Position numbers and translations under genes: made by a program
Origin: an uncultured Gemmatimonadaceae bacterium
GTDB lineage: Bacteria; Gemmatimonadota; Gemmatimonadetes; Gemmatimonadales; Gemmatimonadaceae
Direction of reading: 5' to 3'
Length of the DNA stretch: 64,000 nucleotides
Assembly (NCBI GenBank): GCA_963790305.1
Contig: CAWBOC010000007.1
Coordinates: 64,001 to 128,000, forward strand
Shown here: one piece after another, positions 1 to 64,000 of the stretch
How the letters are laid out: each line of letters opens with the position of its first letter
How positions within the stretch are numbered: the first letter of the stretch is position 1
The notes under the pieces: model-generated
Told to the model about the DNA's origin: nothing
The model's database searches: none
Seen by the model: the letters and a program-made list of their open reading frames with translations, nothing else

Positions 1-174
1 TGCGCAGACGACATATGCCACCGGTGCGGCCGCACCCAGACCCTGTGCGACTTCCGAGGGAAGTCCGAATATCCCCCCTCCGACGATGACGTTGAACGTC
101 GTGGCAGCAAGCGCGCGGACGCCGAGTGCTCGAACGAGTTGGCGCTCGGCGGCGTGCATGGAGGGGGCGGTCAT
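1..174 (-). CDS. APC-family amino acid permease, 5' part (runs off the window start)
   Basis: Manual translation from ATG 174: MTAPSMHAAERQLVRALGVRALAATTFNVIVGGGIFGLPSEVAQGLGAAAPVAYVVCA. LxRxLG and IVGGGIF are typical of APC TM1. Confidence 0.8.
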   Translation of the reverse strand, partial: MTAPSMHAAERQLVRALGVRALAATTFNVIVGGGIFGLPSEVAQGLGAAAPVAYVVCA

Positions 175-249
175 GGCGGGAATCTGCGGCCGACGGGGAT
201 CGTTGTCAGGTGGTGGCCCGGGGAGGAGGTCTCCAGGAACACCCGAAAC

Positions 250-265
250 GGGCATGCGCCGTGCA
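250..265 (+). promoter_or_regulatory. Candidate sigma54 -24/-12 promoter
   Basis: GGGCATGCGCCGTGCA (GG-N10-GC), about 75 nt upstream of the ORF at 341. Confidence 0.3.
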
Positions 266-340
266 CGTCCAGGCGCGCGCAGACGCGAGGGCAAACTTTC
301 GCCCTGTCGTTCGAGACTGTTTCCTCCAACCCCAAGAATC

Positions 341-670
341 GTGAACGTCCGACACCTGCTGACCGCCGCGGTCGTGCTGACCACTGTCGCCGCGGCACCA
401 TCGGCTCGCGCTCAAGCCGGCGACGCGCGGCCCCGCACTGGCCCCACGGTCCTTGCCGCAAGCGCCGCCGTGCGTCCTGACCTGCAAATCGGCGCAAGCG
501 TCCCTCGTGCCCTGGACCTTCGCCAGCAGCTCCGGCGGAGTGAGACGCTCATGATCGTCGGGGGCGCGATCTTCCTCGCTGGCGCGATCATCGGGGACGA
601 TGCCGGGACGATCATCATGATCGGCGGCGCCGGCATCGGCATTTACGGGCTGTATTTGTACTTGCAGTAG
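341..670 (+). CDS. Small exported/membrane hypothetical protein
   Basis: GTG start; signal peptide ending ARA-Q; C-terminal Gly-rich hydrophobic hairpin (IVGGAIFLAGAIIG...GAGIGIYGLYLY). Confidence 0.7.
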   Translation: MNVRHLLTAAVVLTTVAAAPSARAQAGDARPRTGPTVLAASAAVRPDLQIGASVPRALDLRQQLRRSETLMIVGGAIFLAGAIIGDDAGTIIMIGGAGIGIYGLYLYLQ

Positions 671-768
671 AGGCGCTAGAGGCGCTAAAGGCGCTAGAGG
701 CGCTAGAGGCGCTAGAGGCGCTAGAGGGCGGGGCTAGCGCCTCTAGCGCCTTTAGCGCCTCTAGCGCC
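668..768. repeat. 9-bp tandem repeat (TAGAGGCGC x6) followed by an inverted array of the same unit
   Basis: 672-706 is the exact reverse complement of 734-768, including the variant unit TAAAGGCGC/GCGCCTTTA. Confidence 0.95.
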
Positions 769-821
769 ATGAAACTTCACCCTCCCCTACTCGTGTACGA
801 GAAGGGAGACAGGAGCCTCAA

Positions 822-1925
822 ATCAAACGCATAGCACTCGTCCTCGGCGGCGGCGGCCTCAAGGGGTTCGCCCATATCGGCGTCATTCGGGCCCTGCAGG
901 AGCGCGGCATTGAACCCGTGCTCTTCGCGGGGACGAGCATCGGCGCGCTGATCGCGGCCGCCCACGCCGGGGGGATGAGTGTGCTCGAGATGTCGGAGCG
1001 CGCGCGGACGCTGCGCCGCCGCGACCTGTTTCGGATCAATCATCTCGGGATGCTCATGGAGCGCATGCGGTCGCCGTCGCTGTACCTCGAAGAACCGTTG
1101 CGCGCACTGTGCGATGCGATCTGTCCGCGCGGGACGTTCGAGGAGCTCGGCACACCGCTGCTGGTCAACACCGTCGACATCGAGCGCGGTACGCAGGTGA
1201 TGTGGGGATTGCCGGGACTCCGGCACGTCTCGATCGCCGACGCGGTGTATGCGTCGTGCGCATTGCCCGGATTCTTTCCGCCGGGTCGAGTCGATGGACG
1301 CACGTGCGTCGACGGGGGAACGATCGACAACATGCCCGTCGCGATCGCGGCCGTGGACATGGATGCGGTGATCGCCGTCGACGTCGGCAACTCCGACCTG
1401 TCCTCCTCGACGGATGTCAGCACGCAAGGATTCGCCGCGATCTACATGCGGGCCGCGAGCGTGATGATGCACGCGTTGCAGGAGGAGCCGCTGGCCCAGT
1501 GGCAGGGCCCGCCGATGCTGCTGATTCGCCCGCGCGTATCGCACCACGGGTGGTTCTCGTTCTCGAACGCCGCATCGCTCATCCAGACGGGATACGAGGC
1601 GGCGAATGGTGCGCTCGACCACGCCGAGCATACGCTGCAATCGGCGGGCGGCGTCCACCCACGGCGACGGATCAGGCTGAGCGTGGATCGCGACCGATGT
1701 ATCGGGTGTCGCACGTGCGTGGGCCTTGCTCCGTCGCTGATGGCGATGGACGGACACGGCAAGGCGATCGCGCGCGAACGGATTCTGGAGTGGTCGCCGG
1801 CGGATGGAGAGTTCGTCCGGCACTGTCCCACGTCGGCGATCATCGCCGAGCCGGTCGGGAGCGAGGATGAGCAGGAACGTCCCCGGCGGGCGGCGTCGCC
1901 GGGCGAGTCGTTGGCGGCCGACTAA
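822..1925 (+). CDS. Patatin-like phospholipase fused to a C-terminal ferredoxin-like domain
   Basis: KRIALVLGGGGLKGFAHIG upstream of the ORF-track start; GTSIG nucleophile elbow; DGG motif; C-terminal CIGCRTC...CP. Start placed at ATC 822, 6 nt after AGGAG, because there is no ATG/GTG/TTG between the in-frame stop at 762-764 and 918. Confidence 0.85.
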   Translation: MKRIALVLGGGGLKGFAHIGVIRALQERGIEPVLFAGTSIGALIAAAHAGGMSVLEMSERARTLRRRDLFRINHLGMLMERMRSPSLYLEEPLRALCDAICPRGTFEELGTPLLVNTVDIERGTQVMWGLPGLRHVSIADAVYASCALPGFFPPGRVDGRTCVDGGTIDNMPVAIAAVDMDAVIAVDVGNSDLSSSTDVSTQGFAAIYMRAASVMMHALQEEPLAQWQGPPMLLIRPRVSHHGWFSFSNAASLIQTGYEAANGALDHAEHTLQSAGGVHPRRRIRLSVDRDRCIGCRTCVGLAPSLMAMDGHGKAIARERILEWSPADGEFVRHCPTSAIIAEPVGSEDEQERPRRAASPGESLAAD

Positions 1926-2323
1926 CCGTCGCGCTCGCGCTCCATGAGCGAGCGCACCGCTTCGAGAACGGCTTTTGGGTCCGCCGGCTTCGCGAGGTAC
2001 GCGTCGGCCCCCGCCTCCCGGATCTGCCGAACCTCGTCGGAAAGCGCGTGGGCGCTCAGTGCGAGAATCCTGATCCCGCGCAGCGTCCCATCGCCCCGGA
2101 CGGCGCGCAACACCTGGATGCCGTCCATCCGCGGCATCTGGATGTCCAGCACGACCGCATCCGGGTGCGAGACTTTCATCGACGCGAGCGTTTGCTCACC
2201 GTCGTGCGCCTCCAGAACGTCATAACCCATCGCCTCGAAGTAGTGGCGAAGGATGACGCGGGTGTCCTCGTGGTCGTCGGCGACGAGGATCGTCTGCTTA
2301 CGCTCGGTGATGTCGGGGGGCAT
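1922..2323 (-). CDS. Single-domain response regulator (receiver)
   Basis: ILVADD, LDIQMPRMDG (phospho-Asp), ALSAHA, KP motifs. Confidence 0.9.
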   Translation of the reverse strand: MPPDITERKQTILVADDHEDTRVILRHYFEAMGYDVLEAHDGEQTLASMKVSHPDAVVLDIQMPRMDGIQVLRAVRGDGTLRGIRILALSAHALSDEVRQIREAGADAYLAKPADPKAVLEAVRSLMERERDG

Positions 2324-3365
2324 GGGAGGGGACGCGCGCAACGGGTGTGCCATCCTCCGCGAGCCGCTCGAGCGCCGCCAGAACCAGGCGCTCATATGCA
2401 TCGACCGCCGCGTGGAGCTCGTCGGTCTCGATGTGCTCATCATCACGGTGCGCGACGTTGATCGAGCCCGGTCCAAATAGATACGGTGTGCCCCACGCCG
2501 ACAGCACGGGAACGTCCGTGGCGTAGGCCACGACCGACGTGGGAAATCCCGCCATCGGCGAGAGCTTCACTGCGGGGATGCGCAAGACTTCGCGTATCTC
2601 GACACGATCGCGCGCCGCCTCGCGCACACGGGCGAGCACGTCGTCCGCATTCGACACGAGGCGGATCATCACCCGCGCGTGTGCCTCCGGGGCGACGACG
2701 TTGTCCGCGACACCCCCGGCAATCACGCCAACGTTGAGCGTGGTGTCCCCGAGCACCGGATCGGTCGGGAAGCCGAGCGCGCGCACGTCGTGGAGCACGT
2801 CGAGCAGCGTGTCGATCGCGGATCGTCCCAGGTGCGGATAGGCGGAATGGGCGGCGACACCTTCAGCGCGAACCAGCAAGCGAAGCGCGCCTTTGGTCCC
2901 CACGGCGAGCGTGCTCTCCGTCGGCTCTCCATTGATTAGCGCGCGACTCGTCGTCGGCCAGGAATTGGCGGCGTGGGCGCCATCGTGAGTGGTCTCTTCG
3001 CCAACGACGAAGAGGAGCGCCACCGGCACGTCGTTCGCCACGAGTCGCTCGGCGGCGCAAATCATTGCGGCCGCGATCCCCTTCGCATCGCACGCGCCAC
3101 GACCCCAAATACGGTCCCCCTCCAGACGAGGAGGGATAAAGGGCGGAACCGTGTCGAGGTGAGTAGAAAGGGTGACGAGTGGAGCGTCGCTCGCGACGGC
3201 GTAGATGTTGTCGCGACCCTGGCTGACGGGAATGCGATGCACCGTCCACCCGCGCGATTCGAGCGACGTCTGCGCGAAATGAATGACCTCACCCTCGCCA
3301 CCGCTCGTCGACTCGATGCGCATGAGGGCGAGCGTCAGGTCTACCGGATCAAGGGGCGTGTGCAC
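2298..3365 (-). CDS. M20 family metallo-hydrolase (acetylornithine deacetylase/ArgE-like)
   Basis: STHLDTVP, GRGACDAKG, GEE, GEPT, AHS and AH...E motifs. Confidence 0.9.
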   Translation of the reverse strand: MHTPLDPVDLTLALMRIESTSGGEGEVIHFAQTSLESRGWTVHRIPVSQGRDNIYAVASDAPLVTLSTHLDTVPPFIPPRLEGDRIWGRGACDAKGIAAAMICAAERLVANDVPVALLFVVGEETTHDGAHAANSWPTTSRALINGEPTESTLAVGTKGALRLLVRAEGVAAHSAYPHLGRSAIDTLLDVLHDVRALGFPTDPVLGDTTLNVGVIAGGVADNVVAPEAHARVMIRLVSNADDVLARVREAARDRVEIREVLRIPAVKLSPMAGFPTSVVAYATDVPVLSAWGTPYLFGPGSINVAHRDDEHIETDELHAAVDAYERLVLAALERLAEDGTPVARVPSHAPRHHRA

Positions 3366-3458
3366 GGGTGGAGGAAGCGCAGTTCCGCATCGCTCCGCAA
3401 GGGCCGCGATATCGGCCCAGGGGTTTTCTTATGCGCCATCGGTCGCTATTCACGAGGT

Positions 3459-4859
3459 ATGGACGCGCGCCTCATCATCGTCTCCAACCGGCTGCCCGTG
3501 ACCGTCAAGGTCGAGGACGGGCATCCCATCGTGTCCAGAAGCGTGGGCGGGCTCACCACCGGCCTGCAGGCGCCGCACGACCGTTCGGGCGGTCTCTGGA
3601 TCGGGTGGCCAGGAGACATCGAGGGCCTCACCCCTGAGATGCGTGCCGACGTGGACCGTCAGCTCGCGGCGGCGCGCGCGATACCGATCTGCCTCACCGA
3701 CCGGGAAGTGAGACTGTTCTACGAGCAGATCTCGAACGAGGTGCTCTGGCCGATTTGCCACGATCGCATTGACCGGTTGCCGCTTCACGTCGAGGGCTGG
3801 GATGTGTACGAGGCCGTCAACGCGCGTTTCGCTGATGCTGTTGCCGAGCATTACCGGCCGGGCGATGTCGTGTGGGTTCACGACTATCAGCTGCTTCGGG
3901 TGCCCGCCCTGCTGCGCGAGAGAATTCCCGATGCGCGCATCGGATTCTTTCTGCACGTGCCGTTTCCGAATCCGGAAATCTTTTTCACGCTTCCCAACCG
4001 TCATTGGCTCGTCGAGGGCATGATGGGAGCCGATCTGGTGGGGTTTCATACGCGGCGGTACCACGGTCACTTCCGTGCCGCGCTCCGACGGCTCTTCTCC
4101 GTGGAGGCGGACAACGCCGGTATCGTCCGCTGGCATTCCCGTCGAGTGAAGCTCGGAGTCTTTCCCATCAGCATCGACGCAGCGGATTTCGCGAGCCGGG
4201 CCGCGGCGCGCGAGGTCGGCATCAAGACGAAGGAGTATCAGGGCTCCTCGCTACGCCTACTCGTCGGCATCGATCGGCTCGACTACAGCAAGGGCATACC
4301 GCGCCGGCTGATGGCGCTGAAGCGTCTCTTCATCCTGCACCCGGAGTGGCGCGAGCGCGTGCGACTCATTCAGGTCGCGGTGCCCACGCGCGACGGCGTG
4401 GATGCGTACCAGCGTTTTCGACGCGAGGTCAGCTCACTGGTGGGCCAGATCAACGGCGAGTTCGCGACGCCCACCTGGACTCCCATTCAGTACATCCACC
4501 GCAGCATTCCCGGCGACGTCCTGCTCGCCCTCTATCGTGCGGCCGACGTCATGCTGGTGACACCGCTGCGCGACGGGATGAATCTCGTGGCGAAGGAGTT
4601 TCCCGCCGCGCGAATCGATGACGACGGCGTGCTCATCCTGAGCGAGTTCGCCGGAGCCGCCGACGAGCTCACCGACGCGATCCTGGTGAATCCATACGAT
4701 GTGGACGGGACCGCTGAAGCGATCCACCGGGCATTGACGATGGACGTCACCGAGCGACGGCACCGAATGCGCCGTCTGCGCCACGTCGTGCAGGAGTACG
4801 ACGTGCATCGGTGGGCAGCGACGTTCCTCGAGGAGTTGGGCTCGATGGGAACGGACTGA
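3459..4859 (+). CDS. otsA: Trehalose-6-phosphate synthase (GT20)
   Basis: IIVSNRLP, WVHDYQL, FFLHVPFP, IDRLDYSKG, RDGMNLVAKE, LSEFAGAA. Confidence 0.95.
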   Translation: MDARLIIVSNRLPVTVKVEDGHPIVSRSVGGLTTGLQAPHDRSGGLWIGWPGDIEGLTPEMRADVDRQLAAARAIPICLTDREVRLFYEQISNEVLWPICHDRIDRLPLHVEGWDVYEAVNARFADAVAEHYRPGDVVWVHDYQLLRVPALLRERIPDARIGFFLHVPFPNPEIFFTLPNRHWLVEGMMGADLVGFHTRRYHGHFRAALRRLFSVEADNAGIVRWHSRRVKLGVFPISIDAADFASRAAAREVGIKTKEYQGSSLRLLVGIDRLDYSKGIPRRLMALKRLFILHPEWRERVRLIQVAVPTRDGVDAYQRFRREVSSLVGQINGEFATPTWTPIQYIHRSIPGDVLLALYRAADVMLVTPLRDGMNLVAKEFPAARIDDDGVLILSEFAGAADELTDAILVNPYDVDGTAEAIHRALTMDVTERRHRMRRLRHVVQEYDVHRWAATFLEELGSMGTD

Positions 4860-4873
4860 CGAATACGCATTCG

Positions 4874-6685
4874 CTATTGAACTCTCATCCTCCTCACCTG
4901 GATCTCGTGACTCAACCTCGTCGCCGCGATCCAGCGGCCATCGGGGGACACCTGGGGGTGAAGAAGGTGGGCCGTGCTGCTCGACAGGCGCCGCGGTACT
5001 CCACCGGCGGCCGGAATGGCGAAGAGCTGCATGCGATTCCCGCTCAACGCGCTGTAGATCAGCATCTTTCCGTCAGGCGTCCAGTCGACACCGCCATAGG
5101 TACGCATCGGGTAGTCGACGAGCTTGCGCGCCGCCGTTCCGTCGGATCGGATGACCCACAGGGCGTGACGCCCGCCCGGCATCGCTTCCTCGATCGCGAT
5201 CTCCTCGCCGGCCGGGGACCACGCCGCCATCTCGGCGCCAGTCAGGGCCGGCGGTAGAGGTAGTCGAATGCTCGACGTCGCACGTCCCGCCGCGGTGTCG
5301 AGGGCAATCACGAATGGGAACGAGTGCCGAGTCCCCAGCGAGCGGTCGAACGACGTGAAGACGAGCCGAGTGCCGTCGGGCGCCCAGTCGGGCGAGCCGG
5401 CCTCGAGACCGAAATCGGTGAGCCGAACCTCGGCCGTGGATGGCGCGCCCGCCGCTCGGAGGTAGATGTCGTCCGTCGCGCCGGAATCCGAGTAGGATGC
5501 GACCGGCCGGCTCGAGCGATGCGAGTGATACGCGAACCAGCGCCCGTTAGGCGACCATACCGGAGGAAAGTCCTCGTGGTATCCGACAATGAGCGGGCCG
5601 GGCGGTGATGTCGCCAGAATGGCGCTGTCGACCTGCACCGCGCCTCCGTCCCAGTTCAGTGCCCAGTCGGCCGCGCGCCAGTCACCGTAGAAGTATCCGA
5701 TCTGGCGGCCATTGGGATGCCACGTCGGTGCCTGTGCGTCCTCGATCACCGAGTGCGGCTCACCTCCATTGATCGGGACGGAGACTACCGAGAAGGTGAC
5801 CCGCGTCGACGTCCAGTGGAGGTGGCCGCCCACGAGCAGCGGGTTCGCGTCATCCCCGGTCGTGGACGCGATCACCCTGCGAGCGCCGGTCGCGAGATCC
5901 AGCTCGTAGATGTCGAGATCGCGGTCGGCCCGCGGGTCGTGGCGCTCCTCGGGCATGGGCGTCCGCTCGCTGGCGAGCGCGACGTAGGCGCGGCGGCCAT
6001 CGGCGGCGACGGCGATACTGGTGCCAGCGGGTTCGGCGTCCAGCTCGCTCGCGATGAGACGCATTTCCCCGGTTCGCGCATTCATGCGGTGAAGCGAGGC
6101 TAGCCCGGCGCTGTCCGGCATCATCACGAGCAATGCCGAGGCGTCGGGATACCATGCGAACGCCCGGGCCCTCGCCGTCATCGGAACCACCCTCCGACCG
6201 GAGCGCGCAACGAGGTGCAGCATCCATTGCGAGCCCAGCGCCTCCTGGTACGCCACCGACTCGCCGTCCTCCGACCACTGCGGAACGGCGGCTGCCGCGA
6301 CATCGATGCTGCGCAGGGTCCCGGAACGATCGCGCTCGTACCAGCCGGCGGCATCACCGCGCCGGCCGCGCACCGCGATCTCCCCCGAGGGACGAATGAC
6401 GACACCGGTGACTTCGTCGACGCCCGCCCACGCCTCCATCGGCAGGGCCCCGTGCTGCACGTCGATGAGGGCCACCCCTCCCCTGCTCGCGAACACGAGA
6501 CGTCGTCCGTCAGGCGCGACAGACGTCGCGCGCGCGAAATACTCCTCGAACCAGGTGGTCGCGTCGTGCGAGTGAATGACCTGAGAGGTCGCGGGCGCGC
6601 TCGGAATGGGCGTTTGTACGCATCCAGCGACGGCGTACGTCACGACGACCACGCGCGTGAGCGCAGCAAGGCGGGCTTTATGCAC
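4874..6685 (-). CDS. TolB-like/PD40 beta-propeller exported (lipo)protein
   Basis: Repeated P-x-W-S-P-D-G units (PVWSPNGR, PDWAPDGT, PQVSPDGR); hydrophobic N-terminus ending VAGC; start approximate. Confidence 0.8.
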   Translation of the reverse strand: MHKARLAALTRVVVVTYAVAGCVQTPIPSAPATSQVIHSHDATTWFEEYFARATSVAPDGRRLVFASRGGVALIDVQHGALPMEAWAGVDEVTGVVIRPSGEIAVRGRRGDAAGWYERDRSGTLRSIDVAAAAVPQWSEDGESVAYQEALGSQWMLHLVARSGRRVVPMTARARAFAWYPDASALLVMMPDSAGLASLHRMNARTGEMRLIASELDAEPAGTSIAVAADGRRAYVALASERTPMPEERHDPRADRDLDIYELDLATGARRVIASTTGDDANPLLVGGHLHWTSTRVTFSVVSVPINGGEPHSVIEDAQAPTWHPNGRQIGYFYGDWRAADWALNWDGGAVQVDSAILATSPPGPLIVGYHEDFPPVWSPNGRWFAYHSHRSSRPVASYSDSGATDDIYLRAAGAPSTAEVRLTDFGLEAGSPDWAPDGTRLVFTSFDRSLGTRHSFPFVIALDTAAGRATSSIRLPLPPALTGAEMAAWSPAGEEIAIEEAMPGGRHALWVIRSDGTAARKLVDYPMRTYGGVDWTPDGKMLIYSALSGNRMQLFAIPAAGGVPRRLSSSTAHLLHPQVSPDGRWIAATRLSHEIQVRRMRVQ

Positions 6686-6770
6686 GACGCGAGTCTGCTC
6701 GCGTCCCCTCGCAGCGTCAAGAACGGCTCTGCCGCTTCCGGCGTTCATCATCGGCTCTAGATTACGAGAC

Positions 6771-9560
<2,790 letters not shown>

Positions 9561-9615
9561 GGACTGAGGAGTGCGATTGAGTTGCCTCCTCTCACAAGGC
9601 CACGCATAAGTCCCA

Positions 9616-10176
9616 ATGGCCGCAATTTCACAGAAAGCATACGGCGCTACGCTTCGCGAGACCAACCGGGCGGTCATCGCCAGAATTCGGAGCTCCGTCT
9701 CCGGGATCGACGCCGCGGTCATGGTTCGTCGGCCACCAGCTGGAGGGTGGAGCGTCGCGGAAGTGCTCGAGCACCTCATCATCTCGGCCGACTCCTACCT
9801 CGGCGCCATCAAGGCGCTCGTTAAGCAGAACGCCGGCGTGACTGCGAACGGGGACGCTGCGTGGAAAGCGACGCTGGCCGGTGGGTTGCTCGTGTGGAGC
9901 TTCAGGAGCCCGCGCAAGCTGCCCGCGCCCAGGAGCTATAAACCCGGCCCCTCGCCCCGGCCGCGCGTGCTCGAGGAGTTTCTCCAGCGACAAGAGGAGG
10001 TCGGCCGGCTCATTACCGACAGCGCCGCGCTAGACTGGCGTCGGCTGCGAATGCGCTCGCCGGTCGCCCCGATCCTCCGCATGAACCTCGGCGACGCGCT
10101 GACGATTCTCGTCACCCACGCCGAGCGGCACGCCGGGCAGATCGAGCGAGCTCTAGCCGCGGTCAGAGGGCAGTGA
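9616..10176 (+). CDS. DinB-family protein
   Basis: WSVAEVLEHL and C-terminal HAERHAGQI metal triad. Confidence 0.85.
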   Translation: MAAISQKAYGATLRETNRAVIARIRSSVSGIDAAVMVRRPPAGGWSVAEVLEHLIISADSYLGAIKALVKQNAGVTANGDAAWKATLAGGLLVWSFRSPRKLPAPRSYKPGPSPRPRVLEEFLQRQEEVGRLITDSAALDWRRLRMRSPVAPILRMNLGDALTILVTHAERHAGQIERALAAVRGQ

Positions 10177-10217
10177 CGAGCGAGGAAGCGCGGGACGTTG
10201 TATCCCTGCCTCCTTCC

Positions 10218-10958
10218 TCATTTCCCGTTCTTTTTCAGCCTCGCCGCGATAAACCACGTCCGATACATCGCCGTCCCCAGGCTTCCGACGCCGATCACGG
10301 CCACGGCGAGACCCAGGATCGTTCCCGGTCGCCAGCCGGCGCGCGCGCTGAGTGGTGCATCCAGTAACGCCGCGAGCGCGAGGAGCACCAGGCGCTCGGC
10401 CCGCTGCATGATCCCGCCCTTGCAGCTGACGCCTAACGCCTCGCCTTTGGCGCGAGTGTAGCTCACCAGCATCGATCCGCCCAGCGCAAGCACGGTGGAC
10501 AGCGCCATCCAGGGCGTATGCGCAAGGCGGAGGGCCAGCCCAGTGTAAGCGAAGGTCTCGGCGAACCGATCGAGCGTCGAGTCGAGGAACTCGCCGTACT
10601 CGTTGGCGAGGCCGCGGGCGCGGGCGATGCGACCGTCGAAGATGTCCGCTGCCCCGCCGAGCAGCACCAGCCAGCCGGCGACCGCGAAATCACCGGTCGC
10701 GAACGCAATGCCGGCCCCCAGCCCGAGGGCGGCCCCGAGGAAATTGAAAAAGTCCGGAGAAAGGCCGGCCCGGACGAACCCGCGCTCCATGGGCCCGATC
10801 ACCCACATGAGCCAGTCGCGCACCCAATGGCCGAGCAGGATCGTCTTGGGCCGCCGAGCAACCTCCGGGTCGATGGGTCTGCCCCGCGACACGATTGCGT
10901 ACACGGGCATCGTGAGCAGGAGCAGTCCCACGAGCGAAAGCGAAATAGTCTGAGTCAT
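10218..10958 (-). CDS. CDP-alcohol phosphatidyltransferase family protein
   Basis: Signature D-x2-DG-x2-AR-x7-G-x3-D-x3-D (DIFDGRIARARGLANEYGEFLDSTLDR); SYTRAKGE; RAER. Confidence 0.93.
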   Translation of the reverse strand: MTQTISLSLVGLLLLTMPVYAIVSRGRPIDPEVARRPKTILLGHWVRDWLMWVIGPMERGFVRAGLSPDFFNFLGAALGLGAGIAFATGDFAVAGWLVLLGGAADIFDGRIARARGLANEYGEFLDSTLDRFAETFAYTGLALRLAHTPWMALSTVLALGGSMLVSYTRAKGEALGVSCKGGIMQRAERLVLLALAALLDAPLSARAGWRPGTILGLAVAVIGVGSLGTAMYRTWFIAARLKKNGK

Positions 10959-10973
10959 GACATGCTGGAGAAA

Positions 10974-12023
10974 TCAACTCGTTGGGGGGCGATTCTCCCC
11001 CGATCCCTGACTCCTGATTCCTGGCCCCTGCACCTGGGGCCTCGTCCGCACATACTCGATCACCTTCGGCCAGAGAAAGATGAGCGGCCACCGGCGCTCT
11101 CGCTCCGTCAGCACTATGGTGCGGCCGCTGCGGCGCGCGATCTTCTGAACGATGTACTCGAGCCAGCCCTCGTAGAGCGCGACGTACTTGAGCCACCGGG
11201 CCGTCGCGCGCGCCTTGCTCCTGAGAAACCAGAGCCGGCTGGCCACCCGCCGGGAGACGTTCGCAGGCCGAGTCAAGCGGTAGACATTCCCCTCCTTGGC
11301 GGCTATGCTTGACGCGACAAGCCATTGCAGCAGGCTGTCATAGACGGGTAGGACCACATCTCGCTGTGCCGCGATTAACGCGGCGATACGCTCACCACCT
11401 TCCGGGCGAATTTCCGCGGCGAACGAAGTTTCCAGCAGTCGTCGGCAGTACGATTCCGCATTGAAAACCGAAGGGAGATAGGGGCGGCTCCAATCGAAGG
11501 TGCCAACCCGCGCGTCGAGAAGCGCATCCAGGGCTTCCTGTCGCGAACGCGCATCGCGCGTCCAAACGAGTTGGACGTGCTGGAAGAGGCGGCCGCGCGT
11601 AAAGTGGTCGGCCGCGCGCGGGGAGCAGAGGCGGCGGAGGTCGCGCACGGAGATCACGGCGCACTTGGCTCGCAGGGTCCGGTTGGGCTCTCTCAACGTC
11701 AACGAGATGACGTTGGGCGGGAGGACATGGGCGAGCGCAGTCGCCGTCCGAGCCGAGTAGCTCGGACGCACCGTCGAGCTCAGGGACCGATAGGCATCGG
11801 CGTAGCGATCCACGACGACGAAAAAGTCGTGAGCGCTATCGGGCCGGGCATCCGAGCTCTGGGCGTGGGAGCCGTAATGGATGATGGCCGCGGTTGTTGG
11901 GCCAAAGGACTGGGCAAGGAACGTCGCGAGGCGGCCGGTGTCCGCCGAGGGCTGGGTGTCGACGCCGCGAAGCAGGGCGGCGCGACGCACCGGGTCGTCA
12001 GGCGGCCGAAGCGGACGGGCCAC
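10974..12023 (-). CDS. Tam41/Mmp37-like nucleotidyltransferase (resembles the Caulobacter CpgC-type protein)
   Basis: YGS...DFFVVVD nucleotidyltransferase motif, LPPNV, LRAKCAVIS, SFAAEIRPE, YIVQKIARRSG; lipid-gene context; family assignment from memory. Confidence 0.7.
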   Translation of the reverse strand: MARPLRPPDDPVRRAALLRGVDTQPSADTGRLATFLAQSFGPTTAAIIHYGSHAQSSDARPDSAHDFFVVVDRYADAYRSLSSTVRPSYSARTATALAHVLPPNVISLTLREPNRTLRAKCAVISVRDLRRLCSPRAADHFTRGRLFQHVQLVWTRDARSRQEALDALLDARVGTFDWSRPYLPSVFNAESYCRRLLETSFAAEIRPEGGERIAALIAAQRDVVLPVYDSLLQWLVASSIAAKEGNVYRLTRPANVSRRVASRLWFLRSKARATARWLKYVALYEGWLEYIVQKIARRSGRTIVLTERERRWPLIFLWPKVIEYVRTRPQVQGPGIRSQGSGENRPPTS

Positions 12024-12812
12024 CTATTCGGTGGCGGCGCGAGCCGTGCGCATGGCGTCGAGCTCGGCGACCATGCGGTCGCGAAGGCCGTCGATGAAGT
12101 CGTCGAGATTGCTCGATGGAGGCGTGAAGGGGCCGAGGATGTGAACGGAGCAGGTCGCACCGGCAAATCCAGTTGCGGCATCGAAGGTGGTTCGGGCGTG
12201 CCAGAGGCCGTCGGCGACGATGCAGTACACCGGACGCTTCGCGCGCTCCAGTACCAGTCGCAGTCCGGTGCGCATGAACGGGGCGATCTGGCCATCACGG
12301 GTGCGGTGGCCTTCGGCGAAGATGAGCATGGAGGTGTCGCCACGTGCGGTGGAGTCGGCCGCTTCGGCAATCGCGGGGAGCTCGAGGCGCAGATTTTCGC
12401 GCTTCTGCGACACGACGGGAAAGCGGAGAAGCCGGATGAGGCTGGGCATCCCTGGAACGCGAGCGTTCGCGTAGCGATCGCGGGTAGGGATGATGGGATA
12501 GGGTCCGGGAATGAGGAGAACCCCGACCGGGATGTCCATGACGGACTGGTGGTTCATGATGACCACCACGCTCTCTCGGGGAACGGCGCCTTGCACCTTG
12601 AGGCGCATGCCGCCGAAGGTGCGAGCAAGGCCTGTGGTGGCAATGGCGTGCAGGCGAAGCCAGACGCGCCGGATGCGCACGTTGTGACGAGGAAAGAGCT
12701 TGAGGAGCGGGGGAATCAGCAGTCGGTTTCCCCCCGCGATGACGACGAACAGGTAGACGGAGAAAGCGAGCAGGAACAAGAGGCTCCGCGCGGCACGGTA
12801 GGCTCGTGTCAC
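12024..12812 (-). CDS. PlsC-like lysophospholipid acyltransferase
   Basis: NHQSVMD (HX4D) and IFAEGHRT; start GTG 12812, possibly 12887. Confidence 0.9.
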   Translation of the reverse strand: MTRAYRAARSLLFLLAFSVYLFVVIAGGNRLLIPPLLKLFPRHNVRIRRVWLRLHAIATTGLARTFGGMRLKVQGAVPRESVVVIMNHQSVMDIPVGVLLIPGPYPIIPTRDRYANARVPGMPSLIRLLRFPVVSQKRENLRLELPAIAEAADSTARGDTSMLIFAEGHRTRDGQIAPFMRTGLRLVLERAKRPVYCIVADGLWHARTTFDAATGFAGATCSVHILGPFTPPSSNLDDFIDGLRDRMVAELDAMRTARAATE

Positions 12813-12900
12813 TCGTGAGGCGGGCGCCGGCAAAGCGGGGGAGTCCGCCGGCGAGGCGCCGAGGGCGTCGGAGCTGATGGTATTCACAGGGAGATCACCA

Positions 12901-14178
12901 ATGGCAACACGAGTCGAAGCGCCGGCGAGCATGAACGTCCTGGACTACGACTATAGTAGTTTTTTCTACTCGTCGAGCGACGACCCGTTCGCGATTCTCG
13001 AGCCGTACAATGAATGGTACAACCGGGCCGTGCCGCAGGGCTACTACCTGTTCGCGCAGCCCATGTCGACACCGCCAGCGGCGCGCATTTCGCTCGAAGA
13101 GCAGCTGAATTGCCGCACGGTACCGCTGCTCAATCTCTCGTCGTACAACTACCTCGGGATGTCGTATCGCCCCGAAGTGATCGAAGCGGCCAAGCGCGCG
13201 CTCGATCGCTACGGACTCGGCGCCGCGGGATCGCCCATCCTCTCGGGCACGATGGACATCCATGTGGAGCTCGAGGAGGCCATCGCGAAGTTCAAGGGGA
13301 AGGAAGCAGCGATGGTCTTCCCCACCGGCTACAGCACCAACGTTGGCATGATCTCGGGCCTCATGCGTCCGGGCGACTGGATCATCGCCGACCAGAACTC
13401 GCACGCCTCGATCGTGGACGGCGCCATTCTCTCGAAGGCGAACGTCCGCTTCTTCCGCCACAACAACCCCGCGGATCTCGAGAAGAAGCTGCGACAGACG
13501 GCCGGGAAGAAGCTCGTGGCCGTCGAGGGCATTTACTCCATGGACGGGGACGTCTGCCCGTTGCCCGACATCGTCGAGGTCTGCAAGAAGTACGGGGCGC
13601 GCATCCTGCTCGACGAGGCGCACTCCTGCTTCGTCTACGGGCCGAACGGGCGCGGAGTGGCCGAGCACTATGGGCTCGACGAGGAGATCGACATTCACGT
13701 CGGCACCTTCTCGAAGGCGCTCGGCGGGCAGGGCGGCTATGTCGCCGGCTCCCGCAACCTCTACAACTACCTCAAGGGCTTCGCTCGCTCACGCGTCTTT
13801 TCGTGCTCGCTCTCGCCGGTGGTGGCGTCGGGCGTGCTCGAATCGTTGAGCATCGCGCAGCGAGAGCCCCAGCTGCGCGACGCGCTCTGGACCAACGTCG
13901 CGCACATCCGAAAGCGGCTGGACGAGGAAGGGGTCGATGTCGGCGATTCGACGTCACAGATCTTCCCCGTCATGATCCGCAACGACCGGCGCGTGTTCGA
14001 GGTCGGGCACAAATTGCTGCGCGCCGGGTTGTACCTGCAGCCGATCATCTATCCCGCGGTCGCCAAGCACCGCTCGCGTTTCCGCGTGTCGGTCTCGGCC
14101 TCGCATACCTTCGAGCAGCTGGACGAGGGCGTGTCCATCCTCGCCCGGGTACTCCGTGAAGAGGGGATCATTCTATGA
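12901..14178 (+). CDS. PLP-dependent alpha-oxoamine synthase, serine palmitoyltransferase-like
   Basis: SSYNYLGM, SHASIVDG, FRHN, EGIYSMDGD, DEAH, GTFSKALG (PLP Lys), R-x-R-V-S. Confidence 0.88.
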   Translation: MATRVEAPASMNVLDYDYSSFFYSSSDDPFAILEPYNEWYNRAVPQGYYLFAQPMSTPPAARISLEEQLNCRTVPLLNLSSYNYLGMSYRPEVIEAAKRALDRYGLGAAGSPILSGTMDIHVELEEAIAKFKGKEAAMVFPTGYSTNVGMISGLMRPGDWIIADQNSHASIVDGAILSKANVRFFRHNNPADLEKKLRQTAGKKLVAVEGIYSMDGDVCPLPDIVEVCKKYGARILLDEAHSCFVYGPNGRGVAEHYGLDEEIDIHVGTFSKALGGQGGYVAGSRNLYNYLKGFARSRVFSCSLSPVVASGVLESLSIAQREPQLRDALWTNVAHIRKRLDEEGVDVGDSTSQIFPVMIRNDRRVFEVGHKLLRAGLYLQPIIYPAVAKHRSRFRVSVSASHTFEQLDEGVSILARVLREEGIIL

Positions 14179-14864
14179 GCGACAATGGGTTCGTGCAGTA
14201 TCACTATCGGGACGCCATCGGCGGCTTCTTCGAGTTCCCGACGGACAACGCGCGGGCGCTGCTCCCGCAGGATCTGCAGCCGATCGAGCCGCACCACGGG
14301 TCGAGCGTTCTGTCGGTGATGGCGTTCGATTTCCACGACAGCCCGGTGGGCTCGTACGGCGAGCTCATCCTGTCGATTCTCACCGCGCCGCGCGTCGAGC
14401 CGGGGCAGCCGTGGCCGAAGTCGGCGTTCTTTCCATTCCGCCTGGCGACGACGACCCGCGAGTCACGCGAGCACGCGATCGAGCGCTGGCACCTGCCGCA
14501 TTACATGAAGGACATCGATCTGCGGTGGGATCGGGGCGATGGCCACGTGACGATTCACGCCACGGAGCGCGGGCAGCCGATCGTCGACATGACCGTCACC
14601 GAATTCGAGTGGTCGCGCGTCGAGCATCGCTATCAGGCCTTCATGCACGACGAGGAGGGCTTCTACTCGTCGACGATCGTGATGGCCGGCCAGTTCTCCG
14701 AGAACGAAGAGGAGAAGGGCGGGATCGTCATCCACACCCAGGCGATGACGGAGCTCCTCGAGGACTGGGAGCTGACCACGACGCCGTTCCGCGAGCTGTG
14801 GATGAAGAATGGGGTGCAGACGTTCCATCCACTGCAACAGCTGGCCTCTTACGCGCGACGCTAA
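14175..14864 (+). CDS. Acetoacetate-decarboxylase-fold protein
   Basis: ARALLP...SPVGSYGELILSI...AIERWHLPH pattern of the ADC superfamily; ATGA overlap with the upstream gene. Confidence 0.65.
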   Translation: MSDNGFVQYHYRDAIGGFFEFPTDNARALLPQDLQPIEPHHGSSVLSVMAFDFHDSPVGSYGELILSILTAPRVEPGQPWPKSAFFPFRLATTTRESREHAIERWHLPHYMKDIDLRWDRGDGHVTIHATERGQPIVDMTVTEFEWSRVEHRYQAFMHDEEGFYSSTIVMAGQFSENEEEKGGIVIHTQAMTELLEDWELTTTPFRELWMKNGVQTFHPLQQLASYARR

Positions 14865-14869
14865 GAAAA

Positions 14870-14992
14870 GGGGTCAGGAGTCAGGAGTCAGGATCAGGGG
14901 GTGTCGGGGAGGAGGTTGCAGGAGCTGCGCGGGCAGTCTCCTCGAACCTTCCCCCTGACACCCCCTGGTCCCTGACTCCTGACTCCTGACCC
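14870..14992. repeat. ~125-bp palindromic element with TCAGGAG heptamer arms (copy 1)
   Basis: GGGGTCAGGAGTCAGGAGTCAGGATCAGGGGGTGTC ... GACACCCCCTGGTCCCTGACTCCTGACTCCTGACCC; homologous end to end with the reverse complement of 29139-29264. Confidence 0.92.
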
Positions 14993-15001
14993 TGGTCATT
15001 C

Positions 15002-15898
15002 ATGCCCAATAAGGTCTGCGTCATCGTCAATCCGGCCTCCGGCCGGGGCTCTGGCGCGCGCGCGCTTCCGGCGATCCGCGCGGCCTTCTCGGCCGTCGGC
15101 GTGTCCGAGGTCCGCCTCACGAGCGCGAAAGGTGGCGAGGGCGCGGACGCGCGTAAGGCGCTCGACGACGGCTTCGATACCATCGTCGCCTGTGGAGGCG
15201 ACGGCACCTGGGGGAACGTCGCCAACGCGGTGATCGCTGCTGGCGCGGGTCGCCAGGCACGGCTCGCCCTCGTCGCCACCGGCACCGGCAACGACTTCGC
15301 GAAGACGGTCGGTGCGCCGGCGCGAGATTTCCCGGCCACGGCGCGTCTGGCGGTGAATGGCTCCGACATGATGGTCGACGTCGGCCGCATCGAGGGCCGT
15401 CATTTCCTGAACGTCTCCGGGTTCGGCTTCGACATCGCCGTCCTCGAGGACATCGAGCGGATCTCCTGGCTGAAGGGAGACATGCTCTATCTCTATTCCG
15501 CAATGCGGCAGCTCTTCAGCTACGGCGGTGTGGAGGTCGGCATCGCGACGCCTCGAAAGCGTCGGGATCCGCAACGGCATCTCATGTTGATCGTGGCGAA
15601 CGCGCGGAACTTCGGGGGATCGTTCAAGATCGCGCCGGGGGCGTCGGTCACGGACGGAAAGCTCGACGCAATCTCCATTCACGACGCGGCACCGCTCGCG
15701 CGCATGCGCCTCTTCGCGGCGGCGACGAAGGGAACACACGTGATGGCGCCCGAGGTGCTGGTCGAGCAGTCTCCGAGCTTCACGCTGGAGTTCCCGGTGC
15801 CACCGGCATTCGAGACCGACGGTGAATACCAGCGTGCTTCCGGCACGCTGATACAGATTGATTGTGTACCGCAAGCACTTCGCGTCGTGATACCTTGA
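15002..15898 (+). CDS. Diacylglycerol/sphingosine kinase family lipid kinase (YegS/BmrU; CpgB-like by context)
   Basis: IVNPASG, GGDGT, GTGNDFA, DVG, GFGFD, DGE. Confidence 0.93.
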   Translation: MPNKVCVIVNPASGRGSGARALPAIRAAFSAVGVSEVRLTSAKGGEGADARKALDDGFDTIVACGGDGTWGNVANAVIAAGAGRQARLALVATGTGNDFAKTVGAPARDFPATARLAVNGSDMMVDVGRIEGRHFLNVSGFGFDIAVLEDIERISWLKGDMLYLYSAMRQLFSYGGVEVGIATPRKRRDPQRHLMLIVANARNFGGSFKIAPGASVTDGKLDAISIHDAAPLARMRLFAAATKGTHVMAPEVLVEQSPSFTLEFPVPPAFETDGEYQRASGTLIQIDCVPQALRVVIP

Positions 15899-15987
15899 GA
15901 ACGAATGCGGAATGCGGAATGCGGATAGAACATCAACGGCCCAGGCTGTTCATGGTTAATCCGCATTCCGTATTCCGCATTCGTTCT
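15898..15987. repeat. Inverted repeat built of GAATGCG heptamers
   Basis: AGAACGAATGCGGAATGCGGAATGCGGAT ... ATCCGCATTCCGTATTCCGCATTCGTTCT. Confidence 0.9.
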
Positions 15988-15989
15988 TC

Positions 15990-17207
15990 ATGAAAGCAAT
16001 CTCCTTTGCGGCGCCGATCCCGACCTATCTCGCGACGTTGCTGGCCGGGAAGGTCAACGATGCCCTCTACACCGGGCCGCACGCGTGCACACGACTCGGT
16101 GACGTCGAGACCCCCGCGCTGCCAACGGATCGATGGGTACGCGTGCGCACCCGGATGGGTGGGATCTGTGGGAGCGACCTCAACGTCATCACGCTCAAGG
16201 CCTCGCCGTCGACGTCGCCATTCTCCTCATTTCCGTTCGTGATCGGTCATGAGAACGTCGGCGAGATCGTCGAAGTCGGGCGCGGCGTTCGTGATGCTCG
16301 CGTCGGAGAGCGGGTCGTCGCCAATCCCCTGCTCTGCTGCGAGCCCCGCGGGCTCGAGCCCGCCTGCGACGCATGCGCGGCTGGCCATCACTCGAGGTGC
16401 GCGCGTTTCACCGACGGCGCTCTTGCGCCGGGGATGCTGATCGGCACGACGCGCGGACTTGGCGGCAGCTGGGGGGAAATGTTCGTCGCGCACGAGACGC
16501 AGCTCGTTCGCGTCGGCGACGCAGTGACCGACGAGGAAGCCGTTCTCGTCGAGCCCTTTGCCTGCTCCGTGCATGCCGTTCGCTCGGCGATGCCTGTCTC
16601 GGGCGAGCGCGTGCTGGTGATCGGTGCGGGCTCGATCGGGCTGCTCACCGTCGCGGCATTGAAGGCCCTCGCGCCGGCGTGTCATGTGACGGTACTGGCC
16701 AGGCACGCCTTTCAAGCCGAGCACGCGACGCGCCTCGGCGCGAACGGTGTCGTCTTCGCGCGCGGCGAATACCTGGGCGCACTCGCCGAGGCGGGTCAGA
16801 CGCGCCTGTTGAAGCCGATCATTGGGAAGCCCGTCGGCGTGGGCGGCTTTCACAAAACGTTCATCTGCATTGGCGGGGCACGAGCGACGGACGACGCGAT
16901 GCGCGTCACGCGCGCTGGAGGGACCCTCGTGCTGTTAGGCAACTCCGCGAAGATGGACGGCATTGACTGGACGCCCCTCTGGCTCAAGGAGCTGACCGTG
17001 CGCGGCTCGTTGTGCTACGGGGAGCACCGGCACGGGTCGCCCACCCGGGATGCGTTTCGCGAAGCCGCCGACCTCATCGCCGCGCGTCGCGTAGCGCTCG
17101 CGCCTCTCCTCACGCATGTGTATTCGCTCGCGGACTATCGGAACGCGCTTTCGACGGCGATGGACAAGAAGGGGTCGGGAAGCATCAAGGTGGCGTTCAG
17201 GTTCTAG
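15990..17207 (+). CDS. Zinc-binding medium-chain dehydrogenase/reductase
   Basis: GICGSD, GHENVG, structural-Zn cysteines (CC...CDAC...C), GAGSIG. Confidence 0.92.
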   Translation: MKAISFAAPIPTYLATLLAGKVNDALYTGPHACTRLGDVETPALPTDRWVRVRTRMGGICGSDLNVITLKASPSTSPFSSFPFVIGHENVGEIVEVGRGVRDARVGERVVANPLLCCEPRGLEPACDACAAGHHSRCARFTDGALAPGMLIGTTRGLGGSWGEMFVAHETQLVRVGDAVTDEEAVLVEPFACSVHAVRSAMPVSGERVLVIGAGSIGLLTVAALKALAPACHVTVLARHAFQAEHATRLGANGVVFARGEYLGALAEAGQTRLLKPIIGKPVGVGGFHKTFICIGGARATDDAMRVTRAGGTLVLLGNSAKMDGIDWTPLWLKELTVRGSLCYGEHRHGSPTRDAFREAADLIAARRVALAPLLTHVYSLADYRNALSTAMDKKGSGSIKVAFRF

Positions 17208-17808
17208 GACCCTCAGGGCTCTCAGCGTCCGCAGTGTCAGCGCCCTTGGACATGTAGGTCCCAGTCGCGTTCTCGATCTGAGACGTGAGCTGACGCTCGA
17301 TACCCTCGGCGTCGAGCGGCTTCATCATGTCGGCGAGCTCGGGATCCTCGGCCAGCTTGTGCCCCAGTCGCTGATACAGGCCGGCGACGAGCTGAAGGGT
17401 CTTGGTGACCTCCTCCTCGGCACGCATCAGCACCTGGAGGGTGATCTCCTCGCGCAGCTCGGCGACACTCGACTCCCGACGCTGCGCCATCAGCACGAAG
17501 ATCGCGAGGAAAATCGCCTCGAGTGACACGATCATGGTGAGGAGCCCAAACGGAAACGGATCGATCGGGGTGAGACCGGGGATGTACCCCGTATTCCAGA
17601 GAATCCACGTCATGAACCAGAGGGCGTGGACGGCGAGGAAATAGCCGGAGCTCGCGATCCGCGTTAGGCGGTCGGCGGCGGTCTCGAGCGGGCTGCGTCG
17701 GGCGGCGTGCCGCGCCTTGACGGCGCGCACCGCCCGATTGGTGACCGCCGAGCGCTGTCGGCGCTCCGGAGACGGCTGGCGGGACGGGGAGGAGCGTCGG
17801 TCAGGCAT
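17197..17808 (-). CDS. DUF1003 membrane protein
   Basis: ADRLTRIASS, WILWN, DPFPFGLLTMIVSLEAIFLAIFVLMAQ. Confidence 0.88.
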   Translation of the reverse strand: MPDRRSSPSRQPSPERRQRSAVTNRAVRAVKARHAARRSPLETAADRLTRIASSGYFLAVHALWFMTWILWNTGYIPGLTPIDPFPFGLLTMIVSLEAIFLAIFVLMAQRRESSVAELREEITLQVLMRAEEEVTKTLQLVAGLYQRLGHKLAEDPELADMMKPLDAEGIERQLTSQIENATGTYMSKGADTADAESPEGPRT

Positions 17809-17847
17809 TCAATGGCATGTCTGGTAAGTTCATGTACCACCGTCAAT

Positions 17848-17863
17848 TGCCAACCACGTGCCA
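17848..17863 (-). promoter_or_regulatory. Candidate sigma54 promoter for the DUF1003 gene
   Basis: TGGCACGTGGTTGGCA on the minus strand, 40 nt above the start codon. Confidence 0.5.
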
Positions 17864-17956
17864 AACGGTCGCGCCTCCGACGGTCGGTCGGAACGGATTA
17901 TGCGAAATACGCGGCGAGTGCGCCGAAAGATCGGCGCGACCCTCGGAGAATCGAAC

Positions 17957-18181
17957 GTGATCAAGAGCAGTGAGTTCAGCACGATTGCCGTGCTCGTGGC
18001 CGCGACCGCGGCTGTCGTCGTGGTTCAGCAGCACCGCGAGCGCGAGCGGCGCTTGCCTGCGCCACCCGCCATCGAGGCGGCGCCTCTGGCCCCATCGACC
18101 GACGCCCGTCTCGCGTCGCCGACGGGCGTCGATCTCGCTGTGACGTCGCCGTCTGCATCGCAGCCGGCGGGCGGACCCTAG
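17957..18181 (+). CDS. Possible small membrane-anchored hypothetical protein
   Basis: GGAG then GTG 17957; one hydrophobic stretch followed by a Pro/Ala-rich tail. Confidence 0.4.
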   Translation: MIKSSEFSTIAVLVAATAAVVVVQQHRERERRLPAPPAIEAAPLAPSTDARLASPTGVDLAVTSPSASQPAGGP

Positions 18182-18435
18182 TTCTTCGGTAGCGGTCCTT
18201 CGAACTCAGCGCCGCCGCTTCCGGCTGACCCAAATTTTGGTGCGGTCACCTTGCCCGTCGTCGTGTGCGGCGGGTTTTTCTCATCCTGTCCGGTCGTCTT
18301 CGCGTCGCGATCACGCTTCTCGACCGTCTCGGGATGACCCGCGGCCTCGCGACGCGCGCGCTCGTGGTTCTCTTCCAGCTCGTCCAGCAGCTCTTCGCGC
18401 TCCGCGGCGCCGTCGAGGTTTCTGTCGTCAGTCAT
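18178..18435 (-). CDS. Small hydrophilic hypothetical protein (stress-protein-like)
   Basis: CAGGAG RBS; MTDDRNLDGAAEREELLDE...APKFGSAGSGGAEFEGP. Confidence 0.7.
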   Translation of the reverse strand: MTDDRNLDGAAEREELLDELEENHERARREAAGHPETVEKRDRDAKTTGQDEKNPPHTTTGKVTAPKFGSAGSGGAEFEGPLPKN

Positions 18436-18464
18436 CGTGGCTCCTGAAAGGGTCTGGTTTCGAG

Positions 18465-18480
18465 GGCAGGGGCCGTGCCA
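18465..18480 (-). promoter_or_regulatory. Candidate sigma54 promoter
   Basis: TGGCACGGCCCCTGCC, 30 nt above ATG 18435. Confidence 0.5.
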
Positions 18481-18600
18481 CGCAGCAGCCACCGGGTGTT
18501 GAATGCGTGGGCTCGTGAGGCGCACGGCGCGCATTGTGCCCCTAGAGGGGGTAACCGCGAACGCGATCGTCCTGATGTTTCCCTTGCCTCGGAGACTGCC

Positions 18601-19263
18601 GTGTCGGACGCACTCGTGCTGGCCCGCAATGTGACGCGCATCGCAACGCTGAACGATCTGCTGCAGCTCGATCACGACGCCGTCGGCGCCTACGGCATCG
18701 CCATTGACGCGTTGACGGATGAGTCCCATCGCCAGACGCTCCGTGAGTTTCGCGCCGATCACGAGAGGCACATCGAGGAGCTCACGCGATTGATTCAGGA
18801 TCGCGGCGGAAAGCCGATTCAAGCGCCGCACCTACCGACGGGCATCTTCAAGCTGGCCGTTCAGAAAGCGGGCGCGCTCGGCGGGCAGACGGCGCTTCTT
18901 CTCGCCTTCAAGGCGAACGAGCGCCAGGGACGCGACAAGTATCGGCGCGTGGCGGAGAATTCGGACGATCTCGAGGTCGCCGACGTGCTCGCGCGCGCCG
19001 CCGACGATGAAGTGCGGCACTACGACTGGGCGGCGCGCACACTGATCGAGATGGGCGTCTCGCCGGATAGCACGACTGCGCGCGTCGAGCGCGTCATCGA
19101 GATCGGCAACGCCCGCGTTGCGGACGTCATGGAAGGACTCGAGACCGGCGCAATGGCGCTGTTCGAAGGAGCTCGACGCGGTACAAAGGCGAAGCCACTG
19201 CTCGTCGCCGTCGCGGCACTAGGGGCCGGACTGGTGGCGTCGACGTTCGGAAGACGACGGTAG
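18601..19263 (+). CDS. Ferritin-like domain protein (DUF2383-like) with C-terminal membrane anchor
   Basis: LNDLLQLDHDAVGAY, FRADHERHIEEL, NE...Y, DEVRHYDW; GGAG RBS before GTG. Confidence 0.85.
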   Translation: MSDALVLARNVTRIATLNDLLQLDHDAVGAYGIAIDALTDESHRQTLREFRADHERHIEELTRLIQDRGGKPIQAPHLPTGIFKLAVQKAGALGGQTALLLAFKANERQGRDKYRRVAENSDDLEVADVLARAADDEVRHYDWAARTLIEMGVSPDSTTARVERVIEIGNARVADVMEGLETGAMALFEGARRGTKAKPLLVAVAALGAGLVASTFGRRR

Positions 19264-19267
19264 AACA

Positions 19268-19361
19268 AGAATGCGGATGGCGGAATGCGGATGAAAAACA
19301 ACCCCCGGAAGAAGACTCATTTCCGGGGGTTGTCTTATTCGCATTCCGCAATCCGCATTCT
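19268..19361. repeat. GAATGCG-unit inverted repeat with an inner stem, between convergent genes (possible bidirectional terminator)
   Basis: AGAATGCGGATGGCGGAATGCGGAT..ACAACCCCCGGAA / TTCCGGGGGTTGT..TTCGCATTCCGCAATCCGCATTCT. Confidence 0.88.
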
Positions 19362-19845
19362 AGTGTTGTACGTCGATCGTGTGCCCCACCACGCCACCAA
19401 GCAAGCCACCCGCGGCCGCTCCGATCAACGCGCCCTTCACGTCCCGCGAGATCACGCTGCCGATCACCGCACCCGCCGTGGCGCCGATGAGCGCATCACG
19501 CTTCGTGTGGCGGACAGGCTCGCGGCGAGCCGCGGTCCCCGTCGACGCTCGCGCGGTCGTACGAGCAGGCGCCGGCGCACGGTAAATGGCCTGCTGCGCC
19601 ACTGGCTGCGGCGCGTACACTGGCCGTCCGTACTGGTCGTACAGCTGCTGTTGCGGCTGTCCGTATGGCTGGGCGTAGCCCATCTCCATCGGCGTCATGA
19701 ACTGCTGCTGCGGGTACTGCATCGACGCGGCCAGCGCCAGATCGCGCGTCAGCGCCTCGTCGAGCCGCTCCGAATCACTCTGACCGCCGCAGGCCGCCAG
19801 AACGGCGACCACCGGGACGATCATCCAACGAACGAATCTGGTCAT
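19360..19845 (-). CDS. Glycine-zipper lipoprotein
   Basis: Lipobox LAAC; C-terminal ALIGATAGAVIG...GALIGAAAGGLLGGVVG; GAGGAGGAG RBS. Confidence 0.85.
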   Translation of the reverse strand: MTRFVRWMIVPVVAVLAACGGQSDSERLDEALTRDLALAASMQYPQQQFMTPMEMGYAQPYGQPQQQLYDQYGRPVYAPQPVAQQAIYRAPAPARTTARASTGTAARREPVRHTKRDALIGATAGAVIGSVISRDVKGALIGAAAGGLLGGVVGHTIDVQH

Positions 19846-19909
19846 GGCTCCTCCTCATGGATCCCTGCTACGACCGCCGCACTTTTGGCGGTCAACTGGC
19901 CCCTCTATA

Positions 19910-19925
19910 GGCACCGCCGGTGCCA
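19910..19925 (-). promoter_or_regulatory. Candidate sigma54 promoter
   Basis: TGGCACCGGCGGTGCC, 65 nt above ATG 19845. Confidence 0.4.
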
Positions 19926-20093
19926 CCTATTAGGGGGCTCTGGAGGCCATGAACTGGGGGTGGCGTCCACCGGGGAGACATCTGTTGTCCCCCACCGAAG
20001 AATCGCAGAACCCCCCTGTGACCGGGGCCACAAACGGGTTGCCCGGGAGGCCTGCGCAGGGCCATCTTGCCGCCTGCACTCTCAAGGGGGCAC

Positions 20094-20699
20094 ATGAGTT
20101 TCCAGGACTTCGGCATTCGGCGCGGGATTGCGGTCGCGCTTCTTTCGACCGCAAGCGCCTCTGTCGCGCTCGCGCAGACGCCCGCCACACCCGTGGCCGC
20201 CGTGCCGACCGTTGGGTCGATCGCGCCCGATTTCACGCTCCCTGGCGCGACGCGCTACGGACTGCTCGCGTCGCCGGTGAAGCTCAGCGATTTCCGTGGC
20301 AAGACGGTCGTGATCGCTTTTTTTTACCAGGCGCGAACGAAGGGCTGAACTGTCCAAATGGAAGCGTACCGTGATCAGTACGCCACGCTCTTCAACGCCG
20401 GAAACGACGTAGTCGTCATCGGCATTAGCGCCGATGCCGATACCACGCTCGCCGCGTGGGCACGCGAATCGGACTTTCCAATGGTGTTCGCGAGCGACGT
20501 CGGCAACGAGGCCGGACGTCGCTATGGCTCGTTCGACGCTGCCCGCAAGCTCGACACGCGCAACCTGTTCGTGGTATCGCCCGAGGGACGGATCGCCCAC
20601 GTCATGCTGTCGTTCAAAGTGTTGTCACCTGACGCCTACACGGAGCTCGGGACTGCGGTTGACAAAAGCGCTGGCGTTGACGACTCCGCGCACAAGTAG
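20094..20699 (+). CDS. Exported BCP/AhpC-TSA peroxiredoxin with in-frame UGA (probable selenocysteine)
   Basis: ORFs 20067-20348 and 20358-20699 are in the same frame and join as ...APDFTL..LSDFRGKTVVIAFFYQARTKG-UGA-TVQMEAYRDQY..VIGISAD. The UGA aligns with the peroxidatic Cys of BCP (TPGCT). N-terminal signal peptide (ALA-Q). Confidence 0.85.
20361..20393 (+). promoter_or_regulatory. Candidate bacterial SECIS hairpin
   Basis: Stem GCGTAC (20364-69)/GTACGC (20378-83) with loop CGTGATCA starting 22 nt after the UGA; possible lower pairing of GAA with TTC (20391-93). Confidence 0.6.
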
Positions 20700-20732
20700 C
20701 CGTTCGGCACACAACGGTCTCGCACCATCCCA

Positions 20733-21648
20733 GTGACGGCTCCGTTCACCCTCGGCGTCATCCAGCAGCGGGTGGCCGTCGACGCCGAGGCGACCGTCGC
20801 GGAGGCGATCGAGGACATCCGCGAGGCGGCGCGGCGCGGCGCGCAGGTGATTCTGCCTCCAGGAGCTCTTCAACGCACCGTACTTCTGCAAAGTGACGGA
20901 CGCGGAGCGCTTCGATCTCGCCGAGCCGATTCCCGGGCCCGACGGTGGAGCGGATGCAGGCGCTGGCGCGCGAGCTCGCCCTCGTGATCGTCGTCCCGAT
21001 CTTCGAGAAGCGAGCGGCCGGCGTCTACCACAACTCGGCCGCCGTCATCGACGCCGACGGCTCGCTCATCGGCGTGTATCGCAAGATGCACATCCCCGAC
21101 GATCCGCTCTACCACGAGAAGTACTACTTCACACCGGGAGAGATCTACCAGCACGGCGAAACCGCGACCGTGCAGACGGGCTTTCGCGTCTTCGACGACG
21201 CGTTATGCGACGCATCGGCGTGCTGATCTGCTGGGACCAGTGGTACCCGGAGGCCGCGCGCATCACCGCGCTCATGGGCGCGCAGGTCCTCCTCTATCCG
21301 ACGGCGATCGGGTGGCATCCGAAGGAGAAGGACGAGTGGGGGACGGCGCAGGCCGACGCGTGGCGCACGATTCAGCGCGCGCACGCGATCGCGAACGGCG
21401 TGTACGTCGCCGCGGCCAACCGCGTGGGGCACGAGCCGGAGCCGGGCACCGACGGGATCGAGTTCTTCGGCCACTCGTTCGTCGCCGACCCGTTCGGCCG
21501 CATGATCGCGGAGGCAGGCACCGAGCCGGCCATCCTGATCGCGGAGTGCGACCCGAAGCTGATCGAGTACACGCGACGGAACTGGCCTTTTCTGCGAGAC
21601 CGCCGGATCGACGCGTACGGTCCGATCCTGCAGCGGTACATCGGGTGA
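20733..21648 (+). CDS. aguB: N-carbamoylputrescine amidase (carbon-nitrogen hydrolase); split by about 4 single-base insertions
   Basis: Across frames: QELFNAPYFC, YRKMHIPDDPLYHEKYYFTPG, ICWDQWYPE, PTAIGW, WPFLRDRR; insertions near 20852, 20940 and 21197-21212. Confidence 0.85.
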
Positions 21649-21658
21649 AAGATCAACG

Positions 21659-21759
21659 TCCGAAGACGTCAGGTGTCAGCGGTCAGGCGACGTCATCGCG
21701 CAGATGCCGTTGCCGTTTCTGATACCTGACACCTGACGTCTGACCCTGACGTCTTCGGA
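21659..21759. repeat. Palindromic element with TCAG-based heptamer units
   Basis: Perfect 15-bp terminal inverted repeat TCCGAAGACGTCAGG / CCTGACGTCTTCGGA; inner CTGAC units. Confidence 0.85.
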
Positions 21760-21761
21760 AG

Positions 21762-22865
21762 TTGCCCCTGCCATTGTCTACCAGATCTCAGAGAACGTGG
21801 CCCGCCGAGTGGGAACCCCACGCCGCGACGTGGCTCGGTTGGCCCCACCACGCGCCCGATTGGCCCGGCAAGTTCGAGCCGATCCGCTGGGTCTACGCCG
21901 AGATCGTGCGCGCACTTCACGGCTACGAGCCCGTCGAGATTCTCTGCCACTCGAGGAGATTCAGGAGCAGGCGCGGCGCCGCGCTGCGCTCCCACGGCGT
22001 TAGGCTCGACCGGTGCCGGCTGCATGTCGTTCCCAGCGATCGGGTTTGGCTTCGCGACTCGGGGCCGACCATGGTCTGGCGCGAGGACGGGAGCGTCGAA
22101 GCCGTGTGCTGGCGCTTCAACGCCTGGGCCAAGTACGACAACTACCGTGCGGACGCGCTGGTCGCGCCGGCGGTGGCGCGCCTCGCGCGAATTCCCGCCG
22201 CCGAAGCCGTTCGTCCCGACGACGGAAGCCGTCTCGTGCTCGAAGGCGGAGCGCATCGACACGAACGGCGCGGGCGTGCTGCTCGACGACGGAGGAGTGT
22301 CTCCTCTCGACGGTTCAGGAGCGTAACCCCGGACTCGATCGCGCTGGATACGAGCGCGCCTTCCGCGACTACCTGGGCATCCGACACGCACGATCTGGCT
22401 CGGCGAAGGGTGCGTCGGTGACGACACGCACGGGCACGTGGACGACATCGCGCGCTTCGTCGCGCCGAACACCGTCGTCCTCGCCTTCGAGGCCGATCCC
22501 GCCGACGCGAACCACGAGCGCTCCGTCGACAACCGCCGGCGACTCGAGCACGCCGCGCGACAGGTCGAGGGCGGCCTGCAGATCGTCGATCTTCCGTATC
22601 CCGCGTGCCGTCATCATGGACGGCGAGCGACTGCCGGCGAGCTACGCCAACTTCTACATCGCGAACGGCGTCGTGCTCGTCCCGACGTTCAACGACGTGA
22701 ACGATCGCATCGCGCTCGGCATTCTCGCCGAGCTGCTTTCCCGATCGCGACGTGATCGGGATCCACGCCGTGGATCTCGTATGGGGACTCGGCACCCTGC
22801 ACTGCCTGACCCAGCAGCAGCCGGCCGCTCAGGGCCCCTTTCAGCGAATCCCCGGCACCCCCTGA
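21762..22865 (+). CDS. aguA: Agmatine/peptidyl-arginine deiminase; split by several single-base insertions
   Basis: [61 protein letters not shown]. Confidence 0.88.
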
Positions 22866-23524
22866 TCCCTGACTCCCGACTCCTGACCCCTTCGCAGTAA
22901 CTCCATCACTTCCTCGTCCGTCGTCTGCGCGAAGTCATGGTACCACGCCCCAACGCCGAAGAAGCGGTCGGGGATCGCGACGCAGACGACGTCGTCCGCC
23001 TGACGAGCGACCGCCTGCGCGCCCTCGGGCGAGCACACCGGGGCCGCCAGGACGAGGCGGCGCGGGCGCTGAAGACGCAGCGCCGTCAGTGAGGCCAGCG
23101 CAGTCACTCCCGTGGCCAGACCGTCATCCACCAGCACTACCGATCGTCCCTCGATGCGCGGGGGAGGACGATCTCCGCGAAAGCAGCGGAGCCGTCGCTC
23201 GAGCTCAGCCAGCTCCTTCCGCGTGACCTCCTCGATGTACGAGTCGCTCACGCCGAGCATCCGGATCGCCTCGGCATCGAGGAACCGGGTTCCGCCAGGC
23301 GCAACCGCACCGATCCCCAGCTCCTCATGTCCGGGCGCACCGAGCTTCCGCGCGATGAAGAGGTCGAGTGGTGCGTCGATGGATCGCGCGACCTCGTAGC
23401 CTACCGGAACGCCGCCGCGCGGGATCGCGAGCACAAGCGGATCTTCGTCCCGGATTTGGGGCAGCCGTCGCACCAGCTCCGAGCCCAGGCGCCTCCCCGC
23501 CTCCACACGATTCGGAAACAGCAT
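22841..23524 (-). CDS. Phosphoribosyltransferase-family protein
   Basis: [51 protein letters not shown]. Confidence 0.92.
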
Positions 23525-24189
23525 CAGTCGCCTTTGCCCAGGTACTTCGCGAACCAGGAGGACGCCAATCGCGATACGACCTCGAGCGTCCCCGGCTCCT
23601 CGAAGAGATGCGAGGCACCGGGTACGATCTCGAGCTTCTTCGCGCACCGCAGCTGAGCGAGCGCATCCTCGTTGAGCGGGATGACCGGCACATCGCGGCT
23701 ACCGACGATGAGAAGGGTCGGCGCCTTCACGTCGGCGAGATGCTCTCCCGCCAAATCAGGGCGGCCGCCACGCGAGACGACCGCGGCGACGTGGTCGGGC
23801 AGCTCCGCCGCCGCAACGAGCGCCGCAGCAGCGCCCGTGCTGGCGCCGAAGTATCCCACGTCGAGCGATCGCGTTTCCGCGGTCTCCGCGAGCCACGTTG
23901 TCGCTGTCTCGAGACGCTTCGCGAGAAAGGCGATGTCGAACCGTAGCTGTCCGGTCCCGGCATCAACACGTTCCTCCTCTTCGCTGAGGAGATCGATGAG
24001 AAGCGTCGCCAGCCCGGCATCCTGAAGCGACCGCGCGACGAAGTTGTTCCGCGAGCTGAGGCGCCCGCTACCACTCCCGTGCGCGAACAGCACCACGCCG
24101 CGCGCACCTTTCGGAACGCCGAGGAGGCCTCGTAACGTCACCGAGTCACTCGCAACCGTCACGTCACGCCCGCTCACCACTGCCGCCAT
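23524..24189 (-). CDS. Dienelactone-hydrolase-like alpha/beta hydrolase
   Basis: FAHGSGS, GYFGASTG, VSRGGRPDLA, PGASHLFEE. Confidence 0.9.
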   Translation of the reverse strand: MAAVVSGRDVTVASDSVTLRGLLGVPKGARGVVLFAHGSGSGRLSSRNNFVARSLQDAGLATLLIDLLSEEEERVDAGTGQLRFDIAFLAKRLETATTWLAETAETRSLDVGYFGASTGAAAALVAAAELPDHVAAVVSRGGRPDLAGEHLADVKAPTLLIVGSRDVPVIPLNEDALAQLRCAKKLEIVPGASHLFEEPGTLEVVSRLASSWFAKYLGKGD

Positions 24190-24221
24190 GTCACCATCCT
24201 CAGGCCAGATGAGCTATGCGC

Positions 24222-24237
24222 CGCAAGGCGGGTGCCG
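24222..24237 (-). promoter_or_regulatory. Candidate sigma54 promoter
   Basis: CGGCACCCGCCTTGCG, 33 nt above ATG 24189. Confidence 0.5.
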
Positions 24238-25182
24238 TCATGGGCTGCGGCGCGCCTCCGCAGGGCTGCTCAGAATTGGCAGTCGCGCGAGCGCGGTATC
24301 GACCAGCGCACGGATGAGGACACTGTCCGTGGGCAGCAGGTGACCGGTGCGAAGCCAGATGAGCGTCTTGGGCTCGCGCGCTGCGTCGTAGAGTGATTCC
24401 ACCGCATCCCGCGGCATTTGCGGGTCGTCGACGCCGTTGATCATCAGCACCGGTCTCGGCGCAATCAGCGCGACATGGCGCTCCGGCTCGAATTCGCGAA
24501 ACGCTCGTGTCGCGAGCCATGCCGCCGGACGACGGAGAAATCGCGGCCGAAGCGTGACGTTGGCCGCCATGACCGTCGCGAAATCGCCCGCGCCGTAGAT
24601 CAAGCCGACATCGCGGAACCGCGAATCCATGACCGCCGCGATCGTCGCGAACGGCACCGCGAACGACGTGGCAACGATCCCTACGCGAGCCGCGTCGACG
24701 TCCTCGCGCAGCGACAGCCACTCTCCGGCCAGCGAAAAGGACGCCGGGATGAGGCGCGCTGCCTTTCGAATCGTGCCGCCGTTGAACACCAGGTCCTTCA
24801 CGCCAACGGTGTACGGAATCGCCTCCGGATAATCGACCGACAGCACGACGACATCGCCGAACTCGGGCGGCAGGTAATCGATGGCGCTCGAATTCAGCTC
24901 ACGCCCGTCGTTGAGCAGAATCGCTGGGCCTCGCGTGGGCGACGCTGGTCGCAGCAAGCGGCCCGTCACCTCGAGGCCAGTCGAGCTGAGAAGGCGCACG
25001 CGCTCGAGCGCGTATCGCCCACGCGAGCCGGCGGATGTCGTCTCCGCCGCAACGAGCCGCCCTCGCAGGAGCATGTAGTCGTCGTACTGCCGCGCCGCAT
25101 CGGCACGACCGCAGGCGAGGAGTGAAAGGAGCAACAACGCGCTCGTCGCCACGGACCTTCCGTTCACGGACACAACGATCAT
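24238..25182 (-). CDS. Alpha/beta-hydrolase-fold lipoprotein
   Basis: Lipobox LLAC; RVGIVATSFA nucleophile region; LMINGVDD; LRTGH. Confidence 0.75.
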   Translation of the reverse strand: MIVVSVNGRSVATSALLLLSLLACGRADAARQYDDYMLLRGRLVAAETTSAGSRGRYALERVRLLSSTGLEVTGRLLRPASPTRGPAILLNDGRELNSSAIDYLPPEFGDVVVLSVDYPEAIPYTVGVKDLVFNGGTIRKAARLIPASFSLAGEWLSLREDVDAARVGIVATSFAVPFATIAAVMDSRFRDVGLIYGAGDFATVMAANVTLRPRFLRRPAAWLATRAFREFEPERHVALIAPRPVLMINGVDDPQMPRDAVESLYDAAREPKTLIWLRTGHLLPTDSVLIRALVDTALARLPILSSPAEARRSP

Positions 25183-25207
25183 TCGTGTCTCTCCCGCCAT
25201 CGGTCTG

Positions 25208-25223
25208 GGGCGTATTCTTTGCA
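25208..25223 (+). promoter_or_regulatory. Candidate sigma54 promoter
   Basis: GGGCGTATTCTTTGCA, 32 nt above GTG 25255. Confidence 0.45.
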
Positions 25224-25254
25224 TACTCAGCGCCGCGGCCGCGAGGAGAACGTC

Positions 25255-25626
25255 GTGAAGATTCTGCTGTTGTCCGAGGAGCGCATTCGTCTCGAGGGAA
25301 CCCCGGGTCCGTTGACCATCGAGGCCGACCGTCCCGACGCGCAGTACTCGCCCTTTCACATGCTCGCCAGCGCTCTGGCGATGTGCGTCCTCTCCGTGCT
25401 CGCCTCATGGGCGGAGCACGCCAAGCTCGACGCGTCAGGACTCACGCTCGAAGTCGACTGGCGCTTCGCCGAGAAACCGCACCGCGTCGGCGAAATGGAT
25501 CTGAAGATCATCTGGCCGCAGCTACCTCCCGAACGGCGCGCCGCCGCGGAACGGGCCGCGCATCTCTGCGCGATTCATAACACGCTCGCGAACGCCCCGA
25601 CGGTGTCGACGGAGATCGCCTCATGA
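25255..25626 (+). CDS. OsmC/Ohr-family protein
   Basis: SPFHMLASALAMC ... CAIHNTL two-Cys pattern; GAGGAG RBS. Confidence 0.85.
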   Translation: MKILLLSEERIRLEGTPGPLTIEADRPDAQYSPFHMLASALAMCVLSVLASWAEHAKLDASGLTLEVDWRFAEKPHRVGEMDLKIIWPQLPPERRAAAERAAHLCAIHNTLANAPTVSTEIAS

Positions 25627-26096
25627 CGACGACCGCACGAACGTATCCAGTTGTCCGATTCGTTTTTGCCGGACAGTCGAGCGACTGCGGAGGCGAAGGC
25701 CGCCCGTGGACGCTGGTCTACGACGGCAACTGCAAAGTGTGCGGCCGGCTCGTGCGGCTGCTCGAGAAGTGGGACCGCCGCAAGAAAATCGAGATCGTTC
25801 CGTCGCAGAACACGTGCGTCCACGCGCGCTTTCCCTGGATTCCCGCCGAAGCGTACGCCGACGCAGTTCAGCTCGTCGGGCCCGGCGGCCGCACGTCGCA
25901 GGGCGCACAGGCCATCGAGGATCTCCTCGGCATCCTTCCCAGCGGCTGGCTCCTCGGCTGGGTGTTCAAGCTTCCGTTCGTCGGCAAGCTCGCCGACAGG
26001 TTTTATCGGTGGTTCGCTCGCAACCGTTATCGCTTCGGCTGCGGCGAGCACTGTCAGCTTCGCCCCGAGCAGCTCGACTACGGCGACGTCCGCTGA
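25623..26096 (+). CDS. DCC1-like thiol-disulfide oxidoreductase (DUF393)
   Basis: YDGNCKVC (DxxCxxC) and YRWFARNRYRF; ATGA overlap. Confidence 0.9.
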   Translation: MTTTARTYPVVRFVFAGQSSDCGGEGRPWTLVYDGNCKVCGRLVRLLEKWDRRKKIEIVPSQNTCVHARFPWIPAEAYADAVQLVGPGGRTSQGAQAIEDLLGILPSGWLLGWVFKLPFVGKLADRFYRWFARNRYRFGCGEHCQLRPEQLDYGDVR

Positions 26097-27594
26097 GCCT
26101 CCTCGGCGCGACGCTCGGCCATCACCAGCGCTTCCGCCCACTGCTCGACCAGCTCTGCCTCTTCGCCCTCGAGCACTTCGTCCGTATGCTGCACGCCGTC
26201 GAGGGCGCGTCCGTCGCTCTCATCGATCACGCGCTGCACGACCGCGCGCCACGTCGCATCCTTGAGCAGGTCCCCGATGATGGCGAGCATCACCGCGTCC
26301 AGGAGCGACCCGGCGCGGTCGAAGGTCTGCACCTCGAAGCGCACGATGTTCTCCTCGCGGTCCTCGGTGACGAAGCGGATCGCCGCGGCGAGTGGATGTC
26401 CCTCGACCGTCACCAGCGTCATCCATCGCTCATCGACCTCGAGCACGCGTACCTGAACGTTGCCGCGGAGCGGGAGTCCAAGCGTGAGCGTCTCTCCCTC
26501 GTCAGGCACGCACGGCGTGCCATGCTCCACACCGACTTCAATCGCCGCTTCCGGCATGAACGTCTTGAACTCGGTGCGAAAACGCTCGAACAGCGCGGTC
26601 GCGGTGAGCGAGCATTCGGCGATGTCTGCCCAGTAGCGGCGCCGGTGGAGTCGACCAGTGCCTTCGGCCGGCGTCTGCTCGGGAAGCTCATCGGCAAGGC
26701 GACGAAGCCCGTCGTCGAGCGGAGTCGGCGTGATCTTGAACGTGCGTCACCAGCGCGTTCGCCTGCCCGGGCGAGATGACGTTCTCCTCGACAAGCATTC
26801 TGCAGCTGATCGACGTTGACTGGTAGGTCGAGACCGAACGCGCCCGCGACGCGCGTGCCCGCCTCGGCGAGCCACGACGGGAGCGGAATGCGAAGCGGAG
26901 TCTTCTCGGTGATCCGGCCGAGGCGATCGAGGATATCGTTTATCGACGTACGCTCAGCGCCGGCCAACTCGAGCGTGGTTCGCGAGAGATCCGGGCGCGC
27001 CACAGCGGCCGCGATCGCTTCCCCGAGATCCTCGGCGAAAATCGGCTGGAAGGGCTGGTCGCCGCCACCGATCACCGGAATAGCCGGGAGCGTCCGAACC
27101 ACCTTCAGCAGCAGCGAGATCACGTCGTCGCCAGGCCCGTAGACGTTGCCGGGGCGCAGTACGAGCCACCCACCGCGAAACTGCCTGACGAGATCCTCGG
27201 CGGCACGTTTGGAACGGTGATAGTTGGAGGACCCTCGATCGGCGCCGAGCGAGGATATGTAGATGAAGCGACCCACGCCCGCGCGCTCGGCCTCGCGCAG
27301 CACGTTCTGCGTTCCGTCGACGTTGACACGCTGGAAAGTGACCTCCGGCGGCTCTTCGTCGACGATACCGGCCACATGTACCACCGCGTCGCATCCGTCC
27401 GCCGAGCCGCGCAACGACGCAGCGTCATCGACGCTGCCGGCGCATGCCACCACCCCGCGCGGCCATCGCTCGACATCGCGTTCCGCATTGCGGCTGCAGA
27501 GGCGCACCTCGTGACCGCGGGTGACGAGAGAACGAACGGTCGCGGTTCCGACCACTCCTGTTCCACCGGTAACCAGTACTCGCATCCGTTCCAT
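26078..27594 (-). CDS. NAD(P)-binding atypical SDR (NDUFA9-like) with an extra C-terminal domain; split by 2 insertions
   Basis: TGGTGVVG, YHRSK, RPGNVYG, FQPI; reading continues into ORF 26078-26557 (TVEGHPLAAAIRF) if single bases near 26800 and 26747 are removed. Confidence 0.8.
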
Positions 27595-29100
27595 CTATGC
27601 CACCGCCGCTCGCTCAGTTGTCGCCCGCTCCCGCTCCCCTTCCCAACGCTCCATCGCATCGCACGAATCGCAGTTGCCGCATGCCCAGTCCGGCGCCACT
27701 TCTTCACCGAAGTACTCGAGGATATAGCGCGTTCGACATTCGGTGGTCTGACAGTAGCGAACGATCGCGCGAAGCTTTGCCTGATCCATGGCCCGCCGTT
27801 CCTCGTAATCGTGCAGGTCCTCGCTGAGGTTGACCGATGTGAGCTGACTGCCCAGCCGCTCCCAGCTGCCGCCGCGATGCTCCCGCACGAGCCCGTGACG
27901 CTTCAGCAGCGCGAGAACGATCCGCGCCTTGCGCGATGGGACATCGGCCTGATTCGCGAGATCGGTGAGCGGAACCGGCGTCAACAGCGGATGCTGCTCC
28001 AGACAGATCGCGACGCGCGCCGCCTCCTCGATCTCCGGGTATTTGCCGCCGAGGAAGTACGACTGGACGCGGCGATCTTCGACGCGGTAGAGGAGCGCGC
28101 ACGTCGCCGGCTGTCCATCGCGTCCCGCGCGACCCGCTTCCTGATAGTACGCTTCGATCGAGCCCGGAAAGTGATAGTGGAGCACGAAGCGAATGTCCTG
28201 CTTGTCGATGCCGAGTCCGAAGGCGTTGGTCGCGATCATGACGCCGAGGTCGCCGCTCATGAACCGGTCCTGCGTTTCCTTGCGGTCGGTCGGCGCCATC
28301 TTGCCATGGTACAACCCGACGGGATGGTCGTGACGGAGTCGCTCGTACAGGCGCTCCGCTTCCCGAATCGTGGCGGTGTAGATGACGCCGTCGCCCTCGC
28401 GCTCGCGCAGGCTCCGCTCCACCTCCTCGTCCTTCACTACCGCGTTCACCGTGCGCCGGATCTCGAATCGGAGATTCGGGCGTGCAAAGCCGGTAATCGT
28501 CAGGTGCGGATCGTTCATCTCGAGCTGACGAGCGATATCGCGGCGGACCTCGGCCGTCGCCGTGGCCGTGAGCGCCAGCACGGGCGGCCGCCCCAGCCGA
28601 CGCGCGACCGAGCCTAACGTGAGGTAGTCGGGCCGGAAATCGTGACCCCACTGGGAGACGCAGTGTGCTTCGTCGACGACGAACAGACTCACGCGACGCT
28701 CCAGGAGCCGCTCGAAGAATTCGCGGTCTTTGAAGCGCTCAGGGGTGAGATAGAGAATCGCGCCCTCACCGCTGCCCACGCGCTCGTGGATGTTCCGAGC
28801 CTGCGTATCGGTGAGGTGCGAGTGCATGGCGATGACGTCGACGCCGCATGCATTCAGCTTGTCCTGCTGGTCCTTCATCAGGGCGATGAGGGGAGTCACC
28901 ACCACGGTGAGCCCCTCGAGCATCAACGCCGGGAGCTGATAAATGAGCGATTTCCCGCTGCCGGTGGGCATGACGACAATGGCGTCGCGCCCCGCGAGCA
29001 GGGCTCGCATCGGCTCCCACTGGCCTGGCTGGAAATCGGCGTGCCCAAATTGCTCGCGCATGAGGGACTGCGCGCGAGCTTCGAGTTGGCGGTGCGGCAT
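27595..29100 (-). CDS. recQ: RecQ-family ATP-dependent DNA helicase (no HRDC domain)
   Basis: [43 protein letters not shown]...YFGE...CGNCDSC. Confidence 0.95.
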
Positions 29101-29113
29101 GGGGGGACGCAGT

Positions 29114-29129
29114 GGCAGGAACGGGGCCA
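29114..29129 (-). promoter_or_regulatory. Candidate sigma54 promoter (would give a near-leaderless recQ mRNA)
   Basis: TGGCCCCGTTCCTGCC ending 14 nt above ATG 29100; no obvious RBS. Confidence 0.35.
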
Positions 29130-29138
29130 GATCCGCCA

Positions 29139-29264
29139 GGGGTCAGGAGTCAGGAGTCAGGGATCAGGGGGGATCAGGGCGAAGGTTCAAGGAGAACGGC
29201 TCGCACGCTCCTATAACCTCGTCCCCGACACCCCCTGATCCCTGACTCCTGACTCCTGACTCCC
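29139..29264. repeat. ~125-bp palindromic element with TCAGGAG arms (copy 2, opposite orientation)
   Basis: Reverse complement matches 14870-14992 in both arms and in the inner GAGGTTxxAGGAG...CTCCTxGAACCTTC stem. Confidence 0.92.
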
Positions 29265-29270
29265 AGCCTC

Positions 29271-31377
29271 CTATCGTCCCTCGAGCTCATCGACCACCCA
29301 CCCCGCCCCGTAGATCCTGCGCAGCGCCTCGGTGATTCCGCTCGAGTGCACGCTCACCGATCGCGCGATCTCGTCGGTGAACACGAATCGGTTTGGCAGC
29401 GCTTCGATGTTGCTGTCGAAGATCACCCCCACGACCTCGGCGTTGCGATTGATCACGGGGCTGCCGGAGTTGCCTCCGATGATGTCGTTGGTCGACACGA
29501 AGTTCAGTGGCGCCGAGAGATTGAGACTGTCGGCGCGCGCGAGCCACCGCGCCGGGAGATTGAACGGTGGCTTGCCCCGGCGAATTCGGCCGAGCGGCCG
29601 TACAGCCCGTAGAAGCTCGTGCGGTAGGGCGCGACCGTTCCGTTGTACGGGATACCCCTTCACCACCCCGTCGGAGATGCGGAGCGTGAACGTCGCATCG
29701 GGCGGGCAGCGACGTGCCGTACGCGGCGAAGATGGCCTGGCCGAGCTTCTCCGCCTCGCGAGAGATGAGCGCGTTCAAGCGCCGCGCGCGCGTGGCGAGA
29801 ATTCGCTGCAGCGGGTCGATCTTGCGCGCGGCGACAAGGAGCGGATCGGTCGAGGCCGTGACGGCTGCTCGCGCCACCGTCGAGCAGCGCCTTACGAGCA
29901 GCGGGATCGTTGAGCGTCGGTGCCCGCCGATCAGCGCCCGCGCCGCTGCCTCCGGGGTGCGACCCGCCAGCACGGCCTGAAGAAATGGATCGTTCGCGGG
30001 GAGTGCACGTTTCGCCGCAGCGAGCTGCGCCGCCAGCAAGCGCGCGTCTCGACCTGCCGTATCGAACGGCGCGGCAGTCGAGGATCTGGCGTTTCAGCCG
30101 CTCGATCGCCTCGCCACGATACTCCGGCAGCCGCGCGGTGTCCGGGAGCGCAGACTGAGCGGGAATACGAACGATCTGTCCCGGCCATGGTCAGCAGCTG
30201 CGACCCGGCGAATGAGCGGTATCGCGCCGCCTTGTCGAACGAGGCGAGCTCACGCTGTGCGGCGGCGATCGCGTCCCACGCGCCCCCGTACTGTGCGCGA
30301 AGCTTGGGGTCCTTCGCGATCCGAGCGCGAAACTCGCGCTCGAAGGCGCGCTTCTTCGCCATCAGCTCCGTATCCACGAGGCCGGCGCGGTAGCCGGTGA
30401 CGGCCTTCTCGGAATTCGAGAGCGAGAAGATGGTGTTGTCGTAGCGTCGTGCACGCTCGGGATCATTCTTCGTGACCTCCCGCAGGACCTCGAGCTGCCG
30501 TGCGTACGCCGCGAGATTCTCCGGGTAGACGACGTCACGGAGGTACTCCATCTGCGCCATGGTCAGCAGTCGTCCGGTGCTCCCCGGGTTGCCGGTGACG
30601 AACACGGGCTCCTCTTCCTGCGCGCCCTGCGCGCTCCATCGCAGAAAGTTGCGCGCGGCAAGAGGCTGTCCGTTCTCGTAGATGCGAAGGAGCGAGATGT
30701 CGAGACAGTAGCGCGGGAAGGTGAAGTTGTCCGGATCGCCGCCGAAGAACGCGACACCTTCCTCGGGGGCCATCACCAGGCGAATATCATCGTAGCGCTT
30801 GTAGCGGTACAGCGAATACATCCCGCCCTGGTAGAGCGTAACCACCTGACACTGGAACCCCGTGCCTTTCTGACAGGCGGTCTGGATCGAGTCGATCACG
30901 CGTCGCGCGCCGCTCCGCCTGGGCGGTGGCGGTCGCTGCGCGACTCGACGCTCGAATGCGCGCGGTCACATCTTCAATGGATTGCAGCTGATCGACGTAG
31001 AGTCCCTGACATTTGCGCTCATCCGCCATCGACGAGGCGACGAAGCCGATCTCGATATAGTTCGTGTCACGAGGCGAGGAGGAGGAGATGCAGGACCGGG
31101 CGCAGTGATGGTTGGTGAGCACCAGCCCCCGGGACGAGACGATCGATGACGAACAGTTCGGCAGCCGCACCGAGGCGAGCCGAACGTTGTCGAGCCAGGC
31201 CTGATCGGGAGCGAATCCATACGTCTCCTTCCAGTATTCGAGCGGCGGCGCATCGAAAGTCCACATGGTACCGAACTCCCTGCGGTACCCTGCGACCGTG
31301 GGAGCAACGACCTGTGCCGCCAGCGGCGTCGCCAGGAAGGCCGTGAGTGCGATTCGAAGGATCAGTGGTCTGAGCAT
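29271..31377 (-). CDS. S46 family dipeptidyl peptidase; broken by many small indels
   Basis: [56 protein letters not shown]. Confidence 0.88.
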
Positions 31378-31416
31378 GTATGAGCCGGGGAGAGCTGGAG
31401 TTCAGCGCGGGACTCC

Positions 31417-31441
31417 TCTGAATTCTGAATTCTGAACGCTG
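31417..31441. repeat. Single arm of the CTGAATT heptamer repeat
   Basis: TCTGAATTCTGAATTCTGAACGCTG; same unit as 38877-38999 and 57217-57580. Confidence 0.7.
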
Positions 31442-31495
31442 ACGGCTGTGCCGTCTACCCTCATGCTGGCCCGGAGTGTGTAACAGAGCCTGTCA

Positions 31496-32330
31496 ATGAC
31501 AGACCCCATTCGGAGCCCCGAGCGGCGCGCAGACGTGCGCAGCCGGTTCGACCTCGTCCGCGACGTGCTGTACTCCACGTTGCGCGCCATTGCCCGGCAC
31601 GCGAGCAGCTTCTACACCGCCCTCGGCATCTACCTCGTGGGCGGCGCCGCGATCGCCATCGCGTGCACCTGGCTGTTCGTGGAGCTCGCGTCGCACGTGC
31701 AGAGCGGCGCGACCCAGACGTTCGACGAAACCGTCATGCGGTGGATGGGAGCGCACCGCATCCCCTGGATCGAACGGTCACTGCTGGAGATCACGGCGCT
31801 GGGCACCGGCCTCGTGGTGATGATGATCGTCCTCATCTCCGTCCTGTTCCTCGTGGCCACGCAGCACCGTTTCTCCGCCTTTCTTCTGTCTCATCGCGTC
31901 GGCAGGCGGGATCGTGCTCAACGCGGTGTTGAAGTCGAGCTTCGACCGGCCGAGGCCGCAGCTCTTCGAGTGGCTCACCGTGCCCTCGAGCAGCTCGTTC
32001 CCGTCTGGTCACGCCATGAGCTCTGCGATCGTGTACTTCACGGTCGCGTATCTCATCGCGCGGCTCGAGAAACGTCGCTGGATGCGCGCGTTGACGATCC
32101 TCGCGTCGCTGCTGCTGGTGGCGTTGATCTCGGTGAGCCGCCTGTATCTCGGCGTGCACTATCCGTCCGACGTGCTGGCGGGGATGGTCATCGGGCTGGC
32201 CTGGGCCGGCTTCTGCCTCGCGGGTCTCGAAGCGGTCCGAGTCTTCGGGCTTCGCTTCCGGCCACGCGTGCTCGAGCAGGAGGAGGATCTCTCGAAGCTG
32301 GAGCGCGCGTCGAAGGGATTCGAACAGTGA
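31496..32330 (+). CDS. PAP2-family membrane phosphatase (one insertion near 31889)
   Basis: KSSFDRPRP, SFPSGHA, SRLYLGVHYPSDV. Confidence 0.88.
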
Positions 32331-33047
32331 GGGCGGCAGGGGCGCGCCGGCAGTGGTTTCGCCGACGCGGAGACGTGGCGTGGACGGGCAGCTGGATCGT
32401 GGGCGGCTACTTCGGCGCGTTGCTCGTCGGGATTCTCTTTGCGCAGCTCATGCGCCGCACCGGCAACTGGGATCAGGGACTCGCCTGGGAGCGGGCGTTG
32501 ATGCTCCGCACGCACGTGAGATTTCCGGAGCCCCTCGATACCCTGATGCTCGTCCTTCCCTGGCTGGGGACCAACATCACCCTCCTCCCGCTCGTCGTCC
32601 TCGTATCCCTGTGGTTACTCGTCAGGCGGAAGCGTCCCGACCTCGCCGCGCATCTGGTGACAGTGCAGCTGGGCAGCCTCACGCTCAATGCGCTGCTGAA
32701 GGACATTTTCGATCGCCCGAGGCCTGAGCTGTTCGAGCAGCGCGGGCAGCACGCGTGGGCCGCGTTCCCGAGTGGCCACGCGATCGCGAGCGTGTCCGTC
32801 CTGTTGACCGTGGCGATCCTGCTGCGGCGAGAGCGGGGATGGAGGTGGCCGATGCGTGCCGCGGTCGTCCTCCTGCTCGATCAGCCTGTACTCGCGCCTG
32901 TACCTGGGCGTCCACTGGCCCACCGACATCGTCGGAGGTGTCCTCGTGGGGCTGTTGTGGCTTGCGGCAACCCATACGGCGTTTCGCGGCCCGGGCGTCC
33001 CGAAAAACGAATCGGGCGCTGGCAGCCTGCCAGCGCCCGATCCGTGA
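32327..33047 (+). CDS. Second PAP2-family phosphatase (one insertion near 32879)
   Basis: KDIFDRPRP, AFPSGHA, SRLYLGVHWPTD; GTGA overlap with the upstream paralog. Confidence 0.85.
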
Positions 33048-33062
33048 TTGCTTGCGAAGGTG

Positions 33063-33518
33063 CTATTGACGGACGAGGTTGCCGCGAATCTCGCCGCCTG
33101 CGTTGACGCTGCTGTGCACGTTGAAGTACGTGCCTCCGGCGCGTATTGCCGTGAGCTGTGCATCAGTCGCGGCGACCGTGCCTGACCCCCCGGTGGTCGC
33201 AATCGACCCGCCTGGCCATCCCAGGAGCACTCCCGCCGCCGTGTCCGGTCTGATCGGGCGATTGTGAATATGCGCAGCGGAGACGGTGCGACCCGCCGGC
33301 CAGTTCGCGATCGTGATCACGTAGTTGATGTTGTTCCCAGTCACGGTGAACGTGCCGGTTCCGGTGGCGGTCGTCGTCACCGGTGGCGTCTCGTTGGCAC
33401 CGGTCAGCGTCGCCGTGTAGACCTCCGCCTGAGGCTCGATCGGGTCATCGTCGTCGCACGCCGCGACCGTGAGACCGACGGCCAGCGACAAGAAGGCCAA
33501 GTGTCTAAGCATGCGCAT
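33063..33518 (-). CDS. CHRD-domain lipoprotein
   Basis: Lipobox VAAC; LTGANETPP, AAHIH, YFNVHS, GEIRG. Confidence 0.9.
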   Translation of the reverse strand: MRMLRHLAFLSLAVGLTVAACDDDDPIEPQAEVYTATLTGANETPPVTTTATGTGTFTVTGNNINYVITIANWPAGRTVSAAHIHNRPIRPDTAAGVLLGWPGGSIATTGGSGTVAATDAQLTAIRAGGTYFNVHSSVNAGGEIRGNLVRQ

Positions 33519-33720
33519 GAAACCTCCCATACGAGTGAACACAACGGGCGTTCGCAACAACCGCGCCCAGCCGACACTGCATTGTGAAAGGGGAATTCGC
33601 GTGCGACAACTGGACACGACATCTTTTACCGCGCGTTTCTTGCTGTTCACCGCAGTGACCCGGTGGCCCCGTCGAAGCGTCGGCGCGGGCCACACCGTTC
33701 TTCTCTTTTCACCCGTGCAC

Positions 33721-34215
33721 ATGCCTTCGATTCGCTGGTTCGCTCTCTGTATCGCATTCGTCCTCCCATCGCCGCTGCTCGCGCAGGGAGCATCCCTTCC
33801 CGCGACGCGGACGATCGCCGAATACAACGTCGATGATGTCACGTTGCGCATCAGCGCCGACGCGCCGCGCGTCGAGGTCTTTCTCTGGCGCAAGCCGCAG
33901 GCGATCGTCGTCTACCTCGACTCGCGATCGATCGAGCGCTGGCTGGATTCGGCGTCCACGTTCATCGCCAGCGACGGGCGTGCGCCTAACGGCGCTCCGG
34001 TCGAACAGTCGACGCGCGTACTCCGCCACGCCGACTCGTCCTATCGCAGCGGACTCGAGCTCACGCGCCGGGCGACTGAGCGCGGCTCGCAGCTCTTCCT
34101 CACGGCCTGGGTGGGCGACCATAGCGCGGCGATGGTCCCGATGCGGAGGTCGCAGGCGCGCGGATTTCTGGCAGCGCTCCGGGAAGCCGCACACGTCGCC
34201 CGACGGCCGCGGTGA
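33721..34215 (+). CDS. Secreted hypothetical protein (paralog A)
   Basis: Signal peptide ending LLA-Q; similar to the next ORF. Confidence 0.75.
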   Translation: MPSIRWFALCIAFVLPSPLLAQGASLPATRTIAEYNVDDVTLRISADAPRVEVFLWRKPQAIVVYLDSRSIERWLDSASTFIASDGRAPNGAPVEQSTRVLRHADSSYRSGLELTRRATERGSQLFLTAWVGDHSAAMVPMRRSQARGFLAALREAAHVARRPR

Positions 34216-34327
34216 TGGGTTGGGGAGCTGGCCCTCAACCCTATGCCGCTAGAGGTGTTGCCTTTGCTGACGGAGCCCCGTCCTCTAGAGGAAGCCCCGC
34301 GCGTCATGCGCAGCTCTGGAGGAGGCC

Positions 34328-34849
34328 ATGCCCCGCTCGCTCGTTCGCACCGCTCTGCTCATCGCCTTCGTGTTCGGCGCTTCGGCGTCCGCGCAGTCGC
34401 TCGTGCCCGGACAAACGCGGATGCGCGTCGGCACGACGATGCTCACGATTGGCCCCCTTTCCAATGGCAAAGTGCTGGTGGAAGCCTGGCGAGGCATGGC
34501 TCGCATCACGGGCTACGTCGAGGCGGAGCGCCTCGCGCGGTGGACCGACAGCTCCTGGGCACTCGTGGATTCGCACCGGGGCGTCCCGCTGTCGGCCGTG
34601 ACTTACGAGTACGCCGACGGATCGAAGAAGGTCGAGTACAAGTCGCCGTACCTCTTGCTCGGCCGGTCGATGTCCCTGATGATCGACCGCATTGATCAGG
34701 ACAACGTCTCCCGGTACGCGTTCTACGCCGTCGATGGCACGCGCGAGCGGCGTGTCTACATCGTCATGACCCGCAGCGACGTGGCCACGCTGCTGGCGGC
34801 GATGCGGGAGGCGGCCACGGGACAGATAGCGGTGTCGGAGCCGAGGTAA
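34328..34849 (+). CDS. Secreted hypothetical protein (paralog B)
   Basis: GGAGGAGG RBS; signal peptide ending ASA-Q. Confidence 0.8.
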   Translation: MPRSLVRTALLIAFVFGASASAQSLVPGQTRMRVGTTMLTIGPLSNGKVLVEAWRGMARITGYVEAERLARWTDSSWALVDSHRGVPLSAVTYEYADGSKKVEYKSPYLLLGRSMSLMIDRIDQDNVSRYAFYAVDGTRERRVYIVMTRSDVATLLAAMREAATGQIAVSEPR

Positions 34850-34854
34850 GAAAC

Positions 34855-34885
34855 CGAGGTGCACCTCGAGCACCTCGAGCACCTC
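34855..34885. repeat. Short 9-mer (GCACCTCGA) repeat with palindrome, between convergent genes
   Basis: CGAGGTGCACCTCGAGCACCTCGAGCACCTC. Confidence 0.65.
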
Positions 34886-34888
34886 TTC

Positions 34889-36157
34889 TTACCGCCTCCC
34901 GCTCCGCATCACCCTCCAGATTCGCCCGCCACGATCGTCGCTGATGTAGAGCGATCCGTCGGGCCCCACCGCGATTCCCACCGGACGGTGGCGAGCCCCC
35001 GCGGGCTGCACCGAGTCACCGGCGAACCCTGTCGCGAAGATCTCGTGCGGCCCCGCACGGCCCTTCTCGAAGGGAACGAACACGACGTTGTAGCCGCCCT
35101 GCGCGCGAGGGGCGCGGTTCCACGACCCGTGGAAGGCGATGAATGCGCCGCCCCGGTAGCGCGCCGGAAACTGCGTCCCATCGTAGAACGCGAGCCCGTT
35201 AGGCGCCCAGTGCGCCGGCATCGCCGCGACCGGTCCCTTCACGCTCGCGCAGCGCCCGACCTGCTGACCGTCGCCGCCGTACTCGGGCGCCAGGACTTTC
35301 CGCTTCGCCTGCCCGTCGTAGAAGCAGTACGGCCACCCGAAATCATCCCCGCGTCCCACGCGAAAGAGCTCCTCCGCGGGAAGCTCCGCGCTCTCGGTCG
35401 TGTCGAAATGCGCGGGCCAGTTCTGCACCAGATTGTCGCGGCCATGCTGCGCCACCCAGAGTGCACCATCGGACGGATGGATCGTGATCGCGACGGCGTT
35501 CCGGATACCGGTCGCCCAGCGCTCGCCATTGCCCTGGGTCTGCCCCTTGTTCGCTGCCTCGAAGCGCCAGATGCCCGCGCGCGTTTCAAGCTCCGGACAG
35601 GGCGCCTGCCCGGGGGATTGTGGCTGACGGTCCTGGAGCTGACAGGCGTTCGACGGCGAGCCGATGTTCACAAAGAGATCGTTGCCGCGTAACGCGATGG
35701 TCTTCGCGGTGTGACTCCGCCCGGTGGGAAGCGAACCCACCACCGTGTCCGGTGCACCCGTCGGGCGAAGCGCCCCGGGAGAAATCGTGTAGCGCAGCAC
35801 CGCCTCGTCGGTCGCGAAGAAGAGATCGGTGCCTCGGAGCGCGATGCCCGAGCCGCCGTTGTCGCCGAATCGCTCGCGCACGTCCATGCGGCCATCACCG
35901 TTCGTGTCTCGCAACGCAATGGTTGCGCCCTTCACATCGCGCGTGTTCCGGATCGCCACGAACAGATCGCCATTCGGCGCAACGACGATGTGGCGCGCGG
36001 GGCCGAGGCTGTCCGCCACGACGAGCGCGCAGAATCCCTGCGGCAGTGTGATGCCGCCGTTGGTGGTATCGCACGCGACGCGCGACCGCTGCGCTGCAGC
36101 CGATGTGGTGATCGCGGCGGTACATGTGACGGCCGCGATGATGACGGATCGAATCAT
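34889..36157 (-). CDS. PQQ-dependent sugar/sorbosone dehydrogenase family protein
   Basis: Signal peptide; [55 protein letters not shown]. Confidence 0.9.
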
Positions 36158-36287
36158 GGGTCGTTCCTCGAGTGAGTCCCGCGCGACGATATTCGCGGGC
36201 GCGCGTGTTGTCGAGAGCGGAGGCTCTGGAACTCGCCCCGGCGCACGCTGTATTGTAGATAGCCCGACTCTCTTCGTGGAGCTCCCA

Positions 36288-37214
36288 ATGCTGATCAAGC
36301 GCGCCCCCGATCTCCGCGCCTCCGATATCACCGATGAGGCGACGTATCTCGATCGCCGGCGATTCATTGCGCAGGCCGGGCTCGGACTCGCCGCCGTCGG
36401 CGCCGGGGTCCCCTGGAGCGAGAGCGCGCTGAGCGGCCGGGAGGTGGAACGCCAAGGCGACGACAAGCTCACCCCGTACGAAGACGTCACGACGTACAAC
36501 AACTTCTACGAGTTCGGCACCGACAAGGACGAGCCGGCAAAGAACGCCCACACGCTCCGGCCTCGCCCCTGGTCGATCGCGATCGAAGGGCACGTCAAGA
36601 AGCCCGCCGTTTACGCCATCGAAGACTTCCTCAAGCCGCACAAGCTCGAGGAGCGCGTGTACCGCATGCGCTGCGTCGAAGCCTGGTCGATGGTGATCCC
36701 CTGGCTCGGGTTCCCGTTGGCCGACCTGATCAAGCGGGTGGAGCCGACGTCCAGGGCCAAGTACATCGAGTTCACGACGCTGCTCGACCCCCGGCAAATG
36801 CCCGGACAGCGGCGGCAGGTGCTGGACTGGCCGTACACGGAGGGGTTGCGACTGGATGAGGCGATGCACCCGCTCGCTATCCTCGTCGCCGGACTCTATG
36901 GGAAGGTGCTGCCCAACCAGAATGGCGCACCACTGCGACTTGTCGTGCCGTGGAAGTACGGCTTCAAGGGCATCAAGTCGATCGTCAGGATGCGCTTCGT
37001 CGAGACCCAGCCGCGCACCGCGTGGAACGAGGCCGCGCCTGACGAGTACGGCTTCTTCGCCAACGTGAATCCCGAAGTCGACCACCCGCGATGGAGTCAG
37101 GCCAAGGAGCGGCGAATCGGCGAGTTCCGACGTCGCGCAACTCTCCCCTTCAACGGATACGCGGATCAGGTGGCGCGCCTTTACGCCGGGATGGATCTGA
37201 GGAAGTTCTACTGA
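36288..37214 (+). CDS. msrP: Protein-methionine-sulfoxide reductase, catalytic molybdo-subunit
   Basis: Tat-like [52 protein letters not shown]. Confidence 0.96.
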
Positions 37215-37825
37215 CGGCACCCGCGATCCCGCGCGAGGGCCAGCGGTCGCAGAGTCGGCGCTGGACGACGGTTTCACTGGTTCTCGTCTGTCTCCTCCCC
37301 GCCCTCTGGCTCGCGCGTCGCGCGTTCACCGATGAGCTCGGCGCGAACCCGATCGAGGCGCTCGAGATTCAAACCGGGCTCTGGACGCTTCGCTTCCTGA
37401 TTCTCACCCTCGCGGTCACTCCCATTCGGCGCTTCACCGGGTGGAACTGGCTCGCCAAGCACCGCCGAACGATCGGTCTCGTCACCTTCGGCTACGCGTG
37501 CCTCCATCTGTCGATGTACATCGGCCTCGACATGTTCTTCGACGTCAGCGACATCATCGAAGACGTTGCTGAACATTTGTACATCACGGTTGGGATGACG
37601 GCGTTTCTGCTGATGATTCCGCTCGCCGTCACGTCGACGAAGGGCGCGATCCGGCGACTGGGGCGACGGTGGAAAAAGCTTCACCGCCTCGTGTGGGTGG
37701 TCGCAACGCTTGGAACCGTGCATTTCCTCTGGGCCGTCAAGAAGGACATCCAGGAGCCCCTGATCTACGCCGGAATTTTCGCCGCGCTCCTGCTCTTACG
37801 GTTGCCGCGGCGGGCAAAGGCCTAG
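37211..37825 (+). CDS. msrQ: Protein-methionine-sulfoxide reductase, heme-binding membrane subunit
   Basis: [42 protein letters not shown]; probable CTG start overlapping the msrP stop (CTGA). Confidence 0.92.
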
Positions 37826-37832
37826 CTCTCGC

Positions 37833-37848
37833 TGGCGTTCCCCTTGCA
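37833..37848 (+). promoter_or_regulatory. Candidate sigma54 promoter
   Basis: TGGCGTTCCCCTTGCA upstream of the small ORF at 37920. Confidence 0.55.
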
Positions 37849-37919
37849 TAGCTCGTCGGCGCTCACGCCATCCCGCGGCGAGGCCGGCGCGGGGTTCGGC
37901 CCATTCGAGGAGGAACGCC

Positions 37920-38123
37920 ATGGCCGACGTACAAGTGAACCAGAGTCCTGGGGGCGGTACTGGTAGCTCCGGCTGGATCTGGGCAATCGTGGTACTGGTA
38001 GTGGTTGCGCTCATCGCGTGGTTCGTGTTCGCCGGGGGTCCGGGTGGCAATGAGACGCGGATAGAAGTGGAGACGCCCGCAGCTGGCAGCGGGAATCCGC
38101 CGCCCGCTACGCCTCAGCCGTAA
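37920..38123 (+). CDS. Small single-pass membrane protein
   Basis: GAGGAGG RBS; WIWAIVVLVVVALIAWFVF. Confidence 0.8.
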   Translation: MADVQVNQSPGGGTGSSGWIWAIVVLVVVALIAWFVFAGGPGGNETRIEVETPAAGSGNPPPATPQP

Positions 38124-38126
38124 CAA

Positions 38127-38162
38127 AGGGGTCGGGAGTCAGGGACTTCTGACTCCTGACCC
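38127..38162. repeat. Minimal TCAGGAG-family hairpin
   Basis: GGGGTCGGGAGTCAG-GGACTT-CTGACTCCTGACCC. Confidence 0.8.
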
Positions 38163-38174
38163 TAACGGCAAAGC

Positions 38175-38205
38175 AAAACCTCCGGCTGCTTATCGCAACC
38201 GGAGG
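38175..38205 (-). terminator. Intrinsic terminator of the 38213-38767 gene
   Basis: Minus strand CCTCCGGTTGC-GATAA-GCAGCCGGAGG followed by TTTT. Confidence 0.7.
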
Positions 38206-38212
38206 CATCGCG

Positions 38213-38767
38213 TCAGGGAAGTCGGCCGGGCGCGCCCTTCACGGCATTCTGTGTCGCGGCTCCCAACTGGAACCGCCTGGCGGTGCGCGTCTTTCCGCCC
38301 TCGAGCCCCCCTGCAATAACCCCCTGCAAACGCCCGCAGCGCAGGTACCGCCGCAGCGTCTCCTCACACATCGGATACCCCGAGCTCACCCAGACTTCGT
38401 CGCGGTCGCCCGCGCCGACCACCGTCGCGCTCAGGTAGAGATACCGGCGTTCACTGCGAACGTACTCGGCGAGCGAGACCCGTAGCGCATCACCTTTGTA
38501 CTCCCGCCCACAGAACATCGGATGCAGCACCGCCGCCGGCATGTACTCGAACACGAACTCCGAGTCCGCGATCGTCAGGTTCCGCTGATCGGTGATGTGC
38601 GCAACCGTCTGCTCATGGAGCCATACGCTGCGCGCGCTCGGCGGCAGCCCGAGCTGCCCAGCCACGTGCGCAGGGATGGCACCGATGACCTGCATGCCGC
38701 TGGCCCAGCGACTGGGCCGCAGCACCGCTTCGATGTCGAGCTTCTGATGAACCCGCGTGGTGCCCAT
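38213..38767 (-). CDS. Orphan hypothetical protein, possibly BECR/PBECR-nuclease-like
   Basis: 184-aa ORF with its own terminator; IGAIP...VWLHEQTVAHITDQR...MPAAVLHPMFCG...VWVSSGY loosely follows the PBECR pattern (weak, from memory). Confidence 0.55.
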   Translation of the reverse strand: MGTTRVHQKLDIEAVLRPSRWASGMQVIGAIPAHVAGQLGLPPSARSVWLHEQTVAHITDQRNLTIADSEFVFEYMPAAVLHPMFCGREYKGDALRVSLAEYVRSERRYLYLSATVVGAGDRDEVWVSSGYPMCEETLRRYLRCGRLQGVIAGGLEGGKTRTARRFQLGAATQNAVKGAPGRLP

Positions 38768-38876
38768 TCAGTGCTCCGGGTGGGGCGAGCGTGATGGAGA
38801 CGCACGACGAATTACCGAAGTAACGGGCGGGGTTCGGGGAGGGGTCGGCTTGCTTGGAGACACGAGCCGTTAGGGC

Positions 38877-38999
38877 AACGGCAAAGATGTCAGCTATCAG
38901 AATACAGAATTCAGAATCCAGAAACGGGCCGGGGAAGCCAGTCCTTGCTCTCGAGCCCGTTTCTGAATCCTGTATTCTGACGTCTGACTTCTGACATCT
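38877..38999. repeat. Palindromic element with CAGAAT(T/A/C) heptamer arms
   Basis: AGATGTCAG..CAGAATACAGAATTCAGAATCCAGAAACGGGC / GCCCGTTTCTGAATCCTGTATTCTGA..CTGACATCT. Confidence 0.9.
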
Positions 39000-39009
39000 C
39001 TGGGGTTCC

Positions 39010-40740
39010 CTACGAGCTCACCACCGCGCCTTCCGGTCGAGCCGAAACGGGAGCCTCGACGAAGTACGCGTTATACGCGTACTGCATCACCATTCTCTGC
39101 GTGTTGAAGTACGACCCGTTCACCGCAATCGCGTTTCGCATTACCTCGGCGTACGCGTACGGCAGCCCGTAGAACATCGGGAGGATGATCCGCTCCAGCT
39201 TGTCGTAGAGATCGGTCGCGTCTCCGGAGGGATCGCGCGGACGCTCGCGAGTGCCGCCGATGCCCCACCCGGTCGTTCCCTCGTGGCAGCCTTCGATCCA
39301 CCAGCCGTCGAGCACCGAGAAGCTCGGAACGCCGTTGAGTGCCGCCTTCATCCCGCTGGTGCCTGACGCTTCGAGCGGCGGAATCGGATTGTTGAGCCAC
39401 ACATCGCAGCCCGACGTGAGCACGCGGCCCAGGCTCATGTCGTAGTTCTCGAGGTACACCACGCGGACCGCGGCGCCGAGCTGATGCGACGCCTCGAAGA
39501 TCCGCTTGATGATGTCCCGGCCGTTGCCATCGCGTGGATGTGCCTTGCCCCCGTAGACGATCTGAAGCGGCCCGGTGTGCTTCGCGATCGAGCGCAGCCG
39601 CTCGAGATCCGTGAACAGGAGATCGGCCCGCTTGTATGGGGTCGCGCGGCGCGCGAAGCCGATCGTGAACGCCTTGGCGTCGAGCTGAACGCCGGTGCGC
39701 TGCACCACCTCGTCGAGCAGCGCGCGCTTGGCGCGGGCGTGCGCCTCACGAATCTCGTCGAGCGGGATCGTGCAGGCGTGACGAAGGAAGAAGTTGTCGC
39801 GCCGCCACTCGGGAACGAATCGGTCGAAGAGCTCACGGATGGGATCCGATGTCCACGTGACGGCGTGCACGCCATTCGTCACCGCGCTCATCGGGAATCC
39901 CGGGAACATCTCCTGCGACACTTCCTTGTGCCGGTGTGCGACGGCGTTGATGAATCTCGAGCACCGGAGCGCGAGATACGTCATGTTGAGCTTGCCGTCG
40001 TGCCAGAGCTCGGCGGCATCGAGCAAACCCGCGATGCGTGCGCCGAGGATCGCGCGCGCCAGGTCAGCGGGGAACGCGTCGTGACCCGCGGGGACGGGCG
40101 TGTGTGTCGTGAAGATGCACTGCCGCGCCACCGCTTCGATGTCCCCGACCGTCGGTGCGCGCTCTCCGCCGAGGCGCCGCTCGAGAAGGCTGAGGATCAG
40201 GAGCGACGCGTGACCTTCGTTGATGTGGTGCTGAAGCGGCTTGCCCGGATACAGCTGGGCCAGCAGCGCCGCACCGCCCATGCCTAACACGACCTCCTGG
40301 CAGAGCCGGTAGCGCGGATCGCCGCCGTACAGCGTATCGGTCAGGCCACGATCCGCTTCCGAGTTTTCGGGAAGATTGGTGTCCAGCAGATACACCGGTA
40401 CCTCGTGGTGCGACACACCGCGCACCGTGTACCGCCAGGCCCGAACCTGAACGGGGCGCCCCTCGATCTCGACCGTGACCCGGCCCGGAGCCTCGGGAAG
40501 CGTGTTCTCCGGAAACCACTCGGCGGGACTCTCGGACTGGTTTCCGTGCGTGTCGAGATGTTGGCGGAAGTATCCGCGGCGGTGCGCGAGGGTGACGCCG
40601 ACGACGGGCAGCGCCAGATCGGCCGCCGACCGCAGCGTATCGCCGGCGAGAACGCCGAGACCGCCGCTATAGGTGGGTAGCGTCTGCTCGAGGGCGATTT
40701 CCATCGAGAAGTACGCGACGCGAGGTGGAGCAACGGACAT
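39010..40740 (-). CDS. glgP: Alpha-glucan phosphorylase
   Basis: AYFSMEI, YSGGLGVLAGD, NEGH, FTTHTPVPAGHD, FARRATPYKR, EASGTSGMK. Confidence 0.95.
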   Translation of the reverse strand: MSVAPPRVAYFSMEIALEQTLPTYSGGLGVLAGDTLRSAADLALPVVGVTLAHRRGYFRQHLDTHGNQSESPAEWFPENTLPEAPGRVTVEIEGRPVQVRAWRYTVRGVSHHEVPVYLLDTNLPENSEADRGLTDTLYGGDPRYRLCQEVVLGMGGAALLAQLYPGKPLQHHINEGHASLLILSLLERRLGGERAPTVGDIEAVARQCIFTTHTPVPAGHDAFPADLARAILGARIAGLLDAAELWHDGKLNMTYLALRCSRFINAVAHRHKEVSQEMFPGFPMSAVTNGVHAVTWTSDPIRELFDRFVPEWRRDNFFLRHACTIPLDEIREAHARAKRALLDEVVQRTGVQLDAKAFTIGFARRATPYKRADLLFTDLERLRSIAKHTGPLQIVYGGKAHPRDGNGRDIIKRIFEASHQLGAAVRVVYLENYDMSLGRVLTSGCDVWLNNPIPPLEASGTSGMKAALNGVPSFSVLDGWWIEGCHEGTTGWGIGGTRERPRDPSGDATDLYDKLERIILPMFYGLPYAYAEVMRNAIAVNGSYFNTQRMVMQYAYNAYFVEAPVSARPEGAVVSS

Positions 40741-40752
40741 GAACTCTCCGAG

Positions 40753-43362
40753 TTATTCGCCAATGAGCACGGCTACCGGAAGCGTGAGAAACACCTCACG
40801 CGCCAGCAGCGTGGCACCGCCTTCAGCATTTTGTGTTTCCACGGCGCGCCCGGTGAGCGCGCACCGCCAGCGACGGGGGACATCGCTTCGAGGAAACATG
40901 ATCTCGGAGTCTCCCCACGCCAAGCCCGTCGGAATGCCTACGGTTCCAGACAATCGGACAGGCAGGCGCGTCACGGCGACGACGACCGTGGCTCCCTCGA
41001 AGGAGCGAGTGAAGGCGATGGCGTGGGCCGCGCGTTCGCCGCGGATGTCCAGGGAGACGTATCTGCCTCGCGTGAAGACCGGAGTCATCTCACGACGAAG
41101 ATGGAGCGCGGTACGCGTCACGTGCATCTTGAGCCGGCTGTCGGCGACGGTGCGCAGCATCTCCGCGCATGCCGCCGCGACATCGCCGCCGTCGAGCGTG
41201 GCGTCGAGTCGATCGAGCGTGGCGCGACGTGCCTCGAAGTCTACCTCGCGACGGTTGTCCGGATCGACCAGCGCGAAGTTCCACATTTCATCCCCCTGGT
41301 AGATGTCGGGGGTGCCCGGCGCCGTGAGGTGCACCAACAGTCGCGACAGGGCGTTACAGTATCCGGCAGGTGCCACGCGGCTCGCGAAGGTGGCCAACTC
41401 CGTCGCGAAGGTTTCGTTCTGCAGTGCGGCGCCGATATACGCCCGCACGGCGTTCTCATAGGCTTCGTCCGGTGACGTCCAGCTGGTGCGGACTTTCGCC
41501 TCACGATTCGCCTTGACCATGTATTCGACGATGCGGTCCTTCACTGCGCCCGCGGCCGCCGGGGGGGCTTCCTCCGCGGGCCATATGCCGAGCATCGTCT
41601 GGTAGATGAGCCACTCCGTCGAGGCGTCCGGGGCTGCGCCGCCGCGACCTTTCGCTCGATGGGACGCCAGCAGACGTCGCCAGCGGCGCACCGAGCGCAG
41701 CCACTCGTCCGGCATCTCACTCAGGACGTCGATCCGCGAGCGGACATCGGCGCTCCGCTTCGTATCGTGCGTCGACGTGCAGAGGAGGGAGCGCGGCCAT
41801 CGATTCTGGCGCTCGCGGTTCGCACGGTGCAGGTCGGCGACGGCGCGGGGCAGATCACGCGCGGGATCGCCGCCGACTTCGTTGAGCGACGCCAGCGGCA
41901 CATAACGATAGAGCGCGGTGTCCTCGACGCCTTTTGCCGTCGCCGGCCCGCTTGTCTGCTGGAGCCTCCCGATGAACTCGCTTGCGTGCTCATCCGGGGA
42001 TTCGAGCACCGCCGCGAGGCGATTGAGCTCGTGACTGCCTTTCCACCGCTCCCGAACGCGCGCGAGGGCGCGCTCGATGACCTCGCGATCATCACCGTGA
42101 ACGGTGCCCCGTCCGTCAATGTAGGTTCGATACACCGGCAGCGTCGCAATGAAACGACGAATGGCCGCCGCGGCCCCGGCCGCCGCCGCTCCCCGTCGCA
42201 TTCGCCGCGCACGACGGAACAGCTTCGTCAGGCGAGACACATCCGCGGCGAGCGCGGCGCGCAGCACGAGCTCCTTCCCGCGAACGGCCGCCTCTTCGAT
42301 TCCCCCACGGCCGCGAGCGCCGACCAGGCGCCGATAGCCGTCGTCGAGACGCGACGCGCCCTCGGCCGCGATGAATGCAGCCTCCAGCTCATTGAGGAAC
42401 TCGTAGCCCGTCGTTCCCTGCACGGGCCAGCTCTCGCGCAGCCGCTCTCCGGGGGAGAGAATCTTTTCGACGACGATCGGGACCGGATCGGCCGTGGATG
42501 GACGACGTCCCGCCACCTCGACACGCAGCGCGTCGAGGTAGGCCTGCGGATCGAGAAGCCCATCGATATGGTCGATGCGCAGTCCATCGATTACGTCATC
42601 CTCGACCCACTGAAGCACGAGCGCATGCGTCTCGCGGAACACCTCCGGGTCGTGCATGCGAAGCGCGATGAGGTCGTTGACGTCGAAGAACCGGCGATAG
42701 TTGATCGCGATCAATGCACGCTTCCAGAACGCGAGCCGGTACCACTGCGCGTCCACGAGCTCGCGCATCCGTGCCCGACCCTGCTTTCCTTCGTGCCACC
42801 GGGACAGGTCCGCACGCCCAAGCTCGCTCTCGGTTTCGCGCGCTACCGGAAAGGTTTTGTCGAAGTACTTGAGACGAATGCGGGCACCCTGTCGCTGGAG
42901 TGAGAGCTCGCCGCGATCCAGCACTGCTTCGAGGGTGTCGCCGAGAACGGGAACGAGAACGCGGCCCTGCAGAGATGATCGCTCCGACTCCCACTCGACA
43001 TCGAACCAGCTCGCCCACCGGGAGCGCCGACCGTTGGCCAGCATGTCCTCCCAGTAGGGATTGTCGGCACCGGTACCCATGTGGTTAGGCACGATATCGA
43101 GCAGGATTCCCATCCCCCGACCGCGAAGCTCGGACGCGAGGCCGCGCAGCTCATCCTCCGACCCGAGCTCCGGGTTGAGGCGTGTCGGGTCGGCGACATC
43201 GTATCCGTGGAGACTTCCAGGCCGGGCCGCGAGCAGCGGAGACGCGTAGATGTGCGACACGCCGAGACGCTCGAGATACGGCACCAGCCCGCGCGCATCC
43301 TGGAGCCGAAAGCCCGCGTTGAACTGGAGGCGGTAGGTCGCCGTCAGCGCGAGGGAACCCAT
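40753..43362 (-). CDS. treY: Malto-oligosyltrehalose synthase
   Basis: ATYRLQF, DIVPNHMG, NYRRFFDVN, GLRIDHIDGL, AKGVEDTA, STHDTKRS, LVDPDNRR. Confidence 0.95.
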   Translation of the reverse strand: MGSLALTATYRLQFNAGFRLQDARGLVPYLERLGVSHIYASPLLAARPGSLHGYDVADPTRLNPELGSEDELRGLASELRGRGMGILLDIVPNHMGTGADNPYWEDMLANGRRSRWASWFDVEWESERSSLQGRVLVPVLGDTLEAVLDRGELSLQRQGARIRLKYFDKTFPVARETESELGRADLSRWHEGKQGRARMRELVDAQWYRLAFWKRALIAINYRRFFDVNDLIALRMHDPEVFRETHALVLQWVEDDVIDGLRIDHIDGLLDPQAYLDALRVEVAGRRPSTADPVPIVVEKILSPGERLRESWPVQGTTGYEFLNELEAAFIAAEGASRLDDGYRRLVGARGRGGIEEAAVRGKELVLRAALAADVSRLTKLFRRARRMRRGAAAAGAAAAIRRFIATLPVYRTYIDGRGTVHGDDREVIERALARVRERWKGSHELNRLAAVLESPDEHASEFIGRLQQTSGPATAKGVEDTALYRYVPLASLNEVGGDPARDLPRAVADLHRANRERQNRWPRSLLCTSTHDTKRSADVRSRIDVLSEMPDEWLRSVRRWRRLLASHRAKGRGGAAPDASTEWLIYQTMLGIWPAEEAPPAAAGAVKDRIVEYMVKANREAKVRTSWTSPDEAYENAVRAYIGAALQNETFATELATFASRVAPAGYCNALSRLLVHLTAPGTPDIYQGDEMWNFALVDPDNRREVDFEARRATLDRLDATLDGGDVAAACAEMLRTVADSRLKMHVTRTALHLRREMTPVFTRGRYVSLDIRGERAAHAIAFTRSFEGATVVVAVTRLPVRLSGTVGIPTGLAWGDSEIMFPRSDVPRRWRCALTGRAVETQNAEGGATLLAREVFLTLPVAVLIGE

Positions 43363-45510
43363 TGTCGCTCCACGCCCAGCGCGCGACGGACCTCGGCGCT
43401 CTCGCTCATTTCCTCGAGACTCATCGTCATTCGTCGCGTCCAGCTGGGCCACTGAGCGGCCGCTACGCCGGGAAGGTTTACCGGCTCGACTTCCCCAGTG
43501 AGGTCGTCGAGCGAAAGTCCCACCAGCCAGGACGGCGTGCGCCGCAGGAACGTGTGAACCGCTTCACGCAGCGCCAGGTCGGTGGTCGGCTCCTCGTTCG
43601 CCGGCCAAAGGCCCTCCTCAATGAGCGTCGTCGCGAGCGCCTCGCGCGCCTGGGCCCGCTCCTGTCGCGCCCCTGCCACCGCACGCTGCGTGGGAATCGC
43701 TCCCACCTTCGCGCGCAGATCAATGTCGCTCTCCCGCCAGAATGCCGCGATCGTCGGCATGTCGTGCGTATTGGCTGTCGTCAGCGCGAGCGCGGGATAC
43801 GCGCGAGGGGGCTTGAACCGCCCACCCTTCGGCTCCGATTCGAAGTACATCACTTTCGAAGAGAGGACGCCCCACCGCTCGAGTGCCGGGGGAACCTCTG
43901 GTGGCACGGTGCCGAGATCCTCACCCACGATGAGAGCGTTGGCACGCACGCTCTCGAGCGCCGCGATGCCTAACAGGTCGTCGCCGGGAAAGCGCACGTA
44001 GGCGCCATCGCGGCCCTCCATGCGCGCGTGGAATCCAGAACTGCCGAAAGAGTCCGAGGACGTGGTCGATGCGCAGCGCGCCGGCGTGTCGAAGCGCCGC
44101 CCGCACCAGGCGCACCCAGTACGCGTACCCATCCTCGGCCAGCCGATGCGGGTTGATCGCCGGAAGCCCCCAATTCTGCCCCGCGGCCGCATAAGGGTCG
44201 GGCGGAGCGCCGATCGTCGGGCCATCGAGAAAGAGTCCCGGATGCATCCACGTGTCGCTGCCGTCTCGCGCTGCCCCAATCGCCAGGTCCTGATACAGAC
44301 CGACGGGCAGCGACAGCTCGCGCGCGCGCGCCTGCGCGTCGCCGAGCTGGCGGTCGAGCTCGAACTGTGACCACTGATGAAAGCGGACGCGCTCGCGCTC
44401 TTTCTCACGAAACGCCTTCACCGCGCGTCCGCGCGGATCTCGCAGCTCATTCGGCCACTCCTGCCAGGGCATACCCTGCTGCCGCTCGTCGAGCGCGCAC
44501 CAGGTGGCAAAGTCCTCGAGCTGCTCCCCCTGTGATTGGACGTACCGCGCGAACGCCCGACCACGTTCCGTCTTCTTTCCTTCGTGGTTCTCCATGAATG
44601 AGCGATGGAGGGCCTCGAGGACCGGGCGCTTCATCCTCATCACCGCCTCGTAGTCCACGTGCGATGCATCGCGCAGCTCGGCGATGCGCGGGAGGGCGCG
44701 AGCCGTCAGCGTTCGCGCATCCGCGCTGTCCGCCATCTCGGGCACCGCATCGACGTCAATGTAGAGAACATTCCCGAAGAGCCGGCTCACCGGGCCGTAG
44801 GGTGAGATGTCGTGACCCCGGTTGCGCAGCGCGTGCAGCGGATTCACGCCGACGAAAGCGGCGCCAACGTCGGCGGCCCACTCGGTGAGCCGAGTGAGAT
44901 CGCCAGTGTCGCCAACACCCCAGTTCCGCGCGCTCCGCAACGTGTACACGTTGGCGGTGAGACCCACGACGCGCCGTCCGCCAAGCAGGTCTTCGGGCGC
45001 GGCGCATTTGCGAGGCACGACGATCAGCCGCTGTGTCCCCTCCACCGACTGACCACGCGCACGTGCCGTTAGGCGCACGGTGTGGTAGCCAGGGCCGGGT
45101 GCCGCATCCAGCGGGATGTGGATCTGCCCGCGCGCGCTTTTGGTCGTGCGGCCCGCGCGCCGGACGGTTCTCCCCTGCTCATCTTCGAGCTCCACCTCCC
45201 ACTCGACGCGCGACGGCCAGCCGCGTGGAAGAGTAATCGCAATCGGCGCGGAGGCATCGGCGGTAACGCGAACCGGAGGCAGCAATTGCTCGTGCGCACG
45301 CTCGCGAAGCGCGACCAGCGCGTCGGCGGCAGCAGCGTCATCGGACACGTCGTAGCCCATGGAGCTGAGCAGCGCGGCGCGTGTACGATCGCTCGTGGCC
45401 CGCCGCTCCTTCCCAGTCTGGTCGACGTACTCGGCAATGATCCCCACCCGGTCGGCGAGCGCGCGCAACGCGCTGGCCCTGCGTCTTCCGGAGTGCTTAC
45501 GAGGTGCCAT
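43344..45510 (-). CDS. malQ: 4-alpha-glucanotransferase (GH77); one insertion near 44024
   Basis: WGVGD, GVNPLH, SPY, YQDLAIG, GAPPD, GQNWG, RIDHVLGL, GEDLG, THD, NLPG. Confidence 0.92.
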
Positions 45511-47835
45511 TCCCACCATCGGCGGCGCGCGCGACCGCGGAGTCCTCCAGTGCGAGCACGAGCGCGCCCAGCGGTGGGACCTGCAGGGCTACCGACTGCG
45601 GGTAGCCATGAAACGGTGTCTCCTCAACGGCAATCGTTGGACGCATGCCGAGCCCGCTGCCCCCGTATCGGCTGTCGTCGGTCGACATCACGCAGGGTGT
45701 AGCGCCCCGTGCTCGGCACGCCGATCCGGTACTGCTCGCGCGGAATGGGAAGGAAGTTGAGGACGACAATGACGTGCTCGTGCCCATCGTGGCGCGCATA
45801 TGAGATCACGGAGTTCTCCTCATCCGCCAGATCGATCCACGCAAACCCGGATGGGACGTGATCATTCCGCCACAGCGCGGATCGCTCACGGTACAGGCGT
45901 CCAAGGTCCTCGACGAATCGCGAGAAGCCTGCACGTTGTGGCTCACCCGCGAGGTGCCAGTCGAGGCTCGTGTCGTGATTCCATTCGGCCCAGGGCGCGA
46001 ACTCGGTGCCCATGAACAGCAGCTTCTTGCCGGGCCGCGTGTACTGGTAGGTGAGCAGCAGGCGAAGGTTCGCGAGCTTCTGCCACAGGTCGCCCGGCAT
46101 CTTCTCGAGCAAGCGAGCGCTTGAGGTGCACGACTTCATCGTGCGACAGCGGCATGATGAACCGCTCGTTGTATTCGTACACCATGGCGAAGGTGAGCTC
46201 GCCCTGGTGGAACCTTCGATACAGTGGATCACGCGCGAAGTAGCGCAGCGTGTCGTGCATCCACCCCATGTTCCATTTGAAGGTGAACCCCAGCCCGCCT
46301 TCGGACACGGGCTTCGTGACACCCGGCCAGGCGGTGGATTCCTCGGCAATGGTGATGCATCCCGGGTCCTCGGTGCGCACCGTCTCGTTGAGCTGCCGCA
46401 GGAAATCGATCGCCTCGAGGTTCTCGCGGCCGCCGTATCGGTTGCGTAGCCATTCTCCCGGTCTGCGCGAGTAGTCGAGGTACAGCATGGAGGCGACCGC
46501 GTCCACACGCAGCCCATCGACGTGGAACTCCTCGAGCCAGAAGAGCGCATTCGCGATGAGGAAGTTGCGCACCTCCGGCCGGCCGTAGTTGAAGATCAGC
46601 GTCCCCCAGTCCGGGTGCTCGCCGAGGCGCGGGTCTTCGTGCTCGTAGAGCGCGGTGCCGTCGAATCGCCGAAGCGCGAAATCGTCCTTGGGAAAGTGCG
46701 CCGGCACCCAGTCCAGCAGCACACCGATCCCCGCGCGGTGGCACGCGTCGACGAGATAGCGAAAATCGTCGGGGGTGCCATAGCGGGACGTCGGGGCGAA
46801 GTATCCGGACACCTGGTATCCCCACGAGCCGGTGAATGGATGCTCCGACACGGGAAGCAGCTCGATGTGGGTGAAGCCAAGGCGCCGCACGTGCTCGACC
46901 AGCCGCGGGGCGATCTCGCGGTACGTGAGCGGACGGTTGTTCTCTTCCGGTACGCGCGCCCAGGAGCCGAGATGGACCTCGTAGATGAGCATCGGCTCGC
47001 GGGGTGGATCACGGTGCGGGCGCTCGACCATCCACTCCCGATCTTCCCATGCATACCTCTGCTCGTCGACGACGATCGACGACGTTCCGGGCATCTGCTC
47101 CATCTTGAAGGCGAAGGGATCCGTCTTCAGCCGTGGAACGCCAGCGTGCGTGATGATCTCGTACTTGTAGAGCGCCCCGGCGCCGATCTCGGGGACGAAC
47201 AGCTCCCAGACGCCGGACGATCCCATCGTACGCATGGGATACACGCGCCCATCCCATCCGCAAAAGTCGCCCACGACGCTCACCCGGCGGGCGTTAGGCG
47301 CCCAGACGGCGAAAGCGACGCCGCTGACGTTATCAATCGTGCGGACGTGCGCGCCGAGCTTCTCCCACAGACGACGATGCGTCCCCTCGGCGAAGAGATG
47401 CGCGTCGATCTCACCGATGGTCGGCAGGAAGCGATAGGGATCATCTCGCTCCCAGGCGACGCCCCCGGAATGGTGGAAGCGAAGCCGGTATCGCAGCGGG
47501 GCGCTCGCGTTCGGCAGAAACACCGAGAACAGCGGGCCGGCCTCGCGCTCCATCGGAACCGCCTCGCGACCTTCCGGAAGCACGTCGATCGCGCTGGCAT
47601 CCGGGTGCATCGCGCGAACCACGACGCCGTTGACGCCCTGCACGGTCGTGGGGTGCGCTCCGAGAATCGAATGCGGATTGGTGTGATTTCCCGCAAGAAG
47701 ATGTCGCACGGATTCCTGGTTAGCCGCTGGTGGCGAAAAGCGCTTCGGGGCGCTCCTCGTTGGAGGTTCGGCGGTGGCGGCTGGAGCCGCCTCCATCGCG
47801 CGACGCTCCTCGCCCTCTCCCCGCTTAGCGTCCAT
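45497..47835 (-). CDS. glgB: 1,4-alpha-glucan branching enzyme; insertions near 46112 and 45692
   Basis: [57 protein letters not shown]. Confidence 0.93.
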
Positions 47836-50012
47836 AGTCCAGCACCTCGGGAGCCGCGGCGACGATGTCGTCACCGGATCGTGCCTCGACCACCAGGCGA
47901 CGATCGGGCCCGTATCGCAAGAGCATGAGCGAATGCGGCATGAGGCCGACCCAGCCCGCGTCGATCATCCGCAAGGACCCGGAGGCCGTGTCAACGAGCT
48001 GCGCCCATTGGCCCTCGTGACCGACCGCCGGCAGCGTGAATCGAACGTCGTCATCGCCCGCATTCGTGAGAAGCAGCATGGTGTCATCGCGAATGCGACG
48101 TCCCCGCTCATCGGTGTCGTCGGTGGCGTCGCCATTGACCAGAGCGCCGAGTGCCTTGTTGTGCGCGTTCTGCCAGTCCTGTTCCGTCATTTCTTGACCG
48201 TCGGGACGAATCCAAATCAGATCCTTGGGGGCCCCCTCGGTCACCGGAGCGCCGCGAAAGAAATGCCGGCGGCGGAAGACCGGGTGGGCGTGACGGATCG
48301 CCAACGCGGTTTTCGTGAACTCGAGGAGCGCCTTGCGTCGATCGTCGAGCTCCCAGTTCACCCACGAAATCTCGTTGTCCTGCGCATACGCGTTGTTGTT
48401 GCCACCCTGCGTCCGCGCGATCTCATCGCCGTGCGACAACATCGGAACGCCTTGCGAGAACGCGAGCGTCGCCAGGAAGTCGCGCATCAGCCGGAAGCGC
48501 AGGTCGAGGATGCGCTCGTCCGCGGTCTCGCCTTCCACCCCCCAATTACGACTCAGGTTGTCGTTATGCCCATCCTGGTTGTTCTCGCCATTCGCCTCGT
48601 TGTGCTTCTGCTCGTAGCTGACGAGATCGTACAGGGTGTAGCCGTCGTGCGCGGTGACGAAATTCACGCTCGCGTACACTGCGCGACCGGTTCCCTGATA
48701 GATGTCCGCCGACCCGGCCAATCGCGACGCCAGCTCGGGTGTGGTGCCATGCTCACCTCGCCAGTATTTCCGGATCGCGTCGCGGTACTTCCCGTTCCAC
48801 TCGGCCCACCGAACCGGGAAGTTGCCCACCTGGTACCCCCCGGGCCCGATGTCCCATGGCTCGGCAATGAGTTTCACCGTCGACAAGACGGGGTCCTGCT
48901 GGATGATGTCGAAGAAGGTCCCGAGCTTGTTCACCTCCAGAAGCTCCCGCGCGAGGACGGGCGCCAGGTCGAATCGGAAGCCGTCGACGTGCATCTCCTT
49001 CGACCCAGTACCGCAGGCTGTCCATGATGAGCTGGATCGTGCGCGGATGCAGCATGTTGAGACTGTTGCCCGTGCCCGTGAAGTCCACGTAGTGTCGCGG
49101 GTTCTTCGGATCCAGGCGATAGTAGGCGCGGTTGTCGATGCCGCGCAATGAGAGCGTGGGGCCGAGATGGTTTCCTTCCCCCGTGTGGTTGTACACGACG
49201 TCGAGGATGACCTCGATGCCCGCCGAATGCAGCGTCTTCACCATCGACTTGAACTCGTACACCTGGTTGCCGAGTCCCTTCGTCGCATAGCGGACGTCCG
49301 GGGCGAAGAAGCCGATCGAGTTGTACCCCCAGTAGTTCGTCAGGCCTTTCTCGGCGAGCCCACGGTCGACGACGAACTGGTGGACCGGCAGCAGCTCGAT
49401 CGCGGTAATGCCTAACGCGAGAAAGTAATCGATCATCGCATCGGAGCAGAGGCCGAGATAGGTACCGCGAAGGGGCTCGGGCACGTCCGGGTGCCGCACC
49501 GTCATCCCCTTCACGTGGCACTCGTAGATCACGGTGCGGTTCCACGGGATGCGGGGCCGCCGATCGGATCCCCACGTAAAGGCGCTATCGATGACGACGC
49601 ACTTCGGCACGCCGCCGGCGCTGTTCTCGGTGGACATCTCGAGATCCTGTTTCTCGCCGCCGACCTTGTACGCGAACAGCGCGTTGCTCCACTGAATTCG
49701 CCCCGTGATCGCCTTCGCGTACGGGTCGATCAGGAGGGTGTGCTGATTGAAGCGATCCCCCTCCTCCGGCCGATAGGGGCCATGCACGCGATAGCCGTAA
49801 TACTGACCGGGGCGAACGTCAGGCAGGTACGCGTGCCACACGTGATCGGTGAGCTCGGGCAGCACGATCTTGTGCGATTCCTTCGCATCCTCCGGGTTGT
49901 CGAACAAATGCAGCTCGACGCCCGTCGCGTGCTCGGAGAACAGGGCGAAGTTCACGCCTTCGCCATCCCACGTCGCGCCGAGTGGATACGGTTGTCCCGG
50001 CCACACCCTCAT
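47825..50012 (-). CDS. glgX: Glycogen debranching enzyme; one insertion near 48999
   Basis: [54 protein letters not shown]. Confidence 0.94.
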
Positions 50013-51859
50013 CGATCGGCCCTCGCGTATACACTCGCGCTCGCGGCGGGCACGCGCACCGTCGCCGTCGCGCCGCCGCTGTCCGGCAGACACGCCGGTG
50101 CACCACCTCGACCTCCGTACATCTCCCCCTCCGTAGAAAGCAAGAGTCGCCACGTTCCCGGCGCGCTCGTCGCCGCCGGAACCTGGCGCTCGGTTTCGCT
50201 CAGATTGAACACCGCCAGCAGCGGTGGGCCTTGCTCGGTCGTCAGCTCGAGCGTGATCCAGGAATCGCGCTCGTCGTGGGCGACACGGGCCTCAGCCTGC
50301 CCTGGTCGCAGCGCAGGCATCTGGCGGCGAAGTCGCAGCAGATCCCTGTAGAGGGCATACATCCCGGCATGCTCGCCGCTCTGACGGCGACGCCGATCCA
50401 GCCGTGATCGCTCGAACGTCTCCGTCGCTTGCGGGTCCGGAACGTCGTCGCCCCACCCGAATTGCTCGAACTCCTTGCGTCTCCCTTCGCGTACGGAGTC
50501 GATGAGCTTCGCGTCCCCGTGACTCACGAAGTACTGAAAGGGATTCGTCTCGCCGTACTCTTCGCCCATGAAGAGCAACGGCACATAGGGTGACAGGAGC
50601 AAGAGCGCGGCCGCGAGCCTGCTTTTCGACAACCCCACCAGTGAGGCGATGCGATCGCCGAATGCGCGGTTGCCCACCTGATCGTGATTCTGAATGCACA
50701 CCACGAAACGGTCGGCCGGGACACCGGTCGCCGGTGCGCCGTGGCGTCGTTTGCGGTGCAGCGAGTACCGACCGTCGAACACGAACGGAGTGCGCAGCGC
50801 CGTCGCGACGGGTGTGACGCCGCCGAAGTCGGAATAGTAGCCGTTCTTCTCTCCGGTGAGCGCTGCGTGAATGCCGTGGTGGAGATCATCCGCCCATTGG
50901 CCGTCGAGCCCGTATCCGCAGGCATCGGAGGGGCGCACGACCCGCGGGTCATTGAGGTCACTCTCGCCGATGACGACCACCTGTCGACCGAGCAGAGACG
51001 CCTGATTGCGAACCGACTCGGCGAGGTCACGCAGGATGTGCCGCGGAGAAAAATCGAAGATCCCGTGGATGGCATCGAGCCGAAGTCCATCGACGTGAAA
51101 CTCCGTCACCCAGTAGAGCGCGTTGTCGATGATGAATCGCCGAACCTCATCGGAGTGCGCATCATCGTAGTTGAGCGCCTGCCCCCACGGCGTCGTGTAC
51201 CGGCCGGTGAAATACGGACCGAACGAGCCGAGGTAGTTTCCCTCGGGCCCGAGATGGTTGTAGACGACGTCGAGAACGACGGCGAGTCCCGCAGCGTGCG
51301 CAGCGTCGACCAGCGCACGGAGCTCCTCCGGGCCGCCATACGTGCTCTGCGGTGCATACAAATGCACGCCATCATATCCCCAATTGCGTGAACCGGGGAA
51401 CTCGGCTACCGGCATGATCTCGATCGCGGTAATGCCGAGCTCGCGCAGCTCGCGAAGGTAAGGGATGACGCCGCGAAAGGTGCCCGCGTCGGAGAACGTG
51501 CCGACATGCAGCTCGTAGATGACAGCGTCGGCCATGGCAAGGCCGCGCCACCCGCCGTCCTTCCACTGGTACCGTGAAGGATCGACCACGCGCGATGGGC
51601 CGTGTACTCCGGCCGGCTGGTACCGGCTGACGGGGTCCGGAACCGCGGCACCGTCGAGCACATAACGATAATCCGCGCCGGCTCCCACCCCGCCGATGAT
51701 CTCCTCGAAGACGCCGCCGCCCGATGGAGCGAGCGGATGCGTGGCGCCGCCCTCGATCTGCACCGAGACCCGCGTCGCATTCGGCGCCCACACGGAGAAC
51801 CGCACCCCGTCGGCGACGACCGTGGCTCCGCGCGACAGCGACCAGGCGTGCAGCGTCAC
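50009..51859 (-). CDS. treZ: Malto-oligosyltrehalose trehalohydrolase
   Basis: [57 protein letters not shown]. Confidence 0.95.
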
Positions 51860-53376
51860 GAGCGCTTTCTCGCCGATGCGCGCGTGGGTGGGCGCGTCAT
51901 TGCGATCAGCCCACGCAACGGAATCCACATCCACGTGGGGCGATTGTTCAGCTCATAGGCGAGCTCGTAGAGCACCTTCTCTGTCTCGAACAGCATGAGC
52001 AGGACGTCGAGCCGTGCGCGCGCCTGCGGCAGAAACGGCGGGTGCTCCCGCCCGTCCGGCAGATAGCCCCGCAGGAACGCTTCACGAAGCTCGCGCTCCC
52101 ACCGGTGCGCTCGCGTTCTTGCGTCGGCCTCGCCAAGGTCGGCGCGCGCCCTTTCAGCGCACGTCGCCGCGGCATAGGCGAACGAGCGCATCATGCCGGC
52201 CACGTCGCGAAGCGCCGAGTGTTTCGTACGTCGCTCCTGAAGCGGTCGCGCAGGCTCACCTTCGAAGTCAATCACGAAGAAATCTCCATCTCCCGTCTGC
52301 AGCACCTGGCCCAGGTGGTAATCCCCGTGATGGCGAATGCGGCCGCCCGCGTCCTCACCGATCTCGGTGATCCACCCGTCAACGAGCCCCCTCACGACAT
52401 CCCTCCGACCGAGCACGGCCTCGACATCTCGAGCGACTTCGCTCGACAAGGACCCGTTGGTCCCACTCCGCTCGAGCAAGTCGAACGTCTTCTCTGCCGC
52501 GAGGCGCACCGCGTTGGCCCACTCCGCGACGTCCTCCGCCGTCCCCTCCTGCGGCGCAAACGCTGGATCGTGTTCGTCGGACGCCAGCGCCAGATGCATT
52601 TCGCGCGTTACCGTCCCAAGCGTCTCTGCCTCGACGACAAACGGAATGCCCGTCGATGCGTCGACGCCAAACGCCTCGGCTCCGCGCTCGAGGGCGACCG
52701 TCCACGCATCGCGCGATCCGGGGAGGAAACGCTGGAGTATCGCCGCCACCTCGATGCCGCCCGGCGACTCGAAGCGCGCCGTCGCCAGGAGGTCCGGCGT
52801 ATGCGAGAAATGCGCGCGCGTCGTGAGGAAGTGCCCGATCTCCGCATCGGGATGCTCACCTGGCTCGAGCCGCCGATAGAGCTTCATGATCGCCACGTCG
52901 CCGAAGACGAGTGACGTGTTGCTCTGCTCCGCGCCCGCCAGCCTCGGCACGGGCAGCTCGTCAGGCATCGGAGCCCCGCGGTCGATAGCCCAGCGTACGT
53001 CGATCCCCTTCAGCCCTGTTCCTCGGGTGACGGCTTCACCAAGCGCGCGACAGAACGCCGGGTCGTCGAGCCCCTCGGCAACGTCGTCCCCCCGACCCCT
53101 GACTCCTGACTCCTGACCCCTCAGCGTCACCTGATATCGCTCGACGCCGTCCTTCAGCGCCACGTCGACGCGCGCGATCCATCCGGCCGACCCCACCGGA
53201 ACGGCATCGACGACGCGCGCGCTCTCCGGCTGGCGCCCTTTCGCGCCGAACCAGCGTCGTGTGGCGAGAAAGCGAAGGAGAGCCTCAGACGAGAGATCGC
53301 GCACGGGGTCGCTCACGCGATCGCGCTTCGGTTCGTTCCCGGAGCCGGACCGAGCCTCGAGGTCGCCGCGCATCAC
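51856..53376 (-). CDS. mak: Maltokinase (Mak/Pep2)
   Basis: [53 protein letters not shown]. Confidence 0.9.
53088..53120. repeat. TCAGGAG-family repeat arm inside the mak coding sequence
   Basis: CCCCCCGACCCCTGACTCCTGACTCCTGACCCC, read in frame as [10 protein letters not shown]. Confidence 0.75.
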
Positions 53377-55070
53377 TTCGGCTTCTTGAACGACGCGACG
53401 TCGGCGGGGGCGACGAGCCGGAACCAGAGAAATCCGTGCGGCGCCATGGTGAAGAAGTACGGCAGAGCGCCGACGGCGGGAAATGCTTCACAGCTCCAGA
53501 GCTCGATCGGAACCAGCCCCGAGAACTCTCGCAGGTCGAGCTCTACCGGCTGCGCATATCGGGACAGATTGTTCACGCACAGCACCACCTCGTTCTCGTA
53601 CCGGCGGAGGAAGACGAGCACCTTCTTGTTGGCCGGGTGCAGAAACTCCTGCGTGCCCCGCCCGAACGCCTTTTGCGCCTTCCGAACGCCGATGAGCCGG
53701 CGCATCCAACGGAGGAGCGACGTCGACGTCCGCTCCTGCGCCTCGACGTTGATGGTGTGGTAGCCGTACGGCGGATCGACGATGACCGGCGAGTACAGCG
53801 CCGCGCTATCGCCGTCGGAGAATCCGGCGTTCTTGTCATCGCTCCACTGCATCGGCGTGCGCACGCCGTTGCGGTCGCCGAGATAGATGTTGTCTCCCAT
53901 GCCGATCTCGTCGCCGTAGTACACGACCGGCGTCCCCGGCATCGACATGAGGAGCGCGTTCATCAGCTCCATCTGCCGGCGCCCGTTATCCATCAGCGGG
54001 GCGAGTCGGCGGCGGATACCCAGGTTGATGCGCATCCGCTTGTCGCGCGCATACTCCCGGTACATGTAGTCGCGCTCCTCGTCCGTCACCATCTCGAGCG
54101 TCAGCTCATCGTGGTTGCGAAGGAAGATCGCCCACTGACAGTTGTCCGGGATCTTCGGGGTGCGCGCCATGATCTCGACGATCGGCGTGCGATCTTCCCG
54201 CCGGACGGCCATGAACATCCGCGGCATGAGGGGGAAGTGGAACGCCATGTGGCACTCGTCCCCATCGCCGAAGTACGGCCGCACATCGGCCGGCCACTGG
54301 TTCGCCTCGGCGAGGAAAATCCGGTTGGGAAACTCGGCGTCCATCGCGGCACGAAGCTGCTTGAGCACGACGTGCGTCTCCGGAATGTTCTCGCACGACG
54401 TGCCCTCGCGCTCGATGAGGTACGGAATCGCGTCCAGCCGCAGCCCGTCGACACCCATGCGCAGCCAGAAGCGCATGACGTTGATCACCGCCTCGATGAC
54501 CTTGGGATTCTCGAAGTTCAGGTCAGGCTGATGGCTGAAGAACCGGTGCCAGTAGAACTGCTGCGCGATGCCGTCCCATGCCCAGTTCGACTTTTCGGTA
54601 TCGGTGAAGATGATCCGCGCATCCTTGTACTTGTTGGGATCATCGCTCCACACATACCACTCGCGCTCCGCCGATCCTTTCGGGGCGGCGCGCGCTCGCT
54701 GGAACCACGGGTGCTGGTCGGAGGTGTGGTTGATCACCAGCTCGGTGATGACGCGTATTCCACGATCGTGCGCTTCCTTCAGGAACGCCTTGAAGTGCTC
54801 GACCAGGCCGTACGTTTCGTGAATCTCTTCGTACGACGCGATGTCGTAGCCATCGTCCTTGAGCGGCGACGGATAGAACGGGAGGATCCAGATGGCGTTG
54901 ACGCCGAGGGTCTGTACGTAGTCGAGCTGCGACGTGAGGCCGGCAAAGTCACCATAGCCGTCGGCATTGCTGTCGAAGAACGCCTTCACGTGCACCTGAT
55001 AAATGATCGCGTCCTTGTACCAGTTCGGGTCATCGGAAAGCGGCTCCGCTGGCATCTTCTCCCGCTTCAT
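53373..55070 (-). CDS. treS: Trehalose synthase (maltose alpha-D-glucosyltransferase)
   Basis: [70 protein letters not shown]. Confidence 0.97.
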
Positions 55071-57079
55071 GCCGCTCCTCCGCGCTCCAGCCGAAGGATG
55101 TGCGCCGGCTCCTGCGACGGGTCGAGCCGCACGTAGTTGCGGGCGCCGCGCCAGCGGAACTGCGCTCCGGTCAGGAGATCCGTGACCGCGTACACGGCAT
55201 CACTGGCAATCCCGAGTGCGTCGAGTGGCATGTGCACCATCGACTCGTGCGCGCGCAGCGGATCGAGGTTCACCACCACGAAGAGATCGTTCGACTGATC
55301 GGGCATGGACTTGTGATAGAACAGGATCTGGTCGTTCTCGCTGCGGAGGAACGTGAGATTGTCGGCGCGCTGGAGCGACGGATTCTCGCGGCGGATGCGG
55401 TTGATGCGACGAATCTCCGCATCGAGGTTGCCCGGCGTGGCGAAGTCGCGTGGGCGCAGCTCGTACTTCTCGGAGTTGAGATATTCCTCGCTGCCCACGC
55501 GCACCGGCACGTTCTCGTACAGCTCGTACCCGCTATAGATGCCGTAGAGCGGTGAGAGCGTCGCGGCGAGGATGAGTCGGATGCGAAATGCCGGGCGGCC
55601 GCCATGCTGCAGATACTCGTGCAGAATATCCGGTGTGTTGGCGAACAGGTTCCCGCGGTAATACTGGAGCACGTCGGGATCGCTGAACTCGCGCATCCAC
55701 TCGCGAATCTCGTACGTGCTGTTCTTCCAGGTGAAGTACGTGTACGACTGACTGAAGCCGAGCTTCGCGAGGTAGAGCAGCTTCTTTGGACGCGTGAAGG
55801 CTTCCGAGAGGAAGACGATGTCAGGATCGGTTCGCTTGATGTCGGCAATGACCCATTCCCAGAACGCGAACGGCTTCGTGTGCGGATTATCGACGCGAAA
55901 CGTTCGAACGCCGCGCGCCATCCAGAATCGGAAGACCTCCAGACACGCGTTCCAGAGCGCCTCGCGATCATCGGTCCAGAAGTTCAGCGGATAGATGTCC
56001 TGGTACTTCTTCGGCGGATTCTCCGCGTACTGGATGCTTCCGTCAGGGCGAATCTTGAACCAGTCGGGATGCTCGCGGACCCAGGGATGGTCGGGTGATG
56101 TTTGCAGGGCGTAGTCGAGCGCGACCTCGAGACCGAGGTCGCTCGCGCGCTTCACGAATCGCTCGAAGTCGGCGAGCGTCCCGAGCTGCGGGTGAACGGC
56201 GGTGTGCCCGCCCTCTTCGCTTCCGATTGCCCATGGGCTTCCGACGTCGCCCTTGAGCGGGTTGAGCGTGTTGTTCTTCCCCTTGCGGAAGTTCGTTCCA
56301 ATCGGATGGATCGGCGGGAGGTACACGACGTCGAAGCCGAGCTGCGCGATGCGCGGCAGCTGTCGCTCGGCATCCGCGAACGTGCCGTGACGCTTGGGAT
56401 CGCCCGACTGCGAGCGCGGAAACATCTCGTACCAGGCCGCGAACGCCGCCCGGACTCGATCGACCGTGATGAGGAGCTGGCGTGAGTACTCCGTCAGGTC
56501 GTCCCGGGCCGGATGCTGCGTAACCAGCGCGAGGAGCGCTGGGTCCAGTGCCGCCCGCGCACGATCGGCGGCACCCGTGTTCGTGTCGCGCAGTGCCTGG
56601 GCGGCTTGCGTCAGCGATGCCCGCGCTCCGCGATCCTTGCACGCCCGCGCCGCACGCTCCACGATCGCGCCGCCTTCGAGGAGCTCGACCGCGACATCCT
56701 GACCGGCGGCGACCTTCTTCTCGAGCCCCGAGCGCCACGTCGCGAATACATCGGTCCAGGCCTCGACGGTGAACCGCCACTCCCCAACGCGATCGAGCAG
56801 AAACGCGCCCGCCCAGCGATCGGTGTCGGCGTCGTACGGCATCGCGACATACGCCCATTCACCCTCCGTCGGACACCGATATCGCACGCGAGCAGCGAGC
56901 TGGTCGTGTCCATCCTTGAAGATGTCCGCCGACACGACGCAGGCTTCCCCCAGTACGCGCTTGGCGGGAAAGCGTCCGGCATCGATTTCGGGGCGTACGC
57001 GCTCGATCACGATCGGCGCCAGTCCTCTCGACCCGACAGATCGCGAGGCACGGCGCGGTGTTCGTGTGGGTGCCGACAT
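55067..57079 (-). CDS. glgE: Alpha-1,4-glucan:maltose-1-phosphate maltosyltransferase
   Basis: [64 protein letters not shown]. Confidence 0.97.
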
Positions 57080-57138
57080 GTCGTGCAGTGGTGGGAAAAT
57101 GGGGGCGGCTACGCGCGTTCAACCCGCGGGGCCGCTAA

Positions 57139-57154
57139 AGCAAGTTCCAGTCCG
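57139..57154 (-). promoter_or_regulatory. Candidate sigma54 promoter for the glgE operon
   Basis: CGGACTGGAACTTGCT (GG-N10-GC with TTGCT), 60 nt above the glgE ATG. Confidence 0.4.
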
Positions 57155-57216
57155 ATCGCGGGAACATGCACACACTGTTCTGCGGGCGGGAGAGCGGCGC
57201 GCCGGGCCTCGCCGGG

Positions 57217-57580
57217 AACGGCAAGGATAACAGAATTCAGAACGCAGAATTCAGAACGCAGAATTCAGAGCTTGCATCCAGGCATCCAGGTTCAAGGGCA
57301 CGCGCGGAGTGCGCGGATGCAGCGGATCAGGCGGATGCTCTGCCGGCGTGATCTTTCCTCGACAGGAGAAAAAAACGGGTGCTTTGTTCCGCGTGATGAG
57401 AGTTGGCCGGCACCGGGAACGATCCGCCTGATCCGTTGCATCCGCCTAATCCGCGTCCCTCCTTGGAACCTGGATGCCAGTCGAGCAAGCACACCAGGTG
57501 AAACGAACCGGGGAGCCGTCTCCGGCTCCCCGTACCGTGTCCCGAATTCTGTATTCTGAATTCTGTCATCTTTGCCGTTG
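57217..57580. repeat. Composite palindrome: CAGAATT-heptamer element interrupted by a ~220-bp inner palindrome with GCGGATnnn 9-mer units
   Basis: Outer AACGGCAAGGATAACAGAATTCAGAA / TTCTGAATTCTGTCATCTTTGCCGTT; inner GGCATCCAGGTTCAAGG / CCTTGGAACCTGGATGCC and GCGGATGCAGCGGATCAGGCGGAT / ATCCGCCTGATCCGTTGCATCCGC. Confidence 0.9.
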
Positions 57581-57582
57581 GC

Positions 57583-58128
57583 CTACGGCTTCGACACCGC
57601 CGGCGCATCCTCGAGGCCCGCCCCCTCGGCGTTCCGGTGAAGCCGCGTTCCGCAGTAGACGTCCAGCGCGGCAACGCCGAGCACGGCCGCGGTCGCCGCG
57701 ACCACGCGACCCTTCTGAGCGTTGTCCGATCGGAGCGCCGAGCCCAGTAGCGCGAGATCCAGGGCGTCCCCCGCCACGCGACCCCACATCCAGCGTGTCG
57801 GCCTGCGCTGGGAAAGGATCCCGATGCCGCTCGCGATCTCCCGCACCCCCATCCCACGCACGACGCGACGATTCGCCTCGTCCTGCTCGAGGCCTGCCAG
57901 CCGCGCAACGCTGTGCGGCGCAACGATTTCGGCTATACCAACCCCAATGCTGAGCCAGCCGAGCGCGCGGGCGAGCCGTTCGCCCTGTCGATCGTCCCCC
58001 GGCTCCGAGGCATCTTCGGCGTGGTCGAAATTCGTCCGTCCGCGCCGCGCAGGACGCGTCTGCGCACGACGGCTGCTGCGTGCGGCAACCCTCGGGTTCG
58101 CGTCGTCGGTCGTTAGGTACGAATCCAT
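57583..58128 (-). CDS. Membrane protein resembling the N-terminal region of cyclase/SRPBCC-type stress proteins
   Basis: LARALGWLSIGVGIAEIVAP..GVREIASGIGIL..WMWGRVAGDALDLALL; GAGGAG RBS. Confidence 0.75.
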   Translation of the reverse strand: MDSYLTTDDANPRVAARSSRRAQTRPARRGRTNFDHAEDASEPGDDRQGERLARALGWLSIGVGIAEIVAPHSVARLAGLEQDEANRRVVRGMGVREIASGIGILSQRRPTRWMWGRVAGDALDLALLGSALRSDNAQKGRVVAATAAVLGVAALDVYCGTRLHRNAEGAGLEDAPAVSKP

Positions 58129-58393
58129 CTGCCACCAACTCCTCAGGAGGGAGTTGCCGGGGAAAGCATTGGTCGTGCCCGCGGCCTGCACGGGGGGAGG
58201 ATTCCTTCAATGTCGACGGACGCCTCAGGGAGCGGGCCATAGGTGCGGAAGGCGTAAGAAGATTGTTGCGGTGCGCATCCTCTCGCCCCTAATGTGAGAG
58301 CGACATAATACTGTATAGCTCAGCTAGATCGCCGAGGATCCTTTCCATGGGTCGCTCGCTCATGCATCAGCATCCCACCCCGCCGCACACGAT

Positions 58394-61037
58394 TTGAGTA
58401 CTGAGGCTGTCCTGGATCGGCTGCGCGCCTCGCTTGCGGGGCGCTACGAGGTACAACGCGAGCTGGGTCGCGGTGGCTTCGCGACCGTGTATCTGGCCGT
58501 CGACGTGCGCCATGGGCGCATGGTCGCGATCAAGGTGCTGCATCCCGAGCTGATGGGCACGCTCCAGTCGGAGCGATTCCTTCGCGAGATTCGCGTCGTC
58601 GCGCACCTCAACCATCCGCACATCCTGCCGATGCTGGATTCAGGCGAGGCGGATGGGCTGCTCTTCTTCGCGATGCCGTACGTCGAGGGAGAAACGCTGC
58701 GCGACTGTCTCGGCCGGGAGAAGCAGCTTTCCATTGGCGAGGCGCTCCGCATCACGGCCGAGATCGCCGACGGGCTTTCCTACGCACACTCGCGTGGTCT
58801 CGTCCACCGGGACATCAAGCCCGAGAACATCCTGCTTTCCAGCGGCCACGCCGTCGTGACCGATTTTGGTATCGGGCGCGCAATCGATCAGTCGGCCGGC
58901 GAACGTCTCACCTACACCGGCATGGCGACCGGGTCGCCGGCGTACATGAGTCCCGAGCAATGGACCTCGGACGATCGAGTCGATGGCCGCAGCGATGAGT
59001 ACAGCCTCGCGTGCATGCTGTACGAGATGCTCGTGGGCGAGCCCCCCTTCTCCGGCGCCTCGCCGAACGCGCTCATGGCCAGGCACAACATGTCGCCGGT
59101 GCCTTCGGTCCGAACCGTTCGCCCGAACGTGCCCGAGGCGGTCGATGAGGCGATCGCGCGCGCGATGGAGAAGATCCCCGCCGACCGCTACCCGACGGTC
59201 ACCGTGTTCGCCGAAGCGCTTGCCGCCGCGCCGGCACCGGTGCGTGCCACGGCCGAGGACCCCATTGCCGTTCTGTCGGACCGGCGGGCGTCGCGCAAGA
59301 GATTCCGCTTCACGCGAACGCAGTTAGGCATCGCCGCGGCGATCGTCCTCGTTGCGGTGCTCGGCTACTTCGCCTATCAACAGTTCGGAGCAGACACGAG
59401 CTACACGCGCCTCGTCGTCATTCCCTTCAGGAATCTGGGCGACGGTGACGACGCGTATCTCGTCGACGGCATCACCGGCGAGCTGACCAACAAGCTCTCT
59501 GGAATCGGAAGCCTCGGCGTCATCGCCCGCACCAGCGCGGTGCAATATCGAAACAGCGGCAAGACCGCGCGTGAGATCGGGCGCGAGCTCCAGGTACAGT
59601 ATCTGATCGAAGGCGACGTTCGGCGTGAGCTCCCGAACGGGCACGAAGGAACCATTCACGTCAACGCGCGACTGGTTCGCACTCGCGACCAGACGCAGAT
59701 CTGGACCCAGGACTACGATGTCGAAGCAGCCGACGTCACTGACGTCCAGTCCCAGATCGCTCAGCGGGTCGCGGACGAGCTTGACCTCGTGCTGCTCGGA
59801 CCAGAGCGCCAACGGCTGGCTCGTCGCGCGACTGACGACGCACAAGCGTACGACTCCTACCTGCGCGGCAACGCGTACTACGAGCGCAGCTGGTCGAGGC
59901 CGGATGTCGAAGCGGCGGTCGAGATGTATCAGAAGGCAGTCGAAATCGATCCGGACTATGCGCTCGCCTACGCGAAACTGGCGCAGGCGCATGCCTGGAT
60001 GCACCAGCTGCGCTACGACCTGAGCGAGGACCGGCTCGTCGCCGCCAAACGTGCCGCGGATCGCGCGGTCGCGCTCGATCGTGACGCCCCCGAGGTCCAC
60101 GTCGCGCTCGGGCTGTACTACTACTGGGGGCGTACCGATTACGCGCGCGCGGTCGAGGAATTCACGATCGCCAAGGACCTGCAGCCCAGCAACGCGCTCG
60201 CGTTCCGCCAGATCGGCAACGTGCAGCGTCGTCAGGGGCGCTTCGCCGAAGCAATCGAGAGCTATCGCAGGGCCGCCGATCTCGACCCGAGATCCCACCA
60301 GGCGTGGTTCAATCTCGGCGAAACGCATCTCGTTCATGCGCAATTACGAGGAGACGGCTCGATATCTCGAGCGGGTAACGGCGCTGGCCCCCGAGTTCCT
60401 CGAGGGCTATGTGCAGCGTGCCCGTCTCTCAATAAGCGCGCGCGGCGATCTCGACGGTGCCCAGCGTATTCTGAGGCAGGCGGAGGAACGGATCGCGCCC
60501 ACGGCGTGGCGCGCCCCGATGCTCGACTTTGCCCGCATCATCTATCATCCGCAGCTCGATGAGTTTCTCGCGCGCATGCGACCCGGGGCGTACGGGCTCG
60601 ACAGCGCGTCGTATCACGTCATGAAGGGCACGATGTACCTTCAGCTCCAGCGAGCACCGCAAGCGACCGCGCAATTCGACTCCGGCCGCACTCACCTGGA
60701 AATCATGCGGAAGGATCAGCCCGACCAGGCCTGGATTCATGGATTGCTCGGCATCGCGTACGCCGGGCTCAAACGCGGGGACGAGGCCATCAGGTCCGCC
60801 GAGAGAGCCGAGCAGCTGCTTCCGGTCTCGAAGGACGCCCTGGATGGACCGGAATGGGTGATCAACCTGGGTCTGATTCACGCGATGCTCGGCAACGAAG
60901 CGAAGGCGATCGAGTATTACGGGAAAGCCTTATCGATCCCCTCATGGGTCTCGAGCAACTCGCTGCGTCGCGATCCGGTCCTTGCGACGCTCAACCGCAA
61001 CCCCGACTTCCAGCGACTGCTCGCGTCCCGCCCGTGA
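58394..61037 (+). CDS. Hanks-type Ser/Thr protein kinase with TM segment, TolB-N-like domain and TPRs; one insertion near 60332
   Basis: LGRGGFATVY, VAIK, HRDIKPEN, DFG, YMSPEQ; LVVIPFRN..DGITGELTNKLS; TPR helices continuing in ORF 60051-61037. Confidence 0.92.
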
Positions 61038-61040
61038 CGG

Positions 61041-61925
61041 TCAGGCTCGCGCGCCTTGCGACGGGGGGCGCAGCCGGGAGCCGCGACAGCAGCCACGCCC
61101 CAGTGCCGCGAGCATCCTCGCAATGAAGTTCACCGCGGCGGGCCGCGGCCGGGTGTAGGCAACGTAGTCCGCCCACGCAAACAGCTCGAGCCCCGATCGA
61201 GCGACGCCGCCGATCTTGCGCCGTTGCAGCGCGGCACGGCGCGCACGCCATGTGTTACGAGCGCCGATCGCCCGCTTGCGTGCATCATGACTCTGTGAAT
61301 CGGGAAGGTCGCGATAGTAATACAGCACCGCGTCGACAAAAACCGGGCGCGTGATCTCCTCCAGCTTGTAGACGAGGTCGCGATCCTCGGCGTAGAGCAT
61401 CGTCGCATCCAGACCAGCGGTCCGGGCGTATGCACCGCGACGAAAGCTGCGAATCGCTCCGACGACGCCTTCGAGAATCGCAGTTCCGCCGTCGGGGATG
61501 GCGCTGCCGTGGACCGCGCCTTGTCGTACGAGGGTCTCGTCATACACCGCATACCGCGAGTAGACGAACTCGACCGATTCGTCCGTTCCGTAGGCGGCCA
61601 GCAAACGCTCGGTCGCGTCGTCGGAGATCGCGTCATCGGCATCGAGGATCGCGACAATGTCCGTGGACGCTTCGGCGATGAGCCGCTTCAATGTGGCGAT
61701 GTAGCCCACGTTGCGCGGGTTGACGACGAGCCTGATGCGCTCATCGACGAAAGGCGCGATCGCGCTCAGCGAGTCGTCCGTGCTGGCATCGTCAGCGATG
61801 ATCGCGAGCCAGTTCGGGCTCGTCTGCCGGCGGATCGACTCCAGACAGGCAGCAACGAACGGACCGCGGTTGTGGTTCGCGATCAGATACGTGATGCGCT
61901 CGGCCGCTCCGCGCGCGTTAGGCAC
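61041..61925 (-). CDS. Glycosyltransferase family 2
   Basis: IANHN, DDASTD, LDADD, AEDRD. Confidence 0.9.
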   Translation of the reverse strand: MPNARGAAERITYLIANHNRGPFVAACLESIRRQTSPNWLAIIADDASTDDSLSAIAPFVDERIRLVVNPRNVGYIATLKRLIAEASTDIVAILDADDAISDDATERLLAAYGTDESVEFVYSRYAVYDETLVRQGAVHGSAIPDGGTAILEGVVGAIRSFRRGAYARTAGLDATMLYAEDRDLVYKLEEITRPVFVDAVLYYYRDLPDSQSHDARKRAIGARNTWRARRAALQRRKIGGVARSGLELFAWADYVAYTRPRPAAVNFIARMLAALGRGCCRGSRLRPPSQGARA

Positions 61926-62946
61926 GCTCCCGCTCGTGCTCGATGACCATTGGGGCAGTGAGGAGCCGGCTCACGATCGCGCCCGCCTCCGCGATCGAGT
62001 CTGCGCGGTGCACGCCTTCGATCCCGGTCGTCCACGCGGCGATGAAGCTCGAGAGCTTTCCGTAGCTGTTGTCGAGCACCACGTGGGGCAGATCCAGTAA
62101 TAAGGAAAGGATATGCCCGTGGAGCCGATCGGTCACCACGACGTGCCCGGCGGCCAGGGTGCGCAGCCCGCGCTCCAGGCGTTCGCGCGCAAGCGGTTCG
62201 TACACGCTCCTGAGGAGCGGCCTCGCCAGTTTTCCGAGCGCGGGACGCATGACGGCGCCGGTGAGCGCGTAGCTCAGCGACCTCAGCCGCGTCGGCGGCT
62301 CATCCAGCCAGTCGACTCGCACGCCGCTCGCGACCGGGCTGGTCGCTGAAGCGGATTCCTTGTCGCTGCGCAGCAACCACACCGCGGGATGCACTGGCCG
62401 CCTCGGCCGATCGAGCGGGCCGAGCGCGAAGGCCATGTCGGGACAGAGATGCGCGGGCACGCTGAACTGGTTCGTCGCGATCTCGAGGCTCCGGCGATCG
62501 CGCACGAACAGCGTGAGGTTGTCATGTGCATTCATCGCCGCACGCGCGCGTTGCAGCGCCTGGACGTTCTCGAAGTGGATGGTCTGCGGCAGCTGGACGA
62601 TCGGATTGCGAGGAAAAGCGCGAACGATCTCCTCCCGAAGCTCCTGCGCCGTGGGCCACAGATCCCCGAAGCTCCCGCCCCCGGTGAGCAGGATCGTTCC
62701 TGTCTGCCCAATGCGCTTTGCAAGCTCCGCGCGATCGTACGTGCGGAAGTCGCAGATGAATCGCGGCCGCGGTGCCCCGAGTGCGCGAAGACACGCGAGT
62801 TGGCCCAGGTAGATCGCGCTGTCGCCGACGTTCGAGTAGTTGGGAAAGTCGATCATCGCAAATGCGTCGAGGCGTGCGATGAACGGGCGGAGTATCTCCA
62901 GCAGCTGCGTGCGCAGCGTTCGGACCGCCGCCACGCGGCTGATCAC
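61918..62946 (-). CDS. Polysaccharide pyruvyltransferase family protein
   Basis: NVGDSAI, GGGSFGDLW, QLPQT, VRD, CPDMAF, TDRLHGHI. Confidence 0.9.
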   Translation of the reverse strand: MISRVAAVRTLRTQLLEILRPFIARLDAFAMIDFPNYSNVGDSAIYLGQLACLRALGAPRPRFICDFRTYDRAELAKRIGQTGTILLTGGGSFGDLWPTAQELREEIVRAFPRNPIVQLPQTIHFENVQALQRARAAMNAHDNLTLFVRDRRSLEIATNQFSVPAHLCPDMAFALGPLDRPRRPVHPAVWLLRSDKESASATSPVASGVRVDWLDEPPTRLRSLSYALTGAVMRPALGKLARPLLRSVYEPLARERLERGLRTLAAGHVVVTDRLHGHILSLLLDLPHVVLDNSYGKLSSFIAAWTTGIEGVHRADSIAEAGAIVSRLLTAPMVIEHERERA

Positions 62947-64000
62947 GAGGGCAGAACGCGCATACGCGGGGATGCGAAGACCATCCCCGAGGCCGACCCC
63001 TCCGGGCCCACGCCGATGAGCGTCGAAGGCCCCCTGGCGATCTCGCGCAAATCGCGCAGATCCCACGCGGCCGCCTGCGCTCGGTAGCTGCCCGGCCCGA
63101 CATTCATCTGGAGCTCGATCTCGAGCTCGAACGGTCCCGCGTCGGGGAGCTGCACCCCACACCCGGCGGAGTGCGCGACGAAGAGGAGCTCCTCACGCGG
63201 TAACATGCGCACGCGAACGCCAACCGTCGGTCTCGCCCCGTTCGGAGCTCCGAGCACCTCGCCGCGTACGTGAAGGCGCACGCGATCTCCCGGACTCACC
63301 TGCGAGGGAAATGGTCCCGCAATCTCGCTCAGGCGAATCGGTGAATCGGCATGCTCGCTCGGCGGCGTGGCCTCCGACACATACCGGGCCACACATTCCG
63401 CGGCCGTGCCGGAGCACACGACCGTGCCATGGCTGAGCAGTACGGCCCGGTCGCATAGCTGCATGACCTGGTTGAGCTGGTGCGACACGACCACCGCCGG
63501 CACGCCGCGCCTGACGAGCTCCTCGATCCTGCCGAACGCGCGCTGCTGGAACGCGAGGTCACCGACCGCCAGCACTTCGTCGATGAGCAGGATGTCCGGC
63601 TCGAGGTGCGCGGCGATGGAGAATCCAAGGCGGGCGACCATGCCAGTCGAATAGTGCTTGACCGGCGAGTCGATGAATTCCGCGAGCTCCGCGAACGCGA
63701 CGATCTCGTCGAACTTTCTCGTCACCTCCGCGCGTCGCATCCCGAGCAGCGCCCCCTGAAGGTAGATGTTGTCGCGCCCGGACAGCTCGTAGTGAAAGCC
63801 CGCCGAGAGCTCGATCAGTGCACCGATGCGTCCGCGACCTTGTCGCGGGGCGCGGACGATCACACGGCCGCCATCGGCGCGGAGTATTCCCGTGATCAGC
63901 TTCAGCGCCGTCGACTTTCCCGATCCGTTTGGCCCGATGATCCCGAGGGCATGGCCAGCATCGACGGAGAACGACACGTCGCGTAGCGCCCAGAATTCCT
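62943..64000 (-). CDS. wzt: Polysaccharide ABC exporter ATPase with C-terminal Wzt domain (5' end outside the window)
   Basis: EFWALRDVSF, GPNGSGKST, YSTGMVARLGF, IDEVLAVGD, VSH. Confidence 0.92.
   Translation of the reverse strand, partial: EFWALRDVSFSVDAGHALGIIGPNGSGKSTALKLITGILRADGGRVIVRAPRQGRGRIGALIELSAGFHYELSGRDNIYLQGALLGMRRAEVTRKFDEIVAFAELAEFIDSPVKHYSTGMVARLGFSIAAHLEPDILLIDEVLAVGDLAFQQRAFGRIEELVRRGVPAVVVSHQLNQVMQLCDRAVLLSHGTVVCSGTAAECVARYVSEATPPSEHADSPIRLSEIAGPFPSQVSPGDRVRLHVRGEVLGAPNGARPTVGVRVRMLPREELLFVAHSAGCGVQLPDAGPFELEIELQMNVGPGSYRAQAAAWDLRDLREIARGPSTLIGVGPEGSASGMVFASPRMRVLPS

Follow-up and report, generated by a model that had tools for sequence, protein, structure and literature searches.

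The question raised by this locus is why one short DNA word recurs inside so many genes and in several reading frames. The window analyzed here is a 64,000-nt stretch of a genome (G000) assembled in 13 contigs. An earlier note listed 17 copies of GTTAGGC or its complement GCCTAAC in this window, and the heptamer was recovered at every one of these positions, 11 on the forward strand and 6 on the reverse strand (Table 1). Dinucleotide shuffles of the window yielded a mean of 2.46 copies, and none of 100 shuffles reached 17. All 17 copies were intragenic according to the gene calls made in the present study, and 11 were extended to the full octamer CGTTAGGC. The sites of the variant GTTAGG[T/G] at 8591, 38160 (reverse), 38869, and 58112 were also confirmed; those at 38160 and 38869 fell outside the called genes. 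The four reading contexts described previously were reproduced as TTA-GGC (seven copies), CCT-AAC (seven), CTA-ACG (two), and GTT-AGG (one). However, the GTT-AGG copy at 43968 had been assigned to aguA, and our gene calls place it in a MalQ gene. With the exception of aguA, most of the proposed gene names were supported by Pfam (aconitase, RecQ, phosphorylase, MalQ, GlgB, GlgX-like, kinase, Zn-ADH, CDP-alcohol transferase, PD40/TolB-like, GSDH, and DUF1003).

Table 1. Copies of GTTAGGC/GCCTAAC in the window, with the extent of the match, the reading context, and the gene.
Position	Strand	Match	Reading	Gene
5546..5552	+	octamer CGTTAGGC from 5545	antisense CCT-AAC (Pro-Asn)	PD40/TolB-like (- strand)
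9236..9242	+	heptamer only	G-TTA-GGC (Leu-Gly)	aconitase
10431..10437	-	octamer	G-TTA-GGC	CDP-alcohol phosphatidyltransferase (- strand)
16934..16940	+	heptamer only	G-TTA-GGC	Zn-dependent alcohol dehydrogenase (MDR)
17663..17669	+	octamer	antisense CTA-ACG (Leu-Thr)	DUF1003
21999..22005	+	octamer	antisense CCT-AAC	279-aa gene without Pfam match
28612..28618	-	octamer	G-TTA-GGC	RecQ helicase
33984..33990	-	octamer	antisense CCT-AAC	248-aa gene without Pfam match
35198..35204	+	octamer	antisense CCT-AAC	glucose/sorbosone dehydrogenase (GSDH)
40282..40288	-	heptamer only	G-TTA-GGC	carbohydrate phosphorylase
43084..43090	+	heptamer only	antisense CCT-AAC	899-aa alpha-amylase family
43968..43974	-	heptamer only	GTT-AGG-C (Val-Arg)	MalQ, near 3' end
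45068..45074	+	octamer	antisense CTA-ACG	MalQ
47293..47299	+	octamer	antisense CCT-AAC	GlgB branching enzyme
49410..49416	-	octamer	G-TTA-GGC	GlgX-like (CBM48 + amylase)
59323..59329	+	heptamer only	G-TTA-GGC	Ser/Thr kinase-TPR
61917..61923	+	octamer	antisense CCT-AAC	family-2 glycosyltransferase, 5' end

The excess was not confined to the window. Throughout G000, the heptamer occurred 1105 times against 96 expected under an order-3 Markov model, and the octamer 855 times against 44, approximately twenty-fold over chance. The true unit of the word is the octamer CGTTAGGC. The word ranked first among both 7-mers and 8-mers under Markov and synonymous-codon-shuffle nulls, with observed/expected ratios far above 1. 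The raw excess had previously been estimated as two- to three-fold; this is too low, since it is approximately 7-fold in the window and larger genome-wide. In coding sequences, synonymous-codon shuffling predicted 35 sense and 63 antisense heptamers, whereas 550 and 362 were observed. The octamer was found 405 times in the sense orientation (14 expected by plain synonymous shuffling, 35 when the codon-boundary context was kept) and 304 times in the antisense orientation (33 and 45, respectively). G-TTA-GGC held 476 of the 1324 TTA codons of the genome. TTA-GGC followed a G-ending codon 476 times and a codon with any other ending only 8 times; use of the word is, therefore, tied to the third base of the codon next to it.

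The four in-gene frames held 473, 71, 160, and 200 copies, and 127 copies were intergenic. Stop codons were also written by the word: 46 genes end in GT-TAG-GC and 40 in GCC-TAA-C. The sequence logo was identical in the 127 intergenic and 910 coding copies, and one-off variants of the word were rare. The flanks were unconserved, and the word was rejected as part of a longer repeat because no information was present outside positions -1 to +7. Strands were used almost equally (534 forward and 571 reverse genome-wide). The same balance was observed in other word-rich genomes, and counts were lopsided only in a few word-poor genomes in which they were small. The replichore polarity that the earlier note proposed to examine was not found, with GC skew being weak in this 13-contig assembly. 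Around the likely terminus on contig C6, counts of 16+/15- and 26+/40- revealed no switch in orientation. An approximately 80-kb zone at this likely terminus, a single region, contained 6 copies against about 20 expected.

Copies of the word stand alone, and their spacing is more even than chance. At a density of approximately one copy per 4–5 kb, G000 had only 12 pairs closer than 200 bp, whereas 54.5 were expected; at 200–500 bp, 51 pairs were found and 77 expected. In a 156-kb sample of the dense genome G016, 27 pairs closer than 200 bp were found against 57 expected, with an excess at 400–800 bp and a coefficient of variation of 0.82.

The word was also conserved between relatives. In five relatives, 45 of 76 copies were kept at orthologous sites, whereas phase-matched controls predicted approximately 17. 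By genome, the copies kept were 19/22 in G005 (5.6 expected), 17/37 in G003 (6.5), 2/6 in G008 (1.8), 4/6 in G004 (1.8), and 3/5 in G001 (0.9). Accumulation of the word is ongoing and independent, at different positions in different genera. One core gene carried 39 copies in 20 word-rich orthologues and none in 16 word-poor orthologues; these copies occupied 26 aligned positions, only 2 of which were common to different genera, and some of them altered the amino acid. Furthermore, the density of the word tracks gene nativeness: the least typical 10% of genes carried 0.128 copies per kb, and the top quartile carried 0.290.

In a hand tally of 401 Gemmatimonadaceae genomes from 68 genera, 88 genomes in 24 genera were word-rich. 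Some genera were word-rich while their sister genera were depleted, and one genus was split into word-rich and word-poor genomes. Density reached approximately 1.3 copies per kb in some genera. Outside Gemmatimonadaceae, word richness was rare in the order. The same word was found in members of three families, a distribution suggestive of a reader that can be transferred. All 24 genera used the identical word, and no dialects were observed. We considered whether word-poor genomes use another dialect; this was rejected for G010, in which a 160-kb sample yielded no substitute top word. Collectively, these results support the proposal of a lineage-specific, genome-wide signal at the DNA level, comparable to HIP1 or DNA-uptake sequences: the word leads every null, its use follows the third base of the neighboring codon, its logo does not differ between coding and non-coding DNA, its copies persist at orthologous sites more often than phase-matched controls predict, and rich genera stand beside depleted sister genera.

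We tentatively favor the reading that the word resembles DNA uptake sequences (DUS/USS) and was spread by biased DNA transfer, although we regard this as somewhat short of an even chance. According to this proposal, CGTTAGGC would be a genome-wide "self word" whose copies are maintained and increased in number at the DNA level, since DNA with the word would pass more readily from one related cell to another. Within the transformation machinery, a receptor at the surface or in the periplasm may prefer fragments with the word, and homologous recombination would then write these fragments into the chromosome. Mutations that create the word would spread and those that destroy it would be replaced, a molecular drive that may operate with or without selection. 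We infer transfer bias as the force and uptake, rather than packaging or conjugation, as the route.

The likeness to DUS/USS is extensive. The word is short, exact, and non-palindromic, with hundreds to thousands of copies; it lies on both strands and in several gene frames at some cost to proteins; it is kept between species, less frequent in atypical DNA, and spaced more evenly than chance; and a transformation toolkit is encoded. A precedent is offered by HIP1, an iterated octamer of quasi-periodic spacing for which a link to uptake is now argued (PMC13756078). In G000, this toolkit comprises ComEC, DprA, four secretin matches, a weak ComEA-type match, and 13 pilin-like genes, four of which are of the GspH/FimT type. 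However, the toolkit does not discriminate between the classes because it is equally present in word-poor genomes; ComEC was detected in 31 of 31 genomes, word-rich or word-poor. No match to the ComP_DUS family was obtained at E <= 0.01 among 12 pilin-like proteins. A GspH/FimT-like pilin that seemed specific to word-rich g52 genomes failed as a candidate on a 47-genome panel: full-length homologues occurred in word-poor G087, G271, G031, G045, G010, G018, G255, and G333, and it was not found in word-rich g1, G055, G116, G123, G165, G041, and G176.

The word also differs from DUS/USS in that it has 8 bp, no extended or AT-rich flanks, and no inverted-pair terminators, is patchy within a genus, has one spelling in 24 genera, and has no recognized ComP-type receptor. 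Known DUS and USS are family-wide, and the distribution of the present word is patchier, to the extent of splitting a genus, which speaks against uptake. Inverted-repeat (terminator) pairs are typical of Neisseria DUS; they were absent in G000, in which close pairs are depleted, and this also speaks against uptake. The single spelling in 24 genera also contrasts with the dialects of Neisseriaceae (PMC3630211). The sparse zone at the terminus is not predicted by an uptake drive. We know of no transformable member of this group or of the phylum.

The word may instead be read inside the cell by a machine that tracks along DNA, such that at least one copy per few hundred to few thousand bases is selected. 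Its reader may be a Chi-like regulator of a helicase-nuclease, a translocase with loading or stop sites, or a nucleoid-organizing or occlusion protein. We consider this unlikely, but it would account for several observations. Even spacing that scales with word density and conservation at orthologous sites are consistent with it. Chi of Escherichia coli is also an octamer with a similar frequency of about one per 5 kb, and the present word shares with Chi and with KOPS/SRS/TRS its length, its density of approximately one per 4–5 kb in G000, and its over-representation. Nucleoid-occlusion sites are sparse at the terminus, as is the word in the approximately 80-kb zone, although this is a single region. 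Moreover, an Eco57I/MmeI-type methyltransferase and an SNF2 helicase form a conserved pair throughout the family.

The known readers of Chi, RecBCD and AddAB, were rejected because they are absent where copies of the word abound. No RecC was detected in any of 31 genomes. Searches for the AddAB-type nuclease domain (PF12705) were negative in G000 and the rest of its genus, as well as in G012 and G016, but positive in many word-poor relatives. In genus g52, this nuclease was present in 0 of 8 word-rich and 9 of 10 word-poor genomes, a contrast that reduces to one evolutionary event when placed on a proxy tree built by a quick method. Family-wide, a hand tally gave only 10 of 88 word-rich genomes against 94 of the remaining 313, which is a depletion only. 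Replication polarity was also absent: unlike Chi, the word shows no orientation bias with replication direction, and, unlike KOPS/SRS/TRS, it has no polarity toward dif and no dedicated extra FtsK-like paralogue. Among 53 genomes, no additional FtsK/TraB-like translocase tracked the word, and this candidate was rejected because the paralogue count does not follow it. FtsK-family matches were present in 51 of these genomes, one each in 48 and two in G303 and G165; the matches in G000 were two fragments of one gene, and none were found in G102 or G052. The lack of a substitute word in G010 also counts against an intracellular reader because a housekeeping role common to all genomes, with a specificity that shifts, should leave one there.

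The spelling of the word is that of the core of integron attC sites. The consensus boxes of attC sites are R' GTTRRRY and R'' RYYYAAC (PMC3053210, PMC12901181); the word fits the former and its complement the latter. By our own estimate, a random top heptamer would fit this 16-member consensus with a chance of approximately 0.2%. Real cassette arrays in the order use exactly GCCTAAC...C-GTTAGGC. In the array on contig C95 of G021, a C at position -1 preceded 23 of 26 R'-side copies, and four attC sites of this array folded with z-scores of -5.5 to -8.7. Periodic same-strand clusters in G019, G021, G023, and G029 were considered as a polar signal or a repetitive gene, and those of G021 are integron arrays. 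The identity of the word with the attC core, including the C at -1, is left unexplained by the uptake model alone. This spelling, the octamer unit, and the missing replichore polarity were absent from the earlier note.

Two explanations build on this identity. One combines it with uptake: the word may be a signal for uptake or transfer, recognized by a receptor adapted to the attC core ("cassette fishing"), which we regard as distinctly unlikely. If true, cells would preferentially import cassette-carrying DNA, molecular drive would copy the attC core thousands of times into their own genes as a by-product, and natural transformation and integrons would be mechanistically tied; this would be the first uptake sequence outside Proteobacteria. 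The other, which appears quite improbable, is that integron biology itself uses the word, either because dispersed R'-type copies serve as attG-like landing pads for cassettes and are bound by the integrase or a related protein, or because attC-tuned uptake or recombination spreads the core as a by-product. Genomic attG sites can receive cassettes through the action of integrases (work cited in PMC12901181), and PMC12614218 describes chromosomal integrons of Vibrio that recruit cassettes from transformed ssDNA.

Integrase genes were found in 22 of 31 genomes of the order. However, integrase presence does not track the word and was rejected as its driver: integrases exceeded the cut-off in word-poor G009–G011, G013, G014, and G018 and not in word-rich G012 and G005, and the gene was in pieces in G016. 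Copies in G000 are solitary, and only four -/+ pairs lay within 200 bp. These pairs do not fold like attC (three gave z-scores of -0.8 to -1.4, and the 39-bp pair gave +0.3), and attC pairs or solitary cassettes were rejected for G000 because pairs are depleted and lack an attC-like fold. The R'' and R' boxes of attC lie 57–141 bp apart in a folding imperfect palindrome, an arrangement not found among G000 copies. The dispersed copies share with attC the identical spelling, including the preferred C before G, but have no partner box, hairpin, or cassette, and they sit in housekeeping genes. Landing pads in essential genes would be harmful, G000's own array carries GTTAGGG instead of the word, and word-poor G021, which has large arrays, shows no genome-wide spread of it.

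In a methylation- or repair-linked mutational drive, as proposed for HIP1 (GCGATCGC) of cyanobacteria, an enzyme would mark or recognize the word, and repair coupled to it would convert near-matches to the exact word; we judge this highly improbable. Both words are hyper-abundant octamers located in genes, conserved at orthologous sites, quasi-periodically spaced, and lineage-restricted with exceptions, and the function of HIP1 was long unknown. The Eco57I/MmeI-type enzymes read non-palindromic words of 6–8 bp; G000 encodes one large N6-adenine methyltransferase of this type with an intact catalytic NPPW motif. The rarity of one-off variants is also consistent with such a drive. HIP1 itself is tied to two methylases (PMC13756078), and its function is now argued to be related to transformation. 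HIP1 is, however, a palindrome recognized by these methylases, whereas the present word is asymmetric and the methyltransferase detected in G000 does not track it. This enzyme is the product of a core gene that 46 of 47 panel genomes carry, both word-rich and word-poor, and presence or absence thus lends no support to the earlier suggestion of a methyltransferase site. No column of its alignment separated the classes; the best, an A in 16 of 20 word-rich and 0 of 17 word-poor sequences, lay outside the recognition region. The only methyltransferase detected in G000 was rejected as the reader, its presence being uninformative and class-specific residues lacking. Vsr-type patch repair was also rejected because neither Vsr nor a C5 methyltransferase was found in G000; no PF01555 enzyme was found either. 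Moreover, the change from CTN-GGC to TTA-GGC requires two substitutions, so a single-step repair bias would be unable to build the commonest form, and mutational drive does not predict even spacing.

We give very little credence to another transfer route with the same drive logic, in which the word would direct packaging into a gene-transfer agent or phage-like particle or would be recognized by a conjugative DNA pump. This route shares all the drive signatures of uptake and fits the patchy, accessory-like phyletic pattern, even within one genus, as well as the occurrence of the word in three families. However, no extra FtsK/TraB-type pump was found in word-rich genomes, and gene-transfer agents known to us package DNA without a sequence signal. 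The Ssn system was rejected because its motifs (NTS/SRM) are defined in PMC11893778 as hairpin-forming repeats of approximately 30 bp that cluster near genes and are accompanied by a GIY-YIG gene, ssnA, and the word has neither conserved flanks nor a hairpin.

Our literature search found no published report of the word, which alone turned up in primer lists; it also found no relevant link of the word, uptake, or over-representation to the phylum, and the word combined with "integron" and "core site" gave no usable passage. One 16S community study contains both "Gemmatimonad" and GCCTAAC.

Hyper-abundant genome words with roles are few, namely, DUS, USS, Chi, KOPS, and HIP1, the role of which is still debated, and each of these led to a mechanism by which DNA is transferred, repaired, or segregated. 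The present word is an equally strong example from a little-studied soil phylum known mainly from uncultured genomes, and it overrides codon usage and sometimes protein sequence. Given that it is spelled like the integron core, cassette capture may be linked to the process that spreads the word. The on/off pattern, which extends over more than 400 sequenced relatives and divides one genus, is suited to phylogenetic profiling for the reader. In word-rich genomes, the word may also be used as a simple marker, both in binning and in the recognition of foreign DNA.

The word GTTAGGC/GCCTAAC is a DNA-level signal, as the earlier note had argued from its use of disfavoured codons. All 17 copies listed by eye were found in the window, for which dinucleotide shuffles gave a mean of 2.46 copies and a maximum of 6. 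The window is C7:64001-128000 of genome G000. The whole genome (4.31-Mb assembly, 13 contigs, 66% GC) has 1105 copies against 152 expected under an order-1 and 96 under an order-3 Markov model, and GTTAGGC ranked first among heptamers under both. Its density was 0.16–0.34 per kb on every contig. C directly preceded 77% of the copies, and G (45%) or A (27%) followed on the 3' side; within 12 bases either way, the flanks held no further information beyond these adjoining bases. Since C at -1 is preferred and no other flank is informative, we regard the octamer CGTTAGGC as the unit (855 copies vs 44 expected, order-3 Markov). One-base variants were rare, GC-richer words excepted.

Synonymous codons were shuffled per gene in two ways, plainly or with the codon-boundary context kept, with 40 replicates each. 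Under both shuffles, the word was the first of all 7- and 8-mers. In coding DNA, GTTAGGC in sense was observed 550 times (35 under the plain and 69 under the boundary-context shuffle), antisense GCCTAAC 362 times (63 and 71), and CGTTAGGC in sense 405 times (14 and 35). G-TTA-GGC held 476 of the 1324 TTA codons in the genome (36%), and where the preceding codon ended in A, C, or T, TTA-GGC occurred only 8 times.

Gene calls for G000 (3908 genes, 88.7% of the genome) were made with a home-made, imperfect caller. Copies within genes occupied all four stop-free frames (xxG-TTA-GGC, 473; xxG-CCT-AAC, 200; xGC-CTA-ACx, 160; GTT-AGG-C, 71), and the two stop-making frames held 2 and 1 copies, which are probably mis-calls. 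The word also supplied genuine stop codons, with GT-TAG-GC ending 46 genes and GCC-TAA-C ending 40. A further 127 copies were intergenic; density was similar in coding and non-coding DNA, and the logo of the word was identical in both. The four reading contexts previously described for the window were recovered (TTA-GGC, 7; CCT-AAC, 7; CTA-ACG, 2; GTT-AGG, 1; n=17), and Pfam largely bore out the gene names. The closest named records to the aconitase of the window were Gemmatimonadaceae MAGs, with at most 77% amino-acid identity.

Both strands of G000 were used almost equally (534+/571-), and the relative orientation of neighbouring copies was random. GC skew was weak and faintly correlated with word orientation (Spearman 0.36, 100-kb bins). 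Close pairs were scarce: 12 vs 54.5 expected within 200 bp, and 51 vs 77 at 200–500 bp. In a 156-kb sample of the denser genome G016 (1.46 heptamers per kb), spacings below 200 bp were again depleted (27 vs 57 expected) and those of 400–800 bp were in excess (86 vs 56; CV 0.82), which is the pattern of G000 at a shorter scale. In G000, density rose the more native a gene looked, from 0.128 per kb in the tenth of genes that were least typical to 0.290 in the top quartile, and this AT-rich word was densest in genes with the highest GC3.

We compared octamer counts with a reversed-word control in 30 relatives of G000. All eight genomes of the same genus were word-rich (382–1006 octamers), as were G012 (605), G016 (6360), and G030 of another family (345); the remaining 19 had 3–65 octamers, under the control. 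In a family survey of 401 genomes with at least 80% completeness, a hand tally with a threshold of at least 1.5 times the control put 88 genomes, from 24 of the 68 genera, in the word-rich class (maximum, 7821 copies). Intermediate values were seen in genus g37, in part of g20 and of g60, and in a few individual genomes, and genus g52 was split into 8 word-rich (1586–4141 copies) and 11 word-poor genomes (4–66 copies). A phylum survey of 301 genomes added, outside this family, three word-rich genomes of 125 in family f2, all in genus g102, and none of 105 in ten other families. These tallies include unpublished genomes, nine in the family and four in the phylum survey, all word-poor. On a quick tree of one core gene, used as a proxy, the word-rich g52 genomes formed one clade, and parsimony gave 8 changes, only 2 of which were forced by well-supported branches. 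In a 160-kb sample of the word-poor genome G010, no word reached a similar enrichment; the highest z was about 10, vs 20–46 in four word-rich samples (140–171 kb).

Conservation at orthologous sites, a check proposed in the earlier note, was clear within the genus. In about 300 kb of same-genus DNA (77–84% identical) aligned to G000, the word was retained at a rate far above that of phase-matched control heptamers: 19/22 aligned sites in G005 (5.6 expected), 17/37 in G003 (6.5), 4/6 in G004 (1.8), 3/5 in G001 (0.9), and 2/6 in G008 (1.8). Among 36 orthologues of one core gene, 20 from word-rich genomes had 39 copies and 16 from word-poor genomes none. These copies lay at 26 aligned positions, only 2 of which were common to different genera. 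At word positions, word-poor orthologues had synonymous codons (e.g. CTC-GGC) or different residues (Phe-Gly, Ile-Ala, Leu-Val); new copies sometimes come at a cost to the protein. Conservation within and turnover across genera indicate that each lineage keeps adding the same word at new sites.

A force with these effects must act on the whole identity of a double-stranded sequence and be blind to strand, to frame, and to whether the DNA is coding. Its returns must diminish where a second copy lies nearby; it must also operate over long residence times, still be at work in many genera, and be capable of being turned off. We tentatively favour a biased transfer like that of the DNA uptake sequences (DUS/USS) of Neisseriaceae and Pasteurellaceae, because each of these properties fits it and the needed machinery is present. 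Word-bearing DNA would be transferred preferentially between relatives and would then be integrated by homologous recombination, the same model as for DUS/USS. ComEC was found in all 31 genomes, and G000 has DprA, four secretin hits, a weak ComEA-type hit, and 13 pilin-like genes, including four of the GspH/FimT type. None of 12 G000 pilin-like proteins matched ComP_DUS (E <= 0.01), and no receptor was found among the candidates tested. A GspH-type pilin common to word-rich g52 genomes was rejected, as it did not correlate with the word on 47 genomes. The biased-transfer model does not account for the spelling of the word, its gap at the likely terminus, or its patchiness within a genus. The Ssn/NTS systems, described in PMC11893778 as having hairpin repeats of ~30 bp, were rejected as the identity of the word because that motif type does not fit.

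It is unlikely, in our estimation, that the word is instead read inside the cell by a protein other than the known machines of Chi (RecBCD/AddAB) or KOPS (FtsK). RecC was found in none of the 31 genomes. The AddAB-type nuclease domain PF12705 occurred in 9 of 31 relatives, the sole word-rich one being G030 (weak hits), and in none of G000's genus, G012, or G016. Within g52, it was present in 0/8 word-rich and 9/10 word-poor genomes, a contrast that is a single event on the proxy tree; family-wide, 104 of 401 genomes had it, 10 of them word-rich (hand tally). Among word-rich genomes AddAB is depleted, yet present in some, and it cannot be the reader. The FtsK family matched in 51 of 53 genomes (not in G102 or G052), once each in 48. 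Two matches occurred in G303 and G165, and the two in G000 are pieces of one gene; no extra paralogue tracks the word among the 53 genomes, and such a paralogue was rejected as reader. The split of the FtsK domain over two frames indicates that the G000 gene, as assembled, has a frameshift or an assembly error. The likely terminus is where gene orientation and the cumulative GC skew meet; around it the word is 3–4-fold sparse, an observation from a single region. Replichore polarity, raised in the earlier note, appeared there only as far as the mild sense-strand preference of the word predicts (16+/15- on one arm, 26+/40- on the other).

Locations of the features discussed
Feature	Location	Remark
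Eco57I/MmeI-type methyltransferase (1021 aa), then SNF2/ResIII helicase (739 aa)	G000:C7:233022-238367	outside the window
Integron region	G000:C9:694984-711400	outside the window
Integrase gene (intI)	G000:C9:694984-695919	449 bits, over cut-off
Array 3' of intI	G000:C9:698853, 699369, 703000, 710801	at least 4 repeated units ending GTTAGGG
Likely replication terminus	G000:C6, ~180-186 kb	
Xer-like recombinase	G000:C6, 209 kb	
Word-sparse zone (~80 kb)	G000:C6:140000-220000	6 copies vs about 20 expected
FtsK translocase domain in two open frames (363, 300 aa)	G000:C13:171208-171832	
Tandem-repeat element (~400 bp)	window, 57200-57600	intergenic

Spread by an integron-linked process appears quite unlikely. 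The word matches the core spelling of attC sites, including C at -1, and we estimate post hoc that a random top heptamer would fit the attC consensus with a chance of about 0.2%. In word-poor G021, same-strand word clusters with a 500–600 bp period form an integron cassette array, whose units each end with an imperfect palindrome that has GCCTAAC and C-GTTAGGC at its edges; four folded sites were strongly structured (z -5.5 to -8.7). They share the attC layout given in PMC3053210 and PMC12901181 (R'' RYYYAAC, R' GTTRRRY, crossover after the G). The array units of G000 have only a short CTAAC...GTTAG hairpin of ~35 nt, far shorter than usual attC sites, and its dispersed copies are ruled out as attC sites because they have neither partner boxes nor folding. 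The presence of an integrase was also rejected as a correlate: 22 of 31 genomes, many of them word-poor, had one above the curated cut-off, two word-rich genomes (G012 and G005) had none above it, and that of word-rich G016 was fragmented. In several word-poor genomes, the few octamers were strongly one-stranded and 500–700 bp apart (G447, G502, G446, and G591 of f2; G019:C3, G021:C43/C80/C95, and G029:C1). Such series, of which G021:C95 was inspected, are the signature of cassette arrays with this exact R' box, so that large integrons on the chromosome appear to be frequent in the order.

A drive by methylation or repair is very unlikely. The only DNA methyltransferase detected in G000 is of the Eco57I/MmeI type (N6-adenine); PF01555 and PF00145 methyltransferases and Vsr were not found. 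It occurs in 46 of 47 Gemmatimonadaceae genomes (44–63% identity, a few as fragments only), a conservation unusual for a restriction-type gene. Its NPPW motif was intact in 36 of 37 sequences, the exception (G303) being a wrongly chosen ORF, and no residue in this alignment cleanly divided word-rich from word-poor genomes; as such a core gene, it was rejected as reader. Transfer by some other route, for example packaging or conjugation, appears the least probable explanation.

Among open-access papers and bioRxiv, no publication was found that describes the word in this phylum, nor one on an uptake-type or iterated word of any kind there. The present study adds how the word is distributed over the family and the phylum, with the split genus g52; its orthologous conservation vs cross-genus turnover and the scaling of spacing with density; and negative tests of the Chi machinery, FtsK paralogues, integrase presence, the methyltransferase, Vsr, and the pilin candidate.

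The other over-represented words of G000 are due to related 7- and 9-bp tandem arrays, with TCCGCAT arrays underlying TTCCGCATT (384 copies) and AGGCGCTAG arrays underlying GCTAGAGGC (179 copies). The element of short tandem repeats in the window (for example CAGAATTCAGAACG three times and GCGGATG-type units) is as a whole a large, imperfect inverted repeat, and some of its sections match many places in genomes of the same genus.

Follow-up and report, generated by a model that had tools for sequence, protein, structure and literature searches.

The gene at 20094–20699 of the window, a stretch of 64,000 nucleotides from an uncultured Gemmatimonadaceae bacterium, contained an internal UGA that is very likely decoded as selenocysteine. 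Its product was best read, with a probability of about 0.75, as an exported peroxiredoxin with a single Sec residue, for which CcdA, through a periplasmic TlpA-like thioredoxin, would supply the reducing power. The gene formed a single frame of 201 codons from ATG 20094 to TAG 20699, joined by one in-frame TGA as the earlier note had claimed. The TGA (20346–20348) was codon 85 and occupied the peroxidatic position in the context FFYQARTKG-U-TVQMEAYRD, and the translation contained no Cys, again in line with that note. The ORF finder cut the gene into two pieces (20067–20348 and 20358–20699). Databases held C-terminal tails of 113–114 aa named 'peroxiredoxin' or 'redoxin domain-containing protein', and this gene was represented by its own 113-aa tail alone, so that the splitting by standard pipelines that had been foreseen did occur. 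The features of the gene were as follows.

20094–20699, plus strand: peroxiredoxin gene (AhpC/TSA, BCP/PrxQ-like) of 201 aa with UGA readthrough, from PF00578, the structure model, and orthologs
20094–20174, plus strand: predicted signal peptide, residues 1–27 (RR, hydrophobic core, ALA before Q), from the sequence, a heuristic, and the alignment
20325–20327, plus strand: Tyr78 at the Pro position of P-x3-T-x2-C, from ortholog alignments
20337–20339, plus strand: Thr82, the motif Thr of T-x2-U, T or S in 159/160 TGA loci
20346–20348, plus strand: in-frame TGA, presumed to encode selenocysteine at residue 85, which opens helix 85–94 in the model, from the sequence, orthologs, and reads
20364–20383, plus strand: SECIS-like hairpin with a 6-bp stem, an 8-nt loop, and GU at +23/+24, from conservation and the consensus constraints
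20559–20561, plus strand: Arg156, the catalytic Arg that peroxiredoxins conserve, invariant in 60/60 rows of alignment A1

The TGA is genuine and no assembly error. Four of the 22 listed runs were compared, and contigs from two runs of two studies spanned the TGA with no differences (X1, 20200–20492, possibly the source sample; X4, 20201–20381); where TGC or TGT might have been seen in the raw data, both showed TGA. Same-genus orthologs aligned across residues 1/2–201. A promoter scan at the gene gave no promoter and one terminator-like site within the gene, which was at chance level. No RNA data set was listed as containing the gene.

The protein matched PF00578 over residues 40–169 (E 1.7e-25; 89.8 bits against a cut-off of 26). 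In the AlphaFold model (pLDDT 89), calculated from the 60-row alignment A1 with Cys substituted for Sec, residue 85 opened a helix. The listed matches of the PDB sequence and fold searches were peroxiredoxins only, with E values of 2.6e-13 to 3e-7 for the best sequence matches, TM-scores of 0.65–0.67 by query for the fold matches, and identities of 19–29%. The best matches were BCP/PrxQ and AhpE-type structures (2ywn, 3hjp Bcp4, and 2cx3; Rv2238c, 1xvw), with which the Thr and Arg residues aligned. Arg156 aligned with the corresponding Arg in 2ywn and 6j13. These two aligned chains differed from the present protein in having Pro and Cys at the motif. To our knowledge, none of the solved structures 2ywn, 3hjp, 2cx3, and 1xvw is of an exported protein.

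Both Thr/Ser at −3 (Thr82) and the conserved Arg (Arg156) of peroxiredoxins were present, and the Pro at −7 of P-x3-T-x2-C/U was missing, so the protein was classed as a noncanonical variant with peroxiredoxin-like function. The earlier note had named Gln as the substitute for this Pro; the residue is Tyr78, and Gln79 is the next position. The protein fell far under every peroxiredoxin cut-off of NCBIfam, among them those of the equivalogs PrxU (NF040737, 58.1 bits vs 270), BCP (NF006960, 58.4 bits vs 140), and PrxQ (NF053650, 38 bits vs 260); the BCP/PrxQ cut-offs of NCBIfam were missed by the Cys orthologs too. A downstream resolving Cys was absent in 158/160 TGA loci and in 24/24 Cys loci. 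Since neither form has one, the single-residue chemistry is older than Sec or independent of it.

The same protein could be an exported selenoprotein that is not mainly a peroxidase and instead reduces oxidized envelope proteins, relays a redox signal, or handles sulfur or selenium species, which we consider rather unlikely. Such a role would suit the low scores and identities given above, the missing resolving Cys, and a remodelled loop in which Tyr or Phe stands for Pro and Arg81 is invariant, the defining Pro being missing in 145/160 TGA forms. It is opposed by the retention of Thr, the catalytic position, and Arg156, by Cys orthologs at 50–60% identity with the complete P-x3-T/S-x2-C motif, and by the listed PDB sequence and fold matches, every one of which was a peroxiredoxin. 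The peroxiredoxin reading was preferred.

The search for Sec machinery proposed in the earlier note found all four components in this genome: selA (C9:116360–117700), selB (C6:48890–50730), selD (C6:122260–123220), and, directly behind selD, a tRNA-SeC with a UCA anticodon (73 bits). The selD gene carried an in-frame TGA of its own, and selA, selB, and selD each had one frameshift. If all three splits were real, the machinery would be lost, the UGA would now be a stop, and the peroxiredoxin gene would be a relic in this one organism, a very improbable outcome. Of 117 alignments to open frames of the same-genus genome G008, 47 were frameshifted, with 87 events over 168 kb or 0.52 per kb. The frames came from 20 stretches, with the three sel genes and a few overlapping frames among them, and the G008 frames are assumed to be right. 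At this rate, simple arithmetic gives a chance of ~14% for three hits. Because the background rate is this high, the sel frameshifts were judged to be assembly errors, a judgement drawn from that rate rather than from reads over the sel genes. An extra base at 20935, which shifts the neighboring amidase gene, was missing from short contigs of two runs. The score of the tRNA-Sec, the presence of selA without internal stops in 7/8 same-genus genomes, and the Cys codons that replace TGA in selA-negative relatives also speak against a relic. Since this assembly has ~0.5 frameshifts in each kb when compared with a genome of its genus, findings of broken genes in it call for caution. N-carbamoylputrescine amidase-like and agmatine deiminase-like genes at 20733–22900 of the window were each split by several indels. 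A heme-copper oxidase was also encoded in this genome.

The catalytic codon was then read in 184 distinct orthologous loci of Gemmatimonadota, a set freed of duplicates that omits 13 distant Cys-only paralogs and two short paralogs without a visible signal peptide. It was TGA in 160, TGC in 22, and TGT in two, with no other codon and no TAA or TAG; the pairing of UGA with Cys at this column, suggested as a check, was thus found (160 vs 24 loci). Among the first 40 relatives, selA was present in 34, and the TGA form occurred in 31, all selA-positive and 29 with tRNA-Sec; the ortholog was not found in four. Three genomes that were 98–100% complete (G013, G014, and G018) carried Cys codons at this column, and no selA or tRNA-Sec was found in them. 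More distant Cys copies only were present in G009, without selA and tRNA-Sec, and in G031, with both.

In a phylum-wide draw, 121/151 genomes, this one included, gave a match at E 1e-28 or better, and the three most distant family codes gave none at that level. The 109 further matching genomes comprised 83 with TGA and selA, 18 with neither, eight with selA and no TGA (seven of them with just a weak, distant match), and none with TGA and no selA, so that 91/109 had selA; for 50 of the 83, the TGA was verified to stand at the catalytic column, and for the remainder it was scored as lying inside the match. When the counts were pooled, selA was found in 114/114 relatives with the TGA form, and the TGA form in 0/24 genomes lacking selA, where kin are not independent, absence means not found in these assemblies, and the unpublished genome G015 is one row on which no claim depends alone. 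The distribution suggests a Sec trait that looks common and repeatedly lost in Gemmatimonadota. Whole genera without selA were also seen (g32, g33, and g47).

The SECIS-like hairpin consisted of a stem strand at 20364–20369, the loop CGTGATCA at 20370–20377, and a second strand at 20378–20383. As described in the earlier note, the loop began at +22 past the TGA (21-nt spacer) and had G at its second position, followed by U. In a comparison by hand, the loop of 8 nt, stem of 6 bp, spacer of 21 nt, and energy of −8.0 kcal/mol agreed in all respects with the SECIS consensus given in PMC13188914 (loop 3–9 nt, stem 4–16 bp, G in the first two loop positions, spacing 16–37 nt, and −7.5 kcal/mol or lower). 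Folding energy was rejected as a proof of the hairpin, with z values of −0.24, −0.72, −1.73, and −2.24 that were not significant in three of four windows. This mRNA also had a competing fold, and the pairing probability of the stem was 0.2–0.4 in windows of 52–90 nt and 0.95 in a 40-nt window.

Because the energy alone did not exceed chance, the case for the hairpin was built on conservation, which was far beyond chance. The 6-bp stem was intact in 160/160 TGA loci vs 1/24 Cys loci. The identical 20-mer occurred in 150/160 and 0/24, respectively; from codon usage in these genes, 0.8% would be expected. Over 108 loci, synonymous entropy was 0–0.23 bits at codons +6 to +11 and 0.6–2.1 bits at conserved codons that lie beyond the +3 to +15 range. 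The covariation that had been proposed as a further check was found in one flanking pair, the stem itself being frozen at synonymous sites. This pair, +15/+36, lies directly below the stem and had the highest mutual information (0.75); it was G-C in 95 loci, C-G in 27, U-A in six, A-U in two, and unpaired in 30 (mostly A-A, one clade), and on the tree its pair type must have changed 10 times or more. The present gene has an A-C mismatch there. A longer conserved lower stem was rejected, as no covariation supported it at +11 to +14. In the Cys gene of G013, the peptide AYRDQY was retained and three synonymous sites had drifted, as expected if a SECIS had decayed.

A protein search yielded 120 listed hits, namely 100 Cys proteins, 14 fragments, and six rows with Trp or Leu at the catalytic column. 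These six are full-length database proteins (P0003, P0032, P0048, P0055, P0070, and P0024), five with Trp and one with Leu, and are likely TGA forms mistranslated by gene callers. Together with the orthologs in which Cys works at this position, they are what could be cited for decoding of the UGA as Cys or Trp, through a different tRNA or leaky read-through, a reading with hardly any probability left. The TGA form occurred solely with selA (114/114 relatives), the hairpin fits the consensus of a SelB site and decays in Cys forms, and the UCA tRNA that was found is of the Sec type; the Trp rows would be explained most simply as gene-caller translations under another code. Least credible of all is a true stop, in a family-wide pseudogene or in a split gene whose second half restarts at ATG 20358, since, for all that a Met codon stands at +4 in 108/108 TGA loci and a 113-aa piece is in databases, the Cys orthologs carry the same Met (or Leu), a stop would cost the protein its catalytic residue and interrupt the fold, and both halves are conserved in frame across several families and orders without TAA or TAG in the 184 loci.

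The motif proline was also compared with the catalytic residue. Pro was at −7 in 15/160 TGA loci vs 24/24 Cys loci, and in 98/100 Cys proteins of the independent protein-search set; Phe (73) and Tyr (63) were the main residues in TGA loci. A tree of 121 rows and 129 columns, made by quick searches after the motif and the hairpin-coded residues had been removed, required 12 changes between Sec and Cys and 12 between Pro and non-Pro, counts that do not fix direction. A single Sec clade was rejected (AU p 0.00018), as was a single non-Pro clade (AU p 0.009). In one starred case, a Sec/Tyr gene was the sister of two Cys/Pro genes lacking selA, and all three belonged to a single genus. Sign tests on the starred branches had just three independent pairs for Pro/Cys, none contrary and not significant, and three pairs for selA/Cys, too few for significance. 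G073, G109, and G163 hold both forms, so hidden old paralogy could mimic switching. A Cys/Pro copy and a TGA/Pro copy lie in tandem in the selA-positive genome G109 (L158, G109:C19:41100–44200), and the Sec and Cys forms of G073 and G163 are unlinked.

Two other Sec-peroxiredoxins, one on C13 of this genome and one in G012, kept the Pro, so its loss is specific to the exported Sec family. Sec resists irreversible over-oxidation, and we infer that the loss of the shielding Pro is tied to this property. The motif Pro has been described as keeping solvent from the catalytic Cys or shielding it hydrophobically (PMC3337327; bioRxiv 10.64898/2025.12.11.693838). Given the association above, the Pro that shields the thiol of Cys enzymes might be dispensable or disfavored with a selenium nucleophile, a cause to which we give even odds.

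The N-terminus had the layout of the signal peptide claimed in the earlier note, with RR, a hydrophobic stretch, and ALA-Q28. A crude heuristic (hydrophobic stretch, basic start, and small residues at −3/−1) was passed by 128/157 TGA orthologs, and the failures that were inspected still had hydrophobic N-termini. An Ala/Gly-Gln cleavage-like site was present in 141/157, and in alignment A1, Q28 was invariant and A27 nearly invariant. Tat export and a lipoprotein anchor were both rejected, with one Tat-like motif and three lipobox-like matches, respectively, in 157 loci.

The commonest neighbors of the gene were ccdA-like and tlpA-like genes. Of 173 loci whose flank reached 800 nt or more, 72 had them directly downstream, with six family codes represented, and the flanks of the other 101 lacked the pair. 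The pair is convergent (tail-to-tail) to the peroxiredoxin gene, so the genes are not co-transcribed; in this genome, the pair sits on C5, away from the peroxiredoxin gene. The neighboring TlpA has CxxC and a signal-like N-terminus, and the best NCBIfam hit of the TlpA-like protein was ResA, below the cut-off. By analogy with the ScsB-TlpA-PprX relay of Caulobacter, TlpA would be the likeliest reductant; the neighborhood may instead reflect cytochrome c maturation or plain synteny. The adjacency was not accepted as Sec-specific (0/22 Cys loci), as counts within families were small (TGA vs Cys, 2/25 vs 0/12 in f1 and 10/28 vs 0/9 in f2). A functional link to the aguB/aguA-like polyamine genes or a glycine-zipper gene (36, 28, and 29 of 184 loci) was also rejected, and these were taken as local synteny. 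Outside the window, C7:164300–167300 held a 768-codon DsbD/ScsB-like frame beside an exported CxxxC redoxin, an arrangement that we take to resemble ScsB-PrxL; the frame is a possible second envelope electron source.

The proposed mechanism begins with SelB and Sec-tRNA binding the hairpin 21 nt past the UGA, which would very likely insert Sec85. The signal peptide would very probably direct the protein to the general secretion pathway, with cleavage after Ala27. From the chemistry of the family, the selenolate, held by Thr82 and Arg156, probably attacks ROOH to form a selenenic acid. As the protein has no resolving residue, an outside dithiol must attack the selenenic acid. From the gene neighborhood, we tentatively take as the best candidate for this dithiol the soluble TlpA-like protein with CxxC whose gene accompanies ccdA. 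The exported 1-Sec peroxiredoxin inferred in the earlier note was judged to be supported, and every proposed check that was run favored it.

At least six other redox genes with an in-frame TGA were present in this genome, selD among them. The following five had hairpins unlike that of the peroxiredoxin in sequence and spacing.

C13:83288: second peroxiredoxin (P-x3-T-x2-U, Pro kept)
C6:402908: UxxC Prx-like protein with an in-frame TGA
C10:280487 and C10:438410: two CxxU genes with an in-frame TGA, presumably of the AhpD-like family
C5, about 293350: molybdopterin oxidoreductase with an in-frame TGA, which we take to be formate dehydrogenase-like

A motif scan of the genome for selenoproteins gave 113 candidates, mostly spurious, and missed the peroxiredoxin itself, so no selenoproteome count was taken from it. 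Elsewhere in the window, a divergent lipid-type cluster at 10218–17207 encoded a CDP-alcohol phosphatidyltransferase, an acyltransferase, a class I/II PLP enzyme, an ADC-like protein, a DAG-kinase/YegS protein, a Zn dehydrogenase, and a 349-aa ORF without a Pfam hit. The PLP enzyme presumably resembles serine palmitoyltransferase/AONS, and the cluster is possibly a sphingolipid-like or other amino-lipid pathway.

Sec-containing peroxiredoxins (Prx, TxxU; COG1225) have been catalogued since 2005, when the Sargasso Sea survey counted 43 genes (PMC1088965), and are also covered in PMC1794560 and in the 2026 review PMC13188914, which cites the verified prototype from Eubacterium acidaminophilum (NCBIfam NF040737, peroxi_PrxU). 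The present protein shares with them the AhpC/TSA domain, the T-x2-U site, and a UGA with a downstream bacterial SECIS. It differs in its predicted signal peptide, in having no Cys, in the replaced Pro of what that review terms the 'highly conserved PxxxTxxU motif', and in its score against NF040737 (58 bits vs the cut-off of 270). The available text of the 2006 survey reports no Sec-to-Cys event for Prx (PMC1794560), whereas the present family required at least 12 Sec/Cys changes of unfixed direction.

Among exported enzymes, PprX (CC1673) of Caulobacter crescentus is a periplasmic BCP/PrxQ Cys peroxiredoxin that receives electrons from ScsB through TlpA (PMC3322552). The present protein resembles it as a predicted exported BCP-like peroxiredoxin whose candidate donors are a TlpA-like thioredoxin and a membrane protein of the DsbD family. 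By its description in PMC3322552, PprX is set apart by its Cys, the kept PXXXTXXC, and a resolving Cys position; the present protein has a Sec catalytic residue, no second Cys, and a neighbor of CcdA size instead of ScsB. No description of the family was found in the literature on Gemmatimonadota selenoproteins, including the available text of PMC8318568, where survey supplements may list members, or in that on exported bacterial Sec-peroxiredoxins, a search largely confined to sources other than subscription journals. Gemmatimonadota, signal peptides, and the periplasm are unmentioned in the main text of PMC13188914. The class of Sec-peroxiredoxins and exported BCP-type enzymes are thus known, and nothing here is a new kind of system; the combination of predicted export with Sec, the Pro-less, single-residue site, and the frequent ccdA-tlpA neighbors are distinctive.

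For annotation, the finding means that a gene conserved through much of Gemmatimonadota is represented in databases by a fragment that lacks the catalytic residue. Selenoproteins are rarely retained by aerobic bacteria (PMC13188914), the marine Sec-Prx genes being an earlier exception, and this rarity contrasts with the presence of selA in 34/40 and 91/109 genomes and with the heme-copper oxidase encoded here. The matched Sec/Tyr and Cys/Pro orthologs, at 50–60% identity, make the question of selenium versus sulfur testable. A more speculative account, which we hold to be possible and somewhat doubtful, is that selenium freed envelope peroxidases from an 'invariant' Pro, that each loss of the Sec machinery turned UGA to Cys and forced the Pro back, repeatedly and independently, and that the CcdA-TlpA relay attacks the selenenic acid directly. 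If this were true, the phylum-wide family would amount to a replicated natural experiment on the benefit of selenium to enzymes in an oxidizing compartment.
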